Positions 1-64,000 of a stretch of 64,000 nt of DNA are shown here, one piece after another (positions within the stretch are counted from its first letter, which is position 1; every line of letters starts with the position of its first letter). A program made the translations under genes and the position numbers. The stretch covers positions 2,017 through 66,016 of the forward strand of contig DATKSZ010000017.1 in assembly GCA_035531375.1 (NCBI GenBank), written 5' to 3'. Source of the DNA: Terriglobales bacterium (GTDB lineage: Bacteria > Acidobacteriota > Terriglobia > Terriglobales > SCQP01). The notes under the pieces were generated by a model. It had not been told where the DNA came from. It was given only the letters and a program-made list of their open reading frames with translations, and did no database searches.

Positions 1-1426
1 CCGCCCACGACCCGCGGGTCGCCCGCAGCGCCGGCGCCAGCCCCACCAGCACCCCCGTGGCCAGCGTGAGCCCCAGCGTGAAAGCCAGCATCCTGCCGTC
101 CAGGCTCAGGTTCAACTGCACCGGCACCGCCGGCGTGGACCAGTAGCTCTCCAGCGCCCGGCACGCCCACACCGCCAAGCCCGCGCCCAGCGCCGTGCCG
201 CCGCCAGACAGCAGCAGGCTCTCGGTCAGCAGTTGCCGCACCAGCCGGGCCCGCGACGCTCCCAGCGCCAAGCGGGTGGCGATCTCCGCCCGCCGCGCCG
301 CGGCCCGCGCCAGCATCAGCCCCGCCAAATTCGCGCACGCCACCAGCAGCACCAGCCCGGCGATCGCCAACAGCACCTTAAGTGGCAGCCCATAGCGCCC
401 AGCCACCCGGGGAACTCCCTGCCCCACCGGCTGCAAGCTCGCCCGGCGTCGCAGGAAGCGTTGTTGCATCGCCGGCGGCCACTGCGGCAAGCTGGCCCGC
501 ATCCAATCGGACATCGCCGCGTTCAGCCGCGCCGCCGCCACCGCTGTGCTCTCGTCCGGTCGCAGCCGCCCTGCCACCATCAGCCACCACGCGTCGCGCA
601 CGTCCAGCATCGGGTGCGCATCCACGATGCCCTCCGAGCACAGCGGCACGGCCACGTCGAAGCGGGTGCCCACATCCATGCCAAAGAATCCGGCGGGCGT
701 TACCCCGATCACCTGAAAACGATGTCCGTCGAGCGACAGGCTCGACCCCAATGCCGAGGCCGCCCCGCCAAAGTGCTCCCGCCAAAACCCATCGCTGATG
801 TCCGCCACCGCAGTGCAGCCGCGCACGTCGTCGCCCTTCCCAAACAGCCTCCCGATCGCTGGGCGCACACCCAGCGTGCGGAAATATTCGCCGCTGGCCT
901 CGATGCCCGGAATGGTCGCCGCTTGCCCGCCGTTGCTCAGGTTGAACTCGAAGATGTTCCAGGCGAACACCCCGCCGAAGGCGGCGTGGTGGTCGCGCAC
1001 CTGCTCCCACATGGGGTTGGTGAACGCGAGCGACGGCCGCCCCGTCTGGGGGTCGCCGGTCAAGACCTGCACCAACTGTTCCGGATGCGCCACCGGCAGT
1101 GAGCGCAGCAGCACCGCGTCGGTGAGCGAAAACAGCGCCGCGTTGGCGCCGATGCCCAGCGTCAGCGACAGCAGCGCCAAGCCCGTGGCTACCGGCGTGC
1201 GCGCCAGCAGCCGCAGCGCGTGGCGCACATCCTGGCCCAACGTCTCCAGCCACGTCCATCCCCACATCGCTTGGCTCCTTTCCCGCAGCAGCAGCTCGTT
1301 GCCAAATCGCTTGGGGTCGGCCCGCAGCTCGCGGTGCAGCCGCATCTCCTCTTCCAGCTCGCGCCGCCAGCGCCGCCGCCCCGCCAACATCCGCAATCGC
1401 CGTCCGAGTTCGCCGATTGTGCTCAT
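1..1426 (-). CDS. ABC transporter permease, FtsX/MacB-like (duplicated-permease type common next to PadR in Acidobacteria); C-terminal part runs off the left edge
   Basis: Absent from the ORF track because it is open at the window edge. My minus-strand translation from ATG 1426..1424 reads [38 protein letters not shown]..., then a TM helix [19 protein letters not shown], a long periplasmic stretch, and the FtsX block [45 protein letters not shown]. No stop down to position 2. It starts 5 nt after the PadR stop. Confidence 0.8.
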
Positions 1427-1430
1427 CGCG

Positions 1431-1760
1431 CTACGCCGTCTGGATCACCCGCCCGATCGCCCCCATCACCCGCTCGAACTGCGCCAGCTCGACCCCCAAC
1501 TGCTTCCGCCCCGCCGCCGTGAGCCGGTAGTAGCGCGCGCGGCGGTTCTCGGCCGTCGCCCCCCACTCGCCCACGATCCAGCCCTTCAGCAGCATCCGCT
1601 GCAGCGCCGGATAGAGGGAGCCTTCTTCCACCCGCAGCACGTCCTCCGAAACACACTGGATCGAGTTGGCGATCTCGAAACCGTGCATCGGTTGGCTGCG
1701 CGCCAACGTGCGCAGGATCAGCAGCGTCAAGGTTCCGGGCGGGATCTCGTCGGGCCGCAA
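1431..1760 (-). CDS. PadR family transcriptional regulator
   Basis: 109 aa. [22 protein letters not shown]...[17 protein letters not shown]...[14 protein letters not shown] is the classic PadR winged-helix pattern. TTG start with GGAGAGGAG about 7 nt upstream. Confidence 0.9.
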
Positions 1761-1777
1761 GGGGCGCTCCTCTCCGA

Positions 1778-1798
1778 TGGCATAGATAGACTATGCCA
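1778..1798. promoter_or_regulatory. Perfect 8-bp inverted repeat TGGCATAG-N5-CTATGCCA, candidate PadR operator
   Basis: Read directly at 1778..1798. It lies just upstream of the PadR Shine-Dalgarno, in the 97-bp divergent region shared with the 1858..2172 gene. Confidence 0.45.
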
Positions 1799-1857
1799 GG
1801 CGGAAAAGGAAAGCAAGCGGCGCGAATTCGGCATCTGAGGGCGATAGGAGTAGCCCC

Positions 1858-2172
1858 ATGCGCATGCTGATGAAGGTGAAGATCCCCACCGACCAGGGCA
1901 ACCGCCTGGTCCGCGAAGGCAAATTGGGCGCCTTGTTGCGCTCGATGATCGAGGAGCTGAAGCCCGAGGCGGTGTACTTTTACGAAGACCATGGCCAGCG
2001 CACCGGCCTGTTGGTCGCCGACCTCGCCGAACCGTCGCAGATCCCGCGCGTCGCCGAACCCTTCTTCCTGGCGCTGCACGCGGAGGTGGAGATGCACCCG
2101 GCGATGACGCCCCAGGACCTGGCCAAGGCCGAGGCGGACCTGCAGCGCGCCGCGCAGAAGTACCCGGCCTGA
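1858..2172 (+). CDS. Small conserved hypothetical protein (104 aa)
   Basis: ATG start preceded by TAGGAG. Composition looks coding (MKVKIPTDQGNRLVREGKLGALLRSMIEELKPEAVYFYEDHGQRTG...). I cannot assign a family with confidence. Confidence 0.5.
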   Translation: MRMLMKVKIPTDQGNRLVREGKLGALLRSMIEELKPEAVYFYEDHGQRTGLLVADLAEPSQIPRVAEPFFLALHAEVEMHPAMTPQDLAKAEADLQRAAQKYPA

Positions 2173-2183
2173 CCTCCGCTGTC

Positions 2184-3383
2184 TTAGGGCTGGCGGATGG
2201 CCGCCACGCGCTGGCCGGGGCGCAGCTCGTCGTCGCCGGGCACCACCGCGCGGTCGCCGGGCTGGAGCGGGTTGCCGGCGGCGGCGAAGACCTCGAGCTC
2301 GCCGTCGTGGCTGAAGCCGGTGGTGACGTCCACCCAGCGCAGCGCGCCATCCGCGCCGACCACCTCGACGAAAGAGCGTTCGCTGGTCTTCAACACCGCC
2401 GCAATCGGCACGAACAGCGTCGGGTCTTCGCGCTGGAAGCTCCAGGCGACGTGGGCGAACATGCCCGGCGCCAGGGCGAGGTCGGGGTTGGCCACGTCCA
2501 GCTCGATCGGCATGGTGCGGGTCTCGCGCCGCACGCTATGGGCGATGCGCGCCACCGTGCCCTCGAATCGCCGCCCGGGCTGGCTGCTGACGGTGAAGGG
2601 CAGGCGCAGCCCAAGCTGCATGCCCACCGCCTCGGCCTCGGGCACGTCAATCACCAGGCGCAGGGGATCAAGTTGCTGCAGCTCGAACAGGGGAGCGGCG
2701 CTGGGTCCGGCCAAGGCGCCCTCGCTGGCGCCGCGGCGAACCACGACCCCGCGAAATGGCGCCACCACGCGCAGATAGCCCTCGAGCGCCACCTGGGACT
2801 TCAGCATCTCTTGGGCCGCCTCTTCGGCGGCCTGACGGGAGGAGACCTCGGCCTGGTCGGCGGCGACCGTCTGCTCGGCCACGTGGATATCGTTGCCCGC
2901 CACTGCGCCCGCCGCCGCTGCCGCCGCTCCGCGGAGCCGCTGCAGCGTGACTTGGTCGCGCTCCAGCGCGGCGCTGGCCTCCAGCCGCAGCGCCCGCGCC
3001 GAGCCCAGCCGGTGCTCGGCCTCGGCCCGCTGGGCCACCAGATCCGGAGCCTCCAGCTCCGCCAGCAGTTGCCCGCTGGCCACGCGGCTGCCGCGGTCGG
3101 CGTAAAGCCGGCGGATGAAGCCCGCCACCCGCGCCTGCAGCATTACGTCTTGGTAGGCGCTTAGCTCCGCCGGCAGCGCCTCGGAGATGCGCGGACGCTC
3201 GCTGCGCACTGCGGCCACCGTTACCGGGCGCGGCGCGCCGGCGTTCGCCGGCAGCGGACTCGAATCGGCGCGGCAACCGGCGCCCATCAGGGCGGCCAGT
3301 GCGAGGGTCAACAGCAGGCAAGCGCTAGACTTCGGCAAGCGACTCCTCCATGGCGGCGTCGCCCTCGTCCAACGAGGGCGCAT
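2184..3383 (-). CDS. Efflux RND transporter periplasmic adaptor subunit (MFP/HlyD family), probable lipoprotein
   Basis: Lipobox-like LALAALMGAGC, a coiled-coil hairpin region, and beta-barrel C-terminal motifs (RLVIDVPE..., VVGADGALRWVDVTTG). An alternative TTG start at 3338 follows GGAGGAG. The gene overlaps the end of the RND gene. Confidence 0.85.
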   Translation of the reverse strand: MRPRWTRATPPWRSRLPKSSACLLLTLALAALMGAGCRADSSPLPANAGAPRPVTVAAVRSERPRISEALPAELSAYQDVMLQARVAGFIRRLYADRGSRVASGQLLAELEAPDLVAQRAEAEHRLGSARALRLEASAALERDQVTLQRLRGAAAAAAGAVAGNDIHVAEQTVAADQAEVSSRQAAEEAAQEMLKSQVALEGYLRVVAPFRGVVVRRGASEGALAGPSAAPLFELQQLDPLRLVIDVPEAEAVGMQLGLRLPFTVSSQPGRRFEGTVARIAHSVRRETRTMPIELDVANPDLALAPGMFAHVAWSFQREDPTLFVPIAAVLKTSERSFVEVVGADGALRWVDVTTGFSHDGELEVFAAAGNPLQPGDRAVVPGDDELRPGQRVAAIRQP

Positions 3384-6300
3384 GTACCCCTTGGCGCCGC
3401 AGCAGCGCGGCGTAGACCGCGGGCATGATCAGCAGCGTGCTGGCGGTTGAGGCAGCCAGCCCGCCAATCACCGCCTGCCCCAGCGGCGCACTCTGCCCGC
3501 CGCCCGATTCCCAGGCCAGCGCCATCGGCACCATGCCGGCGATCATGGCGCTGGCGGTCATCAGAATGGGCCGCAAGCGCAGGCCCACCGCCTCCTCCGC
3601 CGCCGCCAGTGCCGCCCGCTGTCGGCGCTCGCTTTCGCTGCCGGCCGCCTCGGCATACACCGCCCGCCGCCGGCTCTCCGCCACCGTCACCAGCAGAATG
3701 CCGTTGGCCACCGAGATGCCGATGGCGGTGATGATGCCCATAAACGACTCGATGTTCAGGCTGGAACCGAAGGCGCAGAGCACCGCCAAGGCCCCCGCCA
3801 GCAGCGCCGGCACCGCCGACAGCACCACCAGCGCCAGCCGCCACGACTGGAAGCTGGCGGTCAGCAGCAGCAGAATCACCCCCACTGCCAGCGCCAGGCC
3901 AACGCGCAGCCCCGACAGAGTATCGTCCATGGGCTGCACCTGCCCCACCACGGCGACGTGGGTGCCATGCGGCGGCGGCGGCAAGGCCGCGATCGCTTGG
4001 CGCACCGCCGCCGCCGCGTCACCCAGGCTGGCGCCGTGGACATTGGCGGTGAGGCTAATCATGCGCTGCATGTTGAAGTGGTCGTACTCGCCCCGCACCT
4101 CGCCCAAATGCGTCTGGGCCACATCGCCCAGCAGAATCGGCTTGCTCGCTCCCTCTCCGCCAGCCGAAGGCGCCTCCGCCAGCGGAATGTTATTGAGCGC
4201 GTCCAGGCTGGCCATGCCGCCGGGCGGCAGCAGCACCTGCACCTGATAGGTCAGCCCGCTGGCCGGGTCTTGCCAGAAATTGCGCGCCACGAAGCGGCTG
4301 GAGGCGGTGGCCTCGGTGAGCGAACGCCCGATCTGGCCCAGATTCAACCCCAGGTCGGCGGCGCGCTGGCGGTCCACGTCCACCAGCACCGCCGGATAGG
4401 CATAGGGCTGGCCAAATTGCAGGTCGCGCAGCCAGGGTACCGCCGCCAGCGCTTGCCTTAGCCCCTCGGCGTAGTCGTGGTCGGCGGCGAGGTCGAAGCC
4501 GGTGACGTTGACGGCGATGGGCGTGGGCGAACTCAGGTTCATCATCTGTCCGATGATGTCGCCGGCTTCAAAGGATACCGCCACCTCCGGCAACTCTCGC
4601 CGATAAGCGGCGCGCAGGCGTTCCTCGAAGGCGGCCAGTGCCAGCCCCGACCCCGGCCGTAGCGCCACCTGCATCACCGCTTCCTGCGGCCCGCTGGTCC
4701 AGAGATAGATGGTGTTGACCGGATACGAGCGCGGCTGCGTGCCGACAAAGCCCAGCGACGTCGCCAAGTTCCCCGGGCCCGCCTCGCGCCCAAGAATGGC
4801 CAGCGCCCGTTGGTAATACGCCTCGGTGCGCTTCAGCCGGGTGCCGGCGGGGGCGCGCAGGCGCAGTTGAAACTGCCCGGTGTCGGCGGTGGGAAACACG
4901 TCCGTCCCGGCCACCCGCACCAAGCCCGCGATCATCGCCAACGCCACGACAAAGTAGAGCGGCAGCGCCCAGCGCCGTCGCGCGGCCAGCCCCGCCGCCG
5001 CCCGCATCGCCCGCCGCCGCACCCGCTCGAAGCCCGCCCCGTCTGCCGGCGGCGCGTGCGCGGCCGGGGCCAACTGCCAAACCGTCAGCACCGGCACCAG
5101 CGTCAGCGACAGCGCCAGCGAGGCCAGCATCGCCAACCCCACCGCCAGGCTAAGGGGCACAAACAGCGAGCGGCTGATGCCGCTCATGAACAGTGACGGC
5201 AAAAACACCGCCGCCACCGCCAGCATGGCCAACACCTGCGGCCCCAGGATCTCCGCCCCCGCCGCGACCACCGCCCGCGCCGGCGGCGCCCCCCGCGCCA
5301 GATGGGTGTGGATGTTCTCCATCGCCACCGTGGCCTCGTCCACCAAAATGCCGATGGCCAGCGCCAGCCCGCCCACCGTCATCAGGTTGAGGCTCTGGCC
5401 CAGCGCCCACAGGCCCGCTACCGCCGCCAGCAGCGCGAAGGGGATCACCAGCACCACGATCACCGCGCTGCGCCGGTCGCGCAAGAACAGCCACACCACC
5501 AGCCCGGTCAGCCCCGCCCCCAGCACGCCGTCCACCAGCAGCGCCAGCAGCGCATCGCGCACGTACACCGACTGGTCGAAGGCGAACTCGACCTGCACGT
5601 CGCTCGGCACCTGCTCGCGCATCAGCGGCAGCGCCGCCCGCACCTCGCCCACCACGCGCAGGGTCGAGGCCTGCGCGTGCTTGGTCACCGGCATGTAGAC
5701 CACCCGCCGGCCGTTCAGCTCGGCGTAGCCGCTGACCACATCCGCCGCGTCGGAGATGCTGGCCACGTCGCGCAGCAGCACAGCGCCGCGCGAGCCGTTG
5801 CGCAGCGGCAGCTCCAGCAATTGCTGATAGGCCGCAACCACGGAGTTGACGTGTACGATGCGGTTGTAGTCGCCCATGCGGGCGTTGCCGCTGGGCAGCA
5901 CGGCGTTGCCCGCCACCACCGCCCGCACCACGTCGTCGGGCGCGAGGTGGTGCGCCGCCATCTGGTCGGGATTGAGCGTGACGATGATGCTGCGCGGGTT
6001 GCCGCCAAATGGCGGCGGCGCCGACACCCCCGCCAGCGAGGCGAACAGCGGCCGGATGCGCGCCTGTGCCAGATCGTCCAGCTCGGCCTGCGAGCGCTGC
6101 GGGCTCGACAGGATCAGATCCCCCACCGGCAGGCTGCCGGCGTCGTAGCGCATCACAAACGGCGGCACCGTGCCGCTGGGCATGTAGGCCAGGGCGCGCG
6201 CGATGTAGGCGGTGGTCTCTGCCGACGCCTGGCTCATATCGGTGCCGGGGTGAAAGCTCAGCTTGATCAGGCCCACGTTCTGGATCGAGCGCGACTCCAC

Positions 6301-6537
6301 CCGCTCCACCCCGGAGATGAACAGGAAGTTGGCCTCGTAGTAGTTGACGATGTAGCCCTCCATCTCCACCGGCGCCATGCCGCCGTAGGGCTGGGCCACG
6401 TAGATCACCGGAACATCGAGGCGGGGAAACACGTCAATCGGCATGCGCGTCACCGCCATCACCGCCAGCGCGACGAGCGCCGCCACTACCACCGCCACGC
6501 TCACCGGGCGCCGCAGCGCGGCTTGGATCAGGCGCAT
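3325..6537 (-). CDS. Efflux RND transporter permease subunit (AcrB/HAE-type, about 1070 aa)
   Basis: The ORF track extends to 6672. The conserved N-terminus MRLIQAALRRPVSVAVVVAALVALAVMAVTRMPIDVFP starts at ATG 6537, one nt after the OMF stop. 12-TM architecture with two large loops. Confidence 0.9.
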   Translation of the reverse strand: MRLIQAALRRPVSVAVVVAALVALAVMAVTRMPIDVFPRLDVPVIYVAQPYGGMAPVEMEGYIVNYYEANFLFISGVERVESRSIQNVGLIKLSFHPGTDMSQASAETTAYIARALAYMPSGTVPPFVMRYDAGSLPVGDLILSSPQRSQAELDDLAQARIRPLFASLAGVSAPPPFGGNPRSIIVTLNPDQMAAHHLAPDDVVRAVVAGNAVLPSGNARMGDYNRIVHVNSVVAAYQQLLELPLRNGSRGAVLLRDVASISDAADVVSGYAELNGRRVVYMPVTKHAQASTLRVVGEVRAALPLMREQVPSDVQVEFAFDQSVYVRDALLALLVDGVLGAGLTGLVVWLFLRDRRSAVIVVLVIPFALLAAVAGLWALGQSLNLMTVGGLALAIGILVDEATVAMENIHTHLARGAPPARAVVAAGAEILGPQVLAMLAVAAVFLPSLFMSGISRSLFVPLSLAVGLAMLASLALSLTLVPVLTVWQLAPAAHAPPADGAGFERVRRRAMRAAAGLAARRRWALPLYFVVALAMIAGLVRVAGTDVFPTADTGQFQLRLRAPAGTRLKRTEAYYQRALAILGREAGPGNLATSLGFVGTQPRSYPVNTIYLWTSGPQEAVMQVALRPGSGLALAAFEERLRAAYRRELPEVAVSFEAGDIIGQMMNLSSPTPIAVNVTGFDLAADHDYAEGLRQALAAVPWLRDLQFGQPYAYPAVLVDVDRQRAADLGLNLGQIGRSLTEATASSRFVARNFWQDPASGLTYQVQVLLPPGGMASLDALNNIPLAEAPSAGGEGASKPILLGDVAQTHLGEVRGEYDHFNMQRMISLTANVHGASLGDAAAAVRQAIAALPPPPHGTHVAVVGQVQPMDDTLSGLRVGLALAVGVILLLLTASFQSWRLALVVLSAVPALLAGALAVLCAFGSSLNIESFMGIITAIGISVANGILLVTVAESRRRAVYAEAAGSESERRQRAALAAAEEAVGLRLRPILMTASAMIAGMVPMALAWESGGGQSAPLGQAVIGGLAASTASTLLIMPAVYAALLRRQGVHAPSLDEGDAAMEESLAEV

Positions 6538-6538
6538 C

Positions 6539-7939
6539 TCAATGCCCTCCCACCGCCGCCAAGAACGGCCCCAGGTCGCCGGCGGCGTAGGCGCACTCCA
6601 AGAGCGCCCGCCAGACCTGCAATTGGCTGAGGGCGGCATCGCTCTCCGCCTGCGCCAGCAACTGCTCGGCATTGGCCAGATCCACCACGCCCGCCAGCCC
6701 GGCCTGGTAGCGCACCCGCGCCTGCGCCTCGCCCGCTTGCGCCGCCGTCAATTCCACCGGCGACTCTTGGGCCACCGCGCTCGCCGACTGCAGGTCGGCC
6801 GCCGCCCGCCGCCGCCCCGCCTCCAGCGCGTCTTCCACCTGGCGCTGGCGCGCCTGTTCGGAGCGCAGTTGCGCCGCCGCCGCGGTCTGTTGCGCGCGGG
6901 CGGCGCGCCAGCGGGTGAAGGAAAAGTCTGTGCCCAGGCCGATCGCCCAGTTGCCCGCCGTGGTCGGCGCCAGCCCCACCGCCCCGCCGGCCAGTTGGCC
7001 CGGACCCAGCGTGCCGCTGCCCCGCCCGTAGGCGCTGGCCAGCGCCTACCAGCGCGGCAGCGCGGCGCGCGCCGCTTCGTTTTGCTGCGCCAGCGCCGCC
7101 CCCACCGCATCCTGCTGCGCCCGTGCCTGGGGATGGACGGCGGCCGGGACCGGTGCCGCCGCCATGGCGGGCGCGGCCGCCCCCGGCTTCGTCAGCCAAC
7201 GGCGCGCGCTCAGCCCCGGCAGCGCTCCGCGCCAGCCCAGCGCCTCCGCCAGGTTGGCTTGCGCCGTGGCCAGGTTGCCCTCCGCCTGGCTGAGCCGGAT
7301 GCGCGCCCCGGCGCGTTCGGCGTCGGCGCGCGATGCGTCTGCGCCGGGCCGAAGCTGCTGGTCCACCAAGGCGTGCACGCTGCCGGCCAGTTGCAGCCAC
7401 CGCTCCAAGTCGGCCCGCGCCACCTGCGCCTGCTCCTCGGCGGCGACCACGCTCAAGTAGGCGTCGGCGGCGTGCGCGCCCACCTGCAGTCGCGCCAGCG
7501 CCGCTTGATCCTGGGCACCCGCCGCCAACTCCTGGTAATAGCGCACATTGGCGGCCCGCCGCCCGAAGTCGGCCACCTCCCAGCTAAAGTACACCCCGGC
7601 GGCGTTGGTCCAAGCGCTGCGCTGGGAATAGTCGCCCGCCGGCACCGTGCCGCTAATCGAGGGCAGCGGGCTGGGAAAGGCCAAGCCCAAACTGGCGTTG
7701 TCGGTGCCCCGGTCCCACTGGCCCGCCAGCCCCGCCGCCGGCCATAAGCTGGTCGCGGCCACTCCCGCCTCGGCCTGCGCCCGCACCGCCGCTTGTTGCG
7801 CCGCCTCGATACCGGGATAGTGCCCCCAAGCGCTTGCCACCGCCTCGGCCAGCCCCAGCCCGCCCGTCTGCGCCCCCGCCGCCAGGGCGAGTGCCAGGCC
7901 CCAAGTTGCCCCCCTGCACCCCGCGGTTCTGATTGCCAT
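6539..7939 (-). pseudogene. TolC-like outer membrane efflux factor (OMF) interrupted by one in-frame TAG at 7046..7048
   Basis: ORFs 7046..7939 and 6539..6979 are in the same frame ((7045-6979)=66 nt). The joined product is 467 codons with OMF-type repeats. Context is ...AARAALPRW*ALASAYGRGSGTLGPG... Confidence 0.75.
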
Positions 7940-8007
7940 GCGACCCTTGGACGCTATTTAGATCAGTAAGGTTACATGATCGCAATGATCTGTACGCCCA
8001 AAGCCGA

Positions 8008-8041
8008 AGGGGCCCGCCCCGCGGATGCGGAACGGGCCCCT
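8008..8041 (-). terminator. Stem-loop downstream of the TonB-dependent receptor gene
   Basis: AGGGGCCCG...CGGGCCCCT outer stem with inner CCGC-GGAT-GCGG, 25 nt past the stop at 8066. Only a short T-run follows on the minus strand, so it is not a textbook intrinsic terminator. Confidence 0.4.
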
Positions 8042-8065
8042 CCAGCAACCTTATTGTATTGGTGG

Positions 8066-11000
8066 CTAAAACGTCAGCCGAAAGCCGACCTGCGCGGCGA
8101 ACGGAATGCCCACCGTCGTGCCCGGCCCAAAGAAGTCGCCCAGCGCTCCCGCCGGCACCCGCAACTGGTTCAGACTGGTGATGGCCTGCGTCTGGCTGCA
8201 GCTTGCGTTCAGGCAGAAGGCGGTGGCGTTGGTCAGATCATTCACCGGCACCGGCAGCGCCGAGAGGTCGGCGACGTAGTTGTTGCCCGGGTTGTTGCGG
8301 TTGAACAGGTTGAAAAACTCGACGAAGGGCGTCCCGGTCACGTGCTCGTGCACGAAGGGCCGCGAGACGCGCAGATCCACCTGGGAGTAGGGCGAGCCGC
8401 GGAACTGGTCTAGGCTGGTCTGCACGCCGTTGACCACGGCCCGGTCGTTGGTGGGGTCGCCCACGCCATTTACCGAGGCTGGCGTGGTCAGGGTGAAGGG
8501 ACGGGCGCTCTCGGCTTGCGCCAGCAGGCTGAGCTCGAGTCCACCCGGGGCGTAGTAGGTGCCCGCCACCACCAGGCGATGGCGCACGTCTTCGCCCGAC
8601 GGGCCGTAATCGCCCGGCGCAAAGGCGTTCAGCGGATTGCACACGCCGTTGACGTAGTCAAACAGTTCCCCCACCACGCAGCCCCAGGTACTGGCGCTGG
8701 CGAAGGTGTAGTTGGCCACCAGGTTGAGCCGCCGATTGATATTGCCCTGTAGGTGCACCGCCAGGGCGTCGTAGCGGGAGCGGTTGTCGGTGCGGAAGAC
8801 GCTGACATCGGGTACCAGGGCGCGCTGGTCGGCCACGTCCTGCGCCGCCAGCGGCGAGAACAGGGTATAGCCGGCGGTGTACTCGTAGCGGCGATAGGCG
8901 TGGTTGCCCTCTTCGTGGGTGAAGTCGGCCGCCAGCGTCCAGTTCGGAGTGAAGGCGTGCTGCACCCCCGCCGTAGCCTGCAGCGCGTAGGGCGTCTTGT
9001 AGTTGGGATCAATCAACGCCCCCACCCCGCCCAAATCGCCCCCCGGCAGGCAACCGGGGTCGCCGGGCGCGGCGCAGGCCACCGGCGGCGCATTGACCGC
9101 CTGCAGCGCCGACACCCAGCCGTTTTGCGCCAAATCGTTGTAGAGCAGCGCGCCCCCAGCCCGCAGCACCGTGTCGCGGTTCTTGCCTAGGGCGTAGACC
9201 AGCCCCAGCCGCGGCGCGAAGTTCTTGCGGTAGTCGTGGGGCACGCCCCGGAAAAAGGGCACTTGCAGCGCCGCCAGTGTCAGCAGCGCCGGGTTGCCCG
9301 CCTGGCTGCGGCCGGAAGCGGTGAACAGCCCAAACGTCGTGTCGTAGCGCAGCCCGTAGTTGACCACCAGCCGGTCGGTGGCATGCCAGGAGTCGTCCAT
9401 GAACACCCCCAGCCGCTGCACGTTTTGCGAAAAGCTGCCGTCGCCGGCCGGGGTGTTGGTGCAGCTCGTGCCCGGCGTGGCGTTGGCGGCGCAGTTGAGG
9501 TCGGCGGTGAACTGCGCCGGATTGCCGGCGTAGGCGGTGGGGTTGAGCGCGAACAGGGTCAGGTTCTCCGCCGTGCCCGGCAGCGCTCCGCTCAGCACCG
9601 GCTCGTGGATGAAGTCCACGCCAAACTCGGGCGCGTGCGAGCCGGCAGTGTGGCTGACGGTGTAGCGCAGCTCGTACTTCTCCTGGTTGCGCATTACCGG
9701 AAAGGCGGTGATGGGGGTGACGAACTGGTTGTCGCCGAAGGTCTCGAAGCCGCTGATGGTGCTGGCGGTGGCGCTGAAGGGAAACGCCAGGGCGTAACCC
9801 AGGTTGGTGTTGCGCTCCTCGGTGTGGTGCAGATAGCTGGCGTCGAAGACGAACGAACCCAGCCAATTGGGGTTGAAGATGTACTGCTGGCTCAGCACGC
9901 CGTTCAGGTAGTTGGAGTGCGAGGTGGCGCCGGTCGAGCCCAGCGTCGCCTGCTGCACCAAGTCGTTGCGGGTGAGATAGCTGTCGCTCGACAGCCGCAC
10001 AAACCACTGCGAGCGCGCCGACTGCGACCAGTCCAGCCGGGTCGACGCCATTAGGTCATGGAAGGGCACCGGAGTGCTGTTGGACGTCGCGATCGAGTTC
10101 ACCCCCGGCAGCAGCCCCTGGCCGGCCAGTCCCGCCAGCGCCTGGAATTGCTGCAGGCTGGCCGGGCTGTAGGCGATGCTGGCGGCTTCGTTGACGTACT
10201 CCAGCGAGTTGAAGGTCCAGAGCTTGCCGGACTTGATCGGCCCGCCCAACGTGCCCACGTAGTTTTGCCGCGAAAAGGGCTGCTTGGGGTCGGGGGCGGG
10301 ATTGTCAATCGGGAAGCGGGCGTTGAGCGCCGAGCCGCGCGCGTAAATGCCCGCCAACCCGTGCCACTGGTCGGTGCCGCGCTTGGTGGTCACCACCACC
10401 GAGCCCGCCGTGGTGCCGCCGGTGTCGGCGGCTTCGCCCGCCGTCCGCACCACAAACTCCTGGATGGCGTCGGGGGAGAAATTCTGCAAAAAGCCGCCAA
10501 TGTAGTCGTCCGAGTTGTTGCCCCCGTCCACCGATTGGGTCACGTTCAGCCCCGAGCTGCCGCCAAAGCTGACCGCGGTGATGCGCGCCTTGGTGGGGTC
10601 GCTGGGCTCGACCGGCTCGGTGCCGGGGGTGAGGTAGGCGATGTTGGCGAAGCTGCGCGCCGCCAAGGGGATGGTCGCCAGATCGTGCGCCGTCACCACG
10701 CCTTGCTCCACCGCGCTGGTGGTGTCGAGCGGCTGGGTGGTGATGGAGCTGGCTTCGCCGCGCACCGTCACGCTCTGCTGCCCGCTGGCCGGCGTCAGCC
10801 GCACCTCCACCGCCTGGGGCGAGCCCACCACCACCCGCACCGCGGCGTGGGCAGCGGCGAAGCCGGGGGCCGTGACCGTGAGCTCGTAGCTGCCCGGCAG
10901 CAGCGCCAGCATGCGGAAGTCGCCGTGCACGTCCGCCGTCGCCTGGCGGCTCAGCGTCGTTCCGGGCTCGTGCGCCACCACCTTGGCCCCCGGTACCCGC

Positions 11001-11122
11001 GCCCCGCTGGCGTCGGCCACGGTGCCGCTCAGGCTGCCGCGCATCTGTTGCGCGTCGGCGGGCAGGCTCGCCCCCAGCGCCAATCCCGCCGCCAGCGCGG
11101 CCATCGCAAAGAAAGGTTTCAT
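8066..11122 (-). CDS. TonB-dependent receptor with N-terminal carboxypeptidase-regulatory-like domain
   Basis: 1018 aa. Signal peptide MKPFFAMAALAAGLALGASLPADAQQ, then a CarboxypepD_reg-like block GSLSGTVADASGARVPGAKVV...SYELTVTAPGF. Beta-barrel with terminal ...QVGFRLTF. Confidence 0.85.
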   Translation of the reverse strand: MKPFFAMAALAAGLALGASLPADAQQMRGSLSGTVADASGARVPGAKVVAHEPGTTLSRQATADVHGDFRMLALLPGSYELTVTAPGFAAAHAAVRVVVGSPQAVEVRLTPASGQQSVTVRGEASSITTQPLDTTSAVEQGVVTAHDLATIPLAARSFANIAYLTPGTEPVEPSDPTKARITAVSFGGSSGLNVTQSVDGGNNSDDYIGGFLQNFSPDAIQEFVVRTAGEAADTGGTTAGSVVVTTKRGTDQWHGLAGIYARGSALNARFPIDNPAPDPKQPFSRQNYVGTLGGPIKSGKLWTFNSLEYVNEAASIAYSPASLQQFQALAGLAGQGLLPGVNSIATSNSTPVPFHDLMASTRLDWSQSARSQWFVRLSSDSYLTRNDLVQQATLGSTGATSHSNYLNGVLSQQYIFNPNWLGSFVFDASYLHHTEERNTNLGYALAFPFSATASTISGFETFGDNQFVTPITAFPVMRNQEKYELRYTVSHTAGSHAPEFGVDFIHEPVLSGALPGTAENLTLFALNPTAYAGNPAQFTADLNCAANATPGTSCTNTPAGDGSFSQNVQRLGVFMDDSWHATDRLVVNYGLRYDTTFGLFTASGRSQAGNPALLTLAALQVPFFRGVPHDYRKNFAPRLGLVYALGKNRDTVLRAGGALLYNDLAQNGWVSALQAVNAPPVACAAPGDPGCLPGGDLGGVGALIDPNYKTPYALQATAGVQHAFTPNWTLAADFTHEEGNHAYRRYEYTAGYTLFSPLAAQDVADQRALVPDVSVFRTDNRSRYDALAVHLQGNINRRLNLVANYTFASASTWGCVVGELFDYVNGVCNPLNAFAPGDYGPSGEDVRHRLVVAGTYYAPGGLELSLLAQAESARPFTLTTPASVNGVGDPTNDRAVVNGVQTSLDQFRGSPYSQVDLRVSRPFVHEHVTGTPFVEFFNLFNRNNPGNNYVADLSALPVPVNDLTNATAFCLNASCSQTQAITSLNQLRVPAGALGDFFGPGTTVGIPFAAQVGFRLTF

Positions 11123-11384
11123 GCCGAAACCATAGCCTTGTGCCGCGGTCTACTACCATAGGCGTAATTGGCCCGGCGCCGCCACCCCGCCCCGGCCGGG
11201 CTTGCCTGCGCTATCATATCGGGGCAGGAGCGCCTGCGGGCCGGGGACAGGAGACTTTGCCTGTAACCGCCGTCCGCCGGCCAGCGTATAACCATCGGCG
11301 CGGTGTCGCGAGGCGCCCCCGCCGCGGCTGGGGCTGGCCGCAACAGCGCACGCTGTGATAGGGTTGCATTCGGAGATCTCCTCT

Positions 11385-14300
11385 ATGCTGGCTGCTCGCT
11401 TTCGCGGTTCTGTCGGGCTCGTCCTGGCGTTGTTGGCAACCGGTGGCATGCTGCGGGCGCAGCGCGGCGGCCGTGGCGGCCGCGGCGCCGCCGCCGCCCC
11501 CATGCAGTTCCGCGCCCTGGGCCCGGTCGAGGGCGGCGGCCGCGTCTGCTGCGTGGTCGGCATCCCCGGCCAGCCCAACATCTATTACATCGGCGCCGCC
11601 GGCGGCGGCGTCTGGAAGACCACCAACGGCGGCTTTAGCTGGACCCCCATCTTCCAGCACCAGTCCACCGAATCCATCGGCGCCCTCGCCCTGGCCCCCT
11701 CCAACCCCAACCTGATCTGGGTGGGCACCGGCGAGGCCAACGTGCGCAACGATGTGATCGTCGGCCACGGCCTGTTCTTCTCCCCCGATGCCGGCGCCAC
11801 CTGGCGCGAGGTCGGCGCCGCCGAGTTCCACCAGGCCGGCCAGATCGCCAAGATCGTGATCAACCCGAGCAACGCCAACGAGGTCTGGGTGGCGGTGCTG
11901 GGCCACGCCTTCGGCCCCAATCCCGAGCGCGGTGTCTTCCACACCACCGACGGCGGCGCCACCTGGCAGAAGACCCTGTTCGTCAACGACACCACCGGTG
12001 CCATTGACCTCGCCATGCAGCCCGGCAATCCCCGCGTGCTGGTGGCCGCCCTGTGGCAGACCATGCGCCATCCCTGGGGCCTGGAAGATGGCGGCCCCGG
12101 CAGCGGCCTCTACAAGTCCGTGGACGCCGGCCTGACCTGGCACAAGCTCACCCGCGGCCTGCCCGCCGGCCCTTACGGCCGCATCGCGGTCGAGTTCGCC
12201 CCCAGCGCCCCCGAGCGCCTCTACGCCGAGATCCAGGCCAAGCACGGCGTCTTCTGGCGTTCCGACGACGCCGGCGACTCCTGGAGCATGGTCAGCAACA
12301 ACTACCAAATCAACTCCCGCCCCTTCTATTTCAGCCGCTTCGAGGTTGTGCCCAACGACCCCGACAAGATCTTCTTCCTCTCGGTGCGCATGTCCTACTC
12401 CGCCGATGGCGGCAAGACCTCTGCGCCCGCCGGCATCACCCTGCACGCCGACCATCACTCCCTGTGGATGGACCCCACCAACCCCAGCCGCATCGTCGAG
12501 GGCGACGACGGCGGCGTCAACTTCTCCCGCGACGGCGGCCTGCACTGGATCCACACCGCCAACCTGGCGCTGGAAGAGGGCTACTCCATCCATATTGACA
12601 ACGACACCCCCTACCATATCTGCGAAGGCCTGCAGGACAATGGCGGCTGGTGCGGCCCCTCCCAGGCCGCCGCCCGCCCCAACGACTGGCGCATGGTGGT
12701 GGGCGGGGACGGCGAATACGTCGTGCCCGCCCCCAGCGACGCCAACATCCTCTATGCCGACTCGCAAGAGGGCGATATCCAGCGCACCAACTTCGCCACC
12801 GGCACCCAGGTCAACGTCAAGCCCCTCAACACCGGCACTTCGGGCGAGAGCGCGTTCGTCTACAACATGCCCGCCCGCTTCAACTGGACCACCCCCATCG
12901 AAGTGGACGCCCATGATCCCAACACCCTTTACCTGGGCGCCAACAAGCTGTTCAAGAGCACCAACGGCGGCCACGACTGGACCGCCATCAGCCCCGACCT
13001 CACCCGCAACGACAAGAGCAAGCAGCAGCCCTCGGGCGGCGTGGTGGATCTCGATATGACCGGCGCCGAGACCGCCGACACCATCCTCTCGGTCGGCCTC
13101 TCCCGCCTCGACCCCAACACCATCTGGGTCGGCACCGACGACGGCTACGTCCAAGTCACCCACGACGGCGGCAAGAGCTGGACCAACGTCAGCGACAACA
13201 TTCCCAACTTGCCGCCCTGGGGACGGCTGCAGCAGGTCGGGGTCTCGCCCTTCGACCCCAACACCTGCTACATCGCCTACGACCTGCACGAGATGGACAA
13301 CAACCAGCTCTTCGTCTTCAAGACCCACGACGGCGGCAAGAGCTGGACCTCGATCGCCGCCGGGCTGCCGCCCGACTACTCCGCCCGCGTGGTGCGCGAA
13401 GACCCCAACCGCAAGGGCTTCCTGGTGCTGGGCACCGACTACGGCGTCTACCGCTCGGCCGATGACGGCGCCACCTGGACGCCGATCCACAATGGCTTTC
13501 CCGTGGCCGCCATCTACGACCTCAAGTTCGTCAAGGCCAGCCACGACCTGATTGTCGGCACCCACGGCCGCGGCATCTACGTGATGAACGACATCACCCC
13601 CTGGGAGCAGTTGGCCCAGCCGGCGGTGGCGTCGGCGCCCTTCACCCTGTTCCCCATCCTCGACGCCTACCGCTACCAGCGCGGCGGGGGCGGGGGCGGC
13701 GGCCTCAACCAGGATCCGTTCGCGGTGCGCGTGGCCCAGCCGCCGCAGGGCGCGGTGATCCAGTACAATCTGCAGGCCGCAGTCCGCTCCACCCGCCCCG
13801 AGAAACCCGCGCCGGCGCTGACGCCGGAGGAGCAGCAGATGGCGGCCATGGCCGCGCAGTTCGGCTTCACCCTGCCCAGCGCCAGCCGCGGCCCCATCAA
13901 CATTGACGTCACCGACGCCCAGGGCCGCCACATCGCCACCGTGCACGGCAGCGGCCGCGCCGGCCTCAACCAGGCGGTGTGGGACGGCAACTACGATCCC
14001 TCGCCGGTGAAGGCCCCCGCCGGCGGCGGCCGCGGCGGCTTCTTCGCCCGCTTCGGCGGCGGCGGCCTGCGCGCCCTGCCCGGCCGCTACAAGGTCACCG
14101 TCAACGTCCCCGGCCTGCCCGCCCAAAGCCAGTGGGTCAGCCTTCACGACGATCCCCGGGTCAAGACCGACACGGCCGCCCTGCAAGCCACCCTCAAGGA
14201 TGGCCAGGCCATGCAGCCCGATGTGGATGCCATGAACCGCACCCTCAACGGCCTCAACAGCCTCGAGCAGCAGCTCACCGCGGTGCAGCACAGCCTGGCG

Positions 14301-14702
14301 ACGCTGCGCTCCGAGGGCGACTACGCCGCCCTGCTGCGCCAGGCCAACGCCCTGCGCCAGAAGGTGGTCACCCTGCAGCGGGTGTTCAACGACGCCCCCC
14401 GCCATGAGGACTACGGCGGCATCACCGCCTTCGCCGCCGAGTTCAACGGCATCTTCCGCCGCGTCAGCGGCGGCGTCAACGAGATGCCCCACGCCCAGGA
14501 CCTGCGCGATTGGGCCCAGGACCGGGCCAAGCTGCAGGGCTATCTCGCCCGCTACGACACCCTGCTCAAGACCGACGTCGTAGCCTACAACAAGCAAGCG
14601 CTGGCGCAAAAGGGCGTCACCCTGGTCGCCGGCGCGGCGGTGTCGCTGCCGGCCGCCCCGGCCGTGCTCGCCGCCGCGGCCGCGCCCGGCGCCAACCGCT
14701 AA
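11385..14702 (+). CDS. Sortilin/VPS10-like BNR (Asp-box) repeat protein, glycosyl-hydrolase-like, paralog 1
   Basis: Signal peptide MLAARFRGSVGLVLALLATGGMLRAQ. Many Asp-boxes are present (SPDAGATW, TTDGGATW, SVDAGLTW, SRDGGLHW, STNGGHDW, THDGGKSW x2, SADDGATW), followed by a helical C-terminal extension. The ORF track begins at 11355. The ATG at 11385 follows GGAGA. Confidence 0.8.
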   Translation: MLAARFRGSVGLVLALLATGGMLRAQRGGRGGRGAAAAPMQFRALGPVEGGGRVCCVVGIPGQPNIYYIGAAGGGVWKTTNGGFSWTPIFQHQSTESIGALALAPSNPNLIWVGTGEANVRNDVIVGHGLFFSPDAGATWREVGAAEFHQAGQIAKIVINPSNANEVWVAVLGHAFGPNPERGVFHTTDGGATWQKTLFVNDTTGAIDLAMQPGNPRVLVAALWQTMRHPWGLEDGGPGSGLYKSVDAGLTWHKLTRGLPAGPYGRIAVEFAPSAPERLYAEIQAKHGVFWRSDDAGDSWSMVSNNYQINSRPFYFSRFEVVPNDPDKIFFLSVRMSYSADGGKTSAPAGITLHADHHSLWMDPTNPSRIVEGDDGGVNFSRDGGLHWIHTANLALEEGYSIHIDNDTPYHICEGLQDNGGWCGPSQAAARPNDWRMVVGGDGEYVVPAPSDANILYADSQEGDIQRTNFATGTQVNVKPLNTGTSGESAFVYNMPARFNWTTPIEVDAHDPNTLYLGANKLFKSTNGGHDWTAISPDLTRNDKSKQQPSGGVVDLDMTGAETADTILSVGLSRLDPNTIWVGTDDGYVQVTHDGGKSWTNVSDNIPNLPPWGRLQQVGVSPFDPNTCYIAYDLHEMDNNQLFVFKTHDGGKSWTSIAAGLPPDYSARVVREDPNRKGFLVLGTDYGVYRSADDGATWTPIHNGFPVAAIYDLKFVKASHDLIVGTHGRGIYVMNDITPWEQLAQPAVASAPFTLFPILDAYRYQRGGGGGGGLNQDPFAVRVAQPPQGAVIQYNLQAAVRSTRPEKPAPALTPEEQQMAAMAAQFGFTLPSASRGPINIDVTDAQGRHIATVHGSGRAGLNQAVWDGNYDPSPVKAPAGGGRGGFFARFGGGGLRALPGRYKVTVNVPGLPAQSQWVSLHDDPRVKTDTAALQATLKDGQAMQPDVDAMNRTLNGLNSLEQQLTAVQHSLATLRSEGDYAALLRQANALRQKVVTLQRVFNDAPRHEDYGGITAFAAEFNGIFRRVSGGVNEMPHAQDLRDWAQDRAKLQGYLARYDTLLKTDVVAYNKQALAQKGVTLVAGAAVSLPAAPAVLAAAAAPGANR

Positions 14703-14737
14703 CGCCCATTTCCTTCGCTACGGTAAAAGGAGACTTC

Positions 14738-17700
14738 ATGAGGATCGTCAAGTTTTCGCTGAGTTCATTGGCCGTGCTGCTGCTCGCGCTGGCCGCGAGT
14801 GTCGCGCCCGCGGTGGCCCAGGGCCGCGGCCGCGGCGGCGTCAACCCCAACGCCGCCCCGCTGCAGTTCCGCAACCTCGGCCCCGCCCAGGGCGGCGGCC
14901 GCGTCACCAGTGTGGTGGGCATACCCGGCAATCCCAATATCTATTACGCCGGCGCCGCTGCCGGCGGCGTGTGGAAAACCACGGATGCCGGCAACACCTG
15001 GCACCCCATCTTCCAAAAGGAGCCCGTCGCCTCCATCGGCGACATCGCCCTGGCGCCCTCCAACCCCAACCTGGTTTGGGTCGCCACCGGCGAGGCCAAC
15101 ATTCGCAACGACGTTATGGTGGGCCACGGCCTCTACTTCTCCCCCGACGCCGGCGCCACTTGGCAGGAGATCGCCCCGCAAATCTTCCACAACGCCGGCC
15201 AGATGTCGCGCGTGGTGATCAATCCCCAAGACCCCAACGAGGTCTGGGTGGCGGTGTTCGGCCACGCCTGGGGCCCCAACCCCGAGCGCGGCATCTTCCA
15301 CACCACCGACGGCGGCAAGACCTGGCAGAAGACCCTCTTCGTCAACGACCACACCGGCGCCATTGACCTGGCCATCAAGCCCGACAACCCCCGCATCCTG
15401 CTCGCCGGCATGTGGGACATGGTGCGCCACCCCTGGGGCATGGACAACGGCGGCCCCGGCTCCGGCCTCTACCGTTCCATTGACGGCGGCCAGACCTGGA
15501 CCAAGATCACCGCCGGCCTCGCCAAGGGCCCCTACGGCCGCATCGGCCTCGCCTTCGCCCCCAGCCAGCCCGACCTTGCCTACGCCATCGTGCAGTCCAA
15601 GACCGGACTCTTTTACCGCTCCGAGGACGCCGGCGTGCACTGGACCGCGGTCAGCGACAGCGATGCCCTCGACGCCCGCCCCTTCTACTTCAGCCGCTTC
15701 AACGTGGACCCAGACAACCCGGACAAGATCTTCTTCCTGGCGCTGGGCATCAACGTCTCCATGGACGGCGGCAAGACCGTAAGCCCCGCCGGCCGCGTCC
15801 ACTCCGACAACCACACCATGTGGATTGATCCCAAGAACCCCAACCGCATCATCGAGGGCAACGACGGCGGCGTGGTGCTCTCCTACGACGGCGGCAAGAG
15901 CTTCCGCTTCCTCGACACCATTCCCATCGAGGAGTTCTATATGGTCTCGGCCAGCAACGAGCCCGCCTACAACCTCTGCGGCGGCCTGCAGGACAACTCC
16001 GTCTGGTGCGGCCCCTCCTCGCCCAACAGCTCCATGAACTGGAGCGCGGTGGTGGGCGGCGACGGCGAGTACGGCGTCTTCGCCCCCAGCGATCCCCACG
16101 TCATCTACGGCGAGTCGCAGAACGCCTATGCCGAGCGCCTCGACACCCGCACCGGCATCTCCCGCGATGTCATGCCCTATGCCCTGGGCGTCTCCGACCT
16201 GGTGCCCAGCGCGCTCAAGTACCGCTTCAACTGGACCACCCCCATGGAGGTCGGCGCCGACAGCGCCAACGACGTCTACATCGGCGGCAACGTCCTGCTG
16301 CACTCCACCGATGGCGGCTTCCGTTGGACCCCGATCAGCCCCGATCTCACCCGCAACGACAAGTCCAAGCAGGTCAATAGCGGCGGCGTGATCGTCAACG
16401 ACATCACCGGCGCCGAGACCTACGACACCATCCTCTCCATCGCCCTCTCGCGCCTCGATCCCAAGACCATCTGGGTCGGCACCGACGACGGCCTGGTGCA
16501 GGTCACCCGCGACGGCGGCAAAACCTGGTCCCGCGTCAGCGACAACATCCCCGGCCTGCCCGCCTGGGGCCGGGTGCAGCAGATCGAGGTCTCGCCCTTC
16601 GATCCCGCCACCGCCTACGTCGCCTTCGACTTCCACGAGACCGACAACAACCAGCCCTACGTCTACAAGACCAGCGACGGCGGCAAGACCTGGACCTCGA
16701 TCGCGGCCGGCCTGCCCGCCGACGCCTCCGCCCGCGTGGTGCGCGAGGACCCCAACCACAAGGGCTTCCTGGTGTGCGGCACCGACACCGGCCTGTTCAC
16801 CTCCTCCGACGACGGCGCCACCTGGCAGCCGCTCAAGCGCGGCTTCCCCACCGTGCCCGTCTTTGACGTCCAGTTCGTCAAGGCCAGCCACGACCTGCTG
16901 GTCGCCACCCACGGCCGCGGCCTGTTTGCGCTCAACAACATCGTGCCCCTGGAGCAGACCAACGCCCAAGTGGTCAGCGCTCCCCTCACCGTCTTCCCCG
17001 TGCTCACCGACTACGAGCTGCGCGGCGGCAAGCTGGGCGGCCGGGGCTTCTTCGGCTTCGGCGGACCCGCCGGCGCCTCCATCTACTACCATCTCCAGAC
17101 CGCCCTCAAGGGCGGGCGCGGTCCCGGCGGTGGTCCGGTCAAGATCGCCATCACCGACGCCCAGGGGCATCTGGTCACCACCCTGCACGGCACCGGCCGC
17201 GCCGGCCTCAACCAGGTCGTCTGGCGCGGCAACTACGACGGCCCCGTCACCCCCAACCTCGGTCCGGCCGCCCGCCGCGGCGGCGGCTTCGGCTTCTTCC
17301 GCCCCCAGGCCGCGCCCGGCCAAGCGGCCCCCGATGCCGGCCCCCGCGCCCTCTACGGTGTCTACAAGGCCACCGTCACCATCCCCGGGCAGCCGCCGCA
17401 GTCCCAAATGGTCCGCCTGGCGCCCGATCCGCGTTGGGCCCGTGCCGCCGACGCCAATGCCAACGATGCCGCCACCCTCAAGGCCGCCCTGCAGGCGCGC
17501 GATGAGGTCTCGGCCATGAACCAGATGCTCACCCGCCTCAACAACCTCAAAACCCAGCTCCAGGCCGAGCAGGCCAGCCTGCGCACCCTGCAGTCGAGCG
17601 GCGGCGACTATGCCGACGTCGAGAAGCAGGCCGGCGCCTTGCTGAAGAAGGTCTCCACCCTGGAGTTCGGCATCTACAACCCCGACCAGGGCAAGGGCGA

Positions 17701-17995
17701 GGCCACCGTCTACCTGACCGACTTCCAGCAGCATTTCCAACAGGTCTACGGAAATCTCACCGAGGGCTACGACACCGCCCCCCGCCCCAGCGACCTCGCC
17801 CTCTGGGCGCAGGAGCGCGCCGAGCTCCAGGGCTACCTGGATCGCTACAACGATCTGGAGAAGACCGATGTCGTCGCCTTCAACAAGCTCGCCGCCAAGC
17901 ACAACGCCATCACCCTGGCGGTCAGCGAGCCCGTTTCCCTGCCGGCGGCCAGTGCCGCCGAGGCCGCCGCTCCCGGCGCCCGCCGCCAACATTAA
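14738..17995 (+). CDS. Sortilin/VPS10-like BNR (Asp-box) repeat protein, paralog 2 (tandem to paralog 1)
   Basis: ATG 14738 follows AAAGGAG. MRIVKFSLSSLAVLLLALAASVAPAVAQ, then a sequence colinear with paralog 1 (GGVWKTTDAGNTW, SPDAGATW, TTDGGKTW, SIDGGQTW...). The upstream part of ORF 14510.. overlaps the end of paralog 1. Confidence 0.8.
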   Translation: MRIVKFSLSSLAVLLLALAASVAPAVAQGRGRGGVNPNAAPLQFRNLGPAQGGGRVTSVVGIPGNPNIYYAGAAAGGVWKTTDAGNTWHPIFQKEPVASIGDIALAPSNPNLVWVATGEANIRNDVMVGHGLYFSPDAGATWQEIAPQIFHNAGQMSRVVINPQDPNEVWVAVFGHAWGPNPERGIFHTTDGGKTWQKTLFVNDHTGAIDLAIKPDNPRILLAGMWDMVRHPWGMDNGGPGSGLYRSIDGGQTWTKITAGLAKGPYGRIGLAFAPSQPDLAYAIVQSKTGLFYRSEDAGVHWTAVSDSDALDARPFYFSRFNVDPDNPDKIFFLALGINVSMDGGKTVSPAGRVHSDNHTMWIDPKNPNRIIEGNDGGVVLSYDGGKSFRFLDTIPIEEFYMVSASNEPAYNLCGGLQDNSVWCGPSSPNSSMNWSAVVGGDGEYGVFAPSDPHVIYGESQNAYAERLDTRTGISRDVMPYALGVSDLVPSALKYRFNWTTPMEVGADSANDVYIGGNVLLHSTDGGFRWTPISPDLTRNDKSKQVNSGGVIVNDITGAETYDTILSIALSRLDPKTIWVGTDDGLVQVTRDGGKTWSRVSDNIPGLPAWGRVQQIEVSPFDPATAYVAFDFHETDNNQPYVYKTSDGGKTWTSIAAGLPADASARVVREDPNHKGFLVCGTDTGLFTSSDDGATWQPLKRGFPTVPVFDVQFVKASHDLLVATHGRGLFALNNIVPLEQTNAQVVSAPLTVFPVLTDYELRGGKLGGRGFFGFGGPAGASIYYHLQTALKGGRGPGGGPVKIAITDAQGHLVTTLHGTGRAGLNQVVWRGNYDGPVTPNLGPAARRGGGFGFFRPQAAPGQAAPDAGPRALYGVYKATVTIPGQPPQSQMVRLAPDPRWARAADANANDAATLKAALQARDEVSAMNQMLTRLNNLKTQLQAEQASLRTLQSSGGDYADVEKQAGALLKKVSTLEFGIYNPDQGKGEATVYLTDFQQHFQQVYGNLTEGYDTAPRPSDLALWAQERAELQGYLDRYNDLEKTDVVAFNKLAAKHNAITLAVSEPVSLPAASAAEAAAPGARRQH

Positions 17996-18019
17996 TAAGC
18001 GTTGATCTTTTTTTCATCC

Positions 18020-18052
18020 GGGGCGGACCTTCGCGTCCGCCCCACTTTTTTT
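18020..18052 (+). terminator. Rho-independent terminator
   Basis: GGGGCGGAC-loop-GTCCGCCCC followed by ACTTTTTTT, 25 nt after the TAA TAA stop at 17995. Confidence 0.8.
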
Positions 18053-18100
18053 CTGGCGCCCCGCCCGCGTGCGACAATATTCCATCCTGCCTGTGCTTCC

Positions 18101-18748
18101 ATGACCGCCATTGATCTATCGGGGGACCTGGGCTTGGTGGCCTTGGCGCTGCTGACCATCAACCTGCTGTTGGGGCTGCTGCTCTCGGTGCGCTACGATC
18201 CCCTGCGCCATTGGCCCCATCGGCTGGTGGACATCTTCCAACTTCACAACTGGACCGGCTACATCGCCCTCGCGGCGTGCGTGCTGCATCCGCTGCCGCT
18301 GCTGGACTCGGCCCGCCTGCCCTTCACCTGGCTGCAGATCGCCTGGCCCATCCACGCCCCCAGCCAGCCGCGCGACAACTGGATCGGCGCCATCGCCCTC
18401 TACTTGGTGGCCTTGGTGGTGGTGACCTCCTACTTCCGCGTGGCCCTCGGGCGCCGCTCCTGGAAGCTGGTGCACTACGGCGCCTATGTCGCCGCCCTGT
18501 TGTTCTTCCTGCACAGCCTGCTCCTCGATCCCGAGCTGCTGAACCGCCCGGTGGACTGGCTCGACGGCGAGAAGGTCTTTGTCGAAGTCTGCCTGCTGCT
18601 GGTCTTCGTCTCCTCCCTCGCCCGCTGGAAGTACGGCCAGCGCCATCCCCAGCGCCTGCGCGTCACCCCCGCCACCAGGTACGTGCCCGGCTTCAAGGGC
18701 GCCATCCAGCCGCAGCAGCCGCCGCCCGCCTCGCAAGAGCCCTCGTAA
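18101..18748 (+). CDS. Ferric-reductase-like / MsrQ-like transmembrane heme-binding protein
   Basis: About 6 TM helices with conserved intramembrane His (QLHNWTGY, CVLHPLP, LVHYGAY, FFLHSLL). ATG at 18101; the upstream part of ORF 18002.. covers the terminator. Confidence 0.5.
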   Translation: MTAIDLSGDLGLVALALLTINLLLGLLLSVRYDPLRHWPHRLVDIFQLHNWTGYIALAACVLHPLPLLDSARLPFTWLQIAWPIHAPSQPRDNWIGAIALYLVALVVVTSYFRVALGRRSWKLVHYGAYVAALLFFLHSLLLDPELLNRPVDWLDGEKVFVEVCLLLVFVSSLARWKYGQRHPQRLRVTPATRYVPGFKGAIQPQQPPPASQEPS

Positions 18749-18775
18749 ACCTCGCCCCCGCTGGCCTTTGTGTCC

Positions 18776-18839
18776 GCCACTTTCTGGCCACGGGGGCACA
18801 GCCAATCTTGGCTGTGCGAACCCAGCCCTTCTGGCCACT
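18776..18839 (+). repeat. R2 REP-like palindromic unit (singleton), abutting R1 copy A
   Basis: GCCACTTTCTGGCCACGGGGGCACAGCCAATCTTGGCTGTGCGAACCCAGCCCTTCTGGCCACT. The core hairpin CACAGCCAA-TC-TTGGCTGTG is the same unit as in the 45967..46433 array. Confidence 0.8.
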
Positions 18840-19056
18840 CGCGGGGGTCGCGCCGCTTTGCCTGCCGGCAAAATCGGCGCGAAAGGCTGCGAAATTCCGC
18901 AGGGGCAGACGCGCCAGTGGCGCGTCTGCGCCCCCGGGAAACGAATTCGGCGCGGCCCCAGCGAAGCGCAGCGCCGGCTTGGGGCCGCGGGGCCCCAAGC
19001 CGGCGTGAGCACAAGCGGGACGCGCGGCGCAGCCGCGCTGGGGCCCGCGCCCACCA
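18840..19056 (+). repeat. R1 multi-hairpin intergenic element, copy A (long-hairpin variant)
   Basis: Starts CGCGGGGGTCGCGCCGCTTTGCCTGCCGGCAAAATCGGCGCGAAAGGCTGCGAAATTCCGCAGG and ends GCGCTGGGGCCCGCGCCCACCA. Lies between convergent genes. Confidence 0.9.
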
Positions 19057-19094
19057 AGGGGGCGCAGCCCCCAATCCAGGCAGGCGCAAGCCTC

Positions 19095-20420
19095 TCAATG
19101 CGGCCGGGTGGCCAAGACGTCCATGAACGAGCTGACGGAAAACACCGCCCGCCCCAGCCCGGGGTCGCCGTACCCGGGCGGCACCGGCAGCCGGTGCTTG
19201 GCGTGGGTGTCGCGCCAAGTCTCGAGCAGCCGCAGGTGGTACTCCAGCGGCGCGCCCCCGGGGTTGTCCTTGCCCAGCCGCGTCAGCGGCTCGGCGCACC
19301 AGGTGGTGAAGCGCGGGCACACGCCGTGCGACATGAAGAACTCCAGCCCCTCCCCGGTCGAGCGGATGGCGTCTTCCACCTCGGTGAAGCCGTGCGGCTT
19401 CGACATCTCGATCCCCGCCACAAAGTTGGGGATCACGTGCGAGGGACCGAAGATCTCGGCCGCGTCGAGAATGCGCCGGTGCCACTCCGCCCGCCCCACG
19501 TAGCGCTCCTTGCCGGGGCAAAGAATCGAGAACAGCCGCTCGTCCCAGATCTCGTAGTTGGGGTGGTAGATCTGGATGCCGGCGTCCTTGAAGCGTTGCG
19601 CCTCCGCCTTGGGCAGCGCCTGCGCCACCATCTTGCCGATCCAGCGCCCGCCGAAGCGGCTCTCAATGGCGGCGGCATATTGGGCGTAGAACTCGGCCTC
19701 GCCCTGGCCCTTGAGTTGGCTGGTGATGCTCCCGCCGGTGATGGTGTAGGCGCGGCTGGCCGAGTCGGTCGAGGCGATGATCTCCAGCGCCTCCAGGATC
19801 TCCTCCACTGCCTTGACCCCGGTGTAGGGCCGCCCCTCCTGGATCTGCTGCCGGTAGTTGTTGTTGATGTCGCAGAACTGGCACTCTTCCTGGTCGCCGA
19901 AGTACTGGCAGATGCGGAACACGGTCAAGTACACCAGGTAGCCCCACTCGATGGTGGGCGCGATCTCGATCACCCGCTTGCCGTTGGAGAGGGTGCGGGT
20001 GTAGTACTCCGGCACCGGGGGAAAGCGGATGTGGGTGAGCGGCTCGCCGTCCAGGTGCAGCACCGCCTGCGGCTCGCCCTCGGGGCCCTCGACCTCGATG
20101 CGGTAGGGGGAATTGGGGTTGAGCCGCACCGAGATGATGGTCGGCCGAAAGCCCCAGGCGCCGCCCTCCAGCCAAATCTCCTCCGGCGCGCTCCAGTGTT
20201 CCTGGTTTTCCATGTCCTTCAGCGGCACCAGATCGAAGGAAAAGATGAAGTACGCCTTGGCCTTGAATTGCGCCGCCAGGCGCAGCGCGGCGGGCGAGAA
20301 GGCGATGCCGGTGCGCAGCATGTCTTCCTTCACCACCGCCTCGCGCGGCAGCGTCGGGTGGGCGGCGGCGGCGGCCTCGACTTGGCGCAACCGCGTCGGG
20401 TTGGGATCCGGATGGGGCAC
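19095..20420 (-). CDS. Probable Fe-S / radical-SAM-like enzyme with atypical CX8CX2C motif, function unknown
   Basis: 441 aa. The only tight Cys cluster is RICQYFGDQEECQFCDINNNYR (C-x8-C-x2-C), followed by a TIM-barrel-like alternation (YTITGGS..., IQIYHPNYEIW, IPNFVAGIE). I cannot name the family from memory. Confidence 0.5.
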   Translation of the reverse strand: MPHPDPNPTRLRQVEAAAAAHPTLPREAVVKEDMLRTGIAFSPAALRLAAQFKAKAYFIFSFDLVPLKDMENQEHWSAPEEIWLEGGAWGFRPTIISVRLNPNSPYRIEVEGPEGEPQAVLHLDGEPLTHIRFPPVPEYYTRTLSNGKRVIEIAPTIEWGYLVYLTVFRICQYFGDQEECQFCDINNNYRQQIQEGRPYTGVKAVEEILEALEIIASTDSASRAYTITGGSITSQLKGQGEAEFYAQYAAAIESRFGGRWIGKMVAQALPKAEAQRFKDAGIQIYHPNYEIWDERLFSILCPGKERYVGRAEWHRRILDAAEIFGPSHVIPNFVAGIEMSKPHGFTEVEDAIRSTGEGLEFFMSHGVCPRFTTWCAEPLTRLGKDNPGGAPLEYHLRLLETWRDTHAKHRLPVPPGYGDPGLGRAVFSVSSFMDVLATRPH

Positions 20421-20481
20421 GCCCCAGTTTAGCTCACCCCCCGGTGGACCGATCGCCGGGGCGCGCTACAATCAACTCCGC

Positions 20482-21831
20482 ATGCCGCACAGCCTCGAGG
20501 CGCAGTTGCGCGAAGCCGGGATGGGCGCCGACGCCGCCTCCGCCCACGCCGCGATGTTGATGCGGGTGGGGCGGGCTTGGCGGCAGTGGACTGCGAGCGA
20601 GCCGACGGCATGGTTTGTCCCCGGGCGGATCGAGCTGCTGGGCAAGCACACCGACTACGCCGGCGGCCGCAGCCTGCTGTGCGCGCTCGAGCGCGGCTTC
20701 TGCGTGCTGGCCGCGCCCCGCCGCGACGGGCAGGTGCGCCTGCTCGACGTGGACTGGCGCTCCCAGGTCGAGTTTGCCGCCGGCGGCCCGCCGCCGCCCC
20801 ACGCCCCTTGGGCGATCTATCCCGCCGCCGTGGCCCGCCGCCTGGCCCATGATTTTCCCAACTCGACCGTGGCCCAGGGCGCGGACTTGGCCTTTGCCAG
20901 CAGCCTGCCGCGGGCGGCCGGCATGAGCAGTTCCAGCGCCCTGGTCGTGGGCAGCTTCTTGGCGCTGGGGGACGACGCCATCGCTGCGCAACTGGGCGGA
21001 CGCCTGCAGTGGGCCGAGTACCTGGCCGCGGTCGAGGCCGGCCACGACGGGGTCGGCACCCACGGCGGCAGCGAAGACCACACCGCCATCCTCTGCTGCC
21101 AGCCCGGCCAATGGAGCCAGTTCCGCTTCTGCCCCACCCGCCACGAGGCCACCCTGCCCGCGCCCGCCGGCAAAGTGCTGGTCATCGCCGTCAGCGGCGT
21201 GGTGGCGGCCAAGAACGGCCCGGCGCAGGCGGCCTACAACCAAGTCGCCCGCCGCGCCGCCGCCATCCTCGAATGCTGGAACGCCGCCGCCGGCGCCGCC
21301 CATCCCCACTTGGCCGCCGTGCTCGCCCAGCACGCGCCCGAGGAGGTGCGCCACGTCCTCGGCCGTCATCCCCACCCCGAGTTTTCCCCCGCCAGCCTGC
21401 TCGCCCGCTTCGATCAGTTCTGGCGCGAATCCGAAGTGCTGGTGCCCGCCGCCGCCGCCGCCGTCGCCCGCGGCGACGGGCAAGCGCTGGGCGAGTGTGT
21501 GGCTGAGTCGCAAGCGGGTGCGGTGGTCGGCCTCGAGAACCAGACGCCGGAGACCGAAGCCCTGGTCAAGTCGGCGCGCGCCTTGGGCGCGGTCGCCGCC
21601 TCCGCCTTTGGCGCCGGCTTTGGCGGCGCGGTGTGGGCGTTGGTGGCGCGCGGCGAGCATCGCTCCTTTCGCCGCTCCTGGCGCTCCGACTACGCCCGCC
21701 AATTTGCCGATCAGGCCCGCAACAGCCTATTCTTTGTAAGCGCGGCCGGGCCGCCGGCTCTCGAGCTGGCCTGGGACGCGAGCGCGGCGCAGGAGGGCAC
21801 CGATGGCAGGCACCAATTGGAACCGGCGTGA
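20482..21831 (+). CDS. Galactokinase-family GHMP sugar kinase
   Basis: Galactokinase signature FVPGRIELLGKHTDYAGGRSL and GHMP ATP motif LPRAAGMSSSSALVVG. The ATG at 20482 follows a TACAAT-like box. The ORF track start at 20113 overlaps the divergent gene. Confidence 0.75.
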   Translation: MPHSLEAQLREAGMGADAASAHAAMLMRVGRAWRQWTASEPTAWFVPGRIELLGKHTDYAGGRSLLCALERGFCVLAAPRRDGQVRLLDVDWRSQVEFAAGGPPPPHAPWAIYPAAVARRLAHDFPNSTVAQGADLAFASSLPRAAGMSSSSALVVGSFLALGDDAIAAQLGGRLQWAEYLAAVEAGHDGVGTHGGSEDHTAILCCQPGQWSQFRFCPTRHEATLPAPAGKVLVIAVSGVVAAKNGPAQAAYNQVARRAAAILECWNAAAGAAHPHLAAVLAQHAPEEVRHVLGRHPHPEFSPASLLARFDQFWRESEVLVPAAAAAVARGDGQALGECVAESQAGAVVGLENQTPETEALVKSARALGAVAASAFGAGFGGAVWALVARGEHRSFRRSWRSDYARQFADQARNSLFFVSAAGPPALELAWDASAAQEGTDGRHQLEPA

Positions 21832-23854
21832 GTTTGTGCAACACGGCGCGGCGGGTCTAGCCGCCGCTTGGGCGGCGCGCTCCGGCTTGGCTTCCCAAGC
21901 GGCGATGCGCGCAAACGCCGGCCCGGCCAATGCCCACCTCGCCGCCGGGCGCATGAGCCTCGCCAACCGCGCCATCGCCGCCGTGTGGGAGACCTCGGCC
22001 CAAGGCCTGCGCCTGGCCAGCGTGCGCGCCCCCGGCCTGCCCGCCCTGCTCACCCCCGCGCCGGCTTTCACCCTGCGCATCAACGGCGTCGAGGTGGCCT
22101 CCAACGCGCTGCGTCTGGTCGGCGCGCCCCGCCAGAGCGCGCTGCGGCCGAATCCCCGCGCCGCCAACCTCGCCGAACGCCTCCCCGGCCAGCAACTCGA
22201 AGCCACCCTTGCCGATCCCGCCGGCAAGTTCCACCTGGCGTGGCGGGCGCTGTTGCGCGACGGCTCCCATTACATTCGCCAAGAGATCACTCTCACTGCC
22301 GCCAACTCCGCCCTGCCGGTGGCCGAGGTCACGCTGCTCGATTTGGCCAACGGCGGCGCGCAAGTCATGGGCACCGTCGCCGGCTCGCCGGTGGTGATCG
22401 GCCATCAAGGCGGCGGCTGGTTTCTGGGTTTCGAGCATCCGCTCTCGGCCAGCGCCGTGGACAACGGCCGCGCCCGCTGCTTCTTCACCCGCGCCCTGCC
22501 GCTCCCCGCCGGCCAGTCGGCCGCCTACTCCAGCGTCATCGGCGCCGCCGCCCCGGGCCAGTTGCGCCGCGACTTCCTCGCCTACGTCGAGCGCGAGCGC
22601 GCCCACCCCTACCGCCCCTTCCTGCATTACAACTCCTGGTTCGACCTCGGCTACTTCACCCCCTACGACCAGGCCGGCTGCCTCGACGTCATCCACGCCT
22701 TCGGCCAGCAGTTGCACCAGCGCCGCGGCGTAAAACTCGATTCCTTTCTGTTCGACGACGGCTGGGACAACCACCAGAACTGGGGCTTCAACAGCGGCTT
22801 TCCCGATGGCTTCACCCCGCTCCAATCGGCCGCCGCCAAGATCGGCGCCGCCCCCGGCGTCTGGCTCTCGCCCTGGGGCGGCTACGGCAAGCCCCGCCAG
22901 CAGCGCCTCGCCTACGCCCGCGCCCACGGCTTCGAAACCAACCGCGAGGGCCTGGCCCTCTCCGGCCCGGTCTACTACAAGCTCTTCCACCAGGTCTGCC
23001 TGGAGATGATCACCAAGTACGGCGTCAACCAGTTCAAGCTGGATGGCACCGGCAGCACCGCCCAGGTGGTTCCCGGCAGCGCCTTCGGCAGCGATTTCGA
23101 GGCCGCCATCAGCCTCATCGGCGACATGCGCGCCGCCCGGCCCGACCTCTACGTCAATCTCACCACCGGCACCTACCCCTCGCCCTTCTGGCTGCGCTAC
23201 GCCGACTCCACCTGGCGCGGCGGCAGCGACACCAGCTTTGCCGGCGTGGGCAGCGACCGCCAGCAGTGGATCACCTACCGCGACGCCGACACCTTCCGCC
23301 ACGTGGTCGGGCGCGGCCCCCTTTACCCGCTCAACGCCCTCATGCTGCACGGCATTGTTTTCGCCAAGCACGCCCGCCGCCTCTCCACCGATCCCAACCA
23401 CGACTTCGACGCCGAGGTCCGCTCCTACTTCGGCACCGGCACCCAATTGCAAGAGATGTACATCTCCCACGACCTGCTCGGCCCGGCCGAATGGGACGTG
23501 CTCGCCGAGGCGGCGCAGTGGGCCCGCCGCAACGCCGCCATCCTGGTGGACACCCACTGGATCGGCGGCGACCCCGGCCAGCTCCAGCCCTACGGCCACG
23601 CCGCCTGGTCGCCGGCGGGCGCCATCCTCACCCTGCGCAACCCCAGCGACCAGCCCCAGGCGCTGGAGTTGGACCTCGCCGCCGCGCTGGAGCTGCCCCC
23701 GGGCGCGCCCGCGCGCTTCCGCTTCGCCTCGCCCTGGCAGCGGGACCAGTGGCGCCAGCCCCAAGCCTCCGCCCCACTCGAGCTCGCCGCCGGCGACAAG
23801 CACCGCTTCGCCCTGCGGCCCTTCGAAGTGCTGACCCTGGAAGCGCGTGCCTGA
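21803..23854 (+). CDS. Tat-secreted glycoside hydrolase, alpha-galactosidase-like (clan GH-D-like TIM barrel)
   Basis: Twin-arginine leader NRREFVQHGAAGLAAAWAA. Motifs HYNSWFDLGYF, FLFDDGWDN, GVWLSPWGGYG and QFKLDGTG resemble melibiase-type hydrolases. Overlaps the kinase stop by 29 nt, suggesting an operon. Confidence 0.5.
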   Translation: MAGTNWNRREFVQHGAAGLAAAWAARSGLASQAAMRANAGPANAHLAAGRMSLANRAIAAVWETSAQGLRLASVRAPGLPALLTPAPAFTLRINGVEVASNALRLVGAPRQSALRPNPRAANLAERLPGQQLEATLADPAGKFHLAWRALLRDGSHYIRQEITLTAANSALPVAEVTLLDLANGGAQVMGTVAGSPVVIGHQGGGWFLGFEHPLSASAVDNGRARCFFTRALPLPAGQSAAYSSVIGAAAPGQLRRDFLAYVERERAHPYRPFLHYNSWFDLGYFTPYDQAGCLDVIHAFGQQLHQRRGVKLDSFLFDDGWDNHQNWGFNSGFPDGFTPLQSAAAKIGAAPGVWLSPWGGYGKPRQQRLAYARAHGFETNREGLALSGPVYYKLFHQVCLEMITKYGVNQFKLDGTGSTAQVVPGSAFGSDFEAAISLIGDMRAARPDLYVNLTTGTYPSPFWLRYADSTWRGGSDTSFAGVGSDRQQWITYRDADTFRHVVGRGPLYPLNALMLHGIVFAKHARRLSTDPNHDFDAEVRSYFGTGTQLQEMYISHDLLGPAEWDVLAEAAQWARRNAAILVDTHWIGGDPGQLQPYGHAAWSPAGAILTLRNPSDQPQALELDLAAALELPPGAPARFRFASPWQRDQWRQPQASAPLELAAGDKHRFALRPFEVLTLEARA

Positions 23855-25031
23855 GGCCCTGCCAGCGCAGAACTCTCCCCGCTCGCGGGGGTCGCGCCGC
23901 TTTGCCTGCCGGCAAAATCGGCGCGAAAGGCTGCAAAATTCCGCAGGGCGGCCCGCCCCCGGGAAGCGAATTCGGCGCGGCTCCAACCGGGCGCCGCGCG
24001 GATTTGGGGCCACCGGGCCCCCAAATCGGCGCGAGCACAAGCGGGACGCGCGCCGCAGGCGCGTTGGGGCCCGCGCCCACCATGGCTACCTGCTCATCGC
24101 CGCCGCCGCCTTCTGCTGGGGCTCGTCGGCGGTGCTGGCCCGCGCCGTCTTCACCGGCCACTGGTTCGCCGGCGCCCGCCTGGTGCCGGTGGGCCCGCTG
24201 GTGCTCACCCAGACCCGCATCGTGCTGGCGGCGCTGCTGCTGCTGCCGGTGCTGGCCGTCGTCCGCCGCGGCCGTTTGGCACTGCTCTCCGCCGACGCCC
24301 TGCGCGGCGCTGCCCTGGGCATCGCCGGCATGTCCGTCTCCAACTACTTTTACTACGTCGCCATTGCCCGCACCACCGTCGCCATCGCCATCATCCTGCA
24401 ATACACCACGCCCATCTGGGTCTTGCTCTATCTGGTGGCGCGCGGCCGCCAGCGCGCCACCCCGGCGCGCCTCGCCGCCGTGGGCTTGGCCCTGCTGGGC
24501 ATTGCCTTGGTCCTCGGCCTCGCCCACCCCGGCGCCGCCCTCCGCCTCGACCCGCTCGGCGTGGCCGCCGCCCTCGCCGCCGCGCTGGGCTTCACCTACT
24601 ACAACATCGCTGGCCAAACCCTGGCGACCCGCGTGGACCCGTTCCTCATCTCGCTCCACATGCTGCTCGGCGCCGCCCTGGTCTGGCTTTTCATCTCCCC
24701 GCCCTGGCGCCTCTGGACCGCCCATTACCCGTCCCGTGAATGGGGCTTCCTTCTGGGCTTCAGCCTGCTGGCCACGCTCCTGCCCACCCTGCTCTACATC
24801 TCCGGCCTCCGCCACCTCGATCCCACCCGCGCCGTGGTCACCAGTTGCCTGGAGCCGGTCACCGGCATTCTGCTGGCCGCGCTGTTCCTCGGCGAAGTCC
24901 TGGACTGGTCGCGTGCCTTGGGCGTGGCCTGCGTGCTCGGCGCCGTGGTGCTGGTGCAGCTCCGCCGCCGTGCGTCCCCGCCCGCAACGCCCCCGCTGAT
25001 GCTAGAAACCCTGCCGCCGCAGCTCCCCTAG
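23847..25031 (+). CDS. EamA/DMT-family transporter; 5' end uncertain (first ~79 codons of the ORF are read through R1 copy B)
   Basis: From GYLLIAAAAFCWGSSAVLARAV (about 24085) onward there are 10 TM helices in two EamA halves. There is no in-frame ATG/GTG/TTG between the repeat and codon ~145. The only upstream start is GTG 23847, which overlaps the stop of the preceding gene. Confidence 0.6.
   Translation: MPEALPAQNSPRSRGSRRFACRQNRRERLQNSAGRPAPGKRIRRGSNRAPRGFGATGPPNRREHKRDARRRRVGARAHHGYLLIAAAAFCWGSSAVLARAVFTGHWFAGARLVPVGPLVLTQTRIVLAALLLLPVLAVVRRGRLALLSADALRGAALGIAGMSVSNYFYYVAIARTTVAIAIILQYTTPIWVLLYLVARGRQRATPARLAAVGLALLGIALVLGLAHPGAALRLDPLGVAAALAAALGFTYYNIAGQTLATRVDPFLISLHMLLGAALVWLFISPPWRLWTAHYPSREWGFLLGFSLLATLLPTLLYISGLRHLDPTRAVVTSCLEPVTGILLAALFLGEVLDWSRALGVACVLGAVVLVQLRRRASPPATPPLMLETLPPQLP
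23884..24082 (+). repeat. R1 element, copy B (short variant)
   Basis: A 199-bp copy. Its 3' end ...GCGCCCACCA abuts the first conserved codons of the EamA gene. Confidence 0.9.
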
Positions 25032-25658
25032 CGTGACCCCGCGGGGGCGCTGCGCCTGCGCCCGCGCCGCCAGCAGCCGCTCCAGGTGCCGCGCCATCGG
25101 GTCGGTCTCCAGGTTGAGCGCCGCCCCGGGGCGCAGGAAGCGCAGGTGGGTGTGGCGATAGGTGTGGGGAATGATGGCGATCTCCACCCGCGCTCCCGCC
25201 AGCGCGGCAATGGTCAGGCTGATGCCGTCCACCGTCAGCGAGCCCTGGGGCACGAGATAGGCCTCCAGCGCCGCCGGTGCCTCCAGCCCCAGCCGCCAGC
25301 CGGCGTCCTTGCCCGCGGAGCGCAGCTCCAGCAGCCGCCCGGTGGCCTCCACATGGCCCTGCACCAAGTGGCCGCTGAGCGCATCCCCCACCCGCAGCGG
25401 GGGCTCGAGATTGACCCGGTCGCCGCGCCGCAGCCCGCCCAGGTTGGTCCGCGCCAGCGTCTCCGGGCTGAGGTCGGCGCTGAAGCTGCCCGCCCGCTGC
25501 TGCACCAGGGTCAGGCAGCAGCCATTGACGGCGATGCTCGCGCCCCGCTTCAGCCCGCGCAGCGCCCCCCCGGCGCCGCCGATCCGCAGCCGCGCCCCCT
25601 CCCCGCGCTGCCTCAGCTCCTCCACCTTGCCCACGGTCTGGATGATGCCGGTAAACAT
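25002..25658 (-). CDS. ribE: Riboflavin synthase (alpha chain)
   Basis: MFTGIIQTVGKV..., NGCCLTL and SLTVDGISLTI duplicated lumazine-binding repeats. 218 aa, directly downstream of ribD. Confidence 0.9.
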   Translation of the reverse strand: MFTGIIQTVGKVEELRQRGEGARLRIGGAGGALRGLKRGASIAVNGCCLTLVQQRAGSFSADLSPETLARTNLGGLRRGDRVNLEPPLRVGDALSGHLVQGHVEATGRLLELRSAGKDAGWRLGLEAPAALEAYLVPQGSLTVDGISLTIAALAGARVEIAIIPHTYRHTHLRFLRPGAALNLETDPMARHLERLLAARAQAQRPRGVTLGELRRQGF

Positions 25659-25661
25659 GGT

Positions 25662-26786
25662 TCACTCCGCCAAATAGCTGGTGATCATCACATCCGGCCC
25701 CACGCTCTCGCAGGCCAGCGCGCCCTCGGGCAGCCGCGGCAGCGCCCCCTCGCCGGCGGTCAGCGCCACGCCTCCCGCCCCCAGCAGCCGCGGCGCCTGG
25801 AACAGCACCAGCTTGTCCACCCAGCCCCCCGCCAGCATGGCGCCGTTGAGCTGCGCCCCCGCCTCCAGCAGCACCGAGGTGATCTGCTCGCCGCCCAGCC
25901 GCCGCAGCGCCCCTTCCAGATCCACCCGCCCCGCCGCGTCCGCCGCCACCCGCTCCACCCGCGCCCCGGCCTTCTCCAGCGCCGCCTGGGCCTCGAGCCC
26001 GCCCCCGGTGTGGAACACCAGCACGTCATGGCGCCGCCGGGCCGACTGCAGCAGTTGCGCCCCCGCCGGCAGGCGCAGCCGGCTGTCGAGCACCACCCGC
26101 AGCAGCGGCCGCCGCCGCGCCCGCTTGGTGCGGTCGGTCAGCAGCGGGTCGTCGGCCAGCACCGTGCCGATTCCGGTCAGCACCGCATCGCTATGGTGCC
26201 GCATCTGCTGCACCCGCTCGCGCGAGGGGGTGGAGCTGATCCAGCGCCGCGCGCCGGGCCCCACCTCGGGCGGCGCCGCATCCGCCGGCGCGGCGATGCG
26301 CCCGTCCAGGCTGACCGCCGCTTTCAGCGTCACAAACGGCCGGCCGCGCCGGATCCAGGTGGAGAAATCCTCGTTGAGCTGGCGCGCCTCCCGCCCCAGG
26401 CAATCGCTCTCCACCGCGATCCCGGCCGCCTGGAGCTGGCGAAACCCCTCCCCCGCCACCTGCGGGTTGGGATCGCGCATCCCCGCCACCACCCGCGCCA
26501 CCCCGGCCGCCTTGATCGCCTCCACGCACGGCGGCGTGCGCCCGCTGTGGCAGCAGGGCTCCAGGTTGAGGTAGAGCGTTCCCCCGCGCGCCCGTTCGCC
26601 CGCCTCCGCCAGCGCCAGCGCCTCGGCGTGCTCCACCCGCTCGTACAGGTGCGTGCCCCGGCCCACGATCTGCCCGTCCTTCGCCACCACCGCCCCCACC
26701 CGCGGGTTGGGCGAGGCCAGCCCCGTGCCTTCTCCCGCCAGGCGCAGCGCCTCCCGCATGAAATCGAGGTCGTTCAGCCGGTACAT
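25662..26786 (-). CDS. ribD: Bifunctional diaminohydroxyphosphoribosylaminopyrimidine deaminase / 5-amino-6-(5-phosphoribosylamino)uracil reductase
   Basis: Deaminase zinc motif HAEALALAEAG...LEPCCHSGRTPPC, then a RibD C-terminal reductase domain. Confidence 0.9.
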   Translation of the reverse strand: MYRLNDLDFMREALRLAGEGTGLASPNPRVGAVVAKDGQIVGRGTHLYERVEHAEALALAEAGERARGGTLYLNLEPCCHSGRTPPCVEAIKAAGVARVVAGMRDPNPQVAGEGFRQLQAAGIAVESDCLGREARQLNEDFSTWIRRGRPFVTLKAAVSLDGRIAAPADAAPPEVGPGARRWISSTPSRERVQQMRHHSDAVLTGIGTVLADDPLLTDRTKRARRRPLLRVVLDSRLRLPAGAQLLQSARRRHDVLVFHTGGGLEAQAALEKAGARVERVAADAAGRVDLEGALRRLGGEQITSVLLEAGAQLNGAMLAGGWVDKLVLFQAPRLLGAGGVALTAGEGALPRLPEGALACESVGPDVMITSYLAE

Positions 26787-26820
26787 GCTCTTGAAATTGT
26801 AATGCTATGATCGGTGCCGG

Positions 26821-27603
26821 ATGGTCGAACTCCCGCCCAACGAATACCGCGCCCTCATCCAGGCGATCGAACAGGCCATCGGGCAGGCGGCCGCTGCCCC
26901 CGCCGCCGCGACCGCCGCTCCGCTCCCGCTCCCGACCGCGGCCCGCGGCTTGGCCGCCGCCATCGAGCACACCCTGTTGGCTCCCGATGCCACCGCCGCC
27001 CAGATCGCCCAGCTCTGCGCCGAGGCCGAGGCCTGGGGCTGCGCCGCCGTCTGCGTCAATCCCGCCTGGGTGGCCGCCGCCGCCGCCCGCCTGCGCCCCA
27101 CCCCGGTGCGCGTGGTGGCGACGGTGGCCTTCCCCCTGGGCGCCGCCCCGACCGCGGTCAAGCGGGCCGAGGCCGCCGAGTGCCTCAAGCTCGGCGCCGA
27201 CGAGCTCGACATGGTGATCAACCTGGGCGCCCTGCTCGGTGGCGCCGATTCCCAGGTGCGCGCCGACATCCGCGGCGTGGTCGAGCTCGCCCACGCCGCC
27301 GGCGCTCCGGTCAAGGCCATCCTGGAAACCGGCTTGTTGAGCCAGGCGCACAAGGTCCGCGCCTGTGAGCTGGCGCTCGAGGCCGGCGTGGATTTCGTGA
27401 AGACCTCCACCGGCTTCGGCCCCGGCGGCGCCACCGTGGCCGACGTCGCCCTCCTGCGCGCCACCGTCGGCGACCGCGCCGGCGTCAAGGCCTCCGGCGG
27501 CATCCGCACCCTGGCCCAGGCCCAGGCCCTGCTCGCCGCCGGCGCCTCCCGCCTCGGCACCAGCCACACCGCCGCTATCCTGGCCGAACTGCCCCGGCCC
27601 TAA
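26821..27603 (+). CDS. deoC: Deoxyribose-phosphate aldolase
   Basis: IEHTLLAPDAT, VCVNPAWV, VATVAFPLGA, ELDMVINLG, FVKTSTGF (Schiff-base Lys), VKASGGIRT. Confidence 0.9.
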   Translation: MVELPPNEYRALIQAIEQAIGQAAAAPAAATAAPLPLPTAARGLAAAIEHTLLAPDATAAQIAQLCAEAEAWGCAAVCVNPAWVAAAAARLRPTPVRVVATVAFPLGAAPTAVKRAEAAECLKLGADELDMVINLGALLGGADSQVRADIRGVVELAHAAGAPVKAILETGLLSQAHKVRACELALEAGVDFVKTSTGFGPGGATVADVALLRATVGDRAGVKASGGIRTLAQAQALLAAGASRLGTSHTAAILAELPRP

Positions 27604-27607
27604 CCGC

Positions 27608-28315
27608 CTATCGGGCGGTCACCCCTCGGCGCCGCTGCCATCCCAGCCCCAGCAACCCCAGCAGTCCGGTCGCCAGCAGCGCCCCCGTCGCCGGTTCCGG
27701 CACCGCCGCCTGCTGGGTCACGTCGCTGATGTCCAGCACCGCTTTGTTGTTGCTGAACGAATTGCCGGTGAGGCCTTGAAAGTTGAGCGCCTCCAGCGGC
27801 ACCGCATTCGGCGGGTAGCTGACATCGTTGGCCAGGGTGAAGCCGTCGGTGGTGGCGGCGTTGACGTCGGCGAAGGTGACCAGCAGCGGCTGCGCCGTGG
27901 CGGTGGCGGCGGTGACGTACAACCCAACGAAGCCACCGGAGGAGATGTTGCTCAGCCCGCCGCTCGCGGTCTCGATGGAAAACACAATCGTGAACTGCGA
28001 CAGCGTGTTGGTGTTGTTGATGAAGTTGGTGAACGAGCCGACCACCGTTTGGCTGAAGTTGTCGGGCGCGAGGTTCGAGGAATTGAACGTGAACCCGGCC
28101 GTCCCGATCGGCGCTGTGAACGTGTCCAGCGCCACCACCAGCGGCGAGGTCGCCGTGGCGCCGCTGCAGGCGGCGTTGTTGTAGCAGGCCAAGCTGACCG
28201 TGAGCGAGTCGCCCGCCAGCGTATTCGCCCGCGCCGCGGCCGCCACCGCCAGCACCAACCCGCCGATCGCCAGCGCCGACCGCCGCCTTGCCCTGAGCCA
28301 GTTCCGTTTCCGCAT
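27608..28315 (-). CDS. PEP-CTERM sorting-domain secreted protein
   Basis: C-terminus AAVPEPATGALLATGLLGLLGLGWQRRRG is the PEP-CTERM motif plus TM plus basic tail. Signal peptide from ATG 28315 (MRKRNWLRARRRSALAIGGLVLAVAAAARA). Confidence 0.85.
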   Translation of the reverse strand: MRKRNWLRARRRSALAIGGLVLAVAAAARANTLAGDSLTVSLACYNNAACSGATATSPLVVALDTFTAPIGTAGFTFNSSNLAPDNFSQTVVGSFTNFINNTNTLSQFTIVFSIETASGGLSNISSGGFVGLYVTAATATAQPLLVTFADVNAATTDGFTLANDVSYPPNAVPLEALNFQGLTGNSFSNNKAVLDISDVTQQAAVPEPATGALLATGLLGLLGLGWQRRRGVTAR

Positions 28316-28574
28316 GTTCTTCCACACCCTCCCGCTCCGCGCGCACCGGCGCGGGGCGCTAATAGCCAAATGGCACTGCGCGCCAATGGCGCTCGGCCCG
28401 GGCGGAAACGGGGAAGCGGAGGGGACCGCACCGAGGCGCGACTGGCAGATAGACTCCCGAAGCCAACGATGCAAGTGCAGGGCCATCCCGCGCCGCTGAT
28501 AATCCTCCACTTAGGCCGCGCCGCCGCCGCCGCGCAGGAGCCTGGCTTCCGCAAATGCGCAAACCGTTGCGCCC

Positions 28575-31187
28575 TCACTGCATTGTCGTGGTGCCGTAGA
28601 ACACCACCAGGCCGACGTTCAAATCCGCCGCCCCGGTCATGTCGGGTGGGGCGTCATAGTCGGTGTAGAAACTGAAGCCCTCGTGCCCGGCGCCGCCCTG
28701 GTCCACGATCAGGCCGCCGTACAGTTGCAGCGCGCGCGCCAGCGCGATGACCGCGGTCGAGTGCGTGGCCGGGTCGAGTTGCGTCCAATCCCCCGTCCAG
28801 GCCAGCACGCCCCCCTCGCACAGCACCGCCTGCGGCAGGGCATTGAAGCCATCGCCCGATTTGCCGGTGGGGAAGGCGTCGCAGGTGGCGCTGTTGATCA
28901 AGTCGGGCGAGCCCACCAGCAGCACGGTGTGGTTGAGGCAGGTGGCGCAGTCCAGCTCGCCCGGCATGATGTCGCCCGCCCCCGCCACCAGCCCCGCCGC
29001 CGTGGCCCCGCCCAGGTTGGGCGCCGAGGTCGCCAGGTTGCCGCTGAAGACGCCGCGCACGCCGCACACCGTCTCCCCCGCCCCCCCGCACAGCCCGCTG
29101 CCATAGCCATTCACCCCGAAATTGATGGGCTGGCCTTGGCTGTTCACGTAGAGCTGGTCCATCTCGTAGAAATTGCCGGTGGTGTCGTCAATGATGAAGT
29201 CCTTGCCGTCGTAGGAGCCGAAGCAACCGGTGGCGCCGAATTGCGCCGGCGGCAGCCAGCCGCAGGAGGGCGTCCAAACATCTCCGGGCGGGTTGGGCAC
29301 GCTGGCGCTGTCGTGCCGCCAGCCCGGGCCGTAGTTGAAGTCGTTGAAGCCGGTGCTGCCGTAGCTGTCGTTGGTGTGCTGCACCGGCATGGCAAAGCCT
29401 GCCTGGTTGGTATTGAGATCGGGCGGTGCCCAGCCCGCCGTCAGCGTGGCCAGGTCGCGGCCGCTGCCCCAGCGTGGGTTGGCGCCGGCATAGAGCCACG
29501 CCGCCGCCGGACTGGTGAAGAAGCACCCCGGGCACGCCGTCGCCGTCGGCGGCGCCTCCACCGTCAGCACCCGCACGCTGCCCAGGCCGCTGACCCCGTT
29601 GGCGTCGGTGGCGGTCACGGTATACTGCCCCGGCGCCGCCGCCGTGAACACCCCGCTGGCCGCGTCTACCTCGCCGCCGTTGGTCGCCGTCCAGCTCAGC
29701 GTGGCCGGCACGCTGCCGTCGGCATAGTGGGCGGTCAGCGTCGCCGTCTCGCCCGCCAGCAGCACCAGCCCCGGCGGCGCGACCGTCAGCGCCGCCGCCG
29801 CCGCAATGCTGACCGTCGCGCTGGCCTGGGCGCCGTGGCTGTCGGTGGCGGTGACCGCGAAGTTGCCCGCCGCGCTGGCGGTGAAGACGCCGCCGGAGGT
29901 GATGCTCCCCCCGCCGCTGGCGGCCCAGCTCACGCCGCTGGGGGTGCTGCCGTCGGAATAGGTGGCGGCGAAGGTCTGGCTCTGGCCCACCGTCAGCGCG
30001 GCGCTGGCCGGCGCCACGCCCAATGTCGGCGCCGCCGCGATGCTGACCGTCGCGCTGGCCTGGGCGCCGTGGCTGTCGGTGGCGGTGACCGCGAAGTTGC
30101 CCGCCGCGCTGGCGGTGAAGACGCCGCCCGAGGTGATCGTCCCCCCGCCGCTGGCGGCCCAGCTCACGCCGCTGGGGGTGCTGCCGTCGGAATAGGTGGC
30201 GGCGAAGGTCTGGCTCTGGCCCACCGTCAGCGCGGCGCTGGCCGGCGCCACCCCCAGCGCCGGCGGCGGTGGCGCCGACGCCGGTGTGTAGGTGAACACC
30301 GCGCTCCACAGGTCGGGGTTGCTGTAGTTCGACGACTCGATGCGCAGGTCGTAGCTGGCGCCGGCGCTGAGATTTGTCAGCGTGGCGGTGTGCTGCGTCA
30401 AGAGTTTCCAGACGGCGTAATGCAGCGCCCCGCCGCCGCTGTGCAGCGCATACCAGACCTGCGTGTTCAGCGCCGCGCTGGTCGCCCAGCTCAGCGTCAG
30501 CGTGCTGGGGTCGGGGCTGGCCAGGGTCGGCAGCGGCAGCGTGCCCGTCCCGGTGGTGGTCGGCAGGGAACTGGCGGCCGCCGCCACCGCCACCCCGGCG
30601 CTGGCCTGCTGCCCCAGCCCGTCGCTGGCGCTCACGCGGAAGCTGCCCACCGCGCTGGCGATGTAAACGCCCGCCGCCGTGATCGTGCCCCCGCCGCTGG
30701 CGCTCCAAGTGATCGCGCTCGGCGTCGAGCCGTCCGAATAGCTGGCCACGAACGTCTGGCTCTGCCCCACCTGCAGGCTGACGCTGGGCGGGCTGATGCC
30801 CAGGCTGACCACCGGTGGCGGCCCGCCGCCGGTGGTGAAGGAAAACACCGCGCTCCACAGGTCCGGATTGCTGTAGTTCGACGATTCGATCCGCAGATCG
30901 TAGCTCGTACCCCCCGCCAAGCCGGACAGCGTGGCGCTGTGCGCCGTCACCAGCTTCCAGTTGGCATAGTGCTGGCTCAGGCTGGCGCCGTGCACCCCGT
31001 ACCAGACCTGGGTGTTCAAGCCCGCCGCCGTGCTCCAGCTCAGCGCCACCGAGGTCGCGCTCGGGCTGGACACGCTCGGCTGCGGCAGCGTCCCCGTCCC
31101 CTGCGCCGCCGCCCACCCCCCGGCCGCTCCCAGCGCGACTAGTCCCGTCCACGCCGCCCGCCAGCGCGCGCCCCGCAGCATTGCCAT
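28575..31187 (-). CDS. Large secreted multidomain protein: 2 FN3-like plus 5 Ig-like (Big_2-like) domains plus a 319-aa Cys-rich C-terminal domain of unknown function
   Basis: Signal peptide MAMLRGARWRAAWTGLVALGAAGGWAAAQG. FN3-like SVALSWSTAAGLNTQVWYG...YDLRIESSNYSNPDLWS occurs twice. Big_2-like ...GQSQTF.A.YSDGSTPS..W.ASGGG.IT..GV... repeats. The ORF track start at 31280 is probably upstream of the true start. Confidence 0.7.
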   Translation of the reverse strand: MAMLRGARWRAAWTGLVALGAAGGWAAAQGTGTLPQPSVSSPSATSVALSWSTAAGLNTQVWYGVHGASLSQHYANWKLVTAHSATLSGLAGGTSYDLRIESSNYSNPDLWSAVFSFTTGGGPPPVVSLGISPPSVSLQVGQSQTFVASYSDGSTPSAITWSASGGGTITAAGVYIASAVGSFRVSASDGLGQQASAGVAVAAAASSLPTTTGTGTLPLPTLASPDPSTLTLSWATSAALNTQVWYALHSGGGALHYAVWKLLTQHTATLTNLSAGASYDLRIESSNYSNPDLWSAVFTYTPASAPPPPALGVAPASAALTVGQSQTFAATYSDGSTPSGVSWAASGGGTITSGGVFTASAAGNFAVTATDSHGAQASATVSIAAAPTLGVAPASAALTVGQSQTFAATYSDGSTPSGVSWAASGGGSITSGGVFTASAAGNFAVTATDSHGAQASATVSIAAAAALTVAPPGLVLLAGETATLTAHYADGSVPATLSWTATNGGEVDAASGVFTAAAPGQYTVTATDANGVSGLGSVRVLTVEAPPTATACPGCFFTSPAAAWLYAGANPRWGSGRDLATLTAGWAPPDLNTNQAGFAMPVQHTNDSYGSTGFNDFNYGPGWRHDSASVPNPPGDVWTPSCGWLPPAQFGATGCFGSYDGKDFIIDDTTGNFYEMDQLYVNSQGQPINFGVNGYGSGLCGGAGETVCGVRGVFSGNLATSAPNLGGATAAGLVAGAGDIMPGELDCATCLNHTVLLVGSPDLINSATCDAFPTGKSGDGFNALPQAVLCEGGVLAWTGDWTQLDPATHSTAVIALARALQLYGGLIVDQGGAGHEGFSFYTDYDAPPDMTGAADLNVGLVVFYGTTTMQ
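29795..30262 (-). repeat. Near-perfect 234-bp tandem duplication inside the multidomain gene (two 78-aa Ig-like domains)
   Basis: ATGCTGACCGTCGCGCTGGCCTGGGCGCCGTGGCTG occurs at 29806 and 30040. The two units differ at only a few bases (2 aa differences). Confidence 0.85.
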
Positions 31188-31313
31188 TTTCGCCTCGATT
31201 GCTGGATGCGTATCCAGAGAGGCTGGCCAGTGCTGGAGATGCCCGCCAAAAGGCGAGTTGCGCGCTGCCCCCGGCCCCACGCCGCCCTCGGTATGCTATG
31301 GTGAAAAGCAAGA

Positions 31314-31388
31314 GCGGGAGTAGTTCAGTGGTAGAACGCCAGCTTCCCAAGCTGGATGTCGCCGGTTCGATCCCGGTCTCCCGCTCCA
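31314..31388 (+). tRNA. tRNA-Gly (anticodon CCC)
   Basis: Cloverleaf read by eye: GCGGGAG TA GTTC AGTGGTA GAAC G CCAGC TTCCCAA GCTGG ATGTC GCCGG TTCGATC CCGGT CTCCCGC T CCA. Confidence 0.9.
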
Positions 31389-31389
31389 G

Positions 31390-31734
31390 CTAGCCCTCGC
31401 CCACCAGCCGCGCCAGGCGGCGGTCCAGCGTCCACAACGGCATAGCCGCGGCCAGAGCCGCCGCTGCCAGGTGCACGTCCACCCAGCCCACCCCCTGGCC
31501 CCGCCAACCCCGCCGCTCCACCACCTCCAGGACCAGCCCGTCATCCAGCCGCGGGACGGCGGGGAGGTGCTGCAACAGGGCCAGGGTTCGCCTCCGGTCC
31601 GGCAACCGCCCGCACGCCAATTCCCCCACCACCATCGCGTGCGTGGCCACTTCGCCGGCCAGCAGCTTGGCCGCCAGCTCGGGGTTGCCCAGGCGAAAAT
31701 GCTCCACCCACACCGAGGTGTCCACCAGGGTCAC
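31390..31734 (-). CDS. vapC: Type II toxin VapC (PIN-domain ribonuclease)
   Basis: GTG start overlaps the vapB stop (GTGA). VTLVDTSVWVEHF..., ...WVDVHLAAAALAA..., LWTLDRRL give the PIN acidic residues. The stop lies 2 nt from the tRNA-Gly 3' end. Confidence 0.8.
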   Translation of the reverse strand: MTLVDTSVWVEHFRLGNPELAAKLLAGEVATHAMVVGELACGRLPDRRRTLALLQHLPAVPRLDDGLVLEVVERRGWRGQGVGWVDVHLAAAALAAAMPLWTLDRRLARLVGEG

Positions 31735-31925
31735 GGCCGCCGCCGCCGCGGCGGCCTCATCTTGGGCGCGCTGCCGCCCAGCGCCGCCAGCTCTCGCGCC
31801 GCCTCGCGCGCGATCAGCGCCTCCAGCCCGCGGTGGATGAGCGCCGTCTTCTCCCGGATGCCGGTCAGCCGCCGCGCCTCCTCGATCAGCTCCGCGTTCA
31901 AGTTGAGCGTGGTTCTCGTATGCAT
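31731..31925 (-). CDS. vapB: Type II antitoxin VapB (DUF2191-type)
   Basis: MHTRTTLNLNAELIEEARRLTGIREKTALIHRGLEALIAREAARELAALGG is the typical VapB N-terminus. 64 aa. Confidence 0.8.
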   Translation of the reverse strand: MHTRTTLNLNAELIEEARRLTGIREKTALIHRGLEALIAREAARELAALGGSAPKMRPPRRRRP

Positions 31926-32027
31926 GCATCTGCATTATAGATGCAGAGCAAGACGCGGCGACGACCGAGTGGTCTCGGGGCAGACCAGTTCGAGGTCGAG
32001 GAGCGGGGTTGCCTACCGGGTCCCGCT

Positions 32028-32226
32028 CGCGGGGGTCGCGCCGCTTTGCCTGCTGGCAAAACCGGCGCGAAAGGCTGCGAAATTCCGCAGGGCGGCCCGC
32101 CCCCGGGAAGCGAATTCGGCGCGGCCCCAGCGAGGCGCAGCGCCGACTCGGGGCCATGGGGCCCCCGAGTCGGCGCGAGCAAAAGCGGGACGCGCGCCGC
32201 AGGCGCGCTGGGGCCCGCGCCCACCA
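32028..32226 (+). repeat. R1 element, copy C (short variant)
   Basis: A 199-bp copy in the divergent region between vapB and an OMP gene. Confidence 0.9.
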
Positions 32227-32462
32227 ATTCGTCGCCGGCAAGCAACGCCTCGCCTGCCGAGCCGCCTCGACCGTCTCAGGGCGGCCGAGGGGGCCGCGGC
32301 CAACGGGAGCGGGCGGGGGCGCAGCCCCCGATCAAGGGAGGCGCAAGCCTCTCCCCGCCCCCCGCCCCCGTGCCAAACTAGGCAACTTCCCCACCCCCGG
32401 CTTCCCCCGGCCCCGGCGCTATAATCGAGGGAAGCAGTTCCACTCTGGCTGGAGGAGGCCGT

Positions 32463-33029
32463 TTGCGCGCCCTACGCACCACCCTGATCGTGCTCGCCGG
32501 GTTGTTGCTGGCGCCCCTTGCCCCGGCCCAGTCGCTCGACGCCTTCGTCGGCCTCAATGCCCTGACCGCCAGCCAGGCGGTGCAGAATATCCCCCGCCTG
32601 GGCGGCGGCCTCTTCCCCAGCGCCGGCGTCAATCTGTTCTTGGGCGCGGTGGGCGTGGGCGGCGAGGTGGCCTTCCGCGCCACCCCCAACAGTTCCAGCC
32701 TGCGGCCGATCTACTACGATTTCAACCTGCTGCTCGACCCCTTCCACATCAGCCGCTCCATCGTGCCCGAACTGATGGTCGGCCTCGGGGCCCAGACCGT
32801 GCGCAGCTACCAGGGCCTGGCGCAGTGCAGCGGCCTGGGGGGATGCGCCAGCTATGCCAGCAGCCATCTCTCCGCCCACCTCGGGCTGGCGTTCAAGGTG
32901 TATCTGACCGAACATATCTTCTTGCGCCCGGAGGCGCATTTCTACTTCATCCGCAACAACCAGCAATTCCAGGCCTCGAGCGCCGAGCGCTTTGGCGTTT
33001 CCCTGGGCTACACCCTGGGCGGGGGCTAG
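32463..33029 (+). CDS. Small outer-membrane beta-barrel protein (OmpW/OmpA-barrel-like), paralog 1
   Basis: TTG start. Signal peptide MRALRTTLIVLAGLLLAPLAPAQS, alternating beta-strand pattern, C-terminal ...FGVSLGYTLG. Confidence 0.6.
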   Translation: MRALRTTLIVLAGLLLAPLAPAQSLDAFVGLNALTASQAVQNIPRLGGGLFPSAGVNLFLGAVGVGGEVAFRATPNSSSLRPIYYDFNLLLDPFHISRSIVPELMVGLGAQTVRSYQGLAQCSGLGGCASYASSHLSAHLGLAFKVYLTEHIFLRPEAHFYFIRNNQQFQASSAERFGVSLGYTLGGG

Positions 33030-33086
33030 CGCAACCGATGGGCGCCCGGGACCGTCTCATATGCTTCTAGCAGAACAGGAGAACGC

Positions 33087-33662
33087 GTGAAAATCTTCCG
33101 TTGGGTAGTCCTGGCCGCGGTTTGCCTGACCTGGACCAGCTTCTCGCTCGGGCAATCGGTGGATGCCTTTTTCGGCTTCAATGCCCTCGTCACCAAGGCC
33201 GGGCCGAGCGGCGTGCCCAAGCTGGGCGGCGGCCTCTACCCCAATGTGGGCGGCGACCTGATCTTCCTGCCCCACGGCCTCGGCATCGGCGCCCAGGTGG
33301 CCTGGCGCGGCAGCATGACGAGCTACAATGTGCGCCCCGTCTTCTACACCTTCAACCTGGTCTGGGAGCCGGTGGCCCCGGGCTTCTCGGTGCGGCCCGA
33401 CATCGCCGTCGGCTTTGGCGCCGAGAACCTGCGCATCTACACGGGCGCGCTGAACTGCGGCTACTTCGGCTGCAACAACCACTCCAGCTCCAACCATCTC
33501 GTGCTGCACGCCGGCTTCGGCCTCAAGGTCTACCTCTCCGATCATATCTTCCTGCGTCCGTCGGTGGACTACTACAACATCCACAACAACGTCGAGTTCG
33601 CCGTGCCCAACGCCTGGCAGGTGGGCGTCTCCATCGGCTACACCCTGGGGCCCAGTTCCTAG
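33087..33662 (+). CDS. Small outer-membrane beta-barrel protein, paralog 2
   Basis: GTG start after AGGAG. Colinear with the upstream paralog (SVDAFFGFNAL, LGGGLYPN, HIFLRPS, VGVSIGYTLG). Confidence 0.6.
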   Translation: MKIFRWVVLAAVCLTWTSFSLGQSVDAFFGFNALVTKAGPSGVPKLGGGLYPNVGGDLIFLPHGLGIGAQVAWRGSMTSYNVRPVFYTFNLVWEPVAPGFSVRPDIAVGFGAENLRIYTGALNCGYFGCNNHSSSNHLVLHAGFGLKVYLSDHIFLRPSVDYYNIHNNVEFAVPNAWQVGVSIGYTLGPSS

Positions 33663-33735
33663 CCCGCGTTTCTCGCCGCGGCGTGGCGCTTGACACAGCT
33701 CTGCTTTGGCGGGAGCATCACATATCGAGGTCGCT

Positions 33736-33930
33736 ATGGTAAGCAAGCAGTGCGTGGCCTGCGGCGAATACTTCGTCGGCGAGCTGAACGGCGACTACTC
33801 CTGCCCCGTCTGCCGCCAAGCGGGCGTCTCGCAGCGGCTGCGGCCGCTGGCCACGCTCGACGATCTCGGCCGCGGCGATGCTCCCCGCGCCGCGGGCGCC
33901 CCCGGCGCCACCAAGGGGCAGGCCGCCTAG
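33736..33930 (+). CDS. Small zinc-ribbon protein
   Basis: MVSKQCVACGEYFVGELNGDYSCPVCRQAG contains CxxC-N15-CxxC. The ATG follows GAGG. Confidence 0.45.
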   Translation: MVSKQCVACGEYFVGELNGDYSCPVCRQAGVSQRLRPLATLDDLGRGDAPRAAGAPGATKGQAA

Positions 33931-33944
33931 CCGCCGCCTAGCCC

Positions 33945-34376
33945 ATGCCCGCGCTCATTTGTGACCTGCGGCCGCAAGCGGCCGAGCTGGCCGCCGAGTA
34001 TGGCCAACTGTGCGAAGCCGGCGAGGCGCTGGCGCTGTTCTGGCCCTGCGCCGCCCTCTACCCGCCCGCCGATTGGGCGGCGGTGCGCCACCCCGGCGAA
34101 CTGGCCGCCGCCTGGGAAGACGAGCGCATCGCCCTGCTGGCCACGGAGGGTCCCGGCCTGCCGCCTTGGCTGCTGCTGGAAGACTTCCACCGCCTGCTGC
34201 TGATCAGCCCCGCTTCCGCCCCCGCCGCCCTCGGTCCGGAGGAGCGCCGCCTGCTGGACGCCCTCTTCGCCGCCGGCGCCGAAGCCGTCGAACTGCTGCC
34301 CCCGGCCGCCGCCCGCGATTTGGCCCAAAGCTGGTGCAGCGGCCGCCGCGCCGGCGCCCTCGTCCTCACCCCCTGA
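33945..34376 (+). CDS. Hypothetical protein (143 aa)
   Basis: ORF only. Follows the zinc-ribbon gene by 14 nt. No motif recognised. Confidence 0.35.
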   Translation: MPALICDLRPQAAELAAEYGQLCEAGEALALFWPCAALYPPADWAAVRHPGELAAAWEDERIALLATEGPGLPPWLLLEDFHRLLLISPASAPAALGPEERRLLDALFAAGAEAVELLPPAAARDLAQSWCSGRRAGALVLTP

Positions 34377-34404
34377 CCCCGCCCGCGCCCGGCAGGCGTG
34401 AGCC

Positions 34405-35226
34405 TCAGCGCCCGCCCTGGGGGTCGGCATGCACCACCGCCGGCGGCAGCGGCACCGGCGGCAGCCCCATCAGCACCCGATACTCCGGCCGCATCCGCAG
34501 CGGGGCAAACTGCGGGTCGGTCAGCGACTTCTTGATGTCGCGATAGTGCTGCTCATAGGCTTGCCGGAACTGGTGCAGCGCGTCGTCCAGCATCCCCATC
34601 GAGCAGAACAGCCGCGACAGGTCGTAGTGAAACCGCGGCGTATCGCTGCCGGCCGGGTCGGCCACCAGGGTGCCGTTGCCGGTGGCGGGAAACAGCGAGT
34701 TCGGATCAATCTCGATGGCATGGCGGTAGGCCGCCAGCGCCGGCTGAAAGTGCTTCTGGGAGAACTCGGCGCCGCCCAGATTGACGTAGTAGGTGGCCTT
34801 GGTGTTGTCCAGCCGCAGCGCCTTGCTGAACTGCTTGGCGGCAGCCTTGTACTTGCGCCGCATGTAGTACACCGTGCCCAGGTTGTTCACATAGGTGGCG
34901 CTGTGGCGGTCGCGCTTGATCGCATTCTTGTAGTTCTTCTCCGCCTGCCCGAGGTTGTTGGTCTGTTGGTCGGCGATCGCCAGCCGGTTGTAGATGCTGG
35001 CGTCGGCCTGGTGGTGTTTGATGGCGTCCTGGAGCAGGCGGATCGCCGCCGCGTAGTCGCGCCGGGCCAGGAAGATGTCGGCGCGCTCGCCCACCGTCAG
35101 CAGCGGGGTGGGGCGGGCGTCGTTGGAGGAATAGGCCGGGATTTGCGCGCCCAAGCCCGGGCCCCATCCCACCAGCAGGCCCAGGGCGAGGGTACTCCCC
35201 AGGGCAGTGCGCTTGTGCAGCTTCAT
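34405..35226 (-). CDS. Secreted tetratricopeptide (TPR) repeat protein
   Basis: Signal peptide MKLHKRTALGSTLALGLLVGWGPGLGAQ. Several TPR units (AAIRLLQDAIK, YNRLAIADQQTNNLGQAEKNYKNAIK, YVNLGGAEFSQKHFQPALAAYRHAIEIDP). Confidence 0.8.
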   Translation of the reverse strand: MKLHKRTALGSTLALGLLVGWGPGLGAQIPAYSSNDARPTPLLTVGERADIFLARRDYAAAIRLLQDAIKHHQADASIYNRLAIADQQTNNLGQAEKNYKNAIKRDRHSATYVNNLGTVYYMRRKYKAAAKQFSKALRLDNTKATYYVNLGGAEFSQKHFQPALAAYRHAIEIDPNSLFPATGNGTLVADPAGSDTPRFHYDLSRLFCSMGMLDDALHQFRQAYEQHYRDIKKSLTDPQFAPLRMRPEYRVLMGLPPVPLPPAVVHADPQGGR

Positions 35227-35309
35227 CGCAGGCCTCCTGCGAACCGAATTCTGCCCCTAGTATCCTCTCCCATGGGAGCTATTTCAAGCGGACGCGGCCG
35301 CGCCCGGCC

Positions 35310-37850
35310 TCAGCCCCCGCCCCCGCCCCGACCGCCGCCGCCGCCGCCCAGGGCGTGGAAGATTCGCCCCAAGAAGCCCCGCTTCTTCGGCTTGGGCGGC
35401 GGCGCCGGAGCAGGTTTGGCCAATAATCTTGGCGCCGGCGGCGGCGGCGCCTCCAACCGGGGCGCCGGGCGGGGCGGCGGCGGCGGCGCCGGATTGCCCA
35501 GGTGCAGCAGCCGCAGCGTGCCGGCGATCACCCCCCGCGGCACCAGCTCGGTCGGGTGCAGGTGGCACATCTCCGTCGGCTGCGTCCCCTCCAGATAGTA
35601 GTCGGTCTCCACCTGCGCCACCGGGCACAGCGGCGTGGCCACTTGCCGCGACTCGGTGTCGATCTTTACCCCCACCACCCCCGGCGGCGGCGTGAACGGC
35701 TGCACGTTCTGGTAGCTCGGCAGCGCCACCGCCTCTTTCATGAATTCCGTCCAGATGGGCAGCGCCGCGTGCGCGCCTTCGATATTGAGGTTCTGGTAGT
35801 TGTCCAGCCCCACCCACACCACGCACAGCAGGTTGCTGGTGAAGCCCGCGAACCAGGCGTCGTGCGAGCTGCCGGTCTTGCCCGCCGCCGGCGCGCTGAA
35901 GCCCGACTCCCGCACCCGCTCCGCCGTGCCCGCGTCCATCACCGACTCCATCAGGTTGGTGGTCAGAAACGCCACCCGCGGGTCCAGCACCGCTTGCGGC
36001 TGCGGGTCCTGCCGGTAGATGCTCTGCCCGTTGGCGTCCTGCACCGAATACACCAGCCGCGGCGCCAGCCGCACCCCGGCGTTGGCGAACACGGTGTAGG
36101 CCGAGGTCATCTGCAGCGGCGTGGCGGTGTAGGTCCCGATCGCCTCCGACGGCGTCGGCTGCGCGTTGACGATGCCGGCCGCGTGCGCCAGGTCGGTCAC
36201 CGCCTGCAGCCCCACCTCCTCCGCCAGCGAGATGGTGGCGTTGTTGAGCGAGTGCTCCAGCGCGGTGCGCAGCGTCACCTGGCCGTAGTATTTGTTCTCG
36301 AAGTTGGCGGGCTGATAGCCGCCCTCGAAGGTGGTGGGCTCGTCCATCAGGGTCGAAGTCTGGGTGATGGGGGTGAGGTTGCTCAGCAGCCCGGTCTCCA
36401 GCGCGGTGGCGTAGACAAACGGCTTGAAGATGCTCCCCGTGGGCCGCTCCGCCAGGGCGTGGTCGAGCTGGCTTTGCGCATAGTTGCGTCCCCCCACCAG
36501 CGCCAGCACCGCCCCGGTGTGCGGGTCCATCGCCACCAGCGCCACCTGCGCCCGCGGCAGCGGCTTGCCTCCCCGCCGCCGCCGCCGCAGCCCCGCCAGC
36601 TCCTGGTCCACCCCCTTCATCCCCAGCGCCACCGCCCGTGCCGCCGCCGCCTGCAGGTCCGGGTCCAGGGTCGAGTAGATGCGGTAGCTGTGGGTGGTGA
36701 GTTGGTGGTCGCTGATCTGGTCGCTCAGCCGGTCGCGCACCAAATCCACAAAATAGGGGGCGTCGCTGGCGTCGTCGTTGGCCGCCGTCACCCCCAGCGG
36801 CGCCGCCATCGCCACCGTCCGCTGCGCCGCTGTGATCCCTCCGGCTTGGTACATCGCCTCCAGCACCTGGTTGCGCCGCCGCACCGCCCGCCCCGGATGC
36901 CGGTAGGGCGAGTCCGCGTTGGGCCCGTGGATCATGCCCGCCAAAAGCGCACACTCCGGCAGCGTGAGCTGCTGCACCGACTTGTCAAAGTAGGCGTCCG
37001 CCGCCTCGCCAAACCCGTGGATGCTGTAGCTGCCCCGCTGCCCCATGTAGAGCTGGTTGGCGTAGAGCTCGAAGATCTGCTCCTTGGTCAGCCGCTCCTC
37101 CAACTCCATCGCCACCAGCGTCTCGGTCAGCTTCCGCCGCCAGGTGCGCTGAAAGCCCAGCCCGAAAATGTTGCGCGCCGTCTGCATGGTGATGGTGCTG
37201 GCGCCCTGCTCCCGCCGTCCGCTGCGCACGTCGCGGTACACCGCCGCCGGCACCCGCCACCAGTTCACCGCCCCGTGGTGGAAAAAGTCCCGGTCCTCGA
37301 TGTCCAGCACCGCATGGATCAGCGTGGGCGGCAGGTCCTGGTAGTGCACCAGCTTGCGCTTCTCCCGCTTGGCGTTGAACAGCGAGGTCACCAGCTCCGG
37401 CTCCAGGTCGTAGCTGGCCAGCGCCGACTGGTCGAGGCTGTCGGTGATGCTGCTCACCGCCCCGTTGGCGAACTGCACCTGCACCGGCAGCCGGGCGTGG
37501 TAGGCCTCCGGCCCCGGCTGGATGGCGATCAAGTCGCCGGCGGTGGTATACCGTCCCACCGGCGAGGCCTGGTCCTGCGCGTACCCGGCCTGCTGCAGCC
37601 AGTTCACCAGCTCCGCCGGCGTCAGCCCCTCCCCCACCGCCACCGTCCGCGGCGCCGCAAACAGCAGCGAGGTCTGGCTGAAAATGGGCGAGGCCAGCCG
37701 CGCGTCAATCACCTGCGCGTAAACGTCGTAATAGTGGATGAAGCCCACCCCGCCCGCCACAAATCCGGCCAGCAGCAGCGTCAGCAGCACCCGCCCCAGC
37801 GGATGCGCCAGCCATCGTATCCAGGGTCGCGTTGTGATGGTCAGCCGCAC
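35310..37850 (-). CDS. mrcA: Penicillin-binding protein 1A family (bifunctional transglycosylase/transpeptidase)
   Basis: GT51 motifs IEDRDFFHHGAV and GASTITMQTARN. Transpeptidase motifs SIFKPFVY (SxxK), SLN and KTGS. Pro/Gly-rich C-terminal tail. Confidence 0.9.
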   Translation of the reverse strand: MRLTITTRPWIRWLAHPLGRVLLTLLLAGFVAGGVGFIHYYDVYAQVIDARLASPIFSQTSLLFAAPRTVAVGEGLTPAELVNWLQQAGYAQDQASPVGRYTTAGDLIAIQPGPEAYHARLPVQVQFANGAVSSITDSLDQSALASYDLEPELVTSLFNAKREKRKLVHYQDLPPTLIHAVLDIEDRDFFHHGAVNWWRVPAAVYRDVRSGRREQGASTITMQTARNIFGLGFQRTWRRKLTETLVAMELEERLTKEQIFELYANQLYMGQRGSYSIHGFGEAADAYFDKSVQQLTLPECALLAGMIHGPNADSPYRHPGRAVRRRNQVLEAMYQAGGITAAQRTVAMAAPLGVTAANDDASDAPYFVDLVRDRLSDQISDHQLTTHSYRIYSTLDPDLQAAAARAVALGMKGVDQELAGLRRRRRGGKPLPRAQVALVAMDPHTGAVLALVGGRNYAQSQLDHALAERPTGSIFKPFVYATALETGLLSNLTPITQTSTLMDEPTTFEGGYQPANFENKYYGQVTLRTALEHSLNNATISLAEEVGLQAVTDLAHAAGIVNAQPTPSEAIGTYTATPLQMTSAYTVFANAGVRLAPRLVYSVQDANGQSIYRQDPQPQAVLDPRVAFLTTNLMESVMDAGTAERVRESGFSAPAAGKTGSSHDAWFAGFTSNLLCVVWVGLDNYQNLNIEGAHAALPIWTEFMKEAVALPSYQNVQPFTPPPGVVGVKIDTESRQVATPLCPVAQVETDYYLEGTQPTEMCHLHPTELVPRGVIAGTLRLLHLGNPAPPPPPRPAPRLEAPPPPAPRLLAKPAPAPPPKPKKRGFLGRIFHALGGGGGGRGGGGG

Positions 37851-37927
37851 CGTCCGCCTCGCTCCCCCACGCGTGGTGTCCCAACATCTTCAGGATACCG
37901 CATGCCCACTACGCGCATCCAACCCTC

Positions 37928-38923
37928 ATGGTCTCGACCCGCGACCTGCTGCGCGCCTGGGCCGCCCTGCTGCGCGGCCGCCAACCCGCCCTCTCCATCG
38001 AGATCACCAAAGAGTGCCCCCTGCGCTGTCCCGGCTGCTACGCTTTTGCCGCCGACCATGTTGGACGCGGCCGCGACCTCAAGCAACTGCATGATCTTCG
38101 CGGCCAGGCCCTGGTCGACGGGGTGACCGCGCTGGTCCGCCGCCAGCGCCCGCTGCACGTCTCCCTGGTCGGCGGCGACCCCCTCGTCCGCTACCGCGAG
38201 TTGGAGCTGCTGGTGCCCCGCCTGCTCGCCCTCGGCACCTTTGTCCAGATCGTCACCAGCGCCTTCCGCCCCCTGCCCCCCGCCTGGGCCGGCCTCGACC
38301 GCTTCGAGCTGGTGGTCTCGGTGGACGGCCTCGCCCCCGACCACGACCGCCGCCGTCAACCCGCCACCTACCCCCGCATCCTGCAGCATATCCAAGGCCA
38401 CCAGGTGGTCATCCACTGCACCATCACCGCCCCCATGGCCCGCCCCGGCTACCTGGAAGAGTTCGTCCAGTTTTGGTCGGCCAACCCCAACGTCAAGAAA
38501 ATCTGGATGAGCATCTTCACCCCCCAGCGCGGCGACGCCTTGGCCGAGATCCCCACCCCCGCCCAGCGCGCCCGCATCCTCGCCGACCTGGGCCACCTGC
38601 CCGGGCGCTACCCCAAGCTCGACCTGCCGCGCGGCCTGGTGGCGATGTTCGCCCGCCCCCCCGCCTCGCCCCGCGCCTGCGTCTTTGCCCGCGCCACCGC
38701 GGTCGTCTCCGCCGACCTGCGCACCGCCATCGTGCCCTGCCAGTTCGGCGGCGATCCCGACTGTTCCCGCTGCGGCTGCTTCGCCTCCATGGGCCTGGCC
38801 GCGGTCGCCGAGCACCGCCTGGTCGGCGGCCTCACCGCCGGCCACGTCTTCCGCGCCTCCGCCAATTTCGGCGAGCAGGTCGCCCGCTGGCTGCCCGCGC
38901 GCAAGCCTCCGCCCGCCGCTTAG
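37928..38923 (+). CDS. Radical SAM protein (canonical CX3CX2C), with a C-terminal Cys cluster
   Basis: [22 protein letters not shown], and C-terminal [17 protein letters not shown]. Function not assignable. Confidence 0.7.
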
Positions 38924-40614
38924 GCCCGCGCCGCCCCCACCGCCGCCGCCACCTCGGTAGCCGCCACCTCCCGCACCGTCTTGCTGGCCCGATCCACCAG
39001 CTCGACGATGCCCTGCGCCGCCTTCTTGCCCACCGTGATGCGGGTCGGGATGCCCACCAAATCCGCGTCCTTGAACTTCACCCCCGGCCGCTCGTCGCGG
39101 TCGTCCAGCAGCACGTCCCGCCCCTGCCCCCGCAGCTCGTCATAGAGCTGCTGGCTGACCGCGGCCACGGCCGCGTCGCCCAGGTTGGTGGGGGTGATCA
39201 CCACCTCGTACGGCGCGATCGCCGCCGGCAGCCAAAACCCGTCCTGGTCGTGGTTCTGCTCGATGGCGGCGGTGAGGATGCGCTCCATGCCGATGCCATA
39301 CGAGCCCATGATCGGCACCACCTCCCCGCCTTGGGCGTCGAGCACCCGCACCCCCAGCCCCAGGCTGTACTTGCGCCCCAGCTTGAAGATGTGCCCCACC
39401 TCGATCGCCTGCGACACCCGCAGCGCCTGGCCGCAGGTTGGGCAGCCGTCGCCGCTGCGCACGTTGCGCACATCCACCCATTCCGGCTGGAAATGCACCT
39501 CCGGAGTGACGTGGCGCAGGTGGTAGCCCTCCTGGTTGGCGCCCACCGTCAAGTTCGACCGCCCCTGCAGCGCCGCGTCGGCCAGCACCCGCCCCGGCTG
39601 CTTCAGCTGCAGCGGCCCCACCGAGCCCGGCGGCGTGCCGGTGAAGGCCACGATCTCTTCCGCATGCGCCGGCCGGAACTCCTTGCCGCCGAAGGCGGTC
39701 TGCAGCTTGGCCTCGCTGGCCTCGTCGTCGCCCCGCACCAGCACCAGCACCGGCTGCCCCTCGACCATATACACCAGCGACTTCGCCAGCCGCCCCGGCG
39801 CCTCGCCGGTGAAGGCCGCCAGCTCGGCGATGGTGCGCGCGTTGGGGGTCGCGAAGCGCTCCGGCTCCCCCGCCGCCGGCGGGTCCACCACCGCCGTCGG
39901 CCTGCCCGCCGCCTTCTCCAGGTTGGCGGCGTAGCCGCAGCCCGCGCACATCGCCACCATGTCCTCGCCCGCCTCGCCCAGCACCATGAACTCCTGCGAC
40001 TGCGAGCCTCCCATCGCCCCCGAGTGCGCCTCCACCGCCACGTAGCGCAGCCCGCAGCGGTCAAAGATGCGCCGATACACCCGGTCGTGCTTCTGGTAGC
40101 TGACGTCCAGCCCGGCCTCGTCCACATCGAAGCTGTAGGCGTCCTTCATAATGAACTCCCGCACCCGCAGCAGCCCCGAGCGCGGCCGCGGCTCGTCGCG
40201 GAACTTGGTCTGGATCTGGTACCAGATCTGCGGCAATTGCTTGTAGCTGCGCAGCTCCTTGCTGGCGATGGCGGCCATCACCTCTTCTTCGGTCATCCCC
40301 AGGCACAGGTCGCGCTGGAAGCGGTCCTTCAGCCGAAACAGATTGCTGCCCATCAGCTCCCAGCGCCCGCTCGCCTGCCACACCTCGGCCGGATGCAGCG
40401 CCGGCAGGTGGAACTCCTGCCCGATGGTGTCCATCTCCTCCCGCACGATCGCCTGGATCTTCAGCAGCGACCGCCACGCCAGCGGCAGGTAGTCGTAAAT
40501 GCCGGCTGCGAGCTGGCGGATGTAGCCCGCCCGCAGCAGGAAAATGTGGCTGGCGACCTCGGCGTCGGCCGGCGCCTCGCGCAGCGTCGGAATGAAGGCC
40601 TGGGACCATCGCAT
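38920..40614 (-). CDS. proS: Proline--tRNA ligase
   Basis: From ATG 40614: [48 protein letters not shown]..., [17 protein letters not shown], an INS editing domain, and an anticodon-binding C-terminus. 564 aa. The ORF track N-extension to 41025 is spurious. Confidence 0.9.
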
Positions 40615-40662
40615 AGAGAAAAATGGTAGCAGATGCCCGCTCGCGCCCCCAGAGGAGGCTGT

Positions 40663-40690
40663 GGCACAGCCCATCTTGGCTGTGCAAGCC
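40663..40690 (+). repeat. R2 REP-like palindromic unit (singleton)
   Basis: GGCACAGCCCATCTTGGCTGTGCAAGCC in the divergent proS / dehydrogenase intergenic region. Confidence 0.7.
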
Positions 40691-40762
40691 TCCCTGGGCG
40701 AAGGCCCATGCAACGCCCCCGCCCTCCCGCCCGCTCTAAGCCAACAACCGGAGGATCCAGCC

Positions 40763-41983
40763 ATGCAGGCGGTGGTGTTCCATGGGGTGGGCGACATTCG
40801 CCTCGACGATGTGCCCGAACCGAAGATGCGCGAGCAAACCGATGCCATCGTGCGCATCACCGCCAGCGCCATCTGCGGCACCGACCTGCACATGGTGCGC
40901 GGCAGCATGGGCGGCATGCAGCCCGGCACCATCCTGGGCCACGAGGGCGTGGGCGTGGTGGAGGCGGTGGGGCGCGGGGTGCGCAATCTCAAGCCCGGCG
41001 ACCGCGTGGTGATCCCTTCCTCCATCGCCTGCGGCGACTGCGTCTATTGCCGCGCCGGCTACTACTCCCAGTGCGACCGCGCCAACCCCAACGGCCCCCT
41101 GGCCGGCGCCGCCTTTTTCGGCGGCCCCAAGTCCAGCGGCCCCTTCGACGGCCTGCAGGCCGAGCGCGCCCGCATCCCCTTCGCCCACGTCGGCCCGGTG
41201 AAGCTGCCCGATGAGATTACCGACGACCAGGCCATCCTGCTCAGCGACATGTTTCCCACCGGTTACTTCGCCGCCGAGCTGGCCGAGGTGCGCCCCGGCC
41301 GCTCGCTGGCGGTCTTCGGCTGCGGCCCCGTGGGCCAGTTCGCCATCGCCAGCGCCAAGCTGCTCGACGTCGGCCGCGTGCTGGCGGTGGACTGCGTTCC
41401 CTCGCGCCTCGCCCTGGCGCGCGAGCAGGGCGCCGAGGTCATTGACTTCAGCCGCGAGGACCCGGTGCAGGCCATTCGCGACCTCACCGGCGGCGCCGGC
41501 GTGGACCGCGCCATTGACGCCGTCGGCGTGGACGCCACCCGCGCCCAGAAGGGCCCCGCCGCCGCCACCACCCAGCAGCGCCGCCAATTCGAGCAGGAAC
41601 AGCAGGAGCTGGGCGAGGAGCGCCGCGAGGGCGCCTGGGCCCCCGGCGACAGCCCCTCCCAGGCCCTCGCCTGGGTGGTGCAGGCGCTGGCCAAGGCCGG
41701 CACCCTCAGCATCGTCGGCGTCTACCCCGAACTCGCCCAGCACTTTCCCATCGGCCTGGCCCTGAACCACAACCTCACCCTGCGCATGGGCGGCTGCAAC
41801 CACCGCAAATACCTGCCCAAGCTCATCCGCCTGGTCGCCAGCGGCGTCATCCACCCGGAAAAGCTCCTCACCCAGCGCGAAACCTTCCCCGACGCGATCG
41901 AGGCCTACCGCGCCTTCGACCAGCACAAGCCCGGCTGGCTCAAGGTCGAGCTCAAGCCCGCCCCCGCCCGCCGCGCCGCCTAA
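40763..41983 (+). CDS. Zinc-dependent alcohol dehydrogenase family (glutathione-independent formaldehyde-dehydrogenase-like)
   Basis: [20 protein letters not shown]..., [23 protein letters not shown], and the structural zinc [15 protein letters not shown]. The ATG follows GGAGG. Confidence 0.8.
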
Positions 41984-42040
41984 ACCGCCGCCAGCGCGCC
42001 CGCAATCGCTGTCAGCCTGCTAAAATGGTGTCCAACCCGA

Positions 42041-42116
42041 GCCGACGTAGCTCAGTTGGTAGAGCGGCTGATTCGTAATCAGCAGGTCCGCGGTTCAATC
42101 CCGCGCGTCGGCTCCA
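42041..42116 (+). tRNA. tRNA-Thr (anticodon CGT)
   Basis: GCCGACG TA GCTC AGTTGGTA GAGC G GCTGA TTCGTAA TCAGC AGGTC CGCGG TTCAATC CCGCG CGTCGGC T CCA. A TAAAAT box lies about 15 nt upstream. Confidence 0.9.
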
Positions 42117-42208
42117 GCCCTCCCGGCGCGGAGGCGCGCGCTCGTCCATGCCCGGCCCGCAAGGCGCCGGGCAGGAGATCGGGAGGCCAGCGGAGCCAGA
42201 ATCGGCGC

Positions 42209-42661
42209 TTGGCGGACTCCATCAAGGTCTGGATCGAAATCGCCCAGTTCGCCGCCTACCTGGCGGCGGGCGCATCCGCAGTCGGGGCCATGTGCGCCTA
42301 TCGCCGCAACGCGCGGCTGGAACGCGCGAAATGGGCGGTTTCCCTCTACGAAAAATTCTACGAGGGCGCGAATTACAAAGCGGTGCGCGACCTCCTTGAC
42401 TGCGCCGAAACGGGAGCAGGAGCCGAGGACATAGCGAGACTGGTCGAGGCGGAGCCCTCGGGGTTCACCGACTAGTTGAATTTCTTTGAACTCGTGGCCT
42501 ACCTGGTCCGGAGCACGCAGATGGAGCGCCGCGACGCATTGAGTCTTTTCCAGTACTACCTCGAGTGCCTGGCGCGCCACAACCCAGTCCGAGCGTATAT
42601 TGAGGATCAGGCCAAGGGTTTCGAGAAGCTGTCCTGGCTCCTGCATGAAATCGAGAACTGA
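42209..42661 (+). pseudogene. Small membrane-anchored protein of unknown function, interrupted by an in-frame TAG (42473..42475); visibly lower GC
   Basis: ORF 42056..42475 ends in TAG, and ORF 42476..42661 begins at the very next codon in the same frame (...AEPSGFTD*LNFFELVAYLVRSTQMERRD...). N-terminal TM helix IEIAQFAAYLAAGASAVGAMCAY. The TTG 42209 start is a guess. The layout is reminiscent of DUF4760-type proteins (memory only). Confidence 0.45.
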
Positions 42662-43112
42662 GAGGGGCCGCGCGCCCCGCCATATATTCTTTTACGGCAC
42701 CCTTTTGCCTGGGCAGGCGCCGCCGGAGATCCGCCCGGCGCTGGAGGAACTGCGCCCTCTGGGTGCCGCAGTCCTGCGCGGAGCGCGCCTCTTCGACCTG
42801 GGCGATTTCCCGGGCGCGATAGCCGAACCCTCCGGGCCCGACCTGCGCGGCCAAATATTCCGTCTCCCGCCACAGCCTGAGGAACTGCTGCGGCGGCTGG
42901 ACGAATACGAGGGCTACGACCCCGCCCGCGCCGCGCAAAGCCTTTTCGTGCGCCATGCGCACCGCGTAAGCCTGCCCCGTGGGCGCAGCGTCAACGCCTG
43001 GGTCTATTTCTACAACCGCAGCCCCAGCGCCGCCGGTGTCCTTGCCAAAGGGAGCTACCGCAGCAGGCGCGTCGCCGCCGCTCGCGCTCAGAGAGCGGCC
43101 GAACCCGCCTAA
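42645..43112 (+). CDS. Gamma-glutamylcyclotransferase / AIG2-like family protein
   Basis: HIFFYGTLLPGQ..., the GDFPGAI and EYEGYD pattern of GGCT-like proteins. ATG 42645 overlaps the end of the preceding ORF. Confidence 0.6.
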   Translation: MKSRTERGRAPRHIFFYGTLLPGQAPPEIRPALEELRPLGAAVLRGARLFDLGDFPGAIAEPSGPDLRGQIFRLPPQPEELLRRLDEYEGYDPARAAQSLFVRHAHRVSLPRGRSVNAWVYFYNRSPSAAGVLAKGSYRSRRVAAARAQRAAEPA

Positions 43113-44527
43113 TGCCGCGAGGCGTCGGCCTTGGCGCCCTGCACCGCCCCGAACTTCGCCAGCACCGGCTGGATGGCGGCGGCGTCGCCCACCGCCACGA
43201 TCTGCAGCGTCGCCGGGTCGAGGTACTTTTGCGCCGCCCGCTGCACCTCGGCGGCGGTGACCGCCTGGATCCGGGCGGGGAAGCGGTCCCAATAGTCGGC
43301 CGGCAGGTGGTAGAGGGCCGAGACCAGCCAGTCGCCCAGCACCGCGTCCGGCTGCTCCAGCGACAGCGCCTGCCGCACCACGATGGCGCGTTCGGCGCGC
43401 CGCAGCTCCGCCGCCGGCACCGGCTCGATGCGGAGGCGCTCCACCTCGCCCAGCAGCGCCCCCAGCGCCTGCCCGGTCACGGCGGTGCGGAAATCCCCCA
43501 GCGCCACCCAGATCCCGCGGAACTCCGGCGCCGAGACCTGCGCCCCCACGTCGTAGGCCAGGCTCTGCTGGCTGCGCAGGTCGTTGAACAGCCGCCCCTG
43601 CGGCACCGCCCCCAGCACCTGGCTGAGCACCTGCAGCGCCAGATAGTCGGCGCTGGTGCGGCGCACCGCCAGGTTGCCCAGCATCATCGTGGTCTGCACC
43701 GAGCCCGGGCGGTCGATCAGAAAAATGCGCCGCGCCCTCGGCGCCGTGGGCTCGGGCGCCGGCGCCAGGCTCAGCTTCGAGCGGCGCCAGCCCCCCAGCC
43801 GCTTGTGGATCTCCGTCAGCAGCGCCGCCGGCTGCACATCCCCGGCGATCGCCAGGATGGCGTTCTGCGGCACATAGCGCTGCTGGTGCCACCCGTAAAA
43901 CTGGTCGGGGTTGAACTGCCGCAGCGCCGCCGGCGTGGTGGTGCTCACCGCCGCCGGATAGGTGCCATAGAGCGCCGCCCGCAGCCGCTCCAGCCCCAGA
44001 AACTGCGGGTCGGCCTGCTGCTGGCTGAGCTGCGCCACCGCCTGCTTCTCGAGCTGCCCCCACTCGCTCGGCGGAAAACTGGGATGCAGCAGCATGTCGC
44101 TGGCAATGGCAAACCACTGCGCAAAGTTGCTCGACAGCCCCGAGGCGTTGAGCGTCGCCAGCCGGCTGCCGTAGCCGGAGGAGAACGTGGCGTGCGCGCC
44201 CAAGTCGGCGAGCTGGCCAGCGAGTTGGTCGGCGCTGTGCCCAATCGTCCCCAGGTTCATCATCTCCGCCGTGAACACCGCCAGCCCCGGCTGCTGGGCG
44301 GGCTCGTCGAAGCCGCCCGCGCCGTGGATCTCCAGCGCCAAGTCCACCGTCGGCAGGCGGTGGTTCTCCAGGATCAGCACCGTCAGCCCGTTGGGCAGCA
44401 CCGTCTCCACCGGCCGCGGCAGGGTGAACTGCAGCGGCGCGTGGTTGATCGGGATCGGCGCCGGCGCCGGCCCCTGCGCCCCCAGCGGCAAGCTCAGCAC
44501 CAGCCCCAGCAGCAGTCTCCTTCTCAC
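43109..44527 (-). CDS. M16-family peptidase, non-catalytic-type subunit (no HxxEH)
   Basis: GTG start overlaps the upstream stop (GTGA). Signal peptide VRRRLLLGLVLSLPLGAQG. M16 fold motifs but no zinc motif. Confidence 0.8.
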   Translation of the reverse strand: MRRRLLLGLVLSLPLGAQGPAPAPIPINHAPLQFTLPRPVETVLPNGLTVLILENHRLPTVDLALEIHGAGGFDEPAQQPGLAVFTAEMMNLGTIGHSADQLAGQLADLGAHATFSSGYGSRLATLNASGLSSNFAQWFAIASDMLLHPSFPPSEWGQLEKQAVAQLSQQQADPQFLGLERLRAALYGTYPAAVSTTTPAALRQFNPDQFYGWHQQRYVPQNAILAIAGDVQPAALLTEIHKRLGGWRRSKLSLAPAPEPTAPRARRIFLIDRPGSVQTTMMLGNLAVRRTSADYLALQVLSQVLGAVPQGRLFNDLRSQQSLAYDVGAQVSAPEFRGIWVALGDFRTAVTGQALGALLGEVERLRIEPVPAAELRRAERAIVVRQALSLEQPDAVLGDWLVSALYHLPADYWDRFPARIQAVTAAEVQRAAQKYLDPATLQIVAVGDAAAIQPVLAKFGAVQGAKADASRH

Positions 44528-45876
44528 GGCTTCCCCCCCATGGCCGGGGCCGGCAGCGTGACCACCACGGTCCGGTTGTTGGCGGCGAAGTACTGTTTGG
44601 CGACGCGCTGCACCTCTTGCGGCGTCACCGCCCGGAAGCGGTCGTAGACGCTGTAGACCAGCTCCGGTTGGTGGAAGTAGACGGCGTAGGTGCCCATGGA
44701 GACGGCGCGGTCGAGCGTGCCCCGCAGGCTGGAGAGGATGTCGGTATAGTCCAGCATCACCGCCCGGTCCACCTCCGCCTGGCTGACCCCCGCGGCGGCC
44801 ACCTGGGCCACGCCCTCTTCGATGCCCCGCTCCAGGTCGGCCATTTTCTTGCCCGGCCGCAGCATCGCCTCGATCTCGAACAGTCCCGGCCCCCGCATCT
44901 GCGTCGGGTTGGCGCTGACCGTGAGCGCCAGGTGCTGGTCTTGCACCAGCGTCCGGCTGAGCCGCGAGGCGCGCCCGCGGGTGAGGATGTCGCCCAGCAC
45001 GTTGAGCGCGTACCAGTCGGGCGCGTTGCCGTCGGGGATGCGGTAGGCGAGGACGATCCGCGGCAGGCGCGCGAACGCATCGGTCACGGTCTGGCGCCGC
45101 TCCTGCCGCTGCGGCGGCTCCGACATGTCTACCGCCGGCGGCGCCGCCTGCGGCGGAATGTCGCCGAAGTATTGCTTCACCCGGGCCAGCGCCGCCCCCG
45201 GCTCGAAGTCCCCCACCAGCGTCAGCACGCAGTTGTTGGGGGCGTAGTAGGTCTTGAAGAAGGCCACCACATCCGCCAGCGAGGCGGCCTTCAGATCCGC
45301 CATCGAGCCCACCACCGGGTGCTGGTAGCCGAAAGTGTCGTAGGCGAGCTCGGCCACCAACTCGTCCGAGCGCCCGTAGGCGACGTTGTCGGTGCGCAGC
45401 CGCCGCTCCTCCTCCACCGCCTGGCGCTCGTCGTCGAGCTTGGCTTGGCTGATGCCCAGCGGCAGCGAGCGCATCCGGTCGGCCTCCAGGTAGAGCCCTA
45501 GATCCAGTTGGTTGGCGGGCAGGGTCTCGAAGTAGTTGGTGCGGTCCTGGTTGGTGGTGCCGTTCAGGTTGGCGCCGTAGGTCGAGATCAAGCGGAAGAA
45601 CTCGCCCTTGGGCACCTGCGGCGTGCCCTCGTACATCAGGTGTTCGAACAGGTGGGCGAGGCCGGTGTGCCCGCGGCGCTCGTTGCGCGAGCCCACGTCG
45701 TAGGTCAGGCACAGCGAGACCGTGGGCGCGCTGCTGTCGGGCGAGAGGATCACCCGCAGTCCATTGGCCAACGTCGCCTGCTGCAGCGGCAGCCGGATGG
45801 TCGCCGCCGGCGGCGCTTGGGCAGCCAGGCCGGCGGCCAGTGCCACCACACCGCCTAGGCGCAGCAGGGAAGGCAT
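44524..45876 (-). CDS. M16-family zinc metallopeptidase (pitrilysin-like), catalytic subunit
   Basis: Signal peptide, then inverted zinc motif GLAHLFEHLMYEG (HxxEH). 450 aa. Confidence 0.85.
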   Translation of the reverse strand: MPSLLRLGGVVALAAGLAAQAPPAATIRLPLQQATLANGLRVILSPDSSAPTVSLCLTYDVGSRNERRGHTGLAHLFEHLMYEGTPQVPKGEFFRLISTYGANLNGTTNQDRTNYFETLPANQLDLGLYLEADRMRSLPLGISQAKLDDERQAVEEERRLRTDNVAYGRSDELVAELAYDTFGYQHPVVGSMADLKAASLADVVAFFKTYYAPNNCVLTLVGDFEPGAALARVKQYFGDIPPQAAPPAVDMSEPPQRQERRQTVTDAFARLPRIVLAYRIPDGNAPDWYALNVLGDILTRGRASRLSRTLVQDQHLALTVSANPTQMRGPGLFEIEAMLRPGKKMADLERGIEEGVAQVAAAGVSQAEVDRAVMLDYTDILSSLRGTLDRAVSMGTYAVYFHQPELVYSVYDRFRAVTPQEVQRVAKQYFAANNRTVVVTLPAPAMGGKP

Positions 45877-45966
45877 GGGTTCGCTCCAGTGGCGAGTCTA
45901 GGGGGCGGCTCCGGGCTTGTCAACGCCCCCCTCCCGGCTGCCGAGCCCCCGCTGGCCGTTGCCTCC

Positions 45967-46433
45967 GCCACTTTCCGGCCACGGTGGCTCAGAACCCAGC
46001 CACGGTGGCACAGCCAGTCTTGGCAGTGCAAACCCAGCCCTACTGGCCACAGTGGCACAGCCAATCTTGGCTGTGCAAACCCAGCGCACAGCCAGTCTTG
46101 GCAGTGCGAGCCCAGCCCTACCGGCCACGGTGGCACAGCCAATCTTGGCTGTGCAAACCCAGCGCACAGCCAGGCTTGGCAGTGCGAGCCCAGCCCTACC
46201 GGCCACGGTGGCACAGCCAATCTTGGCAGTGCAAACCCAGCGCACAGCCAGGCTTGGCAGTGCAAACCCAGCCCTACTGGCCACAGTGGCACAGCCAATC
46301 TTGGCAGTGCAAACCCAGCGCACAGCCAGTCTTGGCAGTGCGAGCCCAGCCCTACTGGCCACGGTGGCACAGCCAATCTTGGCTGTGCAAACCCAGCGCA
46401 CAGCCAGGCTTGGCAGTGCAAGCTCAGCCCTAC
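45967..46433 (+). repeat. Tandem array of R2 REP-like palindromic units, 78-bp period, about 6 periods
   Basis: GGCACAGCCAATCTTGG starts at 46054, 46132, 46210, 46288 and 46366 (exactly 78 bp apart). Each period is an A half (GGCACAGCCAATCTTGGCTGTGCAAACCCAGC) plus a B half (GCACAGCCAGTCTTGGCAGTGCGAGCCCAGCCCTACCGGCCACGGT). Confidence 0.9.
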
Positions 46434-46676
46434 CCCCCCCCCACCACGACGCCCCACCCTCTCGCGGCGACCTCCGAGTCGCCTCGGGCGAGGCGAGATC
46501 GAGACTCCCAGAAGCCAGGGTCCGGGGTGCCTACCCCCTCCCGCCTCCCGGGCCACCTCGACCCCCGGGCCCCCCGAGGAGGGGCGGCGCAATCCTCCAC
46601 TGGGCACTTTTTCCTAGGGATTGCGCTTGCGGAGGCGTAGTATCGCCAAAGCGTCCGGTCACGTTGGGGCGAAGCC

Positions 46677-48281
46677 GTGGTGCGCGCGGCCTGGGTCCCC
46701 CCGCCCGGGCGGGGGGGGTTTCCACTGCGAGTACATCTTGTCAATCCCAGCCACCTGTCCTTCGGGGTAGCGGTGATCACCCCGCGCTGGCTCTACGTGC
46801 TCGCCGCGGCCACGCCCGCCGAGTACGGTGACCCCGCCATCACCGATGAGACCCTCACCGTGCTCGACGTCAACACCATCGGTGCCGGCGATGTGGTCGG
46901 CATTGGCATCCACACCGGCAACGCGCTGCGCGGCTACGAGCTGGGCCGGGCGGCGCGGGAGCGCGGCGCCTGGGTGGTATTCGGCGGCATCCACGCCACC
47001 CTCTATCCGGAAGAGGCGCGCGAGCTGGGCCTGGCCCACGCCGTGGTGCGCGGCGACGGCGATGTCATCTGGTCGCAGGTGCTCAACGACTGCCGCCATG
47101 CCACCCCCCGCCCGCAGTACGAGGGCGGCCGCATCGAGGGCGAGCAGTTCCTCCGCGCCCGCTGGGACCTGCTGCCCAAGGACAGCTACATGTGGGGCTC
47201 GGTCCAGACCGTGCGCGGCTGCCCCAAGCACTGCTCCTTCTGCTCGGTCTGGCGCACCGACGGGCAAAAGCCCCGCCCCCGCACCGTGGACGCCGTGCTG
47301 CAGGAGGTGGTGGATCTCCGCCGCCGCGGCTACCGCTTCATCGCCCTCGCCGACGACAATTTCTATCCCGTCTCCCTCACCGACCTCCGCCTGGCCGAGG
47401 CCCAGGGCAACGCCGACCGCCTTGCCACCCTCCACGCCGTCCGCAACGAGCGCTTCGAGCTGATGCGCCGCCTGGCGCAGTTGCCCTCCGACCTGGTCTT
47501 CTTCACCCAGATCACCATGGAGTCGGCCGAAGACCCCGAGTTCCTCGACGCCATGCGCAACGCCCGCATCCGCGGCGCCCTGATCGGCGTCGAGGCGGTC
47601 ACCCCCGAGGGCCTCAAGGACGTCTATAAGGACTTCAACGCCAGCGGCGAGCAACTGGTCGAGCGCCTGCAAACCTTCCGCCGCCACGGCCTGCACGTGC
47701 TGGGCTCGTTCATCTTCGGCCTCCCCAGCGACCGCCCCGCCACCTTCGACGCCACCCTCGACCTGGCCCAGCGCGCCGGCGTCACCTTTGCCCAGTTCGT
47801 CATGCTCACCCCCTTCCCCGGAACCATCGACTTCAAGAAGTGGGAAGACACCACCGCCAAGAAAGCCGCCCCCATCGGCGGCATCCCCCTCGCCCGCCAC
47901 TGGCTCATCCCCCAAGCTCTCCGCCCCAAGGTCTACGTCCCCCATCCGGTGATGGCGGCCGAGGAGATCCGCTCCCGCACCCAGGGGGTGTGGGACCGCT
48001 TCTACAGCCTGGGCTCGATCTGGCGGCGCTCGAACTGCGTTCCCGGCCTGCGCGGCCGCTTGGCCTTCATCTTTATCTCCAAGCTCTATCGCCAGATGTA
48101 CGCCAACACCGGCATCGCCACCGACAGTGCCCGCGTCAACAAGGCCGCCCGCTGGGCCGCGCTGCTGGCCCGGCCCTGCCGCCACCTCTTCACCGCCGAC
48201 CCCATGCCCGAGCTCGCCGTCCCCATCCCGGTCGAGACCGCCATCCGCGGCGCCGGCGGCCCCCTCGCCCATCACGCCTGA
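46677..48281 (+). CDS. B12-binding-domain radical SAM protein (class B)
   Basis: An N-terminal Rossmann-like block (RVHLVNPSH...VVGIGIHTGNA) precedes VRGCPKHCSFCSV (CX3CX2C). The C-terminal block is FIFGLPSDRPATFDATLDLAQRAGVTFAQFVMLTPFPGT. The start (GTG 46677) is uncertain. Confidence 0.75.
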   Translation: MVRAAWVPPPGRGGFPLRVHLVNPSHLSFGVAVITPRWLYVLAAATPAEYGDPAITDETLTVLDVNTIGAGDVVGIGIHTGNALRGYELGRAARERGAWVVFGGIHATLYPEEARELGLAHAVVRGDGDVIWSQVLNDCRHATPRPQYEGGRIEGEQFLRARWDLLPKDSYMWGSVQTVRGCPKHCSFCSVWRTDGQKPRPRTVDAVLQEVVDLRRRGYRFIALADDNFYPVSLTDLRLAEAQGNADRLATLHAVRNERFELMRRLAQLPSDLVFFTQITMESAEDPEFLDAMRNARIRGALIGVEAVTPEGLKDVYKDFNASGEQLVERLQTFRRHGLHVLGSFIFGLPSDRPATFDATLDLAQRAGVTFAQFVMLTPFPGTIDFKKWEDTTAKKAAPIGGIPLARHWLIPQALRPKVYVPHPVMAAEEIRSRTQGVWDRFYSLGSIWRRSNCVPGLRGRLAFIFISKLYRQMYANTGIATDSARVNKAARWAALLARPCRHLFTADPMPELAVPIPVETAIRGAGGPLAHHA

Positions 48282-48348
48282 CTATAAAGATTAATTTGCG
48301 CTGGCCCCGGCGTGCGATTACCATAAGCCTGTTCCAGGAGGGCTGCCC

Positions 48349-51300
48349 ATGAAGCGTTTGTCCTTTGCCGCCATGTTGGCGATTGCAGTGAGCCTCTGCC
48401 TGCCCCTGGCAGCGCAGTACGGCCGCGGTCCCGCCGGCCCCCAGCACACCACCACCGTGCCGCCGCTGCAGTTCCACTACATGGGACCGGCCGCGGCCGG
48501 CCGCATCGCCTCGGCGGCGGGCGTGCCCGGACAGCCCAACGTCTACTACCTGGGCGCGGCCTCCGGCGGCTTGTGGAAATCCACCGACGGCGGCCACAGC
48601 TTCCGGCCCATCTTCGACCAGCAGGACGCCATGGCCATCGGCTCCATCGCCGTCGCCCCCTCCGATCCCTCCACCGTCTGGGTGGGCACAGGCGAGCCCT
48701 GGGTCATCCGCCCCGCCGACATCATCGGCGACGGTGTCTACAAGTCCACCGACGCCGGCGCCACCTGGCAACATATGGGCTTGGTGCGCACCGGCCGCAT
48801 CGCCCGCATCCTGGTCAACCCCAAGGACGTCAACAACGTCTTCGTTTGCGCCGAGGGCCGGGTGTCGGCCCCCCAGCAGAGCCGCGGCGTGTTCCGCACC
48901 ACCGACGGCGGCGCCACCTGGAAGCGCACCCTGTTCGTCAACCCCAACACCGGCTGCAGCGGCCTCAGCATGGACCCGGCCGACCCCAACACCCTCATCG
49001 CCGGCGCCTGGCAGGTGACCCAGCGCACTTGGCAGGAGGCCAGCGGCGGCCCCGGCAGCGGCGTCTTCATCTCCCACGACAACGGCCAGACCTGGACCCG
49101 CCTCGCCGCCGGCCTGCCCCACTCCCCCCTCGGCAAGATTGACGTCGCCATCGCCCCCTCCAACCCGCAGCGCATGTATGCCCTGATCCAGACCTACGAC
49201 CAGGGCTCGCTCTGGCGCTCCGACGACGGCGGCGCGCAGTGGCAGGTGGTGAGCTGGGACCGCTCCCTCATCGGCCGCGCCGGCTACTACATCCGCCTCG
49301 GCGTCAATCCCAAGAACGACAACGACGTGCTCATCACCAGCAGCAGCCCGCACTATTCCACCGACGGCGGCCGCCACTTCTCCGGCGACGGCGGCACCCT
49401 CAAGCCCATCGGCCCGGCCAGTTGCGGCGACTGCCACGACATCTGGATTGACCCCAACAACCCCGCCCGCTACGTGCTCACCGACGACGGCGGCGCCAGC
49501 ATCGCCACCGGCGCCGGCACCGCCCTCCACGTCTCCCTGCCCAACGGCCAGACCTACCACGTCTTCTCCGACAACCGCGTCCCCTACTGGATCTACAGCA
49601 ACCGCCAGGACGACGGCACCATGCGCATCATCAGCACCGTCTCCCAGCCCAGCGGCAACGGCCTGCTCCCGGCCAACGAGTTCATGCCCGAGGGCCGCGG
49701 CGGGCGCGGCGGCTTCTTCTTCGGCCGCGGCGGCCGCTTCCCCGTCAACCAGCAATTAGTGGCGCAACTGCCCAAGCCCGCCCCCGCTCCCGCCGGCCTG
49801 GCTTTTGGCCCCAACCACCTCCGCACCGCCCCCGCCGGCCGCGGCAACGGCTTCGGCGCTCCCCCCATGCCGACCGCCACCTACCAGGCCAACATCGGTG
49901 GCTGCGAGTCCGGCTTCACCGTGCCCGATCCCACCGACGCCAACGTCGTCTGGGCGACCTGCTACGGCGGCAAGCTCACCCGTTACGACGCCATCGAGGG
50001 CGAGGCCCACTCGGTCGAGCCCGAGCGCATCACCCTCGACTCCCCTCCCAACCAGGTCAAGTACCGCTGCCACTGGACCTCGCCCCTGGCCATTGATCCG
50101 TTCGACCACAACAACGTCTACTACGGCTGCCAGATGATTTTGAAGACCGACAACAAGGGCTTCTCCTGGAGCGAGTTCAGCCCCGACCTCTCCACCAAGG
50201 ACCCCGCCCGCGTGGTCCCCAACGGCGGCATCGAGGGCGACAACCTGGCGCAGTACGACGGCGAAGTGGTCTGGTCCATCGCCCCCTCGCCCATCCAGCG
50301 CGGCCTCATCTGGGCCGGCACCAACGACGGCAAGGTCTGGTACACCAAGGACGGCGAGTCCAAGACCCAGCCCCACTGGGTGGACGTCACCGCCAACCTC
50401 CACCTGCCCCCCTGGGGCGAGGTCAACCAGATCTCCCCCTCCAACTTCGATCCCGGCACCGCCTACATTGCCGTGGACTTCCGCATGGCCGGGCACGAGG
50501 ACCTCAAGCCCTACCTGCTCGAGACCACCGACTTCGGCGCCACCTGGAAGAGCGTCAACGGCGACATTCCCAGCTCCAACCCGCTCGACTACACCCTCAG
50601 CATCGCCGAGAACCCCAACCGCAAGGGCATGCTCTTCGCCGGCTCCGCCCATGCCTTTTACTACTCCATGGACAACGGCGGCCACTGGGTCCACTTCAAC
50701 CAGGGCCTGCCCCCCGCGCCCGTGAGCTGGATCAACGTCGAGAAGCGCTTCCACGACGTGGACGTCTCCACCTACGGCCGCGGCCTCTACATCCTGCCCG
50801 ACATCACCAGCCTGGAGCAGACCGGCTCGACCGCCGCCCCCGCGGCCACCCAGCTCTTCAAGCCCGCCGACGTCTTCCGCCAGGCCCGCGGTGTGTTCCC
50901 CACCGCCGCCCAGCCGGCGCGCCCGCAATTCCTCTTCCATCTCGCCGCCGCCCCCACCGGCCCGGTGCAGATGGAGATCCTCGACGCCCAGGGCAACGAG
51001 ATCCGCAAGCAGGAGCTCGACGCCCACGCCGGCCTCAACGGCGCCTATTGGGATCTGCTCTACGACGCCCCCACCCTGGTGCAGTTGCGCACCACGCCGC
51101 CGGAGAACCCCCACATCTGGGAAGAGCCGCGCTTCCAGGGCAAGAGCATCCGCACCATCACCCACTGGGGCATCACCCCCACCACCGGCATCCCGCTGGC
51201 GGCGCCGGGCAGCTACCAGGTCCGCCTGACCATCGACGGCAAGTCCTACACCCAGCCCTTCCAGGTGCTCAAGGACCCCGCCGTCCTGGCCTCCAGCGCC

Positions 51301-51774
51301 ACTCTGCGCCAATCCACCGCCACCCAGGTGCACATCCGCGGCGATATCACCGAAACCTCCGAGATGGTCAACCAAATGGAGATCTGGCGCAAGCAGATCC
51401 AGGACCAGCTTCAGGGCGACAGCCCCGCCGACGCGCCCGCGCTGACGCGGCTCAACACCCGCATCCTCGCGGTCGAGCACCAACTGGTCAGCGAGGCCGA
51501 GATGCTCAGCGACGACAAATACTTCCCCGAGGCCTACAAGGTCTACATGAACCTGATCTGGCTCAGCGGCGGCGTTGGCCAAGGCGCCAGCGACGAGGCC
51601 GGCGGCGTGGACTATGCCCCCACCGCCACCCAGGTGCGGGTGCTGGCCAGCATTGACCGCGAGCTGGCCACGGCGCGCACCGACTTCAACCAGTTGAAGT
51701 CCACCGTCCTGCCCGCCTTCAACAAATCCATGGCCGGCAAGGCCGCCGCCATCTCCAACACCCTGGGCAACTAA
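48349..51774 (+). CDS. Sortilin/VPS10-like BNR (Asp-box) repeat protein, paralog 3
   Basis: The ATG follows AGGAGGG. Signal peptide MKRLSFAAMLAIAVSLCLPLAAQ. Asp-boxes STDGGHSF, STDAGATW, TTDGGATW, SHDNGQTW, SDDGGAQW, STDGGRHF. Same helical C-terminal extension as paralogs 1 and 2. Confidence 0.8.
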   Translation: MKRLSFAAMLAIAVSLCLPLAAQYGRGPAGPQHTTTVPPLQFHYMGPAAAGRIASAAGVPGQPNVYYLGAASGGLWKSTDGGHSFRPIFDQQDAMAIGSIAVAPSDPSTVWVGTGEPWVIRPADIIGDGVYKSTDAGATWQHMGLVRTGRIARILVNPKDVNNVFVCAEGRVSAPQQSRGVFRTTDGGATWKRTLFVNPNTGCSGLSMDPADPNTLIAGAWQVTQRTWQEASGGPGSGVFISHDNGQTWTRLAAGLPHSPLGKIDVAIAPSNPQRMYALIQTYDQGSLWRSDDGGAQWQVVSWDRSLIGRAGYYIRLGVNPKNDNDVLITSSSPHYSTDGGRHFSGDGGTLKPIGPASCGDCHDIWIDPNNPARYVLTDDGGASIATGAGTALHVSLPNGQTYHVFSDNRVPYWIYSNRQDDGTMRIISTVSQPSGNGLLPANEFMPEGRGGRGGFFFGRGGRFPVNQQLVAQLPKPAPAPAGLAFGPNHLRTAPAGRGNGFGAPPMPTATYQANIGGCESGFTVPDPTDANVVWATCYGGKLTRYDAIEGEAHSVEPERITLDSPPNQVKYRCHWTSPLAIDPFDHNNVYYGCQMILKTDNKGFSWSEFSPDLSTKDPARVVPNGGIEGDNLAQYDGEVVWSIAPSPIQRGLIWAGTNDGKVWYTKDGESKTQPHWVDVTANLHLPPWGEVNQISPSNFDPGTAYIAVDFRMAGHEDLKPYLLETTDFGATWKSVNGDIPSSNPLDYTLSIAENPNRKGMLFAGSAHAFYYSMDNGGHWVHFNQGLPPAPVSWINVEKRFHDVDVSTYGRGLYILPDITSLEQTGSTAAPAATQLFKPADVFRQARGVFPTAAQPARPQFLFHLAAAPTGPVQMEILDAQGNEIRKQELDAHAGLNGAYWDLLYDAPTLVQLRTTPPENPHIWEEPRFQGKSIRTITHWGITPTTGIPLAAPGSYQVRLTIDGKSYTQPFQVLKDPAVLASSATLRQSTATQVHIRGDITETSEMVNQMEIWRKQIQDQLQGDSPADAPALTRLNTRILAVEHQLVSEAEMLSDDKYFPEAYKVYMNLIWLSGGVGQGASDEAGGVDYAPTATQVRVLASIDRELATARTDFNQLKSTVLPAFNKSMAGKAAAISNTLGN

Positions 51775-51789
51775 CCCGGCTGCACCCCC

Positions 51790-51825
51790 GAGGCCCGCTG
51801 CCGCCGCCAGGCGGCAGCGGGCCTC
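51790..51825. terminator. Perfect 16-bp stem-loop between convergent genes (candidate bidirectional terminator)
   Basis: GAGGCCCGCTGCCGCC-GCCA-GGCGGCAGCGGGCCTC. No clear U-tract on either side. Confidence 0.5.
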
Positions 51826-51830
51826 GCCAT

Positions 51831-53864
51831 TTAGCCCGCCCCCAGCTCCCGCAGCAGCCAGGCGTACTCGAAGGCCACCTCGTGCAGCCGGTCGTAGCGC
51901 CCGCTGGCGCCGGCGTGGCCGGCGCCGAAGTTGGTCTTGAGCAGCAGCCCCCGGCCGTCGGGCTTGAGCGTGCGCAGCTTGGCCACGTACTTGGCCGGCT
52001 CCCAATACATCACCTGGCTGTCGTTGAGGCTGGTGGTGACCAGCATGGCCGGGTAGGGGCGCGCCGCCAGGTTGTCGTAGGGGCTGTAGGAGCGCATATA
52101 GGCATAAGCCTCGGGCTGGTTGGGGTCGCCCCACTCCAGGTACTCGCCCACCGTCAGCGGCAGCCCGGCGTCCATCATGGTGTGGATCACGTCCACGAAG
52201 GGCACCGCCAGGTGCGCCGCCCGGAACAACTCCGGCCGCAGGTTGAGCACCGCCCCCACCAGCAGCCCGCCGGCGCTGCCCCCCTCCACCGCCAGTTGCT
52301 CCGGCGCCGTCCAGCCCTCGCGCACCAGCGTCTCGGCGCAGTCAATCAGGTCGAAGAAGCTGTTCTTCTTCTGCCGCAGCATGCCGGCGTCGTGCCAGGC
52401 CTCGCCCATCTCGTTGCCCCCGCGCACGTGCGCGATGGCGTAGGCCACGCCCCGGTCGAGCAGGCTCAGCCGCGCGCTCGAAAACGTCGCCGCCATGCTG
52501 TACCCATAGGCGCCGTAGCCGTACAGCAGCAGCGGCCCCGGCCGCTGCCGGTCCTTGCGGTAGACCAGCGAGATCGGCACCCGCGCCCCGTCCCGCGCCC
52601 CCGCCCACAGCCGCGCGCTCTGGTACAGCTTGGGCTCGTAGCCGCCCAGCACCGGCTGCTGCTTCAGCAGCGTCGCGGCCCCGCTCCCCAGGTCGTAGTC
52701 GAATACGCTCGGCGGGGTGATCAGGCTCTGGTAGCTGTAGCGGAACCGCACCGTGTCGAACTCGGGGTTGCCGGCGGGAAAGGCCGCATACACCGGCTCG
52801 GGGAAGGGAATCGCCCGCCACCCGCCCGCGGCGAAGTCGTAGACCCGCATGCGGTTCAGCGCCTCCGCCTTCTCGTGCACCACGGCGTGCTGGCGGAACA
52901 GATCCAGGTCCTCGATCAGCACCTCCGGGTCGTGCGGCAGAAACTCCTTCGCCTCCTCCCAGCGCGGGTTCGCCGCCTCCACCGTCACCACCCGGAAGTT
53001 CTTGGCCCCCTGGTTGGTGCGCACGTAGAACAGCCCGTCGCGGTGGGTCAGCTCGTACTTGTGGTCCTTGCGCCGCGGCAGGAACAGCCGCGGCGCCGCC
53101 CCGGGCTGGTCGGACGGCCAGGTGCGGAACTCGGTCGAATCGGTGGCCGCGCTCACCAGCATCAAATAACGCCGGTCGCGGGTGCGCTCCACCCCCAGGT
53201 GGTAGAACTCGTCGGCCTCGTAGTAGACCTCCACCGCCGCCTCGCCCAGCCGGTGGCGCCACAGCCGGTCGGAGCGCTTGGTGGCCTCGTCCTCGGTGGT
53301 GTACAGCAGCGTCTGGTTGTCGGCCGCCCATTCCAGCGAGGTCACCCGCTCGGCGCTGTCGGCCAAAAGCGCCCCCGTCGCCAGGTCCTTGACGAAAAGC
53401 CGATAACGCCGCATGCCCGTGGTGTCGGTGCTATAGGCCAGCAGGCGGTCGTGGTCGGATACCTCGAACGCTCCCAGGCTGAAAAACGCCAGCCCGGCGG
53501 CAAGCTGGTTGGTGTCCAGCAGGATCTCCTCCGCCCCCTCCTCGCCCCGCTTGCGGCAATGGATGGCGTACTGCTGCCCCTCCACCGTGCGCGAGTAGTA
53601 GTAGTAAGCCCCCCGCCGCGTCGGCACGCTCAGGTCGGTCTGCTGGATGCGCCCCAGCATCTCCTGGTAGAGCGCCTCCTCGAACGGCCGCTGCGCCGCC
53701 GTGGCCGCCACGGTGTAGGCGTTTTCCGCCTTCAGGTAGGCTTCCACCGCCGGGTCGTCGCGGTCGCGCAGCCAGTGGTAGTCGTCCACCACCTCCTGGC
53801 CGTGGTAGCGGTGCACATGCGGGCGGCGGGCGGCGATCGGCGGCGAGAGCGGTTCAAAAGGCAC
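51831..53864 (-). CDS. ptrB: S9A prolyl-oligopeptidase-family serine peptidase, oligopeptidase B-like
   Basis: N-terminus ...HGQEVVDDYHWLRDRDDPAVEAYLKAENAYT, a beta-propeller, and the catalytic GGSAGGLLVG. 677 aa. Confidence 0.8.
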   Translation of the reverse strand: MPFEPLSPPIAARRPHVHRYHGQEVVDDYHWLRDRDDPAVEAYLKAENAYTVAATAAQRPFEEALYQEMLGRIQQTDLSVPTRRGAYYYYSRTVEGQQYAIHCRKRGEEGAEEILLDTNQLAAGLAFFSLGAFEVSDHDRLLAYSTDTTGMRRYRLFVKDLATGALLADSAERVTSLEWAADNQTLLYTTEDEATKRSDRLWRHRLGEAAVEVYYEADEFYHLGVERTRDRRYLMLVSAATDSTEFRTWPSDQPGAAPRLFLPRRKDHKYELTHRDGLFYVRTNQGAKNFRVVTVEAANPRWEEAKEFLPHDPEVLIEDLDLFRQHAVVHEKAEALNRMRVYDFAAGGWRAIPFPEPVYAAFPAGNPEFDTVRFRYSYQSLITPPSVFDYDLGSGAATLLKQQPVLGGYEPKLYQSARLWAGARDGARVPISLVYRKDRQRPGPLLLYGYGAYGYSMAATFSSARLSLLDRGVAYAIAHVRGGNEMGEAWHDAGMLRQKKNSFFDLIDCAETLVREGWTAPEQLAVEGGSAGGLLVGAVLNLRPELFRAAHLAVPFVDVIHTMMDAGLPLTVGEYLEWGDPNQPEAYAYMRSYSPYDNLAARPYPAMLVTTSLNDSQVMYWEPAKYVAKLRTLKPDGRGLLLKTNFGAGHAGASGRYDRLHEVAFEYAWLLRELGAG

Positions 53865-53900
53865 GTCTTAGCATGATAAACGACCCCGGGCCTGCGCGAA

Positions 53901-53942
53901 GGCCACAGTGGCACAGCCACTCTTGGCTGTGCAAACCCAGCC
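53901..53942 (+). repeat. R2 REP-like palindromic unit (singleton)
   Basis: GGCCACAGTGGCACAGCCACTCTTGGCTGTGCAAACCCAGCC, between the dehydrogenase stop and the peptidase start. Confidence 0.75.
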
Positions 53943-53993
53943 CCACCCCCACCCCCTCCGGCGCCCCATTCTTCCCCTCGCGGCCTCCTCGCT

Positions 53994-54983
53994 TCAGTAG
54001 CCGGCGGCCTTGTCCACCACATTGCGCAGCGGGCGGCCGGTGCGGTAGCGCCGGAAGTTGTCGAGGAAGCAGCGCATGCCCAGCTCTGTCCAGTGCGGCT
54101 CGCGGCTGCGGTCGGTGCAGTGGGGCGACAGCAGGACGTTGTCCATCTCCCAGAAGGGATGTTCCGGCCCCAGCGGTTCCTGCTCGAAGACATCGAGCGC
54201 CGCCCCCGCGAGCCGCCCGGCGCGCAGGGCGGCGATCAGCGCCGCCTCCTCCACCACCGGCCCCCGCCCCACATTGATCACCAGGGCGGTCGGCTTCAGG
54301 GCGGCGAAAGCGGCCGCGTCCAGCAGGTGCCGGGTCGCCGGCGTCAGCGGCGCCGCCGCCAGCAGCACGTCCGCCCCCGCCAGCATGGCGTGCAGCTCGG
54401 CCGCCGGCCACACCCGCTCCACCCCTCGCAGCCGAGGGCCGGGGCGCCGCGACAGGGCATGGACGCGCATCCCCAGCCGCCGCAGCGCGGCGGCGCAGGC
54501 TTGGCCCACGGCGCCATAACCCACCACCCCCACCACCTTGCCCCGCAGTTCCTCCACCTCGTGCTGGTCCCAGCGGTGCTGGCGCTGGCTGGCGAGCAGC
54601 CGCCGCACCTGCTTGTAGTAAAACAGCACCCCCAACACCGCGAACTCCGCCAGCGGCGCCACGTATACCCCGCGCGCGTTGGTCACCGGCACCGGACTGG
54701 CGATCAGCTCCGGCGTCAGCAGCCGGTCCACCCCCGCCTCGAACGAATGCACCCAGCGCAGCCCCGGCCCGGTGTGCGGCCAAATCGCCGCAAACGGCGG
54801 CGTCCCTCCCGCCAGCGCCGAATAGAGGATCACCTCCGCCCCCGGCGCCGCCCGCGCAATGGTGGCCTCGTCGTAGCCGATGCTCAGCTCGGCATGGCGG
54901 GCAAGGCCTCCCAGCCGCGCCACCGCCGGCAACCCCGGCGGACACACCGCCAGCACCGCAATCTTGTGTCTCGGGAGACTCAC
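53994..54983 (-). CDS. D-isomer-specific 2-hydroxyacid dehydrogenase family (NAD-binding)
   Basis: GKVVGVVGYGAVGQACAAALRRLGMRV (GxGxxG), INVGRGPVVEEAAL, and SPHCTDRS catalytic His. Probable GTG start at 54983 (VSLPRHKIAVLAV). The longest ORF starts at GTG 55079 inside the heptamer repeat. Confidence 0.8.
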   Translation of the reverse strand: MSLPRHKIAVLAVCPPGLPAVARLGGLARHAELSIGYDEATIARAAPGAEVILYSALAGGTPPFAAIWPHTGPGLRWVHSFEAGVDRLLTPELIASPVPVTNARGVYVAPLAEFAVLGVLFYYKQVRRLLASQRQHRWDQHEVEELRGKVVGVVGYGAVGQACAAALRRLGMRVHALSRRPGPRLRGVERVWPAAELHAMLAGADVLLAAAPLTPATRHLLDAAAFAALKPTALVINVGRGPVVEEAALIAALRAGRLAGAALDVFEQEPLGPEHPFWEMDNVLLSPHCTDRSREPHWTELGMRCFLDNFRRYRTGRPLRNVVDKAAGY

Positions 54984-55016
54984 CCTCCCATGGTAGCCCG
55001 CCGCCGCTCCACCGGC

Positions 55017-55093
55017 GGTCCCCTGTCCCCTGTAGCCTATTCCCTGTCCACTGTCCACCGTCCACCGTCCACTGTCCACCGTCCACTGTCCAC
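55017..55093. repeat. Heptanucleotide microsatellite (YGTCCAC)x7 at 55045..55093, preceded by 4 degenerate units
   Basis: Read directly: TGTCCAC TGTCCAC CGTCCAC CGTCCAC TGTCCAC CGTCCAC TGTCCAC, preceded by GGTCCCC TGTCCCC TGTAGCC TATTCCC. Confidence 0.9.
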
Positions 55094-55103
55094 TAGCCCG
55101 CTT

Positions 55104-57314
55104 TCACTTCCCCGGGTGGTACACCCGCTCGGTGTGCCCCCGCAGTTGCGCCGGGTAGAAGTAGACGGTGCGCAGGTTGCCGCTGGCGTAGCGCTCGGCC
55201 TGGTCGCGGAAGTGGGGCGAGTGCGGGTCCCCGCTCTCCCCTCCGGCCGTCACCGCGCGGGCCACGATGGTGGGGCCAAAATCAATCGCCGCCACAAAGC
55301 TGTTGCCGCTGCTGCCGTAGATCGCCTTGGTGCCCGGATATTGCCGCGCGGCGAAGGAGGCGAGCGAGCCCCACACCGCCGTGGTGAAGGGCACCGGAAC
55401 ATAGGGCAGATGGTCGTCGAAGTGGGGATGGCGGATCGAGTCGTCCAGCCGCTGGAAGCGGTTGATCTTGCCCCACGGCGTCCTCCAGGTGCCAAAGTCG
55501 GCGGTCAGCTTGTCCACCGCCGCCGCCAGCGCCTGCAGCAACTGTTCCGGCGCGGGGATGGTGGCCACGTAGGTGCTCTCGTCCTCCTCCGCCTGCCGCC
55601 CCGCCCGCCCGGCGCTGCGCATGATCTGGCTGCCCCAATACACCGCCAGCGAAGTCGGCACCGAGTCCGCGCCCCAGCGCAGGTTCCAGTGCCGCAGCAG
55701 CGCGATCGGCTCCGCCAGCTTGGCCTTCAGCGGGTCGGAGGCCGGCGCCTGGTCCCAGGCCTTCACCAGCGCCGGGATGGTGTGGGTGAACCACGGCTGG
55801 TAGCTGTCGAACGCCACCTGGTGGATCAGCCCGTCCAGCGTGAGGTCCTGCACCTGGGAGAGCACCCGGACCGCGTGCACGCCCCGCATGGACTCGAACC
55901 GCCCCCGGTCCACGTATACCGGAAAGTCGCTGCGCTTGGGGCTGTCCGGCCCCGCCGCCGACCACGGCCAGTTGTTGGAGTTGTACAGCCAGCCGTTGGC
56001 CGGATCCAGCAAGTGCGGCGTCTGCTCGAGCGTCAGCAGGCCGTGCCAGGCGGTAGCGGGGTTGCTGCCGTCCACCGGCTTGGTGAAGTCGAACCGGGTC
56101 GAGCGCCGCGGGATGAAGTCGGAGTGGAAGTAGGCGATGTGGCCGTCGGCGTCGGCGTAGATGGTGTTGTTGCTGGAGTTGGTGTGCAGCCGCATGATCT
56201 GCCGGAACTGCTGGTAATTCAGCGCCTTGGTCCGCTCCCAGTCCTGCTCCAGCGCCCGCATCGGCCGCTCCATCAGGCTGACCGTCTCCCACCGCCCCTG
56301 CGCCTCCCCGACCACCGGCCCGTGCTGGGTGAAGTAGGCGGTGAACCGGCGCTGCGCCATGCCGGTCGCCGTCTTGTAGGCAATGGTGATCACCCTTTGC
56401 CGCACCGGCAGCTCTTGCGCGCCGTACTGGTACACGTAGTGGCCGCCCTGCCGGCTCACCTTCTCCAGGTAGAAGTCAATGTTGTCCGCCCCGCTGGAGG
56501 TGTGCATCCAGCCGATGCGGGTGTTGAAGCCCTGGTAGATGAAAAAATTCCCCCAGGTGACCGCGCCATAGGCGTCCAGCCCCTGGTCGCTCGTCATCTG
56601 CAGCTCGCTGCGGAAGTAGAACGAGGTGTGGGGGTTGATCATCAGGAAGGCGTGGTGGTCGGCGGTGAGCCGGGGCGCGACCGCGAAGCCGTTGGACCCG
56701 CCCGGCTCCGGCGGCAGGTAGCGGGGCGCGGCCGGCGGCGGCGGCGGCGGATCAATGCCCCCCGGCTGCTTCCCGTAGAACGCCCGGATCTCCCCCAGGT
56801 TCGCCCGCTCCAGGTCCCAGCCGATGCTGCCCTCGCTGAAGGCCAGCGCCATCCATGGCTCGAAGTGATGGATCACCTCCGGGTGCACCTGCGGATGGGT
56901 GTAGAGGTAGTAGTTCAGCCCGTCGGCGAAGCCCACCAGCAACCGCCGCAGCCACGCCGGGCTGGCCTGGTACTTGGCCCGCTCCACCGCCGGATCCTGG
57001 AACAGCTTCATGCGCAGGTCGCGCCAAATCTGCGCCGGCCCTTCCGCCTCCGACAGCCGCCCCAGCCCGCTCAGATAGTTGGTCTCCACCCGGTGGAAGT
57101 CGTCCTCCGCCTGGGCGTACTCCATGCCAAACACCGCCTCCGCGTCGGTGGCGCCGTGCACGTGGGCGATGCCCCAGTCGTCGCGGGTGATGGTCACCGC
57201 CGCCGCTTCCCGCTTCCACCGCGCCAGCTCGGCGGCGGAGGGGGCTTGGGCAGGCAATGCCAGCGGCAGCAGCGCGGCGCACGCCGCCGCCAGCACTAGG
57301 GCAAGGTTCTTCAT
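55104..57314 (-). CDS. Penicillin acylase family protein (Ntn hydrolase, peptidase S45)
   Basis: ATG 57314: MKNLALVLAAACAALLPLALPAQA. Motifs ITRDDWGIAHVHG and YAQAEDDFHRVE, with the autoprocessing site PEPGGSNGFAVAP (Ser nucleophile). The ORF track N-extension to 57974 reads through R1 copy D. Confidence 0.85.
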   Translation of the reverse strand: MKNLALVLAAACAALLPLALPAQAPSAAELARWKREAAAVTITRDDWGIAHVHGATDAEAVFGMEYAQAEDDFHRVETNYLSGLGRLSEAEGPAQIWRDLRMKLFQDPAVERAKYQASPAWLRRLLVGFADGLNYYLYTHPQVHPEVIHHFEPWMALAFSEGSIGWDLERANLGEIRAFYGKQPGGIDPPPPPPAAPRYLPPEPGGSNGFAVAPRLTADHHAFLMINPHTSFYFRSELQMTSDQGLDAYGAVTWGNFFIYQGFNTRIGWMHTSSGADNIDFYLEKVSRQGGHYVYQYGAQELPVRQRVITIAYKTATGMAQRRFTAYFTQHGPVVGEAQGRWETVSLMERPMRALEQDWERTKALNYQQFRQIMRLHTNSSNNTIYADADGHIAYFHSDFIPRRSTRFDFTKPVDGSNPATAWHGLLTLEQTPHLLDPANGWLYNSNNWPWSAAGPDSPKRSDFPVYVDRGRFESMRGVHAVRVLSQVQDLTLDGLIHQVAFDSYQPWFTHTIPALVKAWDQAPASDPLKAKLAEPIALLRHWNLRWGADSVPTSLAVYWGSQIMRSAGRAGRQAEEDESTYVATIPAPEQLLQALAAAVDKLTADFGTWRTPWGKINRFQRLDDSIRHPHFDDHLPYVPVPFTTAVWGSLASFAARQYPGTKAIYGSSGNSFVAAIDFGPTIVARAVTAGGESGDPHSPHFRDQAERYASGNLRTVYFYPAQLRGHTERVYHPGK

Positions 57315-57387
57315 GTCAAGGGCCTCAGGTGCCGCGCCCGCGGCGCGGCACTCCGAATTTAGCCCTTCCCCCGCCGAGAATGCAAGT

Positions 57388-57647
57388 CGCGGGGGTCGCG
57401 CCGCTTTGCCTGCTGGCAAAATCGGCGCGAAAGGCTGCGAACCGGGGTCCCCAGAGCCCGCCTCGGGCTCTGGGGTGGTCGTAATTCCGCAGGGGCAGAC
57501 GCGCCAGTGACGCGTCTGCGCCCCCGGGAAGCGAATTCGGCGCGGCCCCAGCGAAGCGCAGCGCCGACTTGGGGCCCTGGGGCCCCCAAGCCGGCGCGAG
57601 CACAAGCGGGACGCGCGCCGCAGGCGCGCTGGGGCCCGCGCCCACCA
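57388..57647 (+). repeat. R1 element, copy D (long-hairpin variant with an extra 43-bp hairpin module)
   Basis: The extra module ACCGGGGTCCCCAGAGCCCGCCTCGGGCTCTGGGGTGGTCGT is inserted between GGCTGCGA and AATTCCGCAG. Confidence 0.9.
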
Positions 57648-57664
57648 TCGGCGCAAGCCTCCGC

Positions 57665-58717
57665 CTACGGCACCACGATCACCTCGCCCTTCATCCCCAG
57701 CGTGTCGTGCAGCGCGCAGATGTAGGGATAGACGCCGGTGTGGGTAAAGGTCACCTCGAAGCGCGTCACCCCCGGCGGCGCCTGCGCCAGCCCGATCCGC
57801 TCCTGCGGCGCGGCCATCAGGAATCCCGAACTGACGTTGTCGCTGGGCGAGTGGATGGTGGCGTGCAGCGCCCCGTCCGCCCCGGTCGTCACGTTGGCGC
57901 TGGGCGCCAGCAGGTTCGTCGGTTCGGTCCCGAAGGTGATGGTGTGGGGCGTGATCGGATCCGAGTTGCTCCACGCCACCGTATCGCCCACATGCACGGT
58001 GATGGTTCCCCGCGAAAAGCGCATCACCGACAGCGTCTGCGCGCCGCCGGGGGTGGCGTTGATCTCGCCGATCCCGGCGGTCACCTGCGGCCCTCCCGGG
58101 CTCTCGGCCTTGTAGCCGCGGTAGCCGTCGCGGTCGCCGTCGTGGTCGCCGTCATGGTCGCCGTAGCTCTGCCACTCGTCCATGCCCGGCATCGCCAGGT
58201 CGTCGGTCAACAGCGCCTGCTGGTGGCGCGCGGCTTCGCGATCATAAAAGGCCTGATCGTAGGGCAGGGTTGCCGACGCGTCCAACACGTGGACCACGCC
58301 CGTCATCGTCTCGTGCACCAGGCACACCAGCTTGAAATTGCCGGGGTTGGGAAACGTGACCGTGAAGCTGGCGCCTTTCACCTGCGCCGCCGTGGTCACG
58401 CACGTGGTGCCGTCGAAAGTCGCCGGGCTCGTGGCAAATCCCGGGCAACCCACCGCAAACGGCGGCCTCACCTGCCCCGCCGTCAAAAAGGTCACCGTGT
58501 GGATCTCGTCGGTCTGAAAGCTCCAGGTGACGCTGTCGCCGGCGTGGATCCAGATCTCGTTGGGCAAAAAGGCCAGGGCCTGTTTGGCCAGGTCTTTGCT
58601 CTGCGCCCCCACCGTGGCGTGCCACTGCGCCTGGGCGGCGCGCGGCAGCGAGACCGCCGCCAGCAAAACCAGACCCGGGCCAAAAGTCCCCCATCCCAAC
58701 GCTCCCCATGTCCTCAT
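57665..58717 (-). CDS. Secreted two-domain cupredoxin (plastocyanin/azurin-like blue copper protein)
   Basis: Signal peptide, then two type-1 Cu ligand sets: ...HTVTF...KLVCLVHETMTG and ...HTITF...YICALHDTLGMKG. His/Asp-rich linker YGDHDGDHDGDRDGYRGY. Confidence 0.8.
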   Translation of the reverse strand: MRTWGALGWGTFGPGLVLLAAVSLPRAAQAQWHATVGAQSKDLAKQALAFLPNEIWIHAGDSVTWSFQTDEIHTVTFLTAGQVRPPFAVGCPGFATSPATFDGTTCVTTAAQVKGASFTVTFPNPGNFKLVCLVHETMTGVVHVLDASATLPYDQAFYDREAARHQQALLTDDLAMPGMDEWQSYGDHDGDHDGDRDGYRGYKAESPGGPQVTAGIGEINATPGGAQTLSVMRFSRGTITVHVGDTVAWSNSDPITPHTITFGTEPTNLLAPSANVTTGADGALHATIHSPSDNVSSGFLMAAPQERIGLAQAPPGVTRFEVTFTHTGVYPYICALHDTLGMKGEVIVVP

Positions 58718-58812
58718 GTTTCGACCTCCGCCTCGAGCATGCCCGACTCCCCCGGGCCCAAGTCCATGGCAGGCAACTGGAATCCCGGTGAAATGAATCT
58801 GTCAGCTCATCT

Positions 58813-59108
58813 CGCGGGGGTCGCGCCGCTTTGCCTGCTGGCAAAACCGGCGCGAAAGGCTGCGAGATTCCGCAGGGGCAGACGCGCCAGTGGCGCGTCT
58901 GCGCCCCCGGAAACGAATCCGGCGCGGCCCCAGCAGCCCAGCAAGGATGCCGCGCAGCGCCGACTTGGGGCCTTGGGGCCCCCGAGTCGGCGCGAGCATG
59001 CCGCCCCGCGCATCTACAGCGGGGCGGCTCGCAAGCGGGACGCGCGCCGCACCGGCCTGGCGCTGCTCCAGCCGGGCCGGGCAGGCGCGCTGGGGCCCGC
59101 GCCCACCA
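58813..59108 (+). repeat. R1 element, copy E (longest copy, with three extra modules)
   Basis: Contains the extra hairpin GCATGCCGCCCCGCGCATCTACAGCGGGGCGGCTC and an insertion ACCGGCCTGGCGCTGCTCCAGCCGGGCCGGGC in the 3' stem. Confidence 0.9.
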
Positions 59109-59172
59109 TGGCCGGACAGACAAGGACTTAGGCGTTGTTTCCAGGGGCGGAGCGGCGCCGCGTGTGCAGAAC

Positions 59173-59949
59173 ATGCCGGATCTCGCTGCCACCTATCGCT
59201 TTGGCGCCTTCGAGATGGACACCCGGGCGCGCCAACTGAAGAAGCACAACGCCCGCCTCAAGCTCCACGGTCAGCCGCTGGAACTCTTGCTGCTGCTGGT
59301 CGAGCGGGCGGGCGAGGTGGTGACCCGCGACGAGATGCGCCAGCGCTTGTGGCCCCGCGATACCTTTGTGGACTTCGACAACGGCGTCAACGCCGCGGTG
59401 CGGCGCTTGCGCTGCGCCCTGGCCGACCCGGCCGCCCGGCCGCACTTTATCGAGACCCTGGCGCGCGTCGGCTACCGCTTCTTGGCGCCGGTCGAGCGCG
59501 TTGCGGTCCCCGCCCAGGGCCGCTTCGTGCTGGTGGTGCTCCCGTTTGAGAACCTCAGCGGCGATCCCTCCCAACCCTACTGGGGCGACGGCCTGACCGA
59601 CGAGATCATGACCTGCCTGGGCGCGCTGGCCTCCCCCCACTTGGCCGTGATTGCGCGCTCCTCGGCCCTGGCCTTTCGGCGCGCCGCCAAGCCCGTCAGC
59701 GAAATCGGCCGCGAGTTGGGTGCCGACTTCGCCGTCGAGGGCACCTGTCGCCGCCAAGGCCAGCGGCTGCGGATCACCGCCCAGCTCGTCCGCGCCCGCG
59801 ACCAGATCCACCTCTGGGCGCAGCATTACGACCGCGAGGCGGGCGACCTCTTGGCGGTGCAAGCCGAGCTCGGCCGCGCCATCGCCGACCAGATCCAAGC
59901 CCAATTGGGCGGGCCGCCGATCGCGGCCCCGCCCCCGCCGGCGGGCTAG
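59173..59949 (+). CDS. Winged-helix (OmpR/CadC-type) DNA-binding protein with a C-terminal TolB-N-like domain
   Basis: YRFGAFEMDTRARQLKKHNARLKLHGQPLELLLLLVERAGEVVTRDEMRQRLWP...VNAAVRRLRCAL...IETLARVGYRF, then VLPFENLSGDPSQPYWGDGLTDEI. Confidence 0.8.
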   Translation: MPDLAATYRFGAFEMDTRARQLKKHNARLKLHGQPLELLLLLVERAGEVVTRDEMRQRLWPRDTFVDFDNGVNAAVRRLRCALADPAARPHFIETLARVGYRFLAPVERVAVPAQGRFVLVVLPFENLSGDPSQPYWGDGLTDEIMTCLGALASPHLAVIARSSALAFRRAAKPVSEIGRELGADFAVEGTCRRQGQRLRITAQLVRARDQIHLWAQHYDREAGDLLAVQAELGRAIADQIQAQLGGPPIAAPPPPAG

Positions 59950-60146
59950 CGGGGGTCGCGCCGCTTTGCCTGCCGGCAAAATCGGCGCGAAAGGCTGCGA
60001 AATTCCGCAGGGCGGCCCGCCCACGGGAAGCGAATTCGGCGCGGCCCCAGGGAAGCGCAGCGCCGACTTGGGGCCACGGGGCCCCCAAGTCGGCGCGAGC
60101 ACAAGCGGGACGCGCGCCGCAGGCGCGCTGGGGCCCGCGCCCACCA
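59949..60146 (+). repeat. R1 element, copy F (short variant)
   Basis: Fills the gap between the stop TAG 59947..59949 (+ gene) and the stop 60150..60152 (- gene). Confidence 0.9.
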
Positions 60147-60149
60147 TGC

Positions 60150-61001
60150 CTAGGCCAGCGCGGCGCGGCTGAGTTGCCGCGGCAACACTCCCAGCGCGCG
60201 GCGCATGTGCCGCGCCAAATGGCTCTGGTGGGCGAAGCCCGCCGCCCGCGCCACCTGGCTCGGCGGCACCTCGCCTTGCAGCAGCAGCAGCGCCGCCCAC
60301 TCCACCCTCCGCCGAATCACAAATTGATGCACCGGCACCCCGGCCGCGTGGCGAAACTGGCACTTCAGGTGGGAAACGCTCACCCCCGCCACCCCCGCGA
60401 TCGCCGTCAGCGGCAGGTCCTCGCCCAGATGGTCCTCGATATAGGTGGTCACTTGGCGCAGCTTGAGCGGCGGAAAGCCGCGCGGCCCGGTCGCCGCCGG
60501 CCGGCTGGCGTTGCTATAGCCCTGCAGCAGCCGCTCGCCCAACGCTTGCGCCGCGCTCTCCCAAAACAGCGTCCCCCGGGGATAGCCCTGGCTCACCTCC
60601 GCCAGCAGCGACCAGCCGATCTGCTCGATGCGCGGATCGCGCCTCTGGAAGCGGCTGCGCAGCACCACCCGGTCCGGATCCAGCTCCGCCTCTTCGCAAA
60701 TCCGGCGCAGCCGGTTGGGACACAAGCTGAGCACCAGCGCCGTGTCCTGCTCCTTCATCTCCCAGCGCGCCGGCAGCCCGTTGGGAATGACATCCACGTC
60801 CCCGTGGAGGGCCACCCCGGAAAAGCGCTCGTCGCCGTGCCGGCATTCCATCCGCACCGGGCGGCCGACATGGATCGCCACCCGGGGCCAGGATCGCGCC
60901 TCCGTCTCGCATATGCCCGGAGCATCCGAGAGAAGCACCACACGTAAGGAATCAGATACAGTACGAGAATCCAAGTAGCGAATCTGCTCTGGAGTCGCCA
61001 T
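60150..61001 (-). CDS. AraC family transcriptional regulator
   Basis: C-terminal double HTH: LTAIAGVAGVSVSHLKCQFRHAAGVPVHQFVIRRRVEWAALLL...VARAAGFAHQSHLARHMRRALGVLPRQL. Confidence 0.85.
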   Translation of the reverse strand: MATPEQIRYLDSRTVSDSLRVVLLSDAPGICETEARSWPRVAIHVGRPVRMECRHGDERFSGVALHGDVDVIPNGLPARWEMKEQDTALVLSLCPNRLRRICEEAELDPDRVVLRSRFQRRDPRIEQIGWSLLAEVSQGYPRGTLFWESAAQALGERLLQGYSNASRPAATGPRGFPPLKLRQVTTYIEDHLGEDLPLTAIAGVAGVSVSHLKCQFRHAAGVPVHQFVIRRRVEWAALLLLQGEVPPSQVARAAGFAHQSHLARHMRRALGVLPRQLSRAALA

Positions 61002-61364
61002 GCCTCATGATAGCCCGGTCACGACCAAGTGGCGCTCCCGGCACTGCTCGCCGTGATAGTTTGGTGGCCGATTGTGCTGGTGCGGCTGAGCGAAAATACG
61101 ACCCCCTACAAGACGCGGCCGCGGCCGTCCCGGTTTCGACTCCGTGCGGCCCAGCCCGCGCCCGTCGCCTCGTCTGCGCCGCCCGCCCAAAACCGTCGGG
61201 AGAGGCTCTCCGCGCTCCGCCTCGGCACTGCTAGTGCCGCCGGTGGAAAACGCCCAGCCGGCGCCTTCGCGCCCTGCCTCGGTCGGGGCTGCGGTTGCAA
61301 GAGGTCGGCCCGGAAGGATAGCATGGCAGTGCACGGTTTGCATGGATGTTTGCCTGGATGAACG

Positions 61365-62387
61365 ATGATTTCCCTCAAGAGCCACATGGATGAATGGGAT
61401 GGGCTGCGCTCCCGCGGCAAGGTGTCGCTGGGGGCCTACATCCGCGTGCTGCGCGCCCTCGAGGCCAGCGCCGCCGAGATGGTGGGCGGCGAGGGGGTGC
61501 AGTTCCGCGAGGATTTGCGCGCCATTCTGCAGTACCTGGACGAGCAGGCCGAGCCGCCGGTGATTGAAAAAAGCCGGCTGGAGGTGGAAAAGGCCATCCA
61601 GGCCCTGGTCGAGGTCATCAACCGGCGCGAGTTCGAGTACAAGGAGATCATCCGCATCATCGCCGAGGCCGGCGCCACCATGGCCCAGACCGGCAGCGCC
61701 CACAGCGAGGACCTGCGCCGGGCGGCCGCCAAGGTGGAGTCCATCGCCCGCCTCGACTCGCTGCCGGAGGCGCGCCGCCAGTTGAGCGCCCACGTCGAGG
61801 ATCTGCGCGGCATCGCCGCCCGGGTGCAGGCCGAGGGCCTCGCCCAGGCGCAGCGCCTGAAGCAGGAGCTGGAGCTGGCCCGCGAGCACCTGCGCTTCGC
61901 CGCCGCCCTGGCCGAGACCGACCCCCTCACCGGCCTCGGCAACCGCCGCCGCGCCGAGGCCGCGGTGCAGCGCGCCATCGCCGAGCAGGCCCGCGTCAGC
62001 GTGCTGCTGCTCGACCTCGACGGCTTCAAGGCCGTCAACGACGGCTACGGCCACGCCCAGGGCGACAAGCTGCTCAAGTCCGTCGCCCAGCACGTCCGCC
62101 GCTGCCTGCGCGAGACCGACCTGGTCTGCCGCTGGGGCGGCGACGAGTTTGTGGTGGTCATGCGCGACGCCCCCCTGGAGGCCGCCGAGGCCACCGCCGA
62201 CCGCATCCGCACCCAAGCCTTCGGCGAGTTCGTCCTCGGCCGCGCCGGCGAAAATATCCAGGTCGAGATCAGCGCCAGCATCGGCGCCGCCGAGTTCCAG
62301 CCCGGCGAGGCCGCCTCCGACCTGCTCGAGCGCGCCGACCGCGCCATGTACGCCTTCAAGAACCGCGCCAAGGGCGCCGCCGGATAG
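61365..62387 (+). CDS. Diguanylate cyclase (GGDEF domain) with a coiled-coil N-terminal region
   Basis: DPLTGLGNRRRAE, LLLDLDGFKAVNDGYGHAQGDKLL, RWGGDEFVVVM (GGDEF), RADRAMYAFK. Confidence 0.85.
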   Translation: MISLKSHMDEWDGLRSRGKVSLGAYIRVLRALEASAAEMVGGEGVQFREDLRAILQYLDEQAEPPVIEKSRLEVEKAIQALVEVINRREFEYKEIIRIIAEAGATMAQTGSAHSEDLRRAAAKVESIARLDSLPEARRQLSAHVEDLRGIAARVQAEGLAQAQRLKQELELAREHLRFAAALAETDPLTGLGNRRRAEAAVQRAIAEQARVSVLLLDLDGFKAVNDGYGHAQGDKLLKSVAQHVRRCLRETDLVCRWGGDEFVVVMRDAPLEAAEATADRIRTQAFGEFVLGRAGENIQVEISASIGAAEFQPGEAASDLLERADRAMYAFKNRAKGAAG

Positions 62388-62426
62388 CCCCCGCCCCCGC
62401 GCCGCGCGCGCCTGCCCCTCCCCGCT

Positions 62427-62699
62427 CGCGGGGGTCGCGCCGCTTTGCCTGCCGGCAAAATCGGCGCGAAAGGCTGCGAAATTCCGCAGGGGCAGACGCG
62501 CCAGTGGCGCGTCTGCGCCCCCGGGAAACGAATTCGGCGCGGCCCCAGCGAGGCGCAGCGCCGACTTGGGGCCAGGGGGCCCCCAAGTCGGCGCGAGCAC
62601 AAGCGGGACGCGCGCCGCAGGCGCGCTGGGGCCCGCGCCAACCACTGTTTCACCGGGCCGGCGCGCTAGCGGCACGCGCGCGGGAGCCCGCGCCCACCA
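62427..62699 (+). repeat. R1 element, copy G (long-hairpin variant with a duplicated 3' terminus)
   Basis: A first terminus-like GGGGCCCGCGCCAACCA lies at about 62629..62645. A 54-bp insert follows, then the second terminus GGGAGCCCGCGCCCACCA ending at 62699. Confidence 0.85.
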
Positions 62700-62705
62700 T
62701 TCCGT

Positions 62706-63080
62706 CTAGTCAAAGAGTACGCCGCCACACACCAACAGCAGAGCGGCAGTGCCAATCATTTCGTTGCCGATAAACAAACCCATCATGCTCGCGCCGACCA
62801 CAGCCTCAAGCAACACAGCCAGGCCGCAGAGCAATACATAGACCTTGCGCAGCTTGGTTTCGGCAAAGCCCGCCAACAGCGCAACCATCGCTACCACAAT
62901 CCAGTGCCACCCCAGCGAGAGAAAAACGACGCGAAAGGCCGCCTTGAGCGCTGCGTCCAGGGTCGACGCGTTCAACGCTGGAAATCCCACGGTGACGCCG
63001 CCAATCCAGTGGAGCACGGCGCTGGCAATGAGTACTACGCTCCCCGCTACGACAAAAGCACGTGCGACTCTGTTACGCAT
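62706..63080 (-). CDS. Small 4-TM membrane protein, unknown function; visibly lower GC
   Basis: From ATG 63080: MRNRVARAFVVAGSVVLIASAVLHWIGG...; four hydrophobic segments. The longest ORF extends to 63185. Confidence 0.5.
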   Translation of the reverse strand: MRNRVARAFVVAGSVVLIASAVLHWIGGVTVGFPALNASTLDAALKAAFRVVFLSLGWHWIVVAMVALLAGFAETKLRKVYVLLCGLAVLLEAVVGASMMGLFIGNEMIGTAALLLVCGGVLFD

Positions 63081-63208
63081 GCGAACTTGCCTCCGATAAC
63101 GTTCGGTAAATTTCGCACATTTGAAAAGGCCTGGGCTGGTCTGGTACAAAAAGCGCTGGCGCCCCTGGCAGGGGGCGCCAGCCAAACCGACCAGAACAGG
63201 AGACCAGC

Positions 63209-63736
63209 ATGGCGCAAGATCAAGAGCCGGTCAAGGCCGGGGGTGTGATTCAGATTGACGAGCGGCCAATCCGGGGCCACGTGGACCAAGTGGTGCGGGC
63301 GACGGTGGAGGAGACGTTGAACCAGCTTTTCGCGGGGGCCGCGCCGCTTTGCCTGCTGGCAAAATCGGCGTGAAAGGCTGCGAAATTCCGCAGGGGCAGG
63401 CGCGCCAGTGACGCGTCTGCGCCCCCGGGAAGCGAATTCGGCGCAGCCCCAGCGAGGCGCGAGCATGCCGCCCCGCGCTGTTACAGCGGGGCGGCTCACA
63501 AGCGGGACGCACGCCGCAGGCGCGCTGGTGCCCGCGCCCACCAAAAGATCGAGGCCTGGCGCAACCGGCCGATCGAGAACGAGCACCCCTACGTGTACCT
63601 GGACGGGATCTGGCTGAAGCGGAGCTGGGGCGGCGAGGTCAAGAACGTCGCCGTACTGGTGGCGATCGGGGTGAACCAGGAGCGCGGCCTGCGCGGCGTG
63701 AAGCTGTTCGTCTCCGATCGGTGTTTAGGCCTGGTC
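63209..63736 (+). pseudogene. IS256-family transposase remnant (N-terminal ~40 codons plus a central fragment), split by R1 copy H and truncated at the 3' side
   Basis: MAQDQEPVKAGGVIQIDERPIRGHVDQVVRATVEETLNQL (63209..63328) and KIEAWRNRPIENEHPYVYLDGIWLKRSWGGEVKNVAVLVAIGVNQE/RGLRGVKLFVSDRCLGLV (63545..63736) match the conserved IS256 transposase layout. Large internal parts are missing. Confidence 0.65.
63331..63543 (+). repeat. R1 element, copy H (inside the IS256-like remnant)
   Basis: Begins CGCGGGGGCCGCGCCGCTTTGCCTGCTGGCAAAATCGGCG and ends GCGCTGGTGCCCGCGCCCACCA. It carries the same GCATGCCGCCCCGCG...ACAGCGGGGCGGCTC module as copy E. Confidence 0.9.
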
Positions 63737-63786
63737 TCCCGCCCCACGATTTTCTTGGACAATGAATTGGGAAAGGGAGCGAGAAC

Positions 63787-64000
63787 ATGCCCAAGGAAGA
63801 AAAGGTTTCATCGGGCGCCGCGGAGGGAGCCCGGAGGGCGACCGGAGCGGCGCCCGATGAAGGAGGAGGCCGCCCCCGTGGGCGCTGGTCCTCGAAACGC
63901 AAAATGGCGGTGATCACCGAGTTGATCCGAGGTGCGGACCTGGAGCAGCTCAGCCGGCGTCATGGCATCACCGCCGCCACCATCAGCGATTGGCGCGACG
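63787..64000 (+). mobile_element. IS3-family-like transposase OrfA (HTH), 5' part; continues past the right edge
   Basis: The ATG follows GGGAG by 7 nt. My translation is MPKEEKVSSGAAEGARRATGAAPDEGGGRPRGRWSSKRKMAVITELIRGADLEQLSRRHGITAATISDWRD, the typical RRWS..K...V.E.L.G.....L.R..GI....I..WR pattern. Absent from the ORF track because it is open-ended. Confidence 0.55.

Follow-up and report, generated by a model that had tools for sequence, protein, structure and literature searches.

The window analyzed here, a 64-kb stretch from the MAG of an uncultured soil acidobacterium (Terriglobales, Acidobacteriota), carries a hairpin-rich repeat, R1, whose copies all point the same way. Which kind of element is R1, how does it insert, and what does its orientation follow?

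The window contains eight full R1 copies on one strand

Pattern searches of the window gave 7 matches to the conserved 5' part of R1 and 7 to the conserved 3' part, all on the plus strand, and 0 of 100 shuffled controls contained any match. Full copies numbered exactly eight by a repeat search, by MAFFT alignment, and by an nhmmer profile, and every one of them was on the plus strand (nhmmer E values, 5e-59 to 6e-42), which bears out the number, location, and common orientation given in a preliminary description of this DNA (Table 1). The only minus-strand matches were weak palindromic self-matches inside those eight copies. Two boundaries were amended. The stretch from 62427 to 62699, formerly taken as one copy, holds a full copy that ends at 62644 and a separate duplicated fragment of the 3' end; and the conserved 5' and 3' parts hold as described, with the element itself one base longer at each end (a 5' T and a 3' A or T). 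All copies are intergenic, at a density of 8 per 64 kb, and they occupy convergent, divergent, and tandem settings; the flanking genes show every orientation.

Table 1. Positions of R1 copies and D7 hairpins in the 64-kb window
Feature	Position	R1 core	Strand	Remarks
D7 short REP-type hairpin (G)GTGG-CACAGCC-AATCTT-GGCTGTG	18784..18826		+	Second repeat family, upstream of R1 copy 1
R1 copy 1	18839..19057	18840-19056	+	Hairpin C long variant; D7 REP hairpin 13 nt upstream
R1 copy 2	23883..24083	23884-24082	+	Basic form; core of 199 nt with a terminal T on each side
R1 copy 3	32027..32227	32028-32226	+	Basic form; tRNA-Gly 640 nt upstream of copy
D7 REP hairpin, single	40652..40694		+	
D7 tandem array	45930..46512		+	Period 78, two alternating hairpin variants
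D7 REP hairpin, single	53899..53941		+	
R1 copy 4	57387..57648	57388-57647	+	Hairpin B loop holds an inserted extra 42-nt hairpin
R1 copy 5	58812..59109	58813-59108	+	Extra GCCGCCCCGCG hairpin module; last hairpin with an insertion in its loop
R1 copy 6	59947..60147	59949-60146	+	Basic form
R1 copy 7	62426..62644	62427-62644	+	Hairpin C long variant
Isolated R1 3'-end duplicate (GAGCCCGCGCCCACCA; repeat family D11)	62659..62699		+	15 nt past copy 7
R1 copy 8	63330..63544	63331-63543	+	GCCGCCCCGCG hairpin in place of GCGCCGACTTGGGGCC hairpin

R1 recurs at more than 108 further loci of related metagenome contigs, and close relatives differ in their copy content. Genomes with 77 to 83% protein identity lack R1, as do the stretches covered in more distant relatives, and none was found in plasmids, phages, or viral contigs. 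Rfam gave no match for R1 at the gathering score over the whole window, nor any at E<=1 in the part with five copies, 57300-63650. These results agree with the earlier remark that R1 corresponds to no named family.

Compensatory changes support the hairpins of R1

Among all copies collected, R1 typically measures ~200 bases (range, 139 to 423 nt; modes, 199 and 218). It is composed of a 5' domain of four hairpins and a 3' domain that forms a branched palindrome of ~110 nt, whose closing helix is GGCGCGGCCCCAG / CTGGGGCC(C)GCGCC. The element starts with TCGCGGGGG... and ends with ...CGCCCACCA(A/T), and terminal inverted repeats are absent. The 5' and 3' modules are highly conserved in sequence; across copies, modules are deleted, swapped, or tandemly amplified, and some copies are truncated or rearranged. 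On the bottom strand, the motif GGT(G/T/A)G adjoins the foot of the helix that closes the 3' domain. There, within TGGT(G/T/A)G-GCGCGGGCCCCAG, 68 of 109 copies have GTGG, 33 have GTTG, and 3 have GTAG, in a register relative to the stem foot that is ambiguous.

The hairpins that had been listed in the preliminary description exist. In an alignment of 50 distinct copies, 97% of cells paired, compared with only 36 to 49% when the partners were slid by 1 to 3 columns. Eight pairs changed on both sides, in 45 cells, a result reached by 0 of 500 shuffles; among the pairs were 191-215 (AU 29, GC 13), 275-313 (CG 36, GC 13), and the long-range pair 164-319 (AU 31, UA 11, GC 1, GU 2). Compensatory changes support the R1 hairpins, including a long-range helix that had not been mentioned before. 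As these changes partly follow two subfamilies, few events may lie behind them. Folded as single-stranded DNA, both strands of copy 6 outperformed all 200 shuffles (z scores of -3.6 and -4.5). A helix between the 5' CGCGGG and the 3' CCCGCG, proposed to close the whole unit, is possible; however, it has no covariation support, since it is invariant and covariation cannot test it, and in the minimum-energy fold the 3' CGCGCC instead pairs with GGCGCGGCCCCAG as part of an extended helix. The statement that no reading frame is conserved is correct as to coding, yet the top strand is open in frame 1.

The very stable folds, the compensatory changes in several helices, and consensus G-U pairs in one predicted top-strand helix might indicate that R1 is a family of structured small-RNA genes, or of elements that regulate or stabilize transcripts. 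We consider this very unlikely. Both strands fold equally well, and mismatches in the helices (46 G-T versus 31 A-C) single out neither of them. The 5' flanks are unrelated past five bases, so there is no shared promoter, and the hairpins are not followed by a T-run. Deletion, swapping, and tandem amplification of modules likewise speak against RNA genes, as do the absence of an Rfam match, the occurrence of R1 in every orientation relative to neighboring genes, and the translation of one copy in frame within uvrC (see below).

Three other readings were discarded. A tRNA-like role of the 3' CCA end was rejected, as ARAGORN and Rfam give only two true tRNAs in the window, the terminal A is not universal, and ends in ...CCAACC and ...CCCACC occur. 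A CRISPR-like array of the 3' module at locus L048 proved to consist of two hairpin modules duplicated in tandem at a period of 89 nt, variable spacers being absent. Apparently orphan 5' ends, which might have marked a long autonomous element, belong to short copies that have diverged or been truncated.

R1 inserts precisely and without target duplication

Two comparisons of filled with empty sites show that R1 inserts precisely, as a unit T...A, without target duplication. In the first, GTCCTC^CTCGTCC at three empty loci (L071, L033, and L008) corresponds to GTCCTC-T[198 nt]A-CTCGTCC at the filled locus L052, and no target base is duplicated. In the second, UvrC of locus L041 has exactly 67 residues more than five orthologs, from an R1 copy read through in frame; the insert fits T + 199 + A = 201 nt within a GA^G codon, in a comparison made at the protein level, the nearest orthologs being only 62 to 72% identical in DNA. 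Such in-frame copies within genes number 1 to 2 of 109. Where R1 copies lie head to tail, ...CCAA is joined directly to TCGCGG.

Among 110 copies, the base at -1 was T in 103, the base at +1 was A or T in 102, and the base at -2 was C in 57. At -5 of the core, four bases 5' of the insertion point, 105 of 110 copies have C. The three bases between this C and the insertion point vary (the commonest triplet, CGC, was seen in 22 of 109), and a search for their covariation with internal R1 positions, or for a hidden target duplication, gave nothing convincing. For the window's own copies, empty sites were sought in the neighborhoods of ProS and penicillin amidase; the relatives have no R1 there, and synteny is broken at the relevant spacers. 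The tRNA-Gly is inverted in the relatives compared at these neighborhoods.

The junctions bear on whether R1 could be a classical MITE, mobilized by a DDE transposase that recognizes terminal inverted repeats. Its size, non-coding nature, and many copies would suit such an element, and IS21 and IS256 transposase genes lie near some R1 loci. Nevertheless, we regard a MITE as extremely improbable: the ends have no terminal inverted repeats, the two empty-site comparisons contradict it because neither shows a target duplication, and the strict polarity described below is unexpected of DDE elements.

R1 orientation follows GC skew, irrespective of gene direction

The co-orientation seen in the window turned out to be general. 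On related contigs, adjacent R1 copies were on the same strand in 60 of 64 pairs and on opposite strands in 4 (~94% co-oriented), and R1 orientation tracked the flanking GC skew (Fisher p = 6e-11), agreeing with it at 21 of the 24 loci with an absolute skew above 0.1. On the R1 top strand, genes co-oriented with R1 had a skew of -0.106, compared with -0.042 for anti-oriented ones; since the value is negative in both, the polarity effect is independent of gene direction. GC skew is negative along the entire window. The R1 top strand is the C-rich replication strand irrespective of gene direction, the direction of replication being read solely from GC skew and a KOPS-like count at loci without a visible origin or terminus. 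We found no report of an orientation bias of REP elements in the literature searched. A skewed octamer, TCAATGAG, was considered as a polar motif and discarded, as it is the CRISPR repeat of locus L073.

A polarity this strong raises the question of whether R1 serves the host as a strand-specific chromosome signal or structural element, spread in the past by a transposase, with its orientation since maintained by selection and not set by the chemistry of insertion. It might absorb supercoiling or provide a polar site where a DNA-binding or fork-associated protein docks. Independence from gene direction and the high conservation of the 5' and 3' modules fit such a function, as does the same polarity in D7, an unrelated-looking repeat family (see below), and REP/BIME elements bind IHF and gyrase. 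Against it, copy content varies among close relatives and R1 is missing at 77 to 83% protein identity, an orthologous spacer is occupied by R1 in one genome but by D7 in another, and truncated, rearranged, and gene-inserted copies are as expected of selfish DNA. R1 has no known protein partner, and selection for structure alone would leave it without polarity, given that either strand can form a plain hairpin. A host signal thus appears an unlikely explanation of R1.

A RAYT gene adjoins R1 and D7 in a related contig

The preliminary description had proposed a search for a cognate RAYT or IS200-type transposase, and a RAYT gene does adjoin R1 copies in the related contig L001. The protein encoded at 2191-2658 matches NCBIfam REP_Tyr_transpos (89.8 bits; cut-off, 80), Pfam Y1_Tnp (E = 5e-10), the TnpA-REP structure PDB 4ER8 (E = 2e-6), and E. 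coli RayT (E = 1e-7). It has class 2 motifs (NHVH, WQ, and YxxxNP) and is without the class 3 motif Y----Q. The gene is followed on the same strand by D7 (2659-2690), R1 (2720-2917), D7, R1, and R1, and its upstream flank has been replaced by IS21. This RAYT was seen at one locus (L001/L028), in a related genome other than that of the window, by a search that covered the DNA around R1 copies; with E. coli RayT and the L001 protein as queries, no other Y1 transposase was found in ~950 kb of such DNA. Multi-copy protein families at R1 loci, examined as candidate transposases, are translations of R1 itself.

Because R1 is so dense, its adjacency to the RAYT gene is weak evidence of a partnership, and D7, the hairpin nearest to the gene, could be the true cognate REP, with R1 unrelated. 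D7 is a GTGG-tagged hairpin of ~25 nt and is thus a short palindrome of the REP kind. Its strand equals that of R1 at 14 of 14 loci, and at the intergenic spot of L063 orthologous to the D7 array of the window, an R1 copy stands in its place. The tags of the two families are mutually inverted, on the top strand in D7 and on the bottom strand in R1. R1 and co-oriented D7 may tentatively be viewed as one REP-type system with nearly all copies placed in a single orientation relative to the fork, or else as signals of chromosome architecture recruited by the host.

A different single-strand route would make R1 a miniature, PATE-like derivative of IS200/IS605, moved by a conventional TnpA encoded elsewhere in the genome and not by RAYT, part of it perhaps a TnpB guide-RNA scaffold. 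R1 shares with IS200/IS605 elements and PATEs the subterminal hairpins at both ends, the absence of inverted termini and of target duplication, and insertion 3' of a preferred flank, one base 5' of the left end being conserved; for IS200 and IS200/IS605, a replication-related bias in orientation, attributable to single-stranded DNA, is documented as well. However, in ~950 kb around R1 copies there is no autonomous tnpA/tnpB parent, that is, no long version that shares the R1 ends and has an internal tnpA or tnpB, and the only Y1 transposase there is the RAYT, not an IS200-type TnpA. In addition, one of four target positions is conserved in R1 (C at -4), compared with the fixed 4- to 5-nt target of IS200/IS605, and a guide-like feature of conserved length is absent 3' of R1. 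We therefore think it improbable that R1 derives from IS200/IS605.

R1 compared with known repeats

Among the closest known systems are the REP/BIME/REPIN elements and their RAYTs (REPtrons, such as E. coli REP y/z and Pseudomonas REPINs). Like them, R1 is high-copy, mostly intergenic, palindromic, and non-coding; mosaic, modular, and tandemly amplified; narrow and lineage-specific in distribution; and occasionally found inside DNA-repair genes. C^T junctions are frequent in R1 too, and the GT[AG]G-like tag at a stem foot and the RAYT gene beside copies at one locus may be further parallels. There are differences. With 6 to 8 hairpins in a unit of 200 to 340 nt, R1 is five to ten times as long as a canonical REP (REP, 20 to 40 nt; REPIN, ~100 nt) and is therefore not the short palindrome by which REPs are defined; ~30% of copies carry GTTG instead of the GT[AG]G tag; and its sequence is unlike any described REP family. 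BIMEs and REPINs form inverted doublets, whereas R1 neighbors are overwhelmingly co-oriented and polar with respect to replication.

Other repeats share parts of this architecture. Rickettsia palindromic elements (RPE) are palindromic and can sit in frame inside genes, which is rare for R1, and the pneumococcal BOX has a conserved 5' module, variable internal modules, and a conserved 3' module, as R1 does. Neither has a sequence relationship to R1, and we know of no polarity relative to replication for either. The phylum of R1 also harbors repeats of atypical secondary structure beside class 3 and subclass 2.6 Y1 transposases, and the "TIRtron" repeats (Quentin et al. 2018; Di Nocera et al. 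2013), which, compared by description only, resemble R1 in having hundreds of unusually folded copies beside Y1 transposase genes. Class 3 transposases have the motif Y----Q, and the L001 protein differs from them by its class 2 motifs. Precedents for what we observe are described in the literature, both for REPs located within UvrABCD genes and for acidobacterial RAYT-type systems whose structures are atypical (PMC3733652, PMC6006769).

Proposed movement of R1 and its implications

Taken together, these comparisons make R1 a previously unnamed repeat, most likely of the known class of REPs spread by RAYTs, and unusual in its near-uniform orientation relative to replication. On balance, R1 is probably a non-coding, non-autonomous, modular mobile element of the REP/BIME class, moved as single-stranded DNA by RAYT. 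We infer the following course. A RAYT encoded by a single-copy gene, and belonging to the HUH enzymes that use one catalytic tyrosine, would bind a folded single strand of R1 and cleave it at both ends, 5' of the terminal T (often at C^T) and 3' of ...CCA(A/T); it would then join the unit to target DNA that is single-stranded at the replication fork. Such a mechanism would explain the lack of target duplication, the swapped and amplified modules, and the near-uniform orientation with respect to replication. The cleavage site of E. coli TnpA-REP is C^T, and a proposal exists that RAYT activity is coupled to the single-stranded DNA of the fork (PMC3333891). As for the active strand, the GGT(G/T/A)G at the stem foot would be of the same kind as the GT[AG]G tag read by RAYT and suggests the bottom strand, whereas the conserved C, the C^T junction, and the D7 tag suggest the top strand.

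R1 has practical consequences for the study of this soil lineage. It probably fragments metagenome assemblies, ENA contigs over this part of the window reaching only 5 to 7 kb, with breaks presumably at the repeats, and it creates spurious ORFs in addition to lengthening UvrC at L041. REP elements and domesticated RAYTs are among the commonest repeats of bacteria, and their movement in vivo is still largely inferred. With its exactly mappable junctions, modular build, and near-complete polarity, R1 offers a natural test case for replication-coupled movement of single strands. If the proposed mechanism is true, R1 would provide evidence from a natural genome for a replication-coupled, strand-specific, RAYT-driven spread of REP-like DNA.

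Results

The preliminary description had placed eight R1 copies in the window, all on the plus strand; repeat detection, sequence alignment and an nhmmer profile each gave exactly these eight as full copies. When up to 3 mismatches were allowed, the conserved 5' part and the conserved 3' part of R1 each gave 7 matches, all on the plus strand, while shuffled sequence gave none to either pattern. Minus-strand matches in the window were weak palindromic echoes within the same eight copies only. The interval of copy 7 had to be divided, as its first part is a full copy and its remainder a detached 3'-end duplicate. Genes of every orientation flank R1, as described, with convergent, divergent and tandem settings around the intergenic copies. 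These genes are ordinary chromosomal ones (ferric reductase-like, EamA transporter, penicillin amidase, cupredoxin, regulators, GGDEF protein), in a window with a G+C content of ~70% and a negative GC skew in nearly all 2-kb bins.

Other features were recorded in the same DNA. An IS256-family transposase gene begins just past copy 8, with five R1 copies packed into the preceding 6 kb; the matching region of related contig L110 is annotated Transposase_mut. Beside copy 3, a tRNA-Gly(CCC) is inverted relative to its neighbours in comparison with L114, a relative at 83% ProS identity, and the window has ~3.7 kb of extra genes at this spot. Two of three paralogous BNR/sortilin-like genes (~1100 aa) are adjacent and share 75-82% identity across repeated stretches. 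The gene of a 901-aa protein of the Ig-like/PKD/purple-acid-phosphatase-N type contains 234-bp tandem repeats with 85-97% identity.

Coordinates of R1, D7 and neighbouring features in the window and in related contigs (L numbers)
Feature	Locus	Coordinates	Strand
R1 copy 1	window	18840-19056	+
R1 copy 2	window	23884-24082	+
R1 copy 3	window	32028-32226	+
R1 copy 4	window	57388-57647	+
R1 copy 5	window	58813-59108	+
R1 copy 6	window	59949-60146	+
R1 copy 7, full copy	window	62427-62644	+
R1 3'-end duplicate	window	62659-62699	
R1 copy 8	window	63331-63543	+
D7 tandem array	window	45930-46512	
D7 outside array	window	18784-18826, 40652-40694, 53899-53941	
IS256-family transposase gene start	window	63593-63913	
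tRNA-Gly(CCC)	window	31314-31388	
tRNA-Gly(CCC)	L114	18389-18463	
BNR/sortilin-like genes	window	11355-14702, 14510-17995, 48349-51774	
234-bp tandem repeats	window	29712-30802	
R1 core in uvrC	L041	3722-3920	
R1 3'-module fragments in uvrC	L041	4423-4550	
Amplified R1 3' hairpin modules	L048	3946-4671	
RAYT gene	L001	2191-2658	
RAYT gene	L028	176-643	
IS21 (IstA/IstB)	L001	28-2117	
R1 fragment and phage-integrase island	L113	900-2515	
R1 5' fragment at IS21-type sequence	L081	~9533-9961	-
CRISPR array	L073	~7300-13300	

Complete R1 copies (n = 117, 110 distinct sequences) measure 139-423 nt, with modes at 199 and 218. The conserved 5' part contains hairpin A (TCGCGCCG-C-TTTGCC / GGCAAA-AT-CGGCGCGA) and hairpin B (CTGCG / CGCAG). 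Hairpin C, which has a short and a long version, is followed by a hairpin centred on GAATTC, a 16-bp hairpin (GCGCCGACTTGGGGCC...) and a last hairpin, GCGCGCC-GCA-GGCGCGC, that precedes the tail TGGGGCCCGCGCC(C/A)ACCA. Modules undergo loop insertion, replacement, deletion and tandem amplification; in L048, two 3' hairpin modules are amplified in tandem (89-nt period, ~8 units, 97-98% identical).

The hairpins listed in the preliminary description withstood a covariation check, in which an explicit structure was scored on 50 distinct copies. Overall, 97% of cells were paired, and changes on both sides occurred in 8 pairs (45 cells), a level reached by 0/500 shuffles, whereas sliding the partners by 1-3 columns lowered pairing to 36-49% of cells. 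Most telling is a long-range helix absent from the original list, GGCCCCA (columns 158-164) with TGGGGCC (319-325): 11 copies have U-A in place of its A-U pair, and one has G-C. In the minimum-energy fold, the helix lengthens to GGCGCGGCCCCAG / CTGGGGCC(C)GCGCC, so that the 3' half is predicted to form a closed branched domain of ~110 nt, with the 5' CGCGGGGG unpaired. Closure of the unit by its 5' and 3' ends, as first proposed, is invariant and thus neither supported nor excluded by covariation. The compensatory changes partly follow two subfamilies and may therefore stand for few events. Such changes might also be read as those of an RNA family, which we consider very unlikely: as DNA, each of the two strands folds well (z -3.6 and -4.5), the mismatches (46 G-T versus 31 A-C) do not single out a functional strand, and, in line with the preliminary description, Rfam gave no match even at E<=1.

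Insertion was examined at two genes that contain R1. In L052, the interrupted gene reads GTCCTC-T[198 nt]A-CTCGTCC, without duplication, and three homologs have the uninterrupted GTCCTC^CTCGTCC. In L041, a 199-nt R1 core lies in frame within uvrC, and the protein has exactly 67 residues more than five orthologs, between RRLA(D/E) and AAALPSLVLIDGG or, by motif, between RRRY and LIDGG. Taking out T + 199 + A (201 nt) recovers both the ortholog length and the conserved Glu codon (GA^G); a 204-nt unit was rejected, as the protein without it has one residue too few. The same ORF also reads through further R1 3'-module fragments upstream. In-frame copies within genes are rare (1-2/109). The base preceding the core is T in 103/110 copies, the base after it is A or T in 102/110 (background 29% A+T), and the base five positions upstream is C in 105/110; the three bases between this C and the T vary, the one adjoining T being C in 57/110. 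Head-to-tail copies join as ...CCAA|TCGCGG. Together, the empty sites and flank counts show that the unit is T...(A/T), inserted without duplication. Judged from these sequences, the preferred target has C at -4 relative to the insertion point, and the left junction is often C^T. With such junctions, we give hardly any credence to R1 being a DDE-type MITE.

The search for a RAYT or IS200-type transposase called for in the preliminary description compared E. coli RayT with all six-frame ORFs of ~950 kb of DNA around R1 loci. A single protein matched, encoded in L001 and identical in L028. It passes the NCBIfam REP-associated tyrosine transposase equivalog model (89.8 bits, cut-off 80) and the Pfam Y1_Tnp cut-off, among solved structures it is closest to E. 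coli TnpA-REP (PDB 4ER8), and its motifs NHVH, WQ and YLAFNP resemble class 2 of Quentin et al. Downstream of the gene, within 2.3 kb on the same strand, come D7, R1, D7 and two further R1. IS21 has replaced its upstream flank, inserted ~70 nt before the start, and the RAYT reading frame continues through D7 and R1 to a first stop at 3204. Derivation of R1 from a conventional IS200/IS605 element would also involve a Y1 enzyme, yet neither a second Y1 transposase nor a long, gene-carrying version of R1 turned up in the ~950 kb, and we regard this origin as unlikely.

D7 is a short hairpin, (G)GTGG-CACAGCC-AATCTT-GGCTGTG, with the canonical REP form of a GT[AG]G tag and a short stem. Its array in the window has a 78-nt period and two alternating variants, and at every one of the 14 loci where it occurs, D7 shares the R1 strand. 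TGGT(G/T/A)G precedes the foot of the 3'-domain helix on the R1 bottom strand, in an ambiguous register, and its GGTGG form matches the GGTGG 5' of D7. In E. coli terms, D7 would be to the R1 3' domain as REP is to inverted REP.

Adjacent R1 pairs within contigs were on the same strand in 60 cases and on opposite strands in 4, after removal of redundant loci. A proposed comparison with replichores, made by GC skew of flanking DNA with R1 masked, showed that orientation tracks skew (Fisher p = 6e-11): positive-skew loci had 11 plus-strand and 56 minus-strand copies, negative-skew loci 65 and 31. At |skew| > 0.1, orientation agreed with skew in 21/24 loci. Across 92 R1-oriented loci, where coding capacity is split 49:51 between strands, the top strand is C-rich beside both co-oriented (skew -0.106) and anti-oriented genes (-0.042); the bias is therefore strand-wide, as replication predicts, and not a by-product of transcription. 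GGGNAGGG occurs 151 times on the R1 bottom strand versus 81 on the top, which is weak support because the bottom strand is G-rich anyway. The usual convention would make the R1 top strand the lagging-strand sequence and its complement the lagging-strand template, with replication direction deduced because origin and terminus were not seen. A polar signal selected by the host is another reading of this orientation, one that we think improbable.

Prolyl-tRNA synthetase from the window shares 100% identity with the enzyme of a Terriglobales MAG (Acidobacteriota). An exact 28-nt R1 pattern matched one contig, L001, among 185,579 species-representative genomes. L001 belongs to a MAG labelled Streptosporangiaceae, probably a binning error since every other R1 locus appears to belong to a relative of the window genome, which is Terriglobales-like. 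Metagenomes contained more than 108 loci at least, nearly all, among the matches listed, from three related samples. Viral contigs, plasmids and phages did not match the exact pattern, and relatives at 77-83% protein identity lacked R1 within the 12-22 kb examined. R1 thus seems confined to a narrow clade. A translated copy had nine matches among 1.84 billion representative proteins.

L113 comes from a relative with 94% identity; there, an R1 fragment adjoins a phage-integrase island inserted near ADH/ProS genes. R1 5' fragments directly abut IS21-type transposase or end sequences in L081 and L050, which suggests either that IS21 inserted into R1 or that the assemblies were joined at repeats. 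The CRISPR array of L073 (~85 repeats, GCTTCAATGAGGCCGCCGCCGATCGGCGGCGGAAAC) surfaced as a strongly strand-skewed octamer.

Discussion

We favor, with some reserve, the view that R1 belongs to the REP/BIME class as a long, modular form, and that a RAYT would move it as folded single-stranded DNA, at replication forks or close to them. The view explains the hairpins and their compensatory changes, the T/C^T junction and the lack of duplication, the shuffled and tandemly amplified modules, the polarity, and the uvrC insertion. C^T is needed for cleavage by E. coli TnpA-REP (PMC3333891), IS200-type elements have a replication-linked bias of this kind (PMC3971601), and REPs within UvrABCD genes are on record (PMC3733652). 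On this view, the L001/L028 RAYT would move R1 and not D7 alone. The tag points to the bottom strand as the one processed, the target base and C^T junction to the top, and the insertion site would be the replication fork.

Hundreds of atypical folded repeats adjoining Y1 transposases are already known in Acidobacteria (PMC6006769). The class of R1 is therefore known, while the family itself is unnamed in the resources searched. Within partial literature coverage we found no report of replication-relative polarity for REP-type repeats, an absence of evidence and not proof. R1 differs from canonical REPs and REPINs in its size and modular complexity and in lacking inverted pairing, and its near-complete polarity relative to replication sets it apart.

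Follow-up and report, generated by a model that had tools for sequence, protein, structure and literature searches.

The divergent gap between a pair of M16 peptidase genes and a gene for a B12-binding radical SAM enzyme holds a tandem array of hairpin-forming repeats with a period of 78 bp, and the question is whether this array encodes a peptide, serves its neighbours or is repeat DNA spread by an enzyme of its own. It lies in the window (the whole stretch of DNA analysed here, 64,000 nucleotides of contig C17), which belongs to the MAG of a soil acidobacterium, 3.45 Mb with 70% GC in 165 contigs; Pfam domains place the array, as the earlier note had it, in an 800-bp divergent gap between the two gene types, this distance being measured between the longest ORFs. 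With high confidence, we read the array as a non-coding head-to-tail cluster of REP units, embedded in a composite element and linked by association to a REP-associated tyrosine transposase (RAYT). The REP/RAYT family is hereby documented in Terriglobales, and it represents an ordinary case of an already known type of system. The features of the locus, and the single REP units found elsewhere in the window, are collected in Table 1.

Table 1. Features at the array and single REP units elsewhere, in window positions
Feature	Position	Strand	Basis or remark
Single REP unit with head module, then R1-family repeat	18796..18817	+	pattern search
Single REP unit between divergent ProRS and alcohol-dehydrogenase genes	40664..40685	+	pattern search
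M16 peptidase, first of the pair	44524..45876	-	Pfam Peptidase_M16 and M16_C; left neighbour, outside the element
Promoter-like site TTGACA-17-TAGACT facing the M16 operon	45895..45923	-	consensus match; 0.0 expected from shuffles
Head module (…CCGCCACTTTCCGGCCACGGTG)	45945..45992	+	blastn
Degenerate first unit, GGCCACGGTG-GCTCAG-AACCCAGC-CACGGTG	45983..46007	+	read from the sequence
REP array, eleven co-oriented units, 5.5 x 78 bp	46008..46434	+	Tandem Repeats Finder, pattern search, folding
Tail module: C-rich tract, then TCGCCTCGGGCGAGGCGA hairpin	46425..46575	+	blastn
B12-binding radical SAM	46677..48281 (longest ORF)	+	Pfam Radical_SAM and B12-binding; right neighbour, outside the element
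Single REP unit, then C-rich start of the tail module	53911..53932	+	pattern search

As for the array itself, Tandem Repeats Finder and the pattern search both recovered the 78-bp-period palindromic repeat, which is real, with 94% matches and a score of 742, together with a higher-order period of 234 bp at 97%. The extent had been put at 45967-46433 with about six periods; 5.5 periods stand, at 46008-46434, but 45967-46007 contains no full period and corresponds to the end of a conserved head module followed by a unit without a hairpin. A search with the core pattern GCACAGCCARKCTTGGCWGTGC, which tolerated up to two mismatches and took its chance level from 100 shuffles, returned 11 cores in a single orientation, the first starting at 46008 and the last at 46419, with 0 expected; the unit consensus of these eleven hairpin cores is GCACAGCC-N6-GGCWGTGC. 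Each unit is made of a GTGG foot, a 9-bp stem, GCACAGCCA/TGGCTGTGC, and the loop ATCT. In ssDNA folding, the perfect 22-nt core forms the 9-bp stem with its 4-nt loop at -10.9 kcal/mol, and the whole 78-nt period folds with z = -3.7; the B-type core has one A·A mismatch within the stem. Core-to-core distances are 47 and 31 bp by turns, with linkers of 25 and 9 nt: the long unit consists of the core plus RARCCCAGCCCTACYGGCCACRGTG, 47 nt in total, and the short one of the core plus AAACCCAGC, 31 nt in total. The two unit types have a common 3' flank, RARCCCAGC, and are therefore direct rather than inverted repeats, and only six columns of the 78-bp period are variable. A CRISPR array was ruled out, the same two linkers lying between the cores throughout.

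Regarding copy number, the 800-bp spacer is base-identical in two independent ENA assemblies, which makes three assemblies with the window, and these three probably sample one population. The comparison of repeat numbers that the earlier note had proposed could in this way be made across assemblies, and it yielded no variant: a metagenome scan with the unique flank of the array gave no match and no copy-number variant, and a second metagenome scan recovered only the C26 array of the same species, unchanged, and no variant of the array on C17.

The units are not confined to this gap. The core search gave 114 hits in the source genome, and at least 113 core units are distributed over 59 intergenic loci, 15 of them with arrays of two or more units and the remaining 44 with singletons; these counts are lower bounds, since many copies lie near contig ends. 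The earlier observation that single units occur in unrelated intergenic regions is thus borne out, both by the three in the window and by the loci across the genome. Within each array of the genome the units are co-oriented, most often 47 bp apart (21 of 53 spacings), with 37, 44, 48, 74, 78, 99 and 142 bp also present. In this genome the stem is mostly preceded by GTGG, and in some units by GGGG, TGTG, AGTG or CGTG; all of the 130 units found in other genomes are also GTGG-footed, but the pattern used to find them contained GTGG, and the result from the source genome is the only independent one. In canonical REPs the hairpin has GT[AG]G as its conserved 5' foot (PMC6006769, PMC3733652), and the present family, with its short stable hairpin, GTGG foot, high copy number and extragenic position, is a REP of the GT[AG]G type. 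A second repeat, R1 (5' end CTCGCGGGGGTCGCGCC, 3' end GGGGCCCGCGCCCAC; 18817-18920 in the window), abuts REP units at 11 of the 59 loci, and there it always has the same relative orientation as the REP; either R1 targets REPs or the two have a common insertion mechanism.

The orientation of the units follows the chromosome strand. At each of the 59 loci, spread over 37 contigs, the GTGG strand is the one that is locally C-rich; on contigs with several loci, all loci point one way (33/33); and among 130 units in other genomes, 109 also have GTGG on the C-rich strand. Genes of both orientations give a skew of equal sign and the coding DNA is divided 50/50 between the strands, which means that the source genome has no leading-strand gene bias. 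REP orientation is likewise independent of the neighbouring genes, which, with gene calls from a crude GC3-based filter, are convergent at 18 loci, tandem at 14 (REP sense at 7 and antisense at 7), divergent at 2 and unresolved at 25. Because neither skew sign nor REP orientation depends on gene direction, the polarity is tied to the chromosome strand. Such a polarity would be expected, by analogy with IS608 and ISDra2, for an element handled as ssDNA at the fork, a behaviour shown for these two insertion sequences and proposed for BIMEs (PMC3333891, PMC6006769). If the leading strand is the G-rich one, GTGG would be on the template of the leading strand, the opposite of what is expected for the active strand of IS608. 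The contig with dnaA has almost no GC skew, and among contigs of at least 15 kb the skew ranges from almost nil on some to as much as ±0.3 on others. No match to Pfam Ribosomal_L2_N or to the beta domain of RNA polymerase (PF00562) was found in this MAG, which is rated 95.6% complete, and the contigs with the r-protein genes and rpoB may be unbinned.

As for the enzyme, the genome contains a single match to PF01797 (Y1_Tnp), at C141:210 to ~700. This protein scored 89.6 bits on the NCBIfam model NF047646, "REP-associated tyrosine transposase" (cut-off 80), and 33.9 on the IS200 model, below the cut-off of 55; among solved structures it is closest to E. coli TnpA_REP (4ER8), to which its HUH (NHVH), WQ and class-2 Y---NP (YLAFNP) motifs align, with the class-2 Y1 motifs as defined in PMC6006769. 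One REP, at C141:684, overlaps the 3' end of the RAYT gene, and a second is found at C141:962, 278 bp further; the gene has REPs on its 3' side only, and on the 5' side there is a different repeat and then the start of the contig. The RAYT ORF (C141:210-1226, locus L164) has no stop after the conserved PWSSS and reads through the REP, an R1-family repeat and the second REP; this copy of the RAYT may be impaired, and insertion of the repeats may have shifted its original stop. On sequence grounds, the REP family appears linked by association to the genome's single class-2 Y1/HUH transposase. Binding, cutting and rejoining of REP ssDNA have been shown for E. coli TnpA_REP, and by analogy the RAYT would bind the hairpin and its GTGG foot on ssDNA, cut and rejoin; its action would spread the units in a strand-specific and replication-linked manner.

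The same pairing of REP and RAYT was found in other genomes. An exact scan for the 25-nt GTGGCACAGCCANTCYTGGCTGTGC returned at least 117 stretches from elsewhere (8-kb loci), chosen solely for the presence of the REP; nearly all come from MAGs of Acidobacteriota, namely Acidoferrum, Sulfotelmatobacter and other Terriglobia, and their GC lies at 0.52-0.65. A RAYT homologue with 40-53% identity is encoded in 7 of these 117 loci, and in 6 of the 7 it lies within ~150 nt of a REP. Among RAYT homologues in general, locus L050 has inverted REPs on both sides of the gene, L177 and L178 have arrays on both sides, and in L089, L095 and L113 there are REPs nearby. In a protein search, a homologue of 58% identity turned up between head-to-tail arrays of the same REP, one of 66% was flanked by GTGGCACAGGCA…TGCCTGTGC and one of 54% by GTGGCACAGGCT…AGCCTGTG, the stem being covaried in these last two; the stems of the REPs that flank this RAYT clade are CACAGCC, CACAGGC and CACAGGCT. 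A REP also lies in frame inside the RAYT ORF at L095:4249-4806, L123:240-803, L135:3447-4013 and L177:254-895, and in these foreign RAYTs it is N-terminal to the HUH motif (e.g. …TAKNGCAT…); REP insertions within RAYT genes have been described for subclass 2.4 (PMC6006769).

A search with the REP pattern gave 107 occurrences in the source genome and none in 30 relatives, among which 15 belong to the same genus, and within a 400-genome sample of the phylum the source genome alone has the family; no orthologue of the RAYT was found in the 15 congeners, one of which encodes a 42% homologue. These relatives are not independent samples, and REP and RAYT have one patchy distribution that fits either joint gain here or joint loss elsewhere. 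Some of the loci found by the exact scan (L050, L054, L060, L070, L082, L087 and L108) come from bins named Rugosimonospora, Limnocylindrales, Baltobacteraceae and Methylacidiphilales, and their contigs have GC of 0.58-0.61, the same as the acidobacterial contigs with REPs; mis-binning or mis-naming is more likely than spread across phyla, and spread beyond Acidobacteriota is not claimed.

Polarity and array structure together allow a more specific proposal, which we consider rather unlikely: that this is a strictly strand-polar, single-orientation variant of the REP/RAYT system, in which the RAYT inserts units beside existing ones on one template strand of the fork, so that head-to-tail arrays grow, and in which the 25-nt hairpin has stayed identical across distant Terriglobia with RAYTs diverged to 40-66%. 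If the proposal were true, orientation and array structure would be a natural read-out of REP spread by RAYTs, a step that to our knowledge has not been reconstituted in vivo. With one polarity at 59 of 59 loci and direct head-units-tail arrays, the family is in any case a good test case for REP dissemination by RAYTs.

Regarding known systems, the closest are the REPtrons, represented by E. coli TnpA_REP (YafM/RayT, 4ER8) with its GTAG-footed REPs and by the class 2 TnpA_Y1 enzymes (Quentin et al. 2018, PMC6006769). The likeness covers the 5' GT[AG]G foot, which in this family reads GTGG; extragenic copies in excess of 100; a Y1 gene present once, in which the HUH (NHVH), WQ and Y---NP motifs are found; REPs beside that gene; and a common lineage distribution of REP and gene. 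The differences are that here the units are singletons or direct arrays and never inverted pairs, that all loci have one strand polarity, and that the 25-nt REP is identical in many Terriglobia MAGs whereas the RAYTs are only 40-66% identical.

With the BIME-2 elements of E. coli, in which Y and Z2 REPs alternate with short and long linkers (Ton-Hoang 2012, PMC3333891; Nunvar 2010, PMC2817692), the array has in common the two-unit period, the alternating variants, the unequal linkers (9 and 25 nt here), the intergenic site and a copy number that varies between loci. However, BIMEs are regularly spaced REPs of alternating orientation (PMC2817692), whereas the units here are direct, and the two have no sequence similarity. 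A strict BIME is ruled out, all units being co-oriented in every array; the earlier preference for a non-coding BIME/REP-like array is otherwise supported, as regards both the REP family and the non-coding nature. A REPIN, that is, two inverted REPs that form a larger hairpin and replicate as a unit (PMC3116915), was also ruled out, with singletons at 44 of 59 loci and no inverted pairs seen in the genome. In structure the array matches the head-tail (HT) dimers and the clusters of tandemly repeated REPs described for the GTAG super-family (Di Nocera et al. 2013, PMC3733652), as the 47+31 dimer repeated 5.5 times is exactly such a cluster; the GTGG-footed family of Terriglobales is absent from the families listed in that work, where the acidobacterial Y1 genes that it covered are placed with TIR-associated enzymes (TIRYTs). 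Finally, the insertion sequences IS608 and ISDra2 of the IS200/IS605 group are alike in the Y1 HUH enzyme, the hairpin with a 5' guide or foot and the strong strand orientation bias; they differ in that the REP units here carry no gene, and in that they transpose by single-strand "peel and paste" at the lagging-strand template (PMC6006769, PMC3333891), whereas the polarity seen here would, under the rule that the G-rich strand is leading, point to the leading-strand template.

Sequence comparison within the genome further indicates that the array is part of a composite element of ~630 bp with a head-(unit)n-tail build, from 45945 to ~46575, within the 800-bp gap. The 48-nt head recurs at 81-90% identity upstream of REP units at C17:20770 and on C37 and C12, with shorter matches on C61, C102 and C150; the degenerate first unit that follows it here has kept the foot and the linker and has no hairpin. 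The tail recurs after REP units or arrays on C131 (151 nt), C12, C120, C37, C73, C61, C26 and C94, and its inner part also stands alone, both in the source genome and in 4 genomes of the same genus. At the end of the array, a C10 tract (46433-46442) represents a local version of the C-rich sequence with which the tail begins, and which in other copies reads CCCCACCCCCACCCCC. BOX elements of Streptococcus pneumoniae are built as boxA-boxB(n)-boxC, with an internal unit of ~45 nt; they resemble the present element in the modular head-(unit)n-tail build, the variable number of direct units and the intergenic site, but they have no sequence relation to it, come from another phylum and are not known to have a RAYT partner.

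The origin of the 78-bp period can be approached from its distribution. The standard spacing of the family is 47 bp, the 78-bp type is restricted to C17, C26 and C30 within the genome, and C26 has spacings of 47-47-31-47, an intermediate pattern; together these indicate that one linker of the 47-nt standard repeat lost 16 nt, which gave a dimer of 47+31 = 78 nt, and that this dimer was then amplified locally on C17. The super-period of 234 bp suggests that three periods were duplicated recently, and growth of the array may have occurred by tandem duplication, through slippage or unequal exchange, or by RAYT cuts within the array.

As for the flanking genes, the true start of the radical SAM gene is likely near 46773 rather than at the start of its longest ORF, since its homologues have ~501 aa and one gene call has 502 aa. 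It has at least 8000 homologues, which are 70-86% identical and spread across Acidobacteriota, and of which the nearest named ones are from Terriglobales; in eight congeners the orthologues have other neighbours on both sides, which are neither M16 nor sortilin-type genes, and in the nearest relative found (86% identity) the pair of radical SAM and sortilin-type genes is kept. The M16 pair (43109-45876) has no orthologue in ten genomes of the same genus, with matches of 38-51%, the 51% being one partial match at a contig end, and it looks lineage-specific in these comparisons; a second M16 gene, 42% identical, is found on C66 of the source genome. Regarding regulatory signals, the array had been described as sitting in two promoters, which the consensus scan did not bear out: the sole sigma-70-like site found lies between the element and the M16 start, outside the repeat element. 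No intrinsic terminator was found. The element adds ~630 bp of hairpin-forming DNA between the M16 and radical SAM genes, and its effect on both is probably small.

These data bear on the possibility that the host has adopted the element as a DNA or RNA feature, such as clustered sites to which gyrase or a nucleoid protein binds, an insulator that separates the divergent promoters, or a structured 5' leader in the radical SAM mRNA. This would be compatible with a REP origin and has a precedent in E. coli, where REPs and BIMEs bind IHF and gyrase and affect mRNA stability (PMC2817692, PMC3479197); the position between divergent genes and the identity in three assemblies also agree with it. It is nonetheless improbable: the closest relative, with the same synteny of radical SAM and sortilin-type genes, has no REP within the 424 nt available upstream; most members of the family are flanked by convergent genes, as is typical of insertions that are tolerated; and the three identical assemblies probably represent one population. 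Neither a terminator nor an Rfam match speaks for it, and a described RNA family was ruled out, Rfam 15 having given only three chance-level miRNA matches far below the gathering scores.

Another explanation is that the element is a miniature non-autonomous element of the MITE or PATE type, moved by an IS200/IS605 TnpA/TnpB or a DDE enzyme, and that the link to the RAYT is coincidental. The head-units-tail build does resemble that of a MITE or a BOX element, and the abundant R1 repeat, which adjoins REPs always in the same orientation, would suit such a scheme; but the sole Y1 gene scores as a RAYT and not as an IS200 enzyme, the same or covaried REPs flank RAYT homologues in unrelated assemblies, the presence and absence of REP and RAYT follow an identical pattern in the genus, and the element has no terminal inverted repeats. 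All this makes the explanation very improbable and favours the RAYT-linked REP cluster.

There remains the coding potential of the array. As the earlier note had seen, several frames are open at once, and the count is five of six frames free of stops across the array; the peptide that it quoted, HSQSWLCKPSAQPVLAVRAQPYRPRW, corresponds to the third + frame. The array has GC of 0.59/0.69/0.64 by phase, to be compared with 0.70/0.46/0.94 by codon position in the M16 gene and 0.70/0.49/0.93 in the other flanking gene. The comparison of synonymous and non-synonymous changes among units, which had been proposed as a check, gave 6 of 12 changes synonymous in the best frame, and no frame was biased to synonymous sites. 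The array encodes nothing. A multi-core RiPP precursor, that is, a 26-residue repeat peptide modified by the radical SAM enzyme and cut by the M16 proteases, has next to no probability, in spite of a period of 26 codons with five open frames, of the radical SAM gene and M16 pair on either side and of one public gene call across the array: the same units occur elsewhere at periods of 47, 37, 44 and 74 bp, which do not fit whole codons, and as singletons at 44 loci, the array shows neither a GC3 signal nor synonymous bias, the radical SAM gene of relatives, a member of a conserved ~501-aa family with at least 8000 homologues, has neither M16 genes nor the array beside it, congeners gave no orthologue of the M16 pair, and the radical SAM protein scores below every curated RiPP family cut-off. 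With no conserved gene cluster there is no case for a precursor peptide, in agreement with the doubts first expressed about that reading. A 26-codon repeat beside a radical SAM enzyme and proteases thus mimics a natural-product precursor, and a tempting false lead is removed: the repeat is selfish DNA.

The public gene call just mentioned, L166:3270-4022 in an ENA assembly (window 45855-46607, - strand), is an ORF of 250 aa that spans the array, and it is likely an annotation artefact of stop-poor repeats in high-GC DNA; ORFs called over such arrays in high-GC genomes are best treated as spurious. Two other repeats were noted in the window: a 234-bp unit present twice at 29796-30256 with 97% identity, probably within a coding region, and the heptamer CTGTCCA repeated 7.3 times at 55044-55094 with 90% matches.

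Follow-up and report, generated by a model that had tools for sequence, protein, structure and literature searches.

The REP/BIME and REPIN-RAYT systems of Enterobacteria and Pseudomonas are built of gene-less, hairpin-forming repeats, which occur in high copy number, mostly in extragenic positions, and in mosaic or tandem arrangements (PMC5581495, PMC3116915). R1, the repeat family described here, resembles them in all these respects. REPIN-RAYT systems are defined by the vertical co-inheritance of the RAYT and its repeat (PMC5581495), whereas co-inheritance of RAYT with R1 is not seen among the MAGs of the genus studied here. The likeness to these systems further includes the lack of target duplication and, possibly, a single-copy RAYT-type Y1 gene with a copy of the repeat beside it. 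The architecture is different: REP and BIME are palindromes of 20–40 nt or inverted doublets, while an R1 unit measures about 175–340 nt and comprises 4–6 different hairpins, and the 215-nt copy on which this work is centred, R1-H, is neither a short palindrome nor an inverted doublet. In addition, R1 copies are co-oriented or arranged in direct tandem and are strand-polar, unlike the inverted doublets of REP.

A second term of comparison is provided by the IS200/IS605 elements, of which IS608 and ISDra2 are said, after the work of Ton-Hoang and colleagues in 2010, to move as single strands by 'peel and paste'. These elements and their miniature derivatives share with R1 the absence of target duplication, the presence of subterminal hairpins, asymmetric ends, a sequence preference confined to the 5' flank, and, apparently, an orientation tied to one chromosome strand. 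Their target, however, spans 4–5 nt, while R1 shows one strongly conserved flank base (C at −4). With 33.6 bits against a cut-off of 55, the only Y1 protein of the host genome, encoded on contig C141, falls short of the IS200 family. Adjacent deletions are classical for IS1, IS903 and Tn elements, where they are made by DDE transposases. As in the case of R1-H, the element remains intact, one junction is unchanged and the loss starts exactly at the element end; unlike those elements, R1 carries no gene, and the chemistry that we ascribe to it is an inferred one. Finally, the BOX elements of Streptococcus and the Rickettsia palindromic elements are modular hairpin repeats that can land inside genes, as R1 does. 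In contrast to these, R1-H brings a stop codon into the host frame and is not a tolerated in-frame insert.

The window analysed here is a stretch of 64,000 nt, corresponding to positions 2017–66016 of contig C17 of genome G000, and the contig ends 14 nt past the window end. The host genome, that of a soil acidobacterium, is a 3.45-Mb MAG of 165 contigs, with 70% G+C and a reported contamination of 3%. An R1 profile was built from the eight copies found in the window by profile search and alignment, namely R1-H (63330–63544, + strand), R1-G, which lies between convergent genes (62422–62643, + strand), and six further copies starting at about 18835, 23879, 32023, 57382, 58808 and 59943. Across the MAG this profile returned 392 matches in 346 blocks, 162 of which are full length. 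The unit is gene-less and mosaic, and hairpin modules are gained or lost at stem bases, as can be seen by comparing copy E with copy H. A second hairpin repeat, with core GGCACAGCCAATCTTGGCTGTGC, is also present in the window, as a tandem array with a 78-nt period at 45930–46512 and as single copies at 18784, 40652 and 53899. At 11456–17240 and 48417–51065 the window also holds three genes, paralogs of each other, in which BNR/Asp-box-like repeats (SxDxGxTW-type motifs) abound; their DNA identity is 60–80%.

R1-H is embedded in a decayed IS256-family element that occupies window positions 63095–63736. The left end of this element, consisting of the terminal repeat (beginning with GATAACGT...) and the 5' untranslated region, extends over 63095–63208 on the + strand. 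Its start is approximate and was set by sequence comparison: from about 63095 onwards the sequence is common to an intact copy in genome G017 (L005, from about 1380) and to copies on contigs C109 and C85, and upstream of this point the sequence is unrelated. Elements of the IS256 family measure about 1.3–1.5 kb between their terminal inverted repeats. The intact relative, from a genome of the same family as the host, spans about 1.4 kb and encodes a transposase of 401 aa (L005:1480–2685).

Starting at ATG 63209, the + strand frame reads the first 40 residues of the transposase (MAQDQ...EETLNQL), ending at 63328 as an earlier note on this DNA had proposed; with the first base of codon 41, this fragment covers 63209–63329 according to the open reading frame list and the alignment, and it aligns with residues 1–43 of the relative. 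The frame then enters R1 and meets a stop codon at 63371–63373. The same frame is resumed at 63545, again in agreement with the earlier reading, and continues as KIEAWRNRPIENEHPYVYLDG...AIGVNQE-RGLRGVKLFVSDRCLGLV. Specifically, the fragment KIEAWRNRP...AIGVNQE (63545–63682, + strand) corresponds to residues 153–198 of the relative and the last fragment, RGLRGVKLFVSDRCLGLV (63683–63736, + strand), to residues 226–243, so that the similarity stops at a V codon at 63734–63736, where it had been placed at about 63736. The stretch 63545–63736 scores 41.1 bits against PF00872 (Transposase_mut; cut-off 21), with profile positions 148–192 falling in the 63545–63682 fragment, and the identity to the L005 transposase is 78% on both sides of R1. 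The PF00872 score and the alignment of the fragments to the 401-aa relative assign both flanks to one IS256-family transposase.

Between the first and the second fragment 109 residues (44–152 of the relative) are absent, against the roughly 100 estimated before. The second internal deletion, which had been noticed after AIGVNQE, was located by alignment to L005 between NQE and RGL (63680–63685, + strand, joint at 63682/63683) and accounts for 81 nt, that is 27 residues (199–225 of the relative); in L005 an AGGAG direct repeat flanks the 81-nt segment. The window copy lacks the right end of the element. No intact catalytic transposase is present in the window copy, in which residues 44–152, 199–225 and all those after 243 are absent and the frame stops inside R1, and this copy is a dead remnant.

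Immediately downstream lies the left end of an IS3-like element (63735–64000, + strand), which runs off the window and the contig. Its left boundary, at about 63735–63737, was set against an 88%-identical paralog on contig C111. An orfA on the + strand with ATG at 63787, preceded by AAGGGAG, bears out the part of the earlier note that had described an orfA with its own ribosome binding site. The partial orfA of the window scores 21.4 bits against PF01527 (HTH_Tnp_1), below the cut-off, and the full orfA of the C111 paralog scores 34.6 bits, above it; in the IS3 family orfA is followed by a frameshifted DDE orfB, and with orfB assembled in neither copy the label IS3-like would apply at the level of orfA. 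A hairpin repeat in a decayed IS256 copy with an IS3-like neighbour is, taken as a whole, ordinary nested mobile DNA.

The limits of R1-H were defined by an nhmmer search with the R1 profile, which matched C17:65345–65560 (window 63329/63330–63544) over model positions 1–221 with an E value of 4.6e-56. The start at 63331 given in the earlier note holds almost to the base, the T at 63330 being assignable to either R1 or the IS. Judging from this match, R1-H, which reads TCGCGGGGG...GCCCACCA followed by A, is a complete element and not a fragment. It has the same orientation as the seven other copies in the window, and its nearest copy, C51:4560–4774, is 93% identical and has the same module architecture. 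As single-stranded DNA it is predicted to fold into stacked hairpins (−75.7 kcal/mol, z = −3.1). In a search of a plasmid collection the transposase part alone found matches, R1 never.

To establish whether R1 belongs to the IS or interrupts it, the junction was compared with other copies of the element. On contig C43, a further copy of the window IS256 is preserved for its first 126 codons. In the 120 nt that precede R1 the two copies are 97.5% identical, and C43 reads ...CAGCTTTT-GGACGCGG... across the junction without R1. At the junction itself, C43 reads ...CAGCTTTT-GGACGCGGAAGCGG... and the window ...CAGCTTTT-CGCGGGGGCC.... The L005 relative likewise lacks R1 and has 327 nt of coding sequence in its place. 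As both copies, one from the same genome and one from a relative, are intact at the junction and read through it without R1, R1 is an insertion, and the possibility that it is part of the IS was rejected. With the T at 63329 counted as retained, the 215 nt of R1 replace 326 nt of the IS in the numbering of the relative. The left junction, CTTT|T, is seen directly and fits the flank rule of the family described below. The frame is kept across R1-H by chance only, given the stop codon that R1 places in it.

The IS256 element is represented in the assembly of the host genome by pieces at contig ends, with no intact copy among them, as is expected for an active multi-copy IS; it is not assembled across residues 127–348, and the right-hand junction was read from the relative, which is about 80% identical. 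A scan of genome contigs found no IS relative closer than this, and a C-terminal IS256 remnant on contig C16 holds no informative R1 junction. Since IS256 and R1 both break the assembly at many contig ends, it might be argued that the locus is an assembly chimera joining two multi-copy sequences in a MAG of 165 contigs. The sequence shared by IS256 and R1 amounts, however, to at most about 6 nt per junction, far under any assembler word size, R1-H is unique, with 93% identity to the nearest copy, and two false joins would also need to restore the order and the strand of the IS. On these sequence features we consider a chimera very unlikely, with only a slight chance of being correct.

The 162 full-length copies share precise ends. 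All of them (100%) begin with T. In the left flank, position −4 is occupied by C in 95% of the copies and position −3 in 59%, and −2 and −1 are variable; at the 3' end the element closes with ...GCCCACCA (...CCACCA), after which comes A or T. Neither these 162 copies nor the pairs of filled and empty sites have duplicated flanks. A DDE-type MITE was rejected as a description of R1, as its ends are not inverted repeats and no target-site duplication is present.

Several pairs of filled and empty sites could be aligned within the genome. The copy C81:4946–5121, compared with C149 (31001–31238), is a clean insertion of 175 nt with empty site ...CATT|GCCC...; it lies within an RHS/YD-repeat reading frame, which C149 keeps uninterrupted and in which the insertion causes a +1 shift in C81. 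A simple insertion is likewise seen at C10:8783–9001 in comparison with C56. The copy C51:4560–4774 lies inside a multi-copy element, here called X, within the stretch C51:4440–4800; X is recognisable by the motif GGGGAWWTTTCRACCGGCG and with empty site ...CGAA|A...; uninterrupted X is found near the starts of contigs C141 and C50, and related copies on C54, C120 and C131. In addition, the 3' half-module of R1 alone is present or absent between paralogs. These comparisons drew on contig stretches that are 85–90% identical to each other. Such stretches are carried by the contig pairs C10/C56, C36/C17, C81/C149, C155/C128 and C11/C44, and represent segmental duplications or, alternatively, a close relative binned together with the host. 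No orthologous empty sites were obtained by synteny with the genus, whose genes are only about 72–77% identical and differ in order. The empty sites show that C at −4 is already in place in IS256 (CTTT|), in C149 (CATT|) and in element X (CGAA|); as it precedes the insertion, it is a target preference and not a part of the element. In conclusion, R1 inserts as a discrete unit, does not duplicate its target and behaves as a non-autonomous mobile element, in line with the suggestion of the earlier note that it is mobile or recombinogenic. The family appears to be undescribed in public libraries.

The orientation of R1 is nearly uniform within each contig (8 + and 0 − on C17, 11 and 0 on C72, 0 and 13 on C120, 0 and 11 on C28). 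When scored by local GC skew, the locally C-rich strand holds 290 of the 375 matches (77%) in this fragmented MAG. The GC skew of this genome is itself unusually strong, with a genome-wide median absolute value of 0.11 per 10 kb; the window shows a very strong skew that changes little along its length, with values of about −0.1 in most 8-kb bins and extremes of −0.03 and −0.15. Gene strand, from crude gene calls, does not account for the skew. The gene contexts of R1 were derived from stop-to-stop gene calls, leaving out the overcounted class of copies inside open reading frames. Copies are mostly downstream of genes, enriched in convergent-gene gaps (53) and depleted in divergent-gene gaps (8), and in tandem-gene contexts they split 30 versus 30 by gene strand. 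The fact that R1 ignores gene strand argues for a DNA-level, replication-linked bias over a function as RNA.

The latter data also bear on the idea that R1 is a structured RNA gene or a regulatory site and that the IS256-like flanks are a chance similarity. The strong multi-hairpin predicted fold and the prevalence of copies downstream of genes would suit such a role. Chance similarity is contradicted by the 41 bits against PF00872 and by flanks that are both 78% identical to an intact transposase; moreover, orientation is independent of gene strand, filled and empty sites exist, and R1-H has no match in Rfam, whether the gathering threshold is applied or the limit is relaxed to E<=1. We regard this idea as having next to no chance of being right.

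We then considered how 326 nt of the IS came to be missing at the insertion. The account that we judge likely as a whole is the following. A multi-copy IS256-family element would have landed at about 63095, R1-H would later have inserted into this copy, and end-processing by R1 itself would have made the 326-nt deletion; an unrelated 81-nt microhomology deletion and the IS3-like insertion would then have eroded the remnant further. The order of these events, the mechanism of the deletion and a single-strand HUH/Y1 (RAYT-like) chemistry are what we infer; the sequences themselves establish the insertion and its empty site, the sizes involved, the canonical ends and the flank rule. Both ends of R1-H are canonical, which points to R1 itself as the cause of the loss. 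Two routes can be envisaged: a one-ended intramolecular strand transfer, in which an R1 end is joined to a second nearby target and produces an adjacent deletion, or two nearby co-oriented R1 insertions followed by recombination between them. Microhomology-templated copying was rejected, as it would not give both canonical ends of R1-H, and regular R1 ends must therefore have been processed at the left and the right junction alike. The right joint in the relative, ...TACGGC|AAGATC, has C at −4 (CGGC), and the same base is found in 36 of the 49 IS relatives where the site could be located; on this comparison the deleted segment probably ended with CNNN.

A second IS256 remnant, at C85:19417–19800, offers a parallel. 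It comprises the left end and about 32 codons, and it breaks off precisely where a diverged R1-like element in reverse orientation (C85:19630–19718 and beyond) has its ACCAA end. On the IS this joint lies 26 nt away from the position of the window junction, and just before the C85 joint the intact IS reads CCAC| on the R1 strand. A methyltransferase-like gene follows this remnant. In both C85 and the window, the IS DNA immediately 3' of the R1 end is gone, which agrees with an adjacent deletion; the window fits two insertions followed by recombination equally well.

The observations on the deletion endpoints have to be weighed against two explanations that separate the loss from R1. According to the first, R1 inserted normally, and the 326 nt were lost afterwards in an unrelated spontaneous deletion, caused by replication slippage with a stall at the terminal hairpin of R1, which by chance came to a halt at the end of the element. 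Events of a similar kind are documented by the 81-nt deletion between AGGAG repeats, which is independent of R1 and lies in the same remnant, and by the gain and loss of hairpin modules at stem bases in copies E and H. Neither is truncated coding sequence in excess at R1 3' ends genome-wide: coding-like sequence abuts 13.8% of the 3' ends and 9.3% of the 5' ends, a difference that is not significant, with no adjacent-deletion signal across the genome. This explanation is nevertheless unlikely in our view, as the deletion endpoint falls within 1–3 nt of the canonical element end, recurs at C85, and yields a joint, as deduced from the relative, that obeys the R1 flank rule. According to the second, the 326 nt were lost from the IS first and R1 then inserted exactly at the old junction. 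The fused sequence would have kept C at −4 (CTTT|) and would have been a legal target, but the insertion would have had to hit one exact nucleotide position in a remnant of about 1 kb, with no sign that this position was preferable to those around it, and we give it a slim chance. Each of the two explanations needs a coincidence to the nucleotide.

As a candidate for the enzyme that moves R1, the host genome encodes one Y1 transposase (PF01797; C141:210–740), which scores 89.2 bits against NF047646, the model for REP-associated tyrosine transposases, where the cut-off is 80. An R1 copy at C141:741–939 starts within about 20 nt of the end of this RAYT-type gene, and upstream of the gene lie the end of a multi-copy element X and then the contig start, all within C141:1–940. 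A copy of the second hairpin repeat (core GGCACAGCCAATCTTGGCTGTGC) also sits on C141, between the RAYT gene and its R1. The adjacency of RAYT and R1 carries little weight, because about one in ten downstream intergenic regions contains R1.

The distribution within the genus was evaluated on 15 congeners, all MAGs, and did not reveal co-inheritance of RAYT and repeat. PF01797 (Y1/RAYT) was found in only 2 of the 15 and missing in 13, while matches in the R1 range occur in at least 12 of the 15; G003, the richest congener checked, has at least 42 matches to R1-H and no Y1 match. R1 lies beside none of the relatives' Y1 loci, and a single-protein search with the C141 Y1 protein returned one congener match, with 43% identity. 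A single-strand HUH/Y1-type chemistry would be the most likely mechanism for R1, at roughly even odds, given that insertion leaves no duplication, that the hairpin ends are asymmetric, that the flank preference is confined to one side and that the copies are strand-polar. A different proposal, in which R1 is a strand-polar hairpin element without RAYT, moved by another enzyme or by a replication-fork process, and in which its ends delete neighbouring DNA by one-ended transfer, seems doubtful to us. Were this RAYT-free reading true, the R1 family would actively erode insertion sequences, two IS256 copies having been struck within 26 nt.

In other respects, mobile elements are seen at this locus to nest in and erode each other in a familiar way. 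An R1 insertion in a datable multi-copy IS, of which the empty site survives, is the cleanest evidence to be had from sequence alone that the repeat family is mobile, and it shows that the family was active after the arrival of IS256. Taken together, the sequence comparisons make a good case for present or recent mobility of the R1 family. The locus also supplies testable rules for R1, namely exactly defined ends, insertion without duplication, a C at −4 and a single strand, and a hypothesis for how R1-like elements may make deletions.
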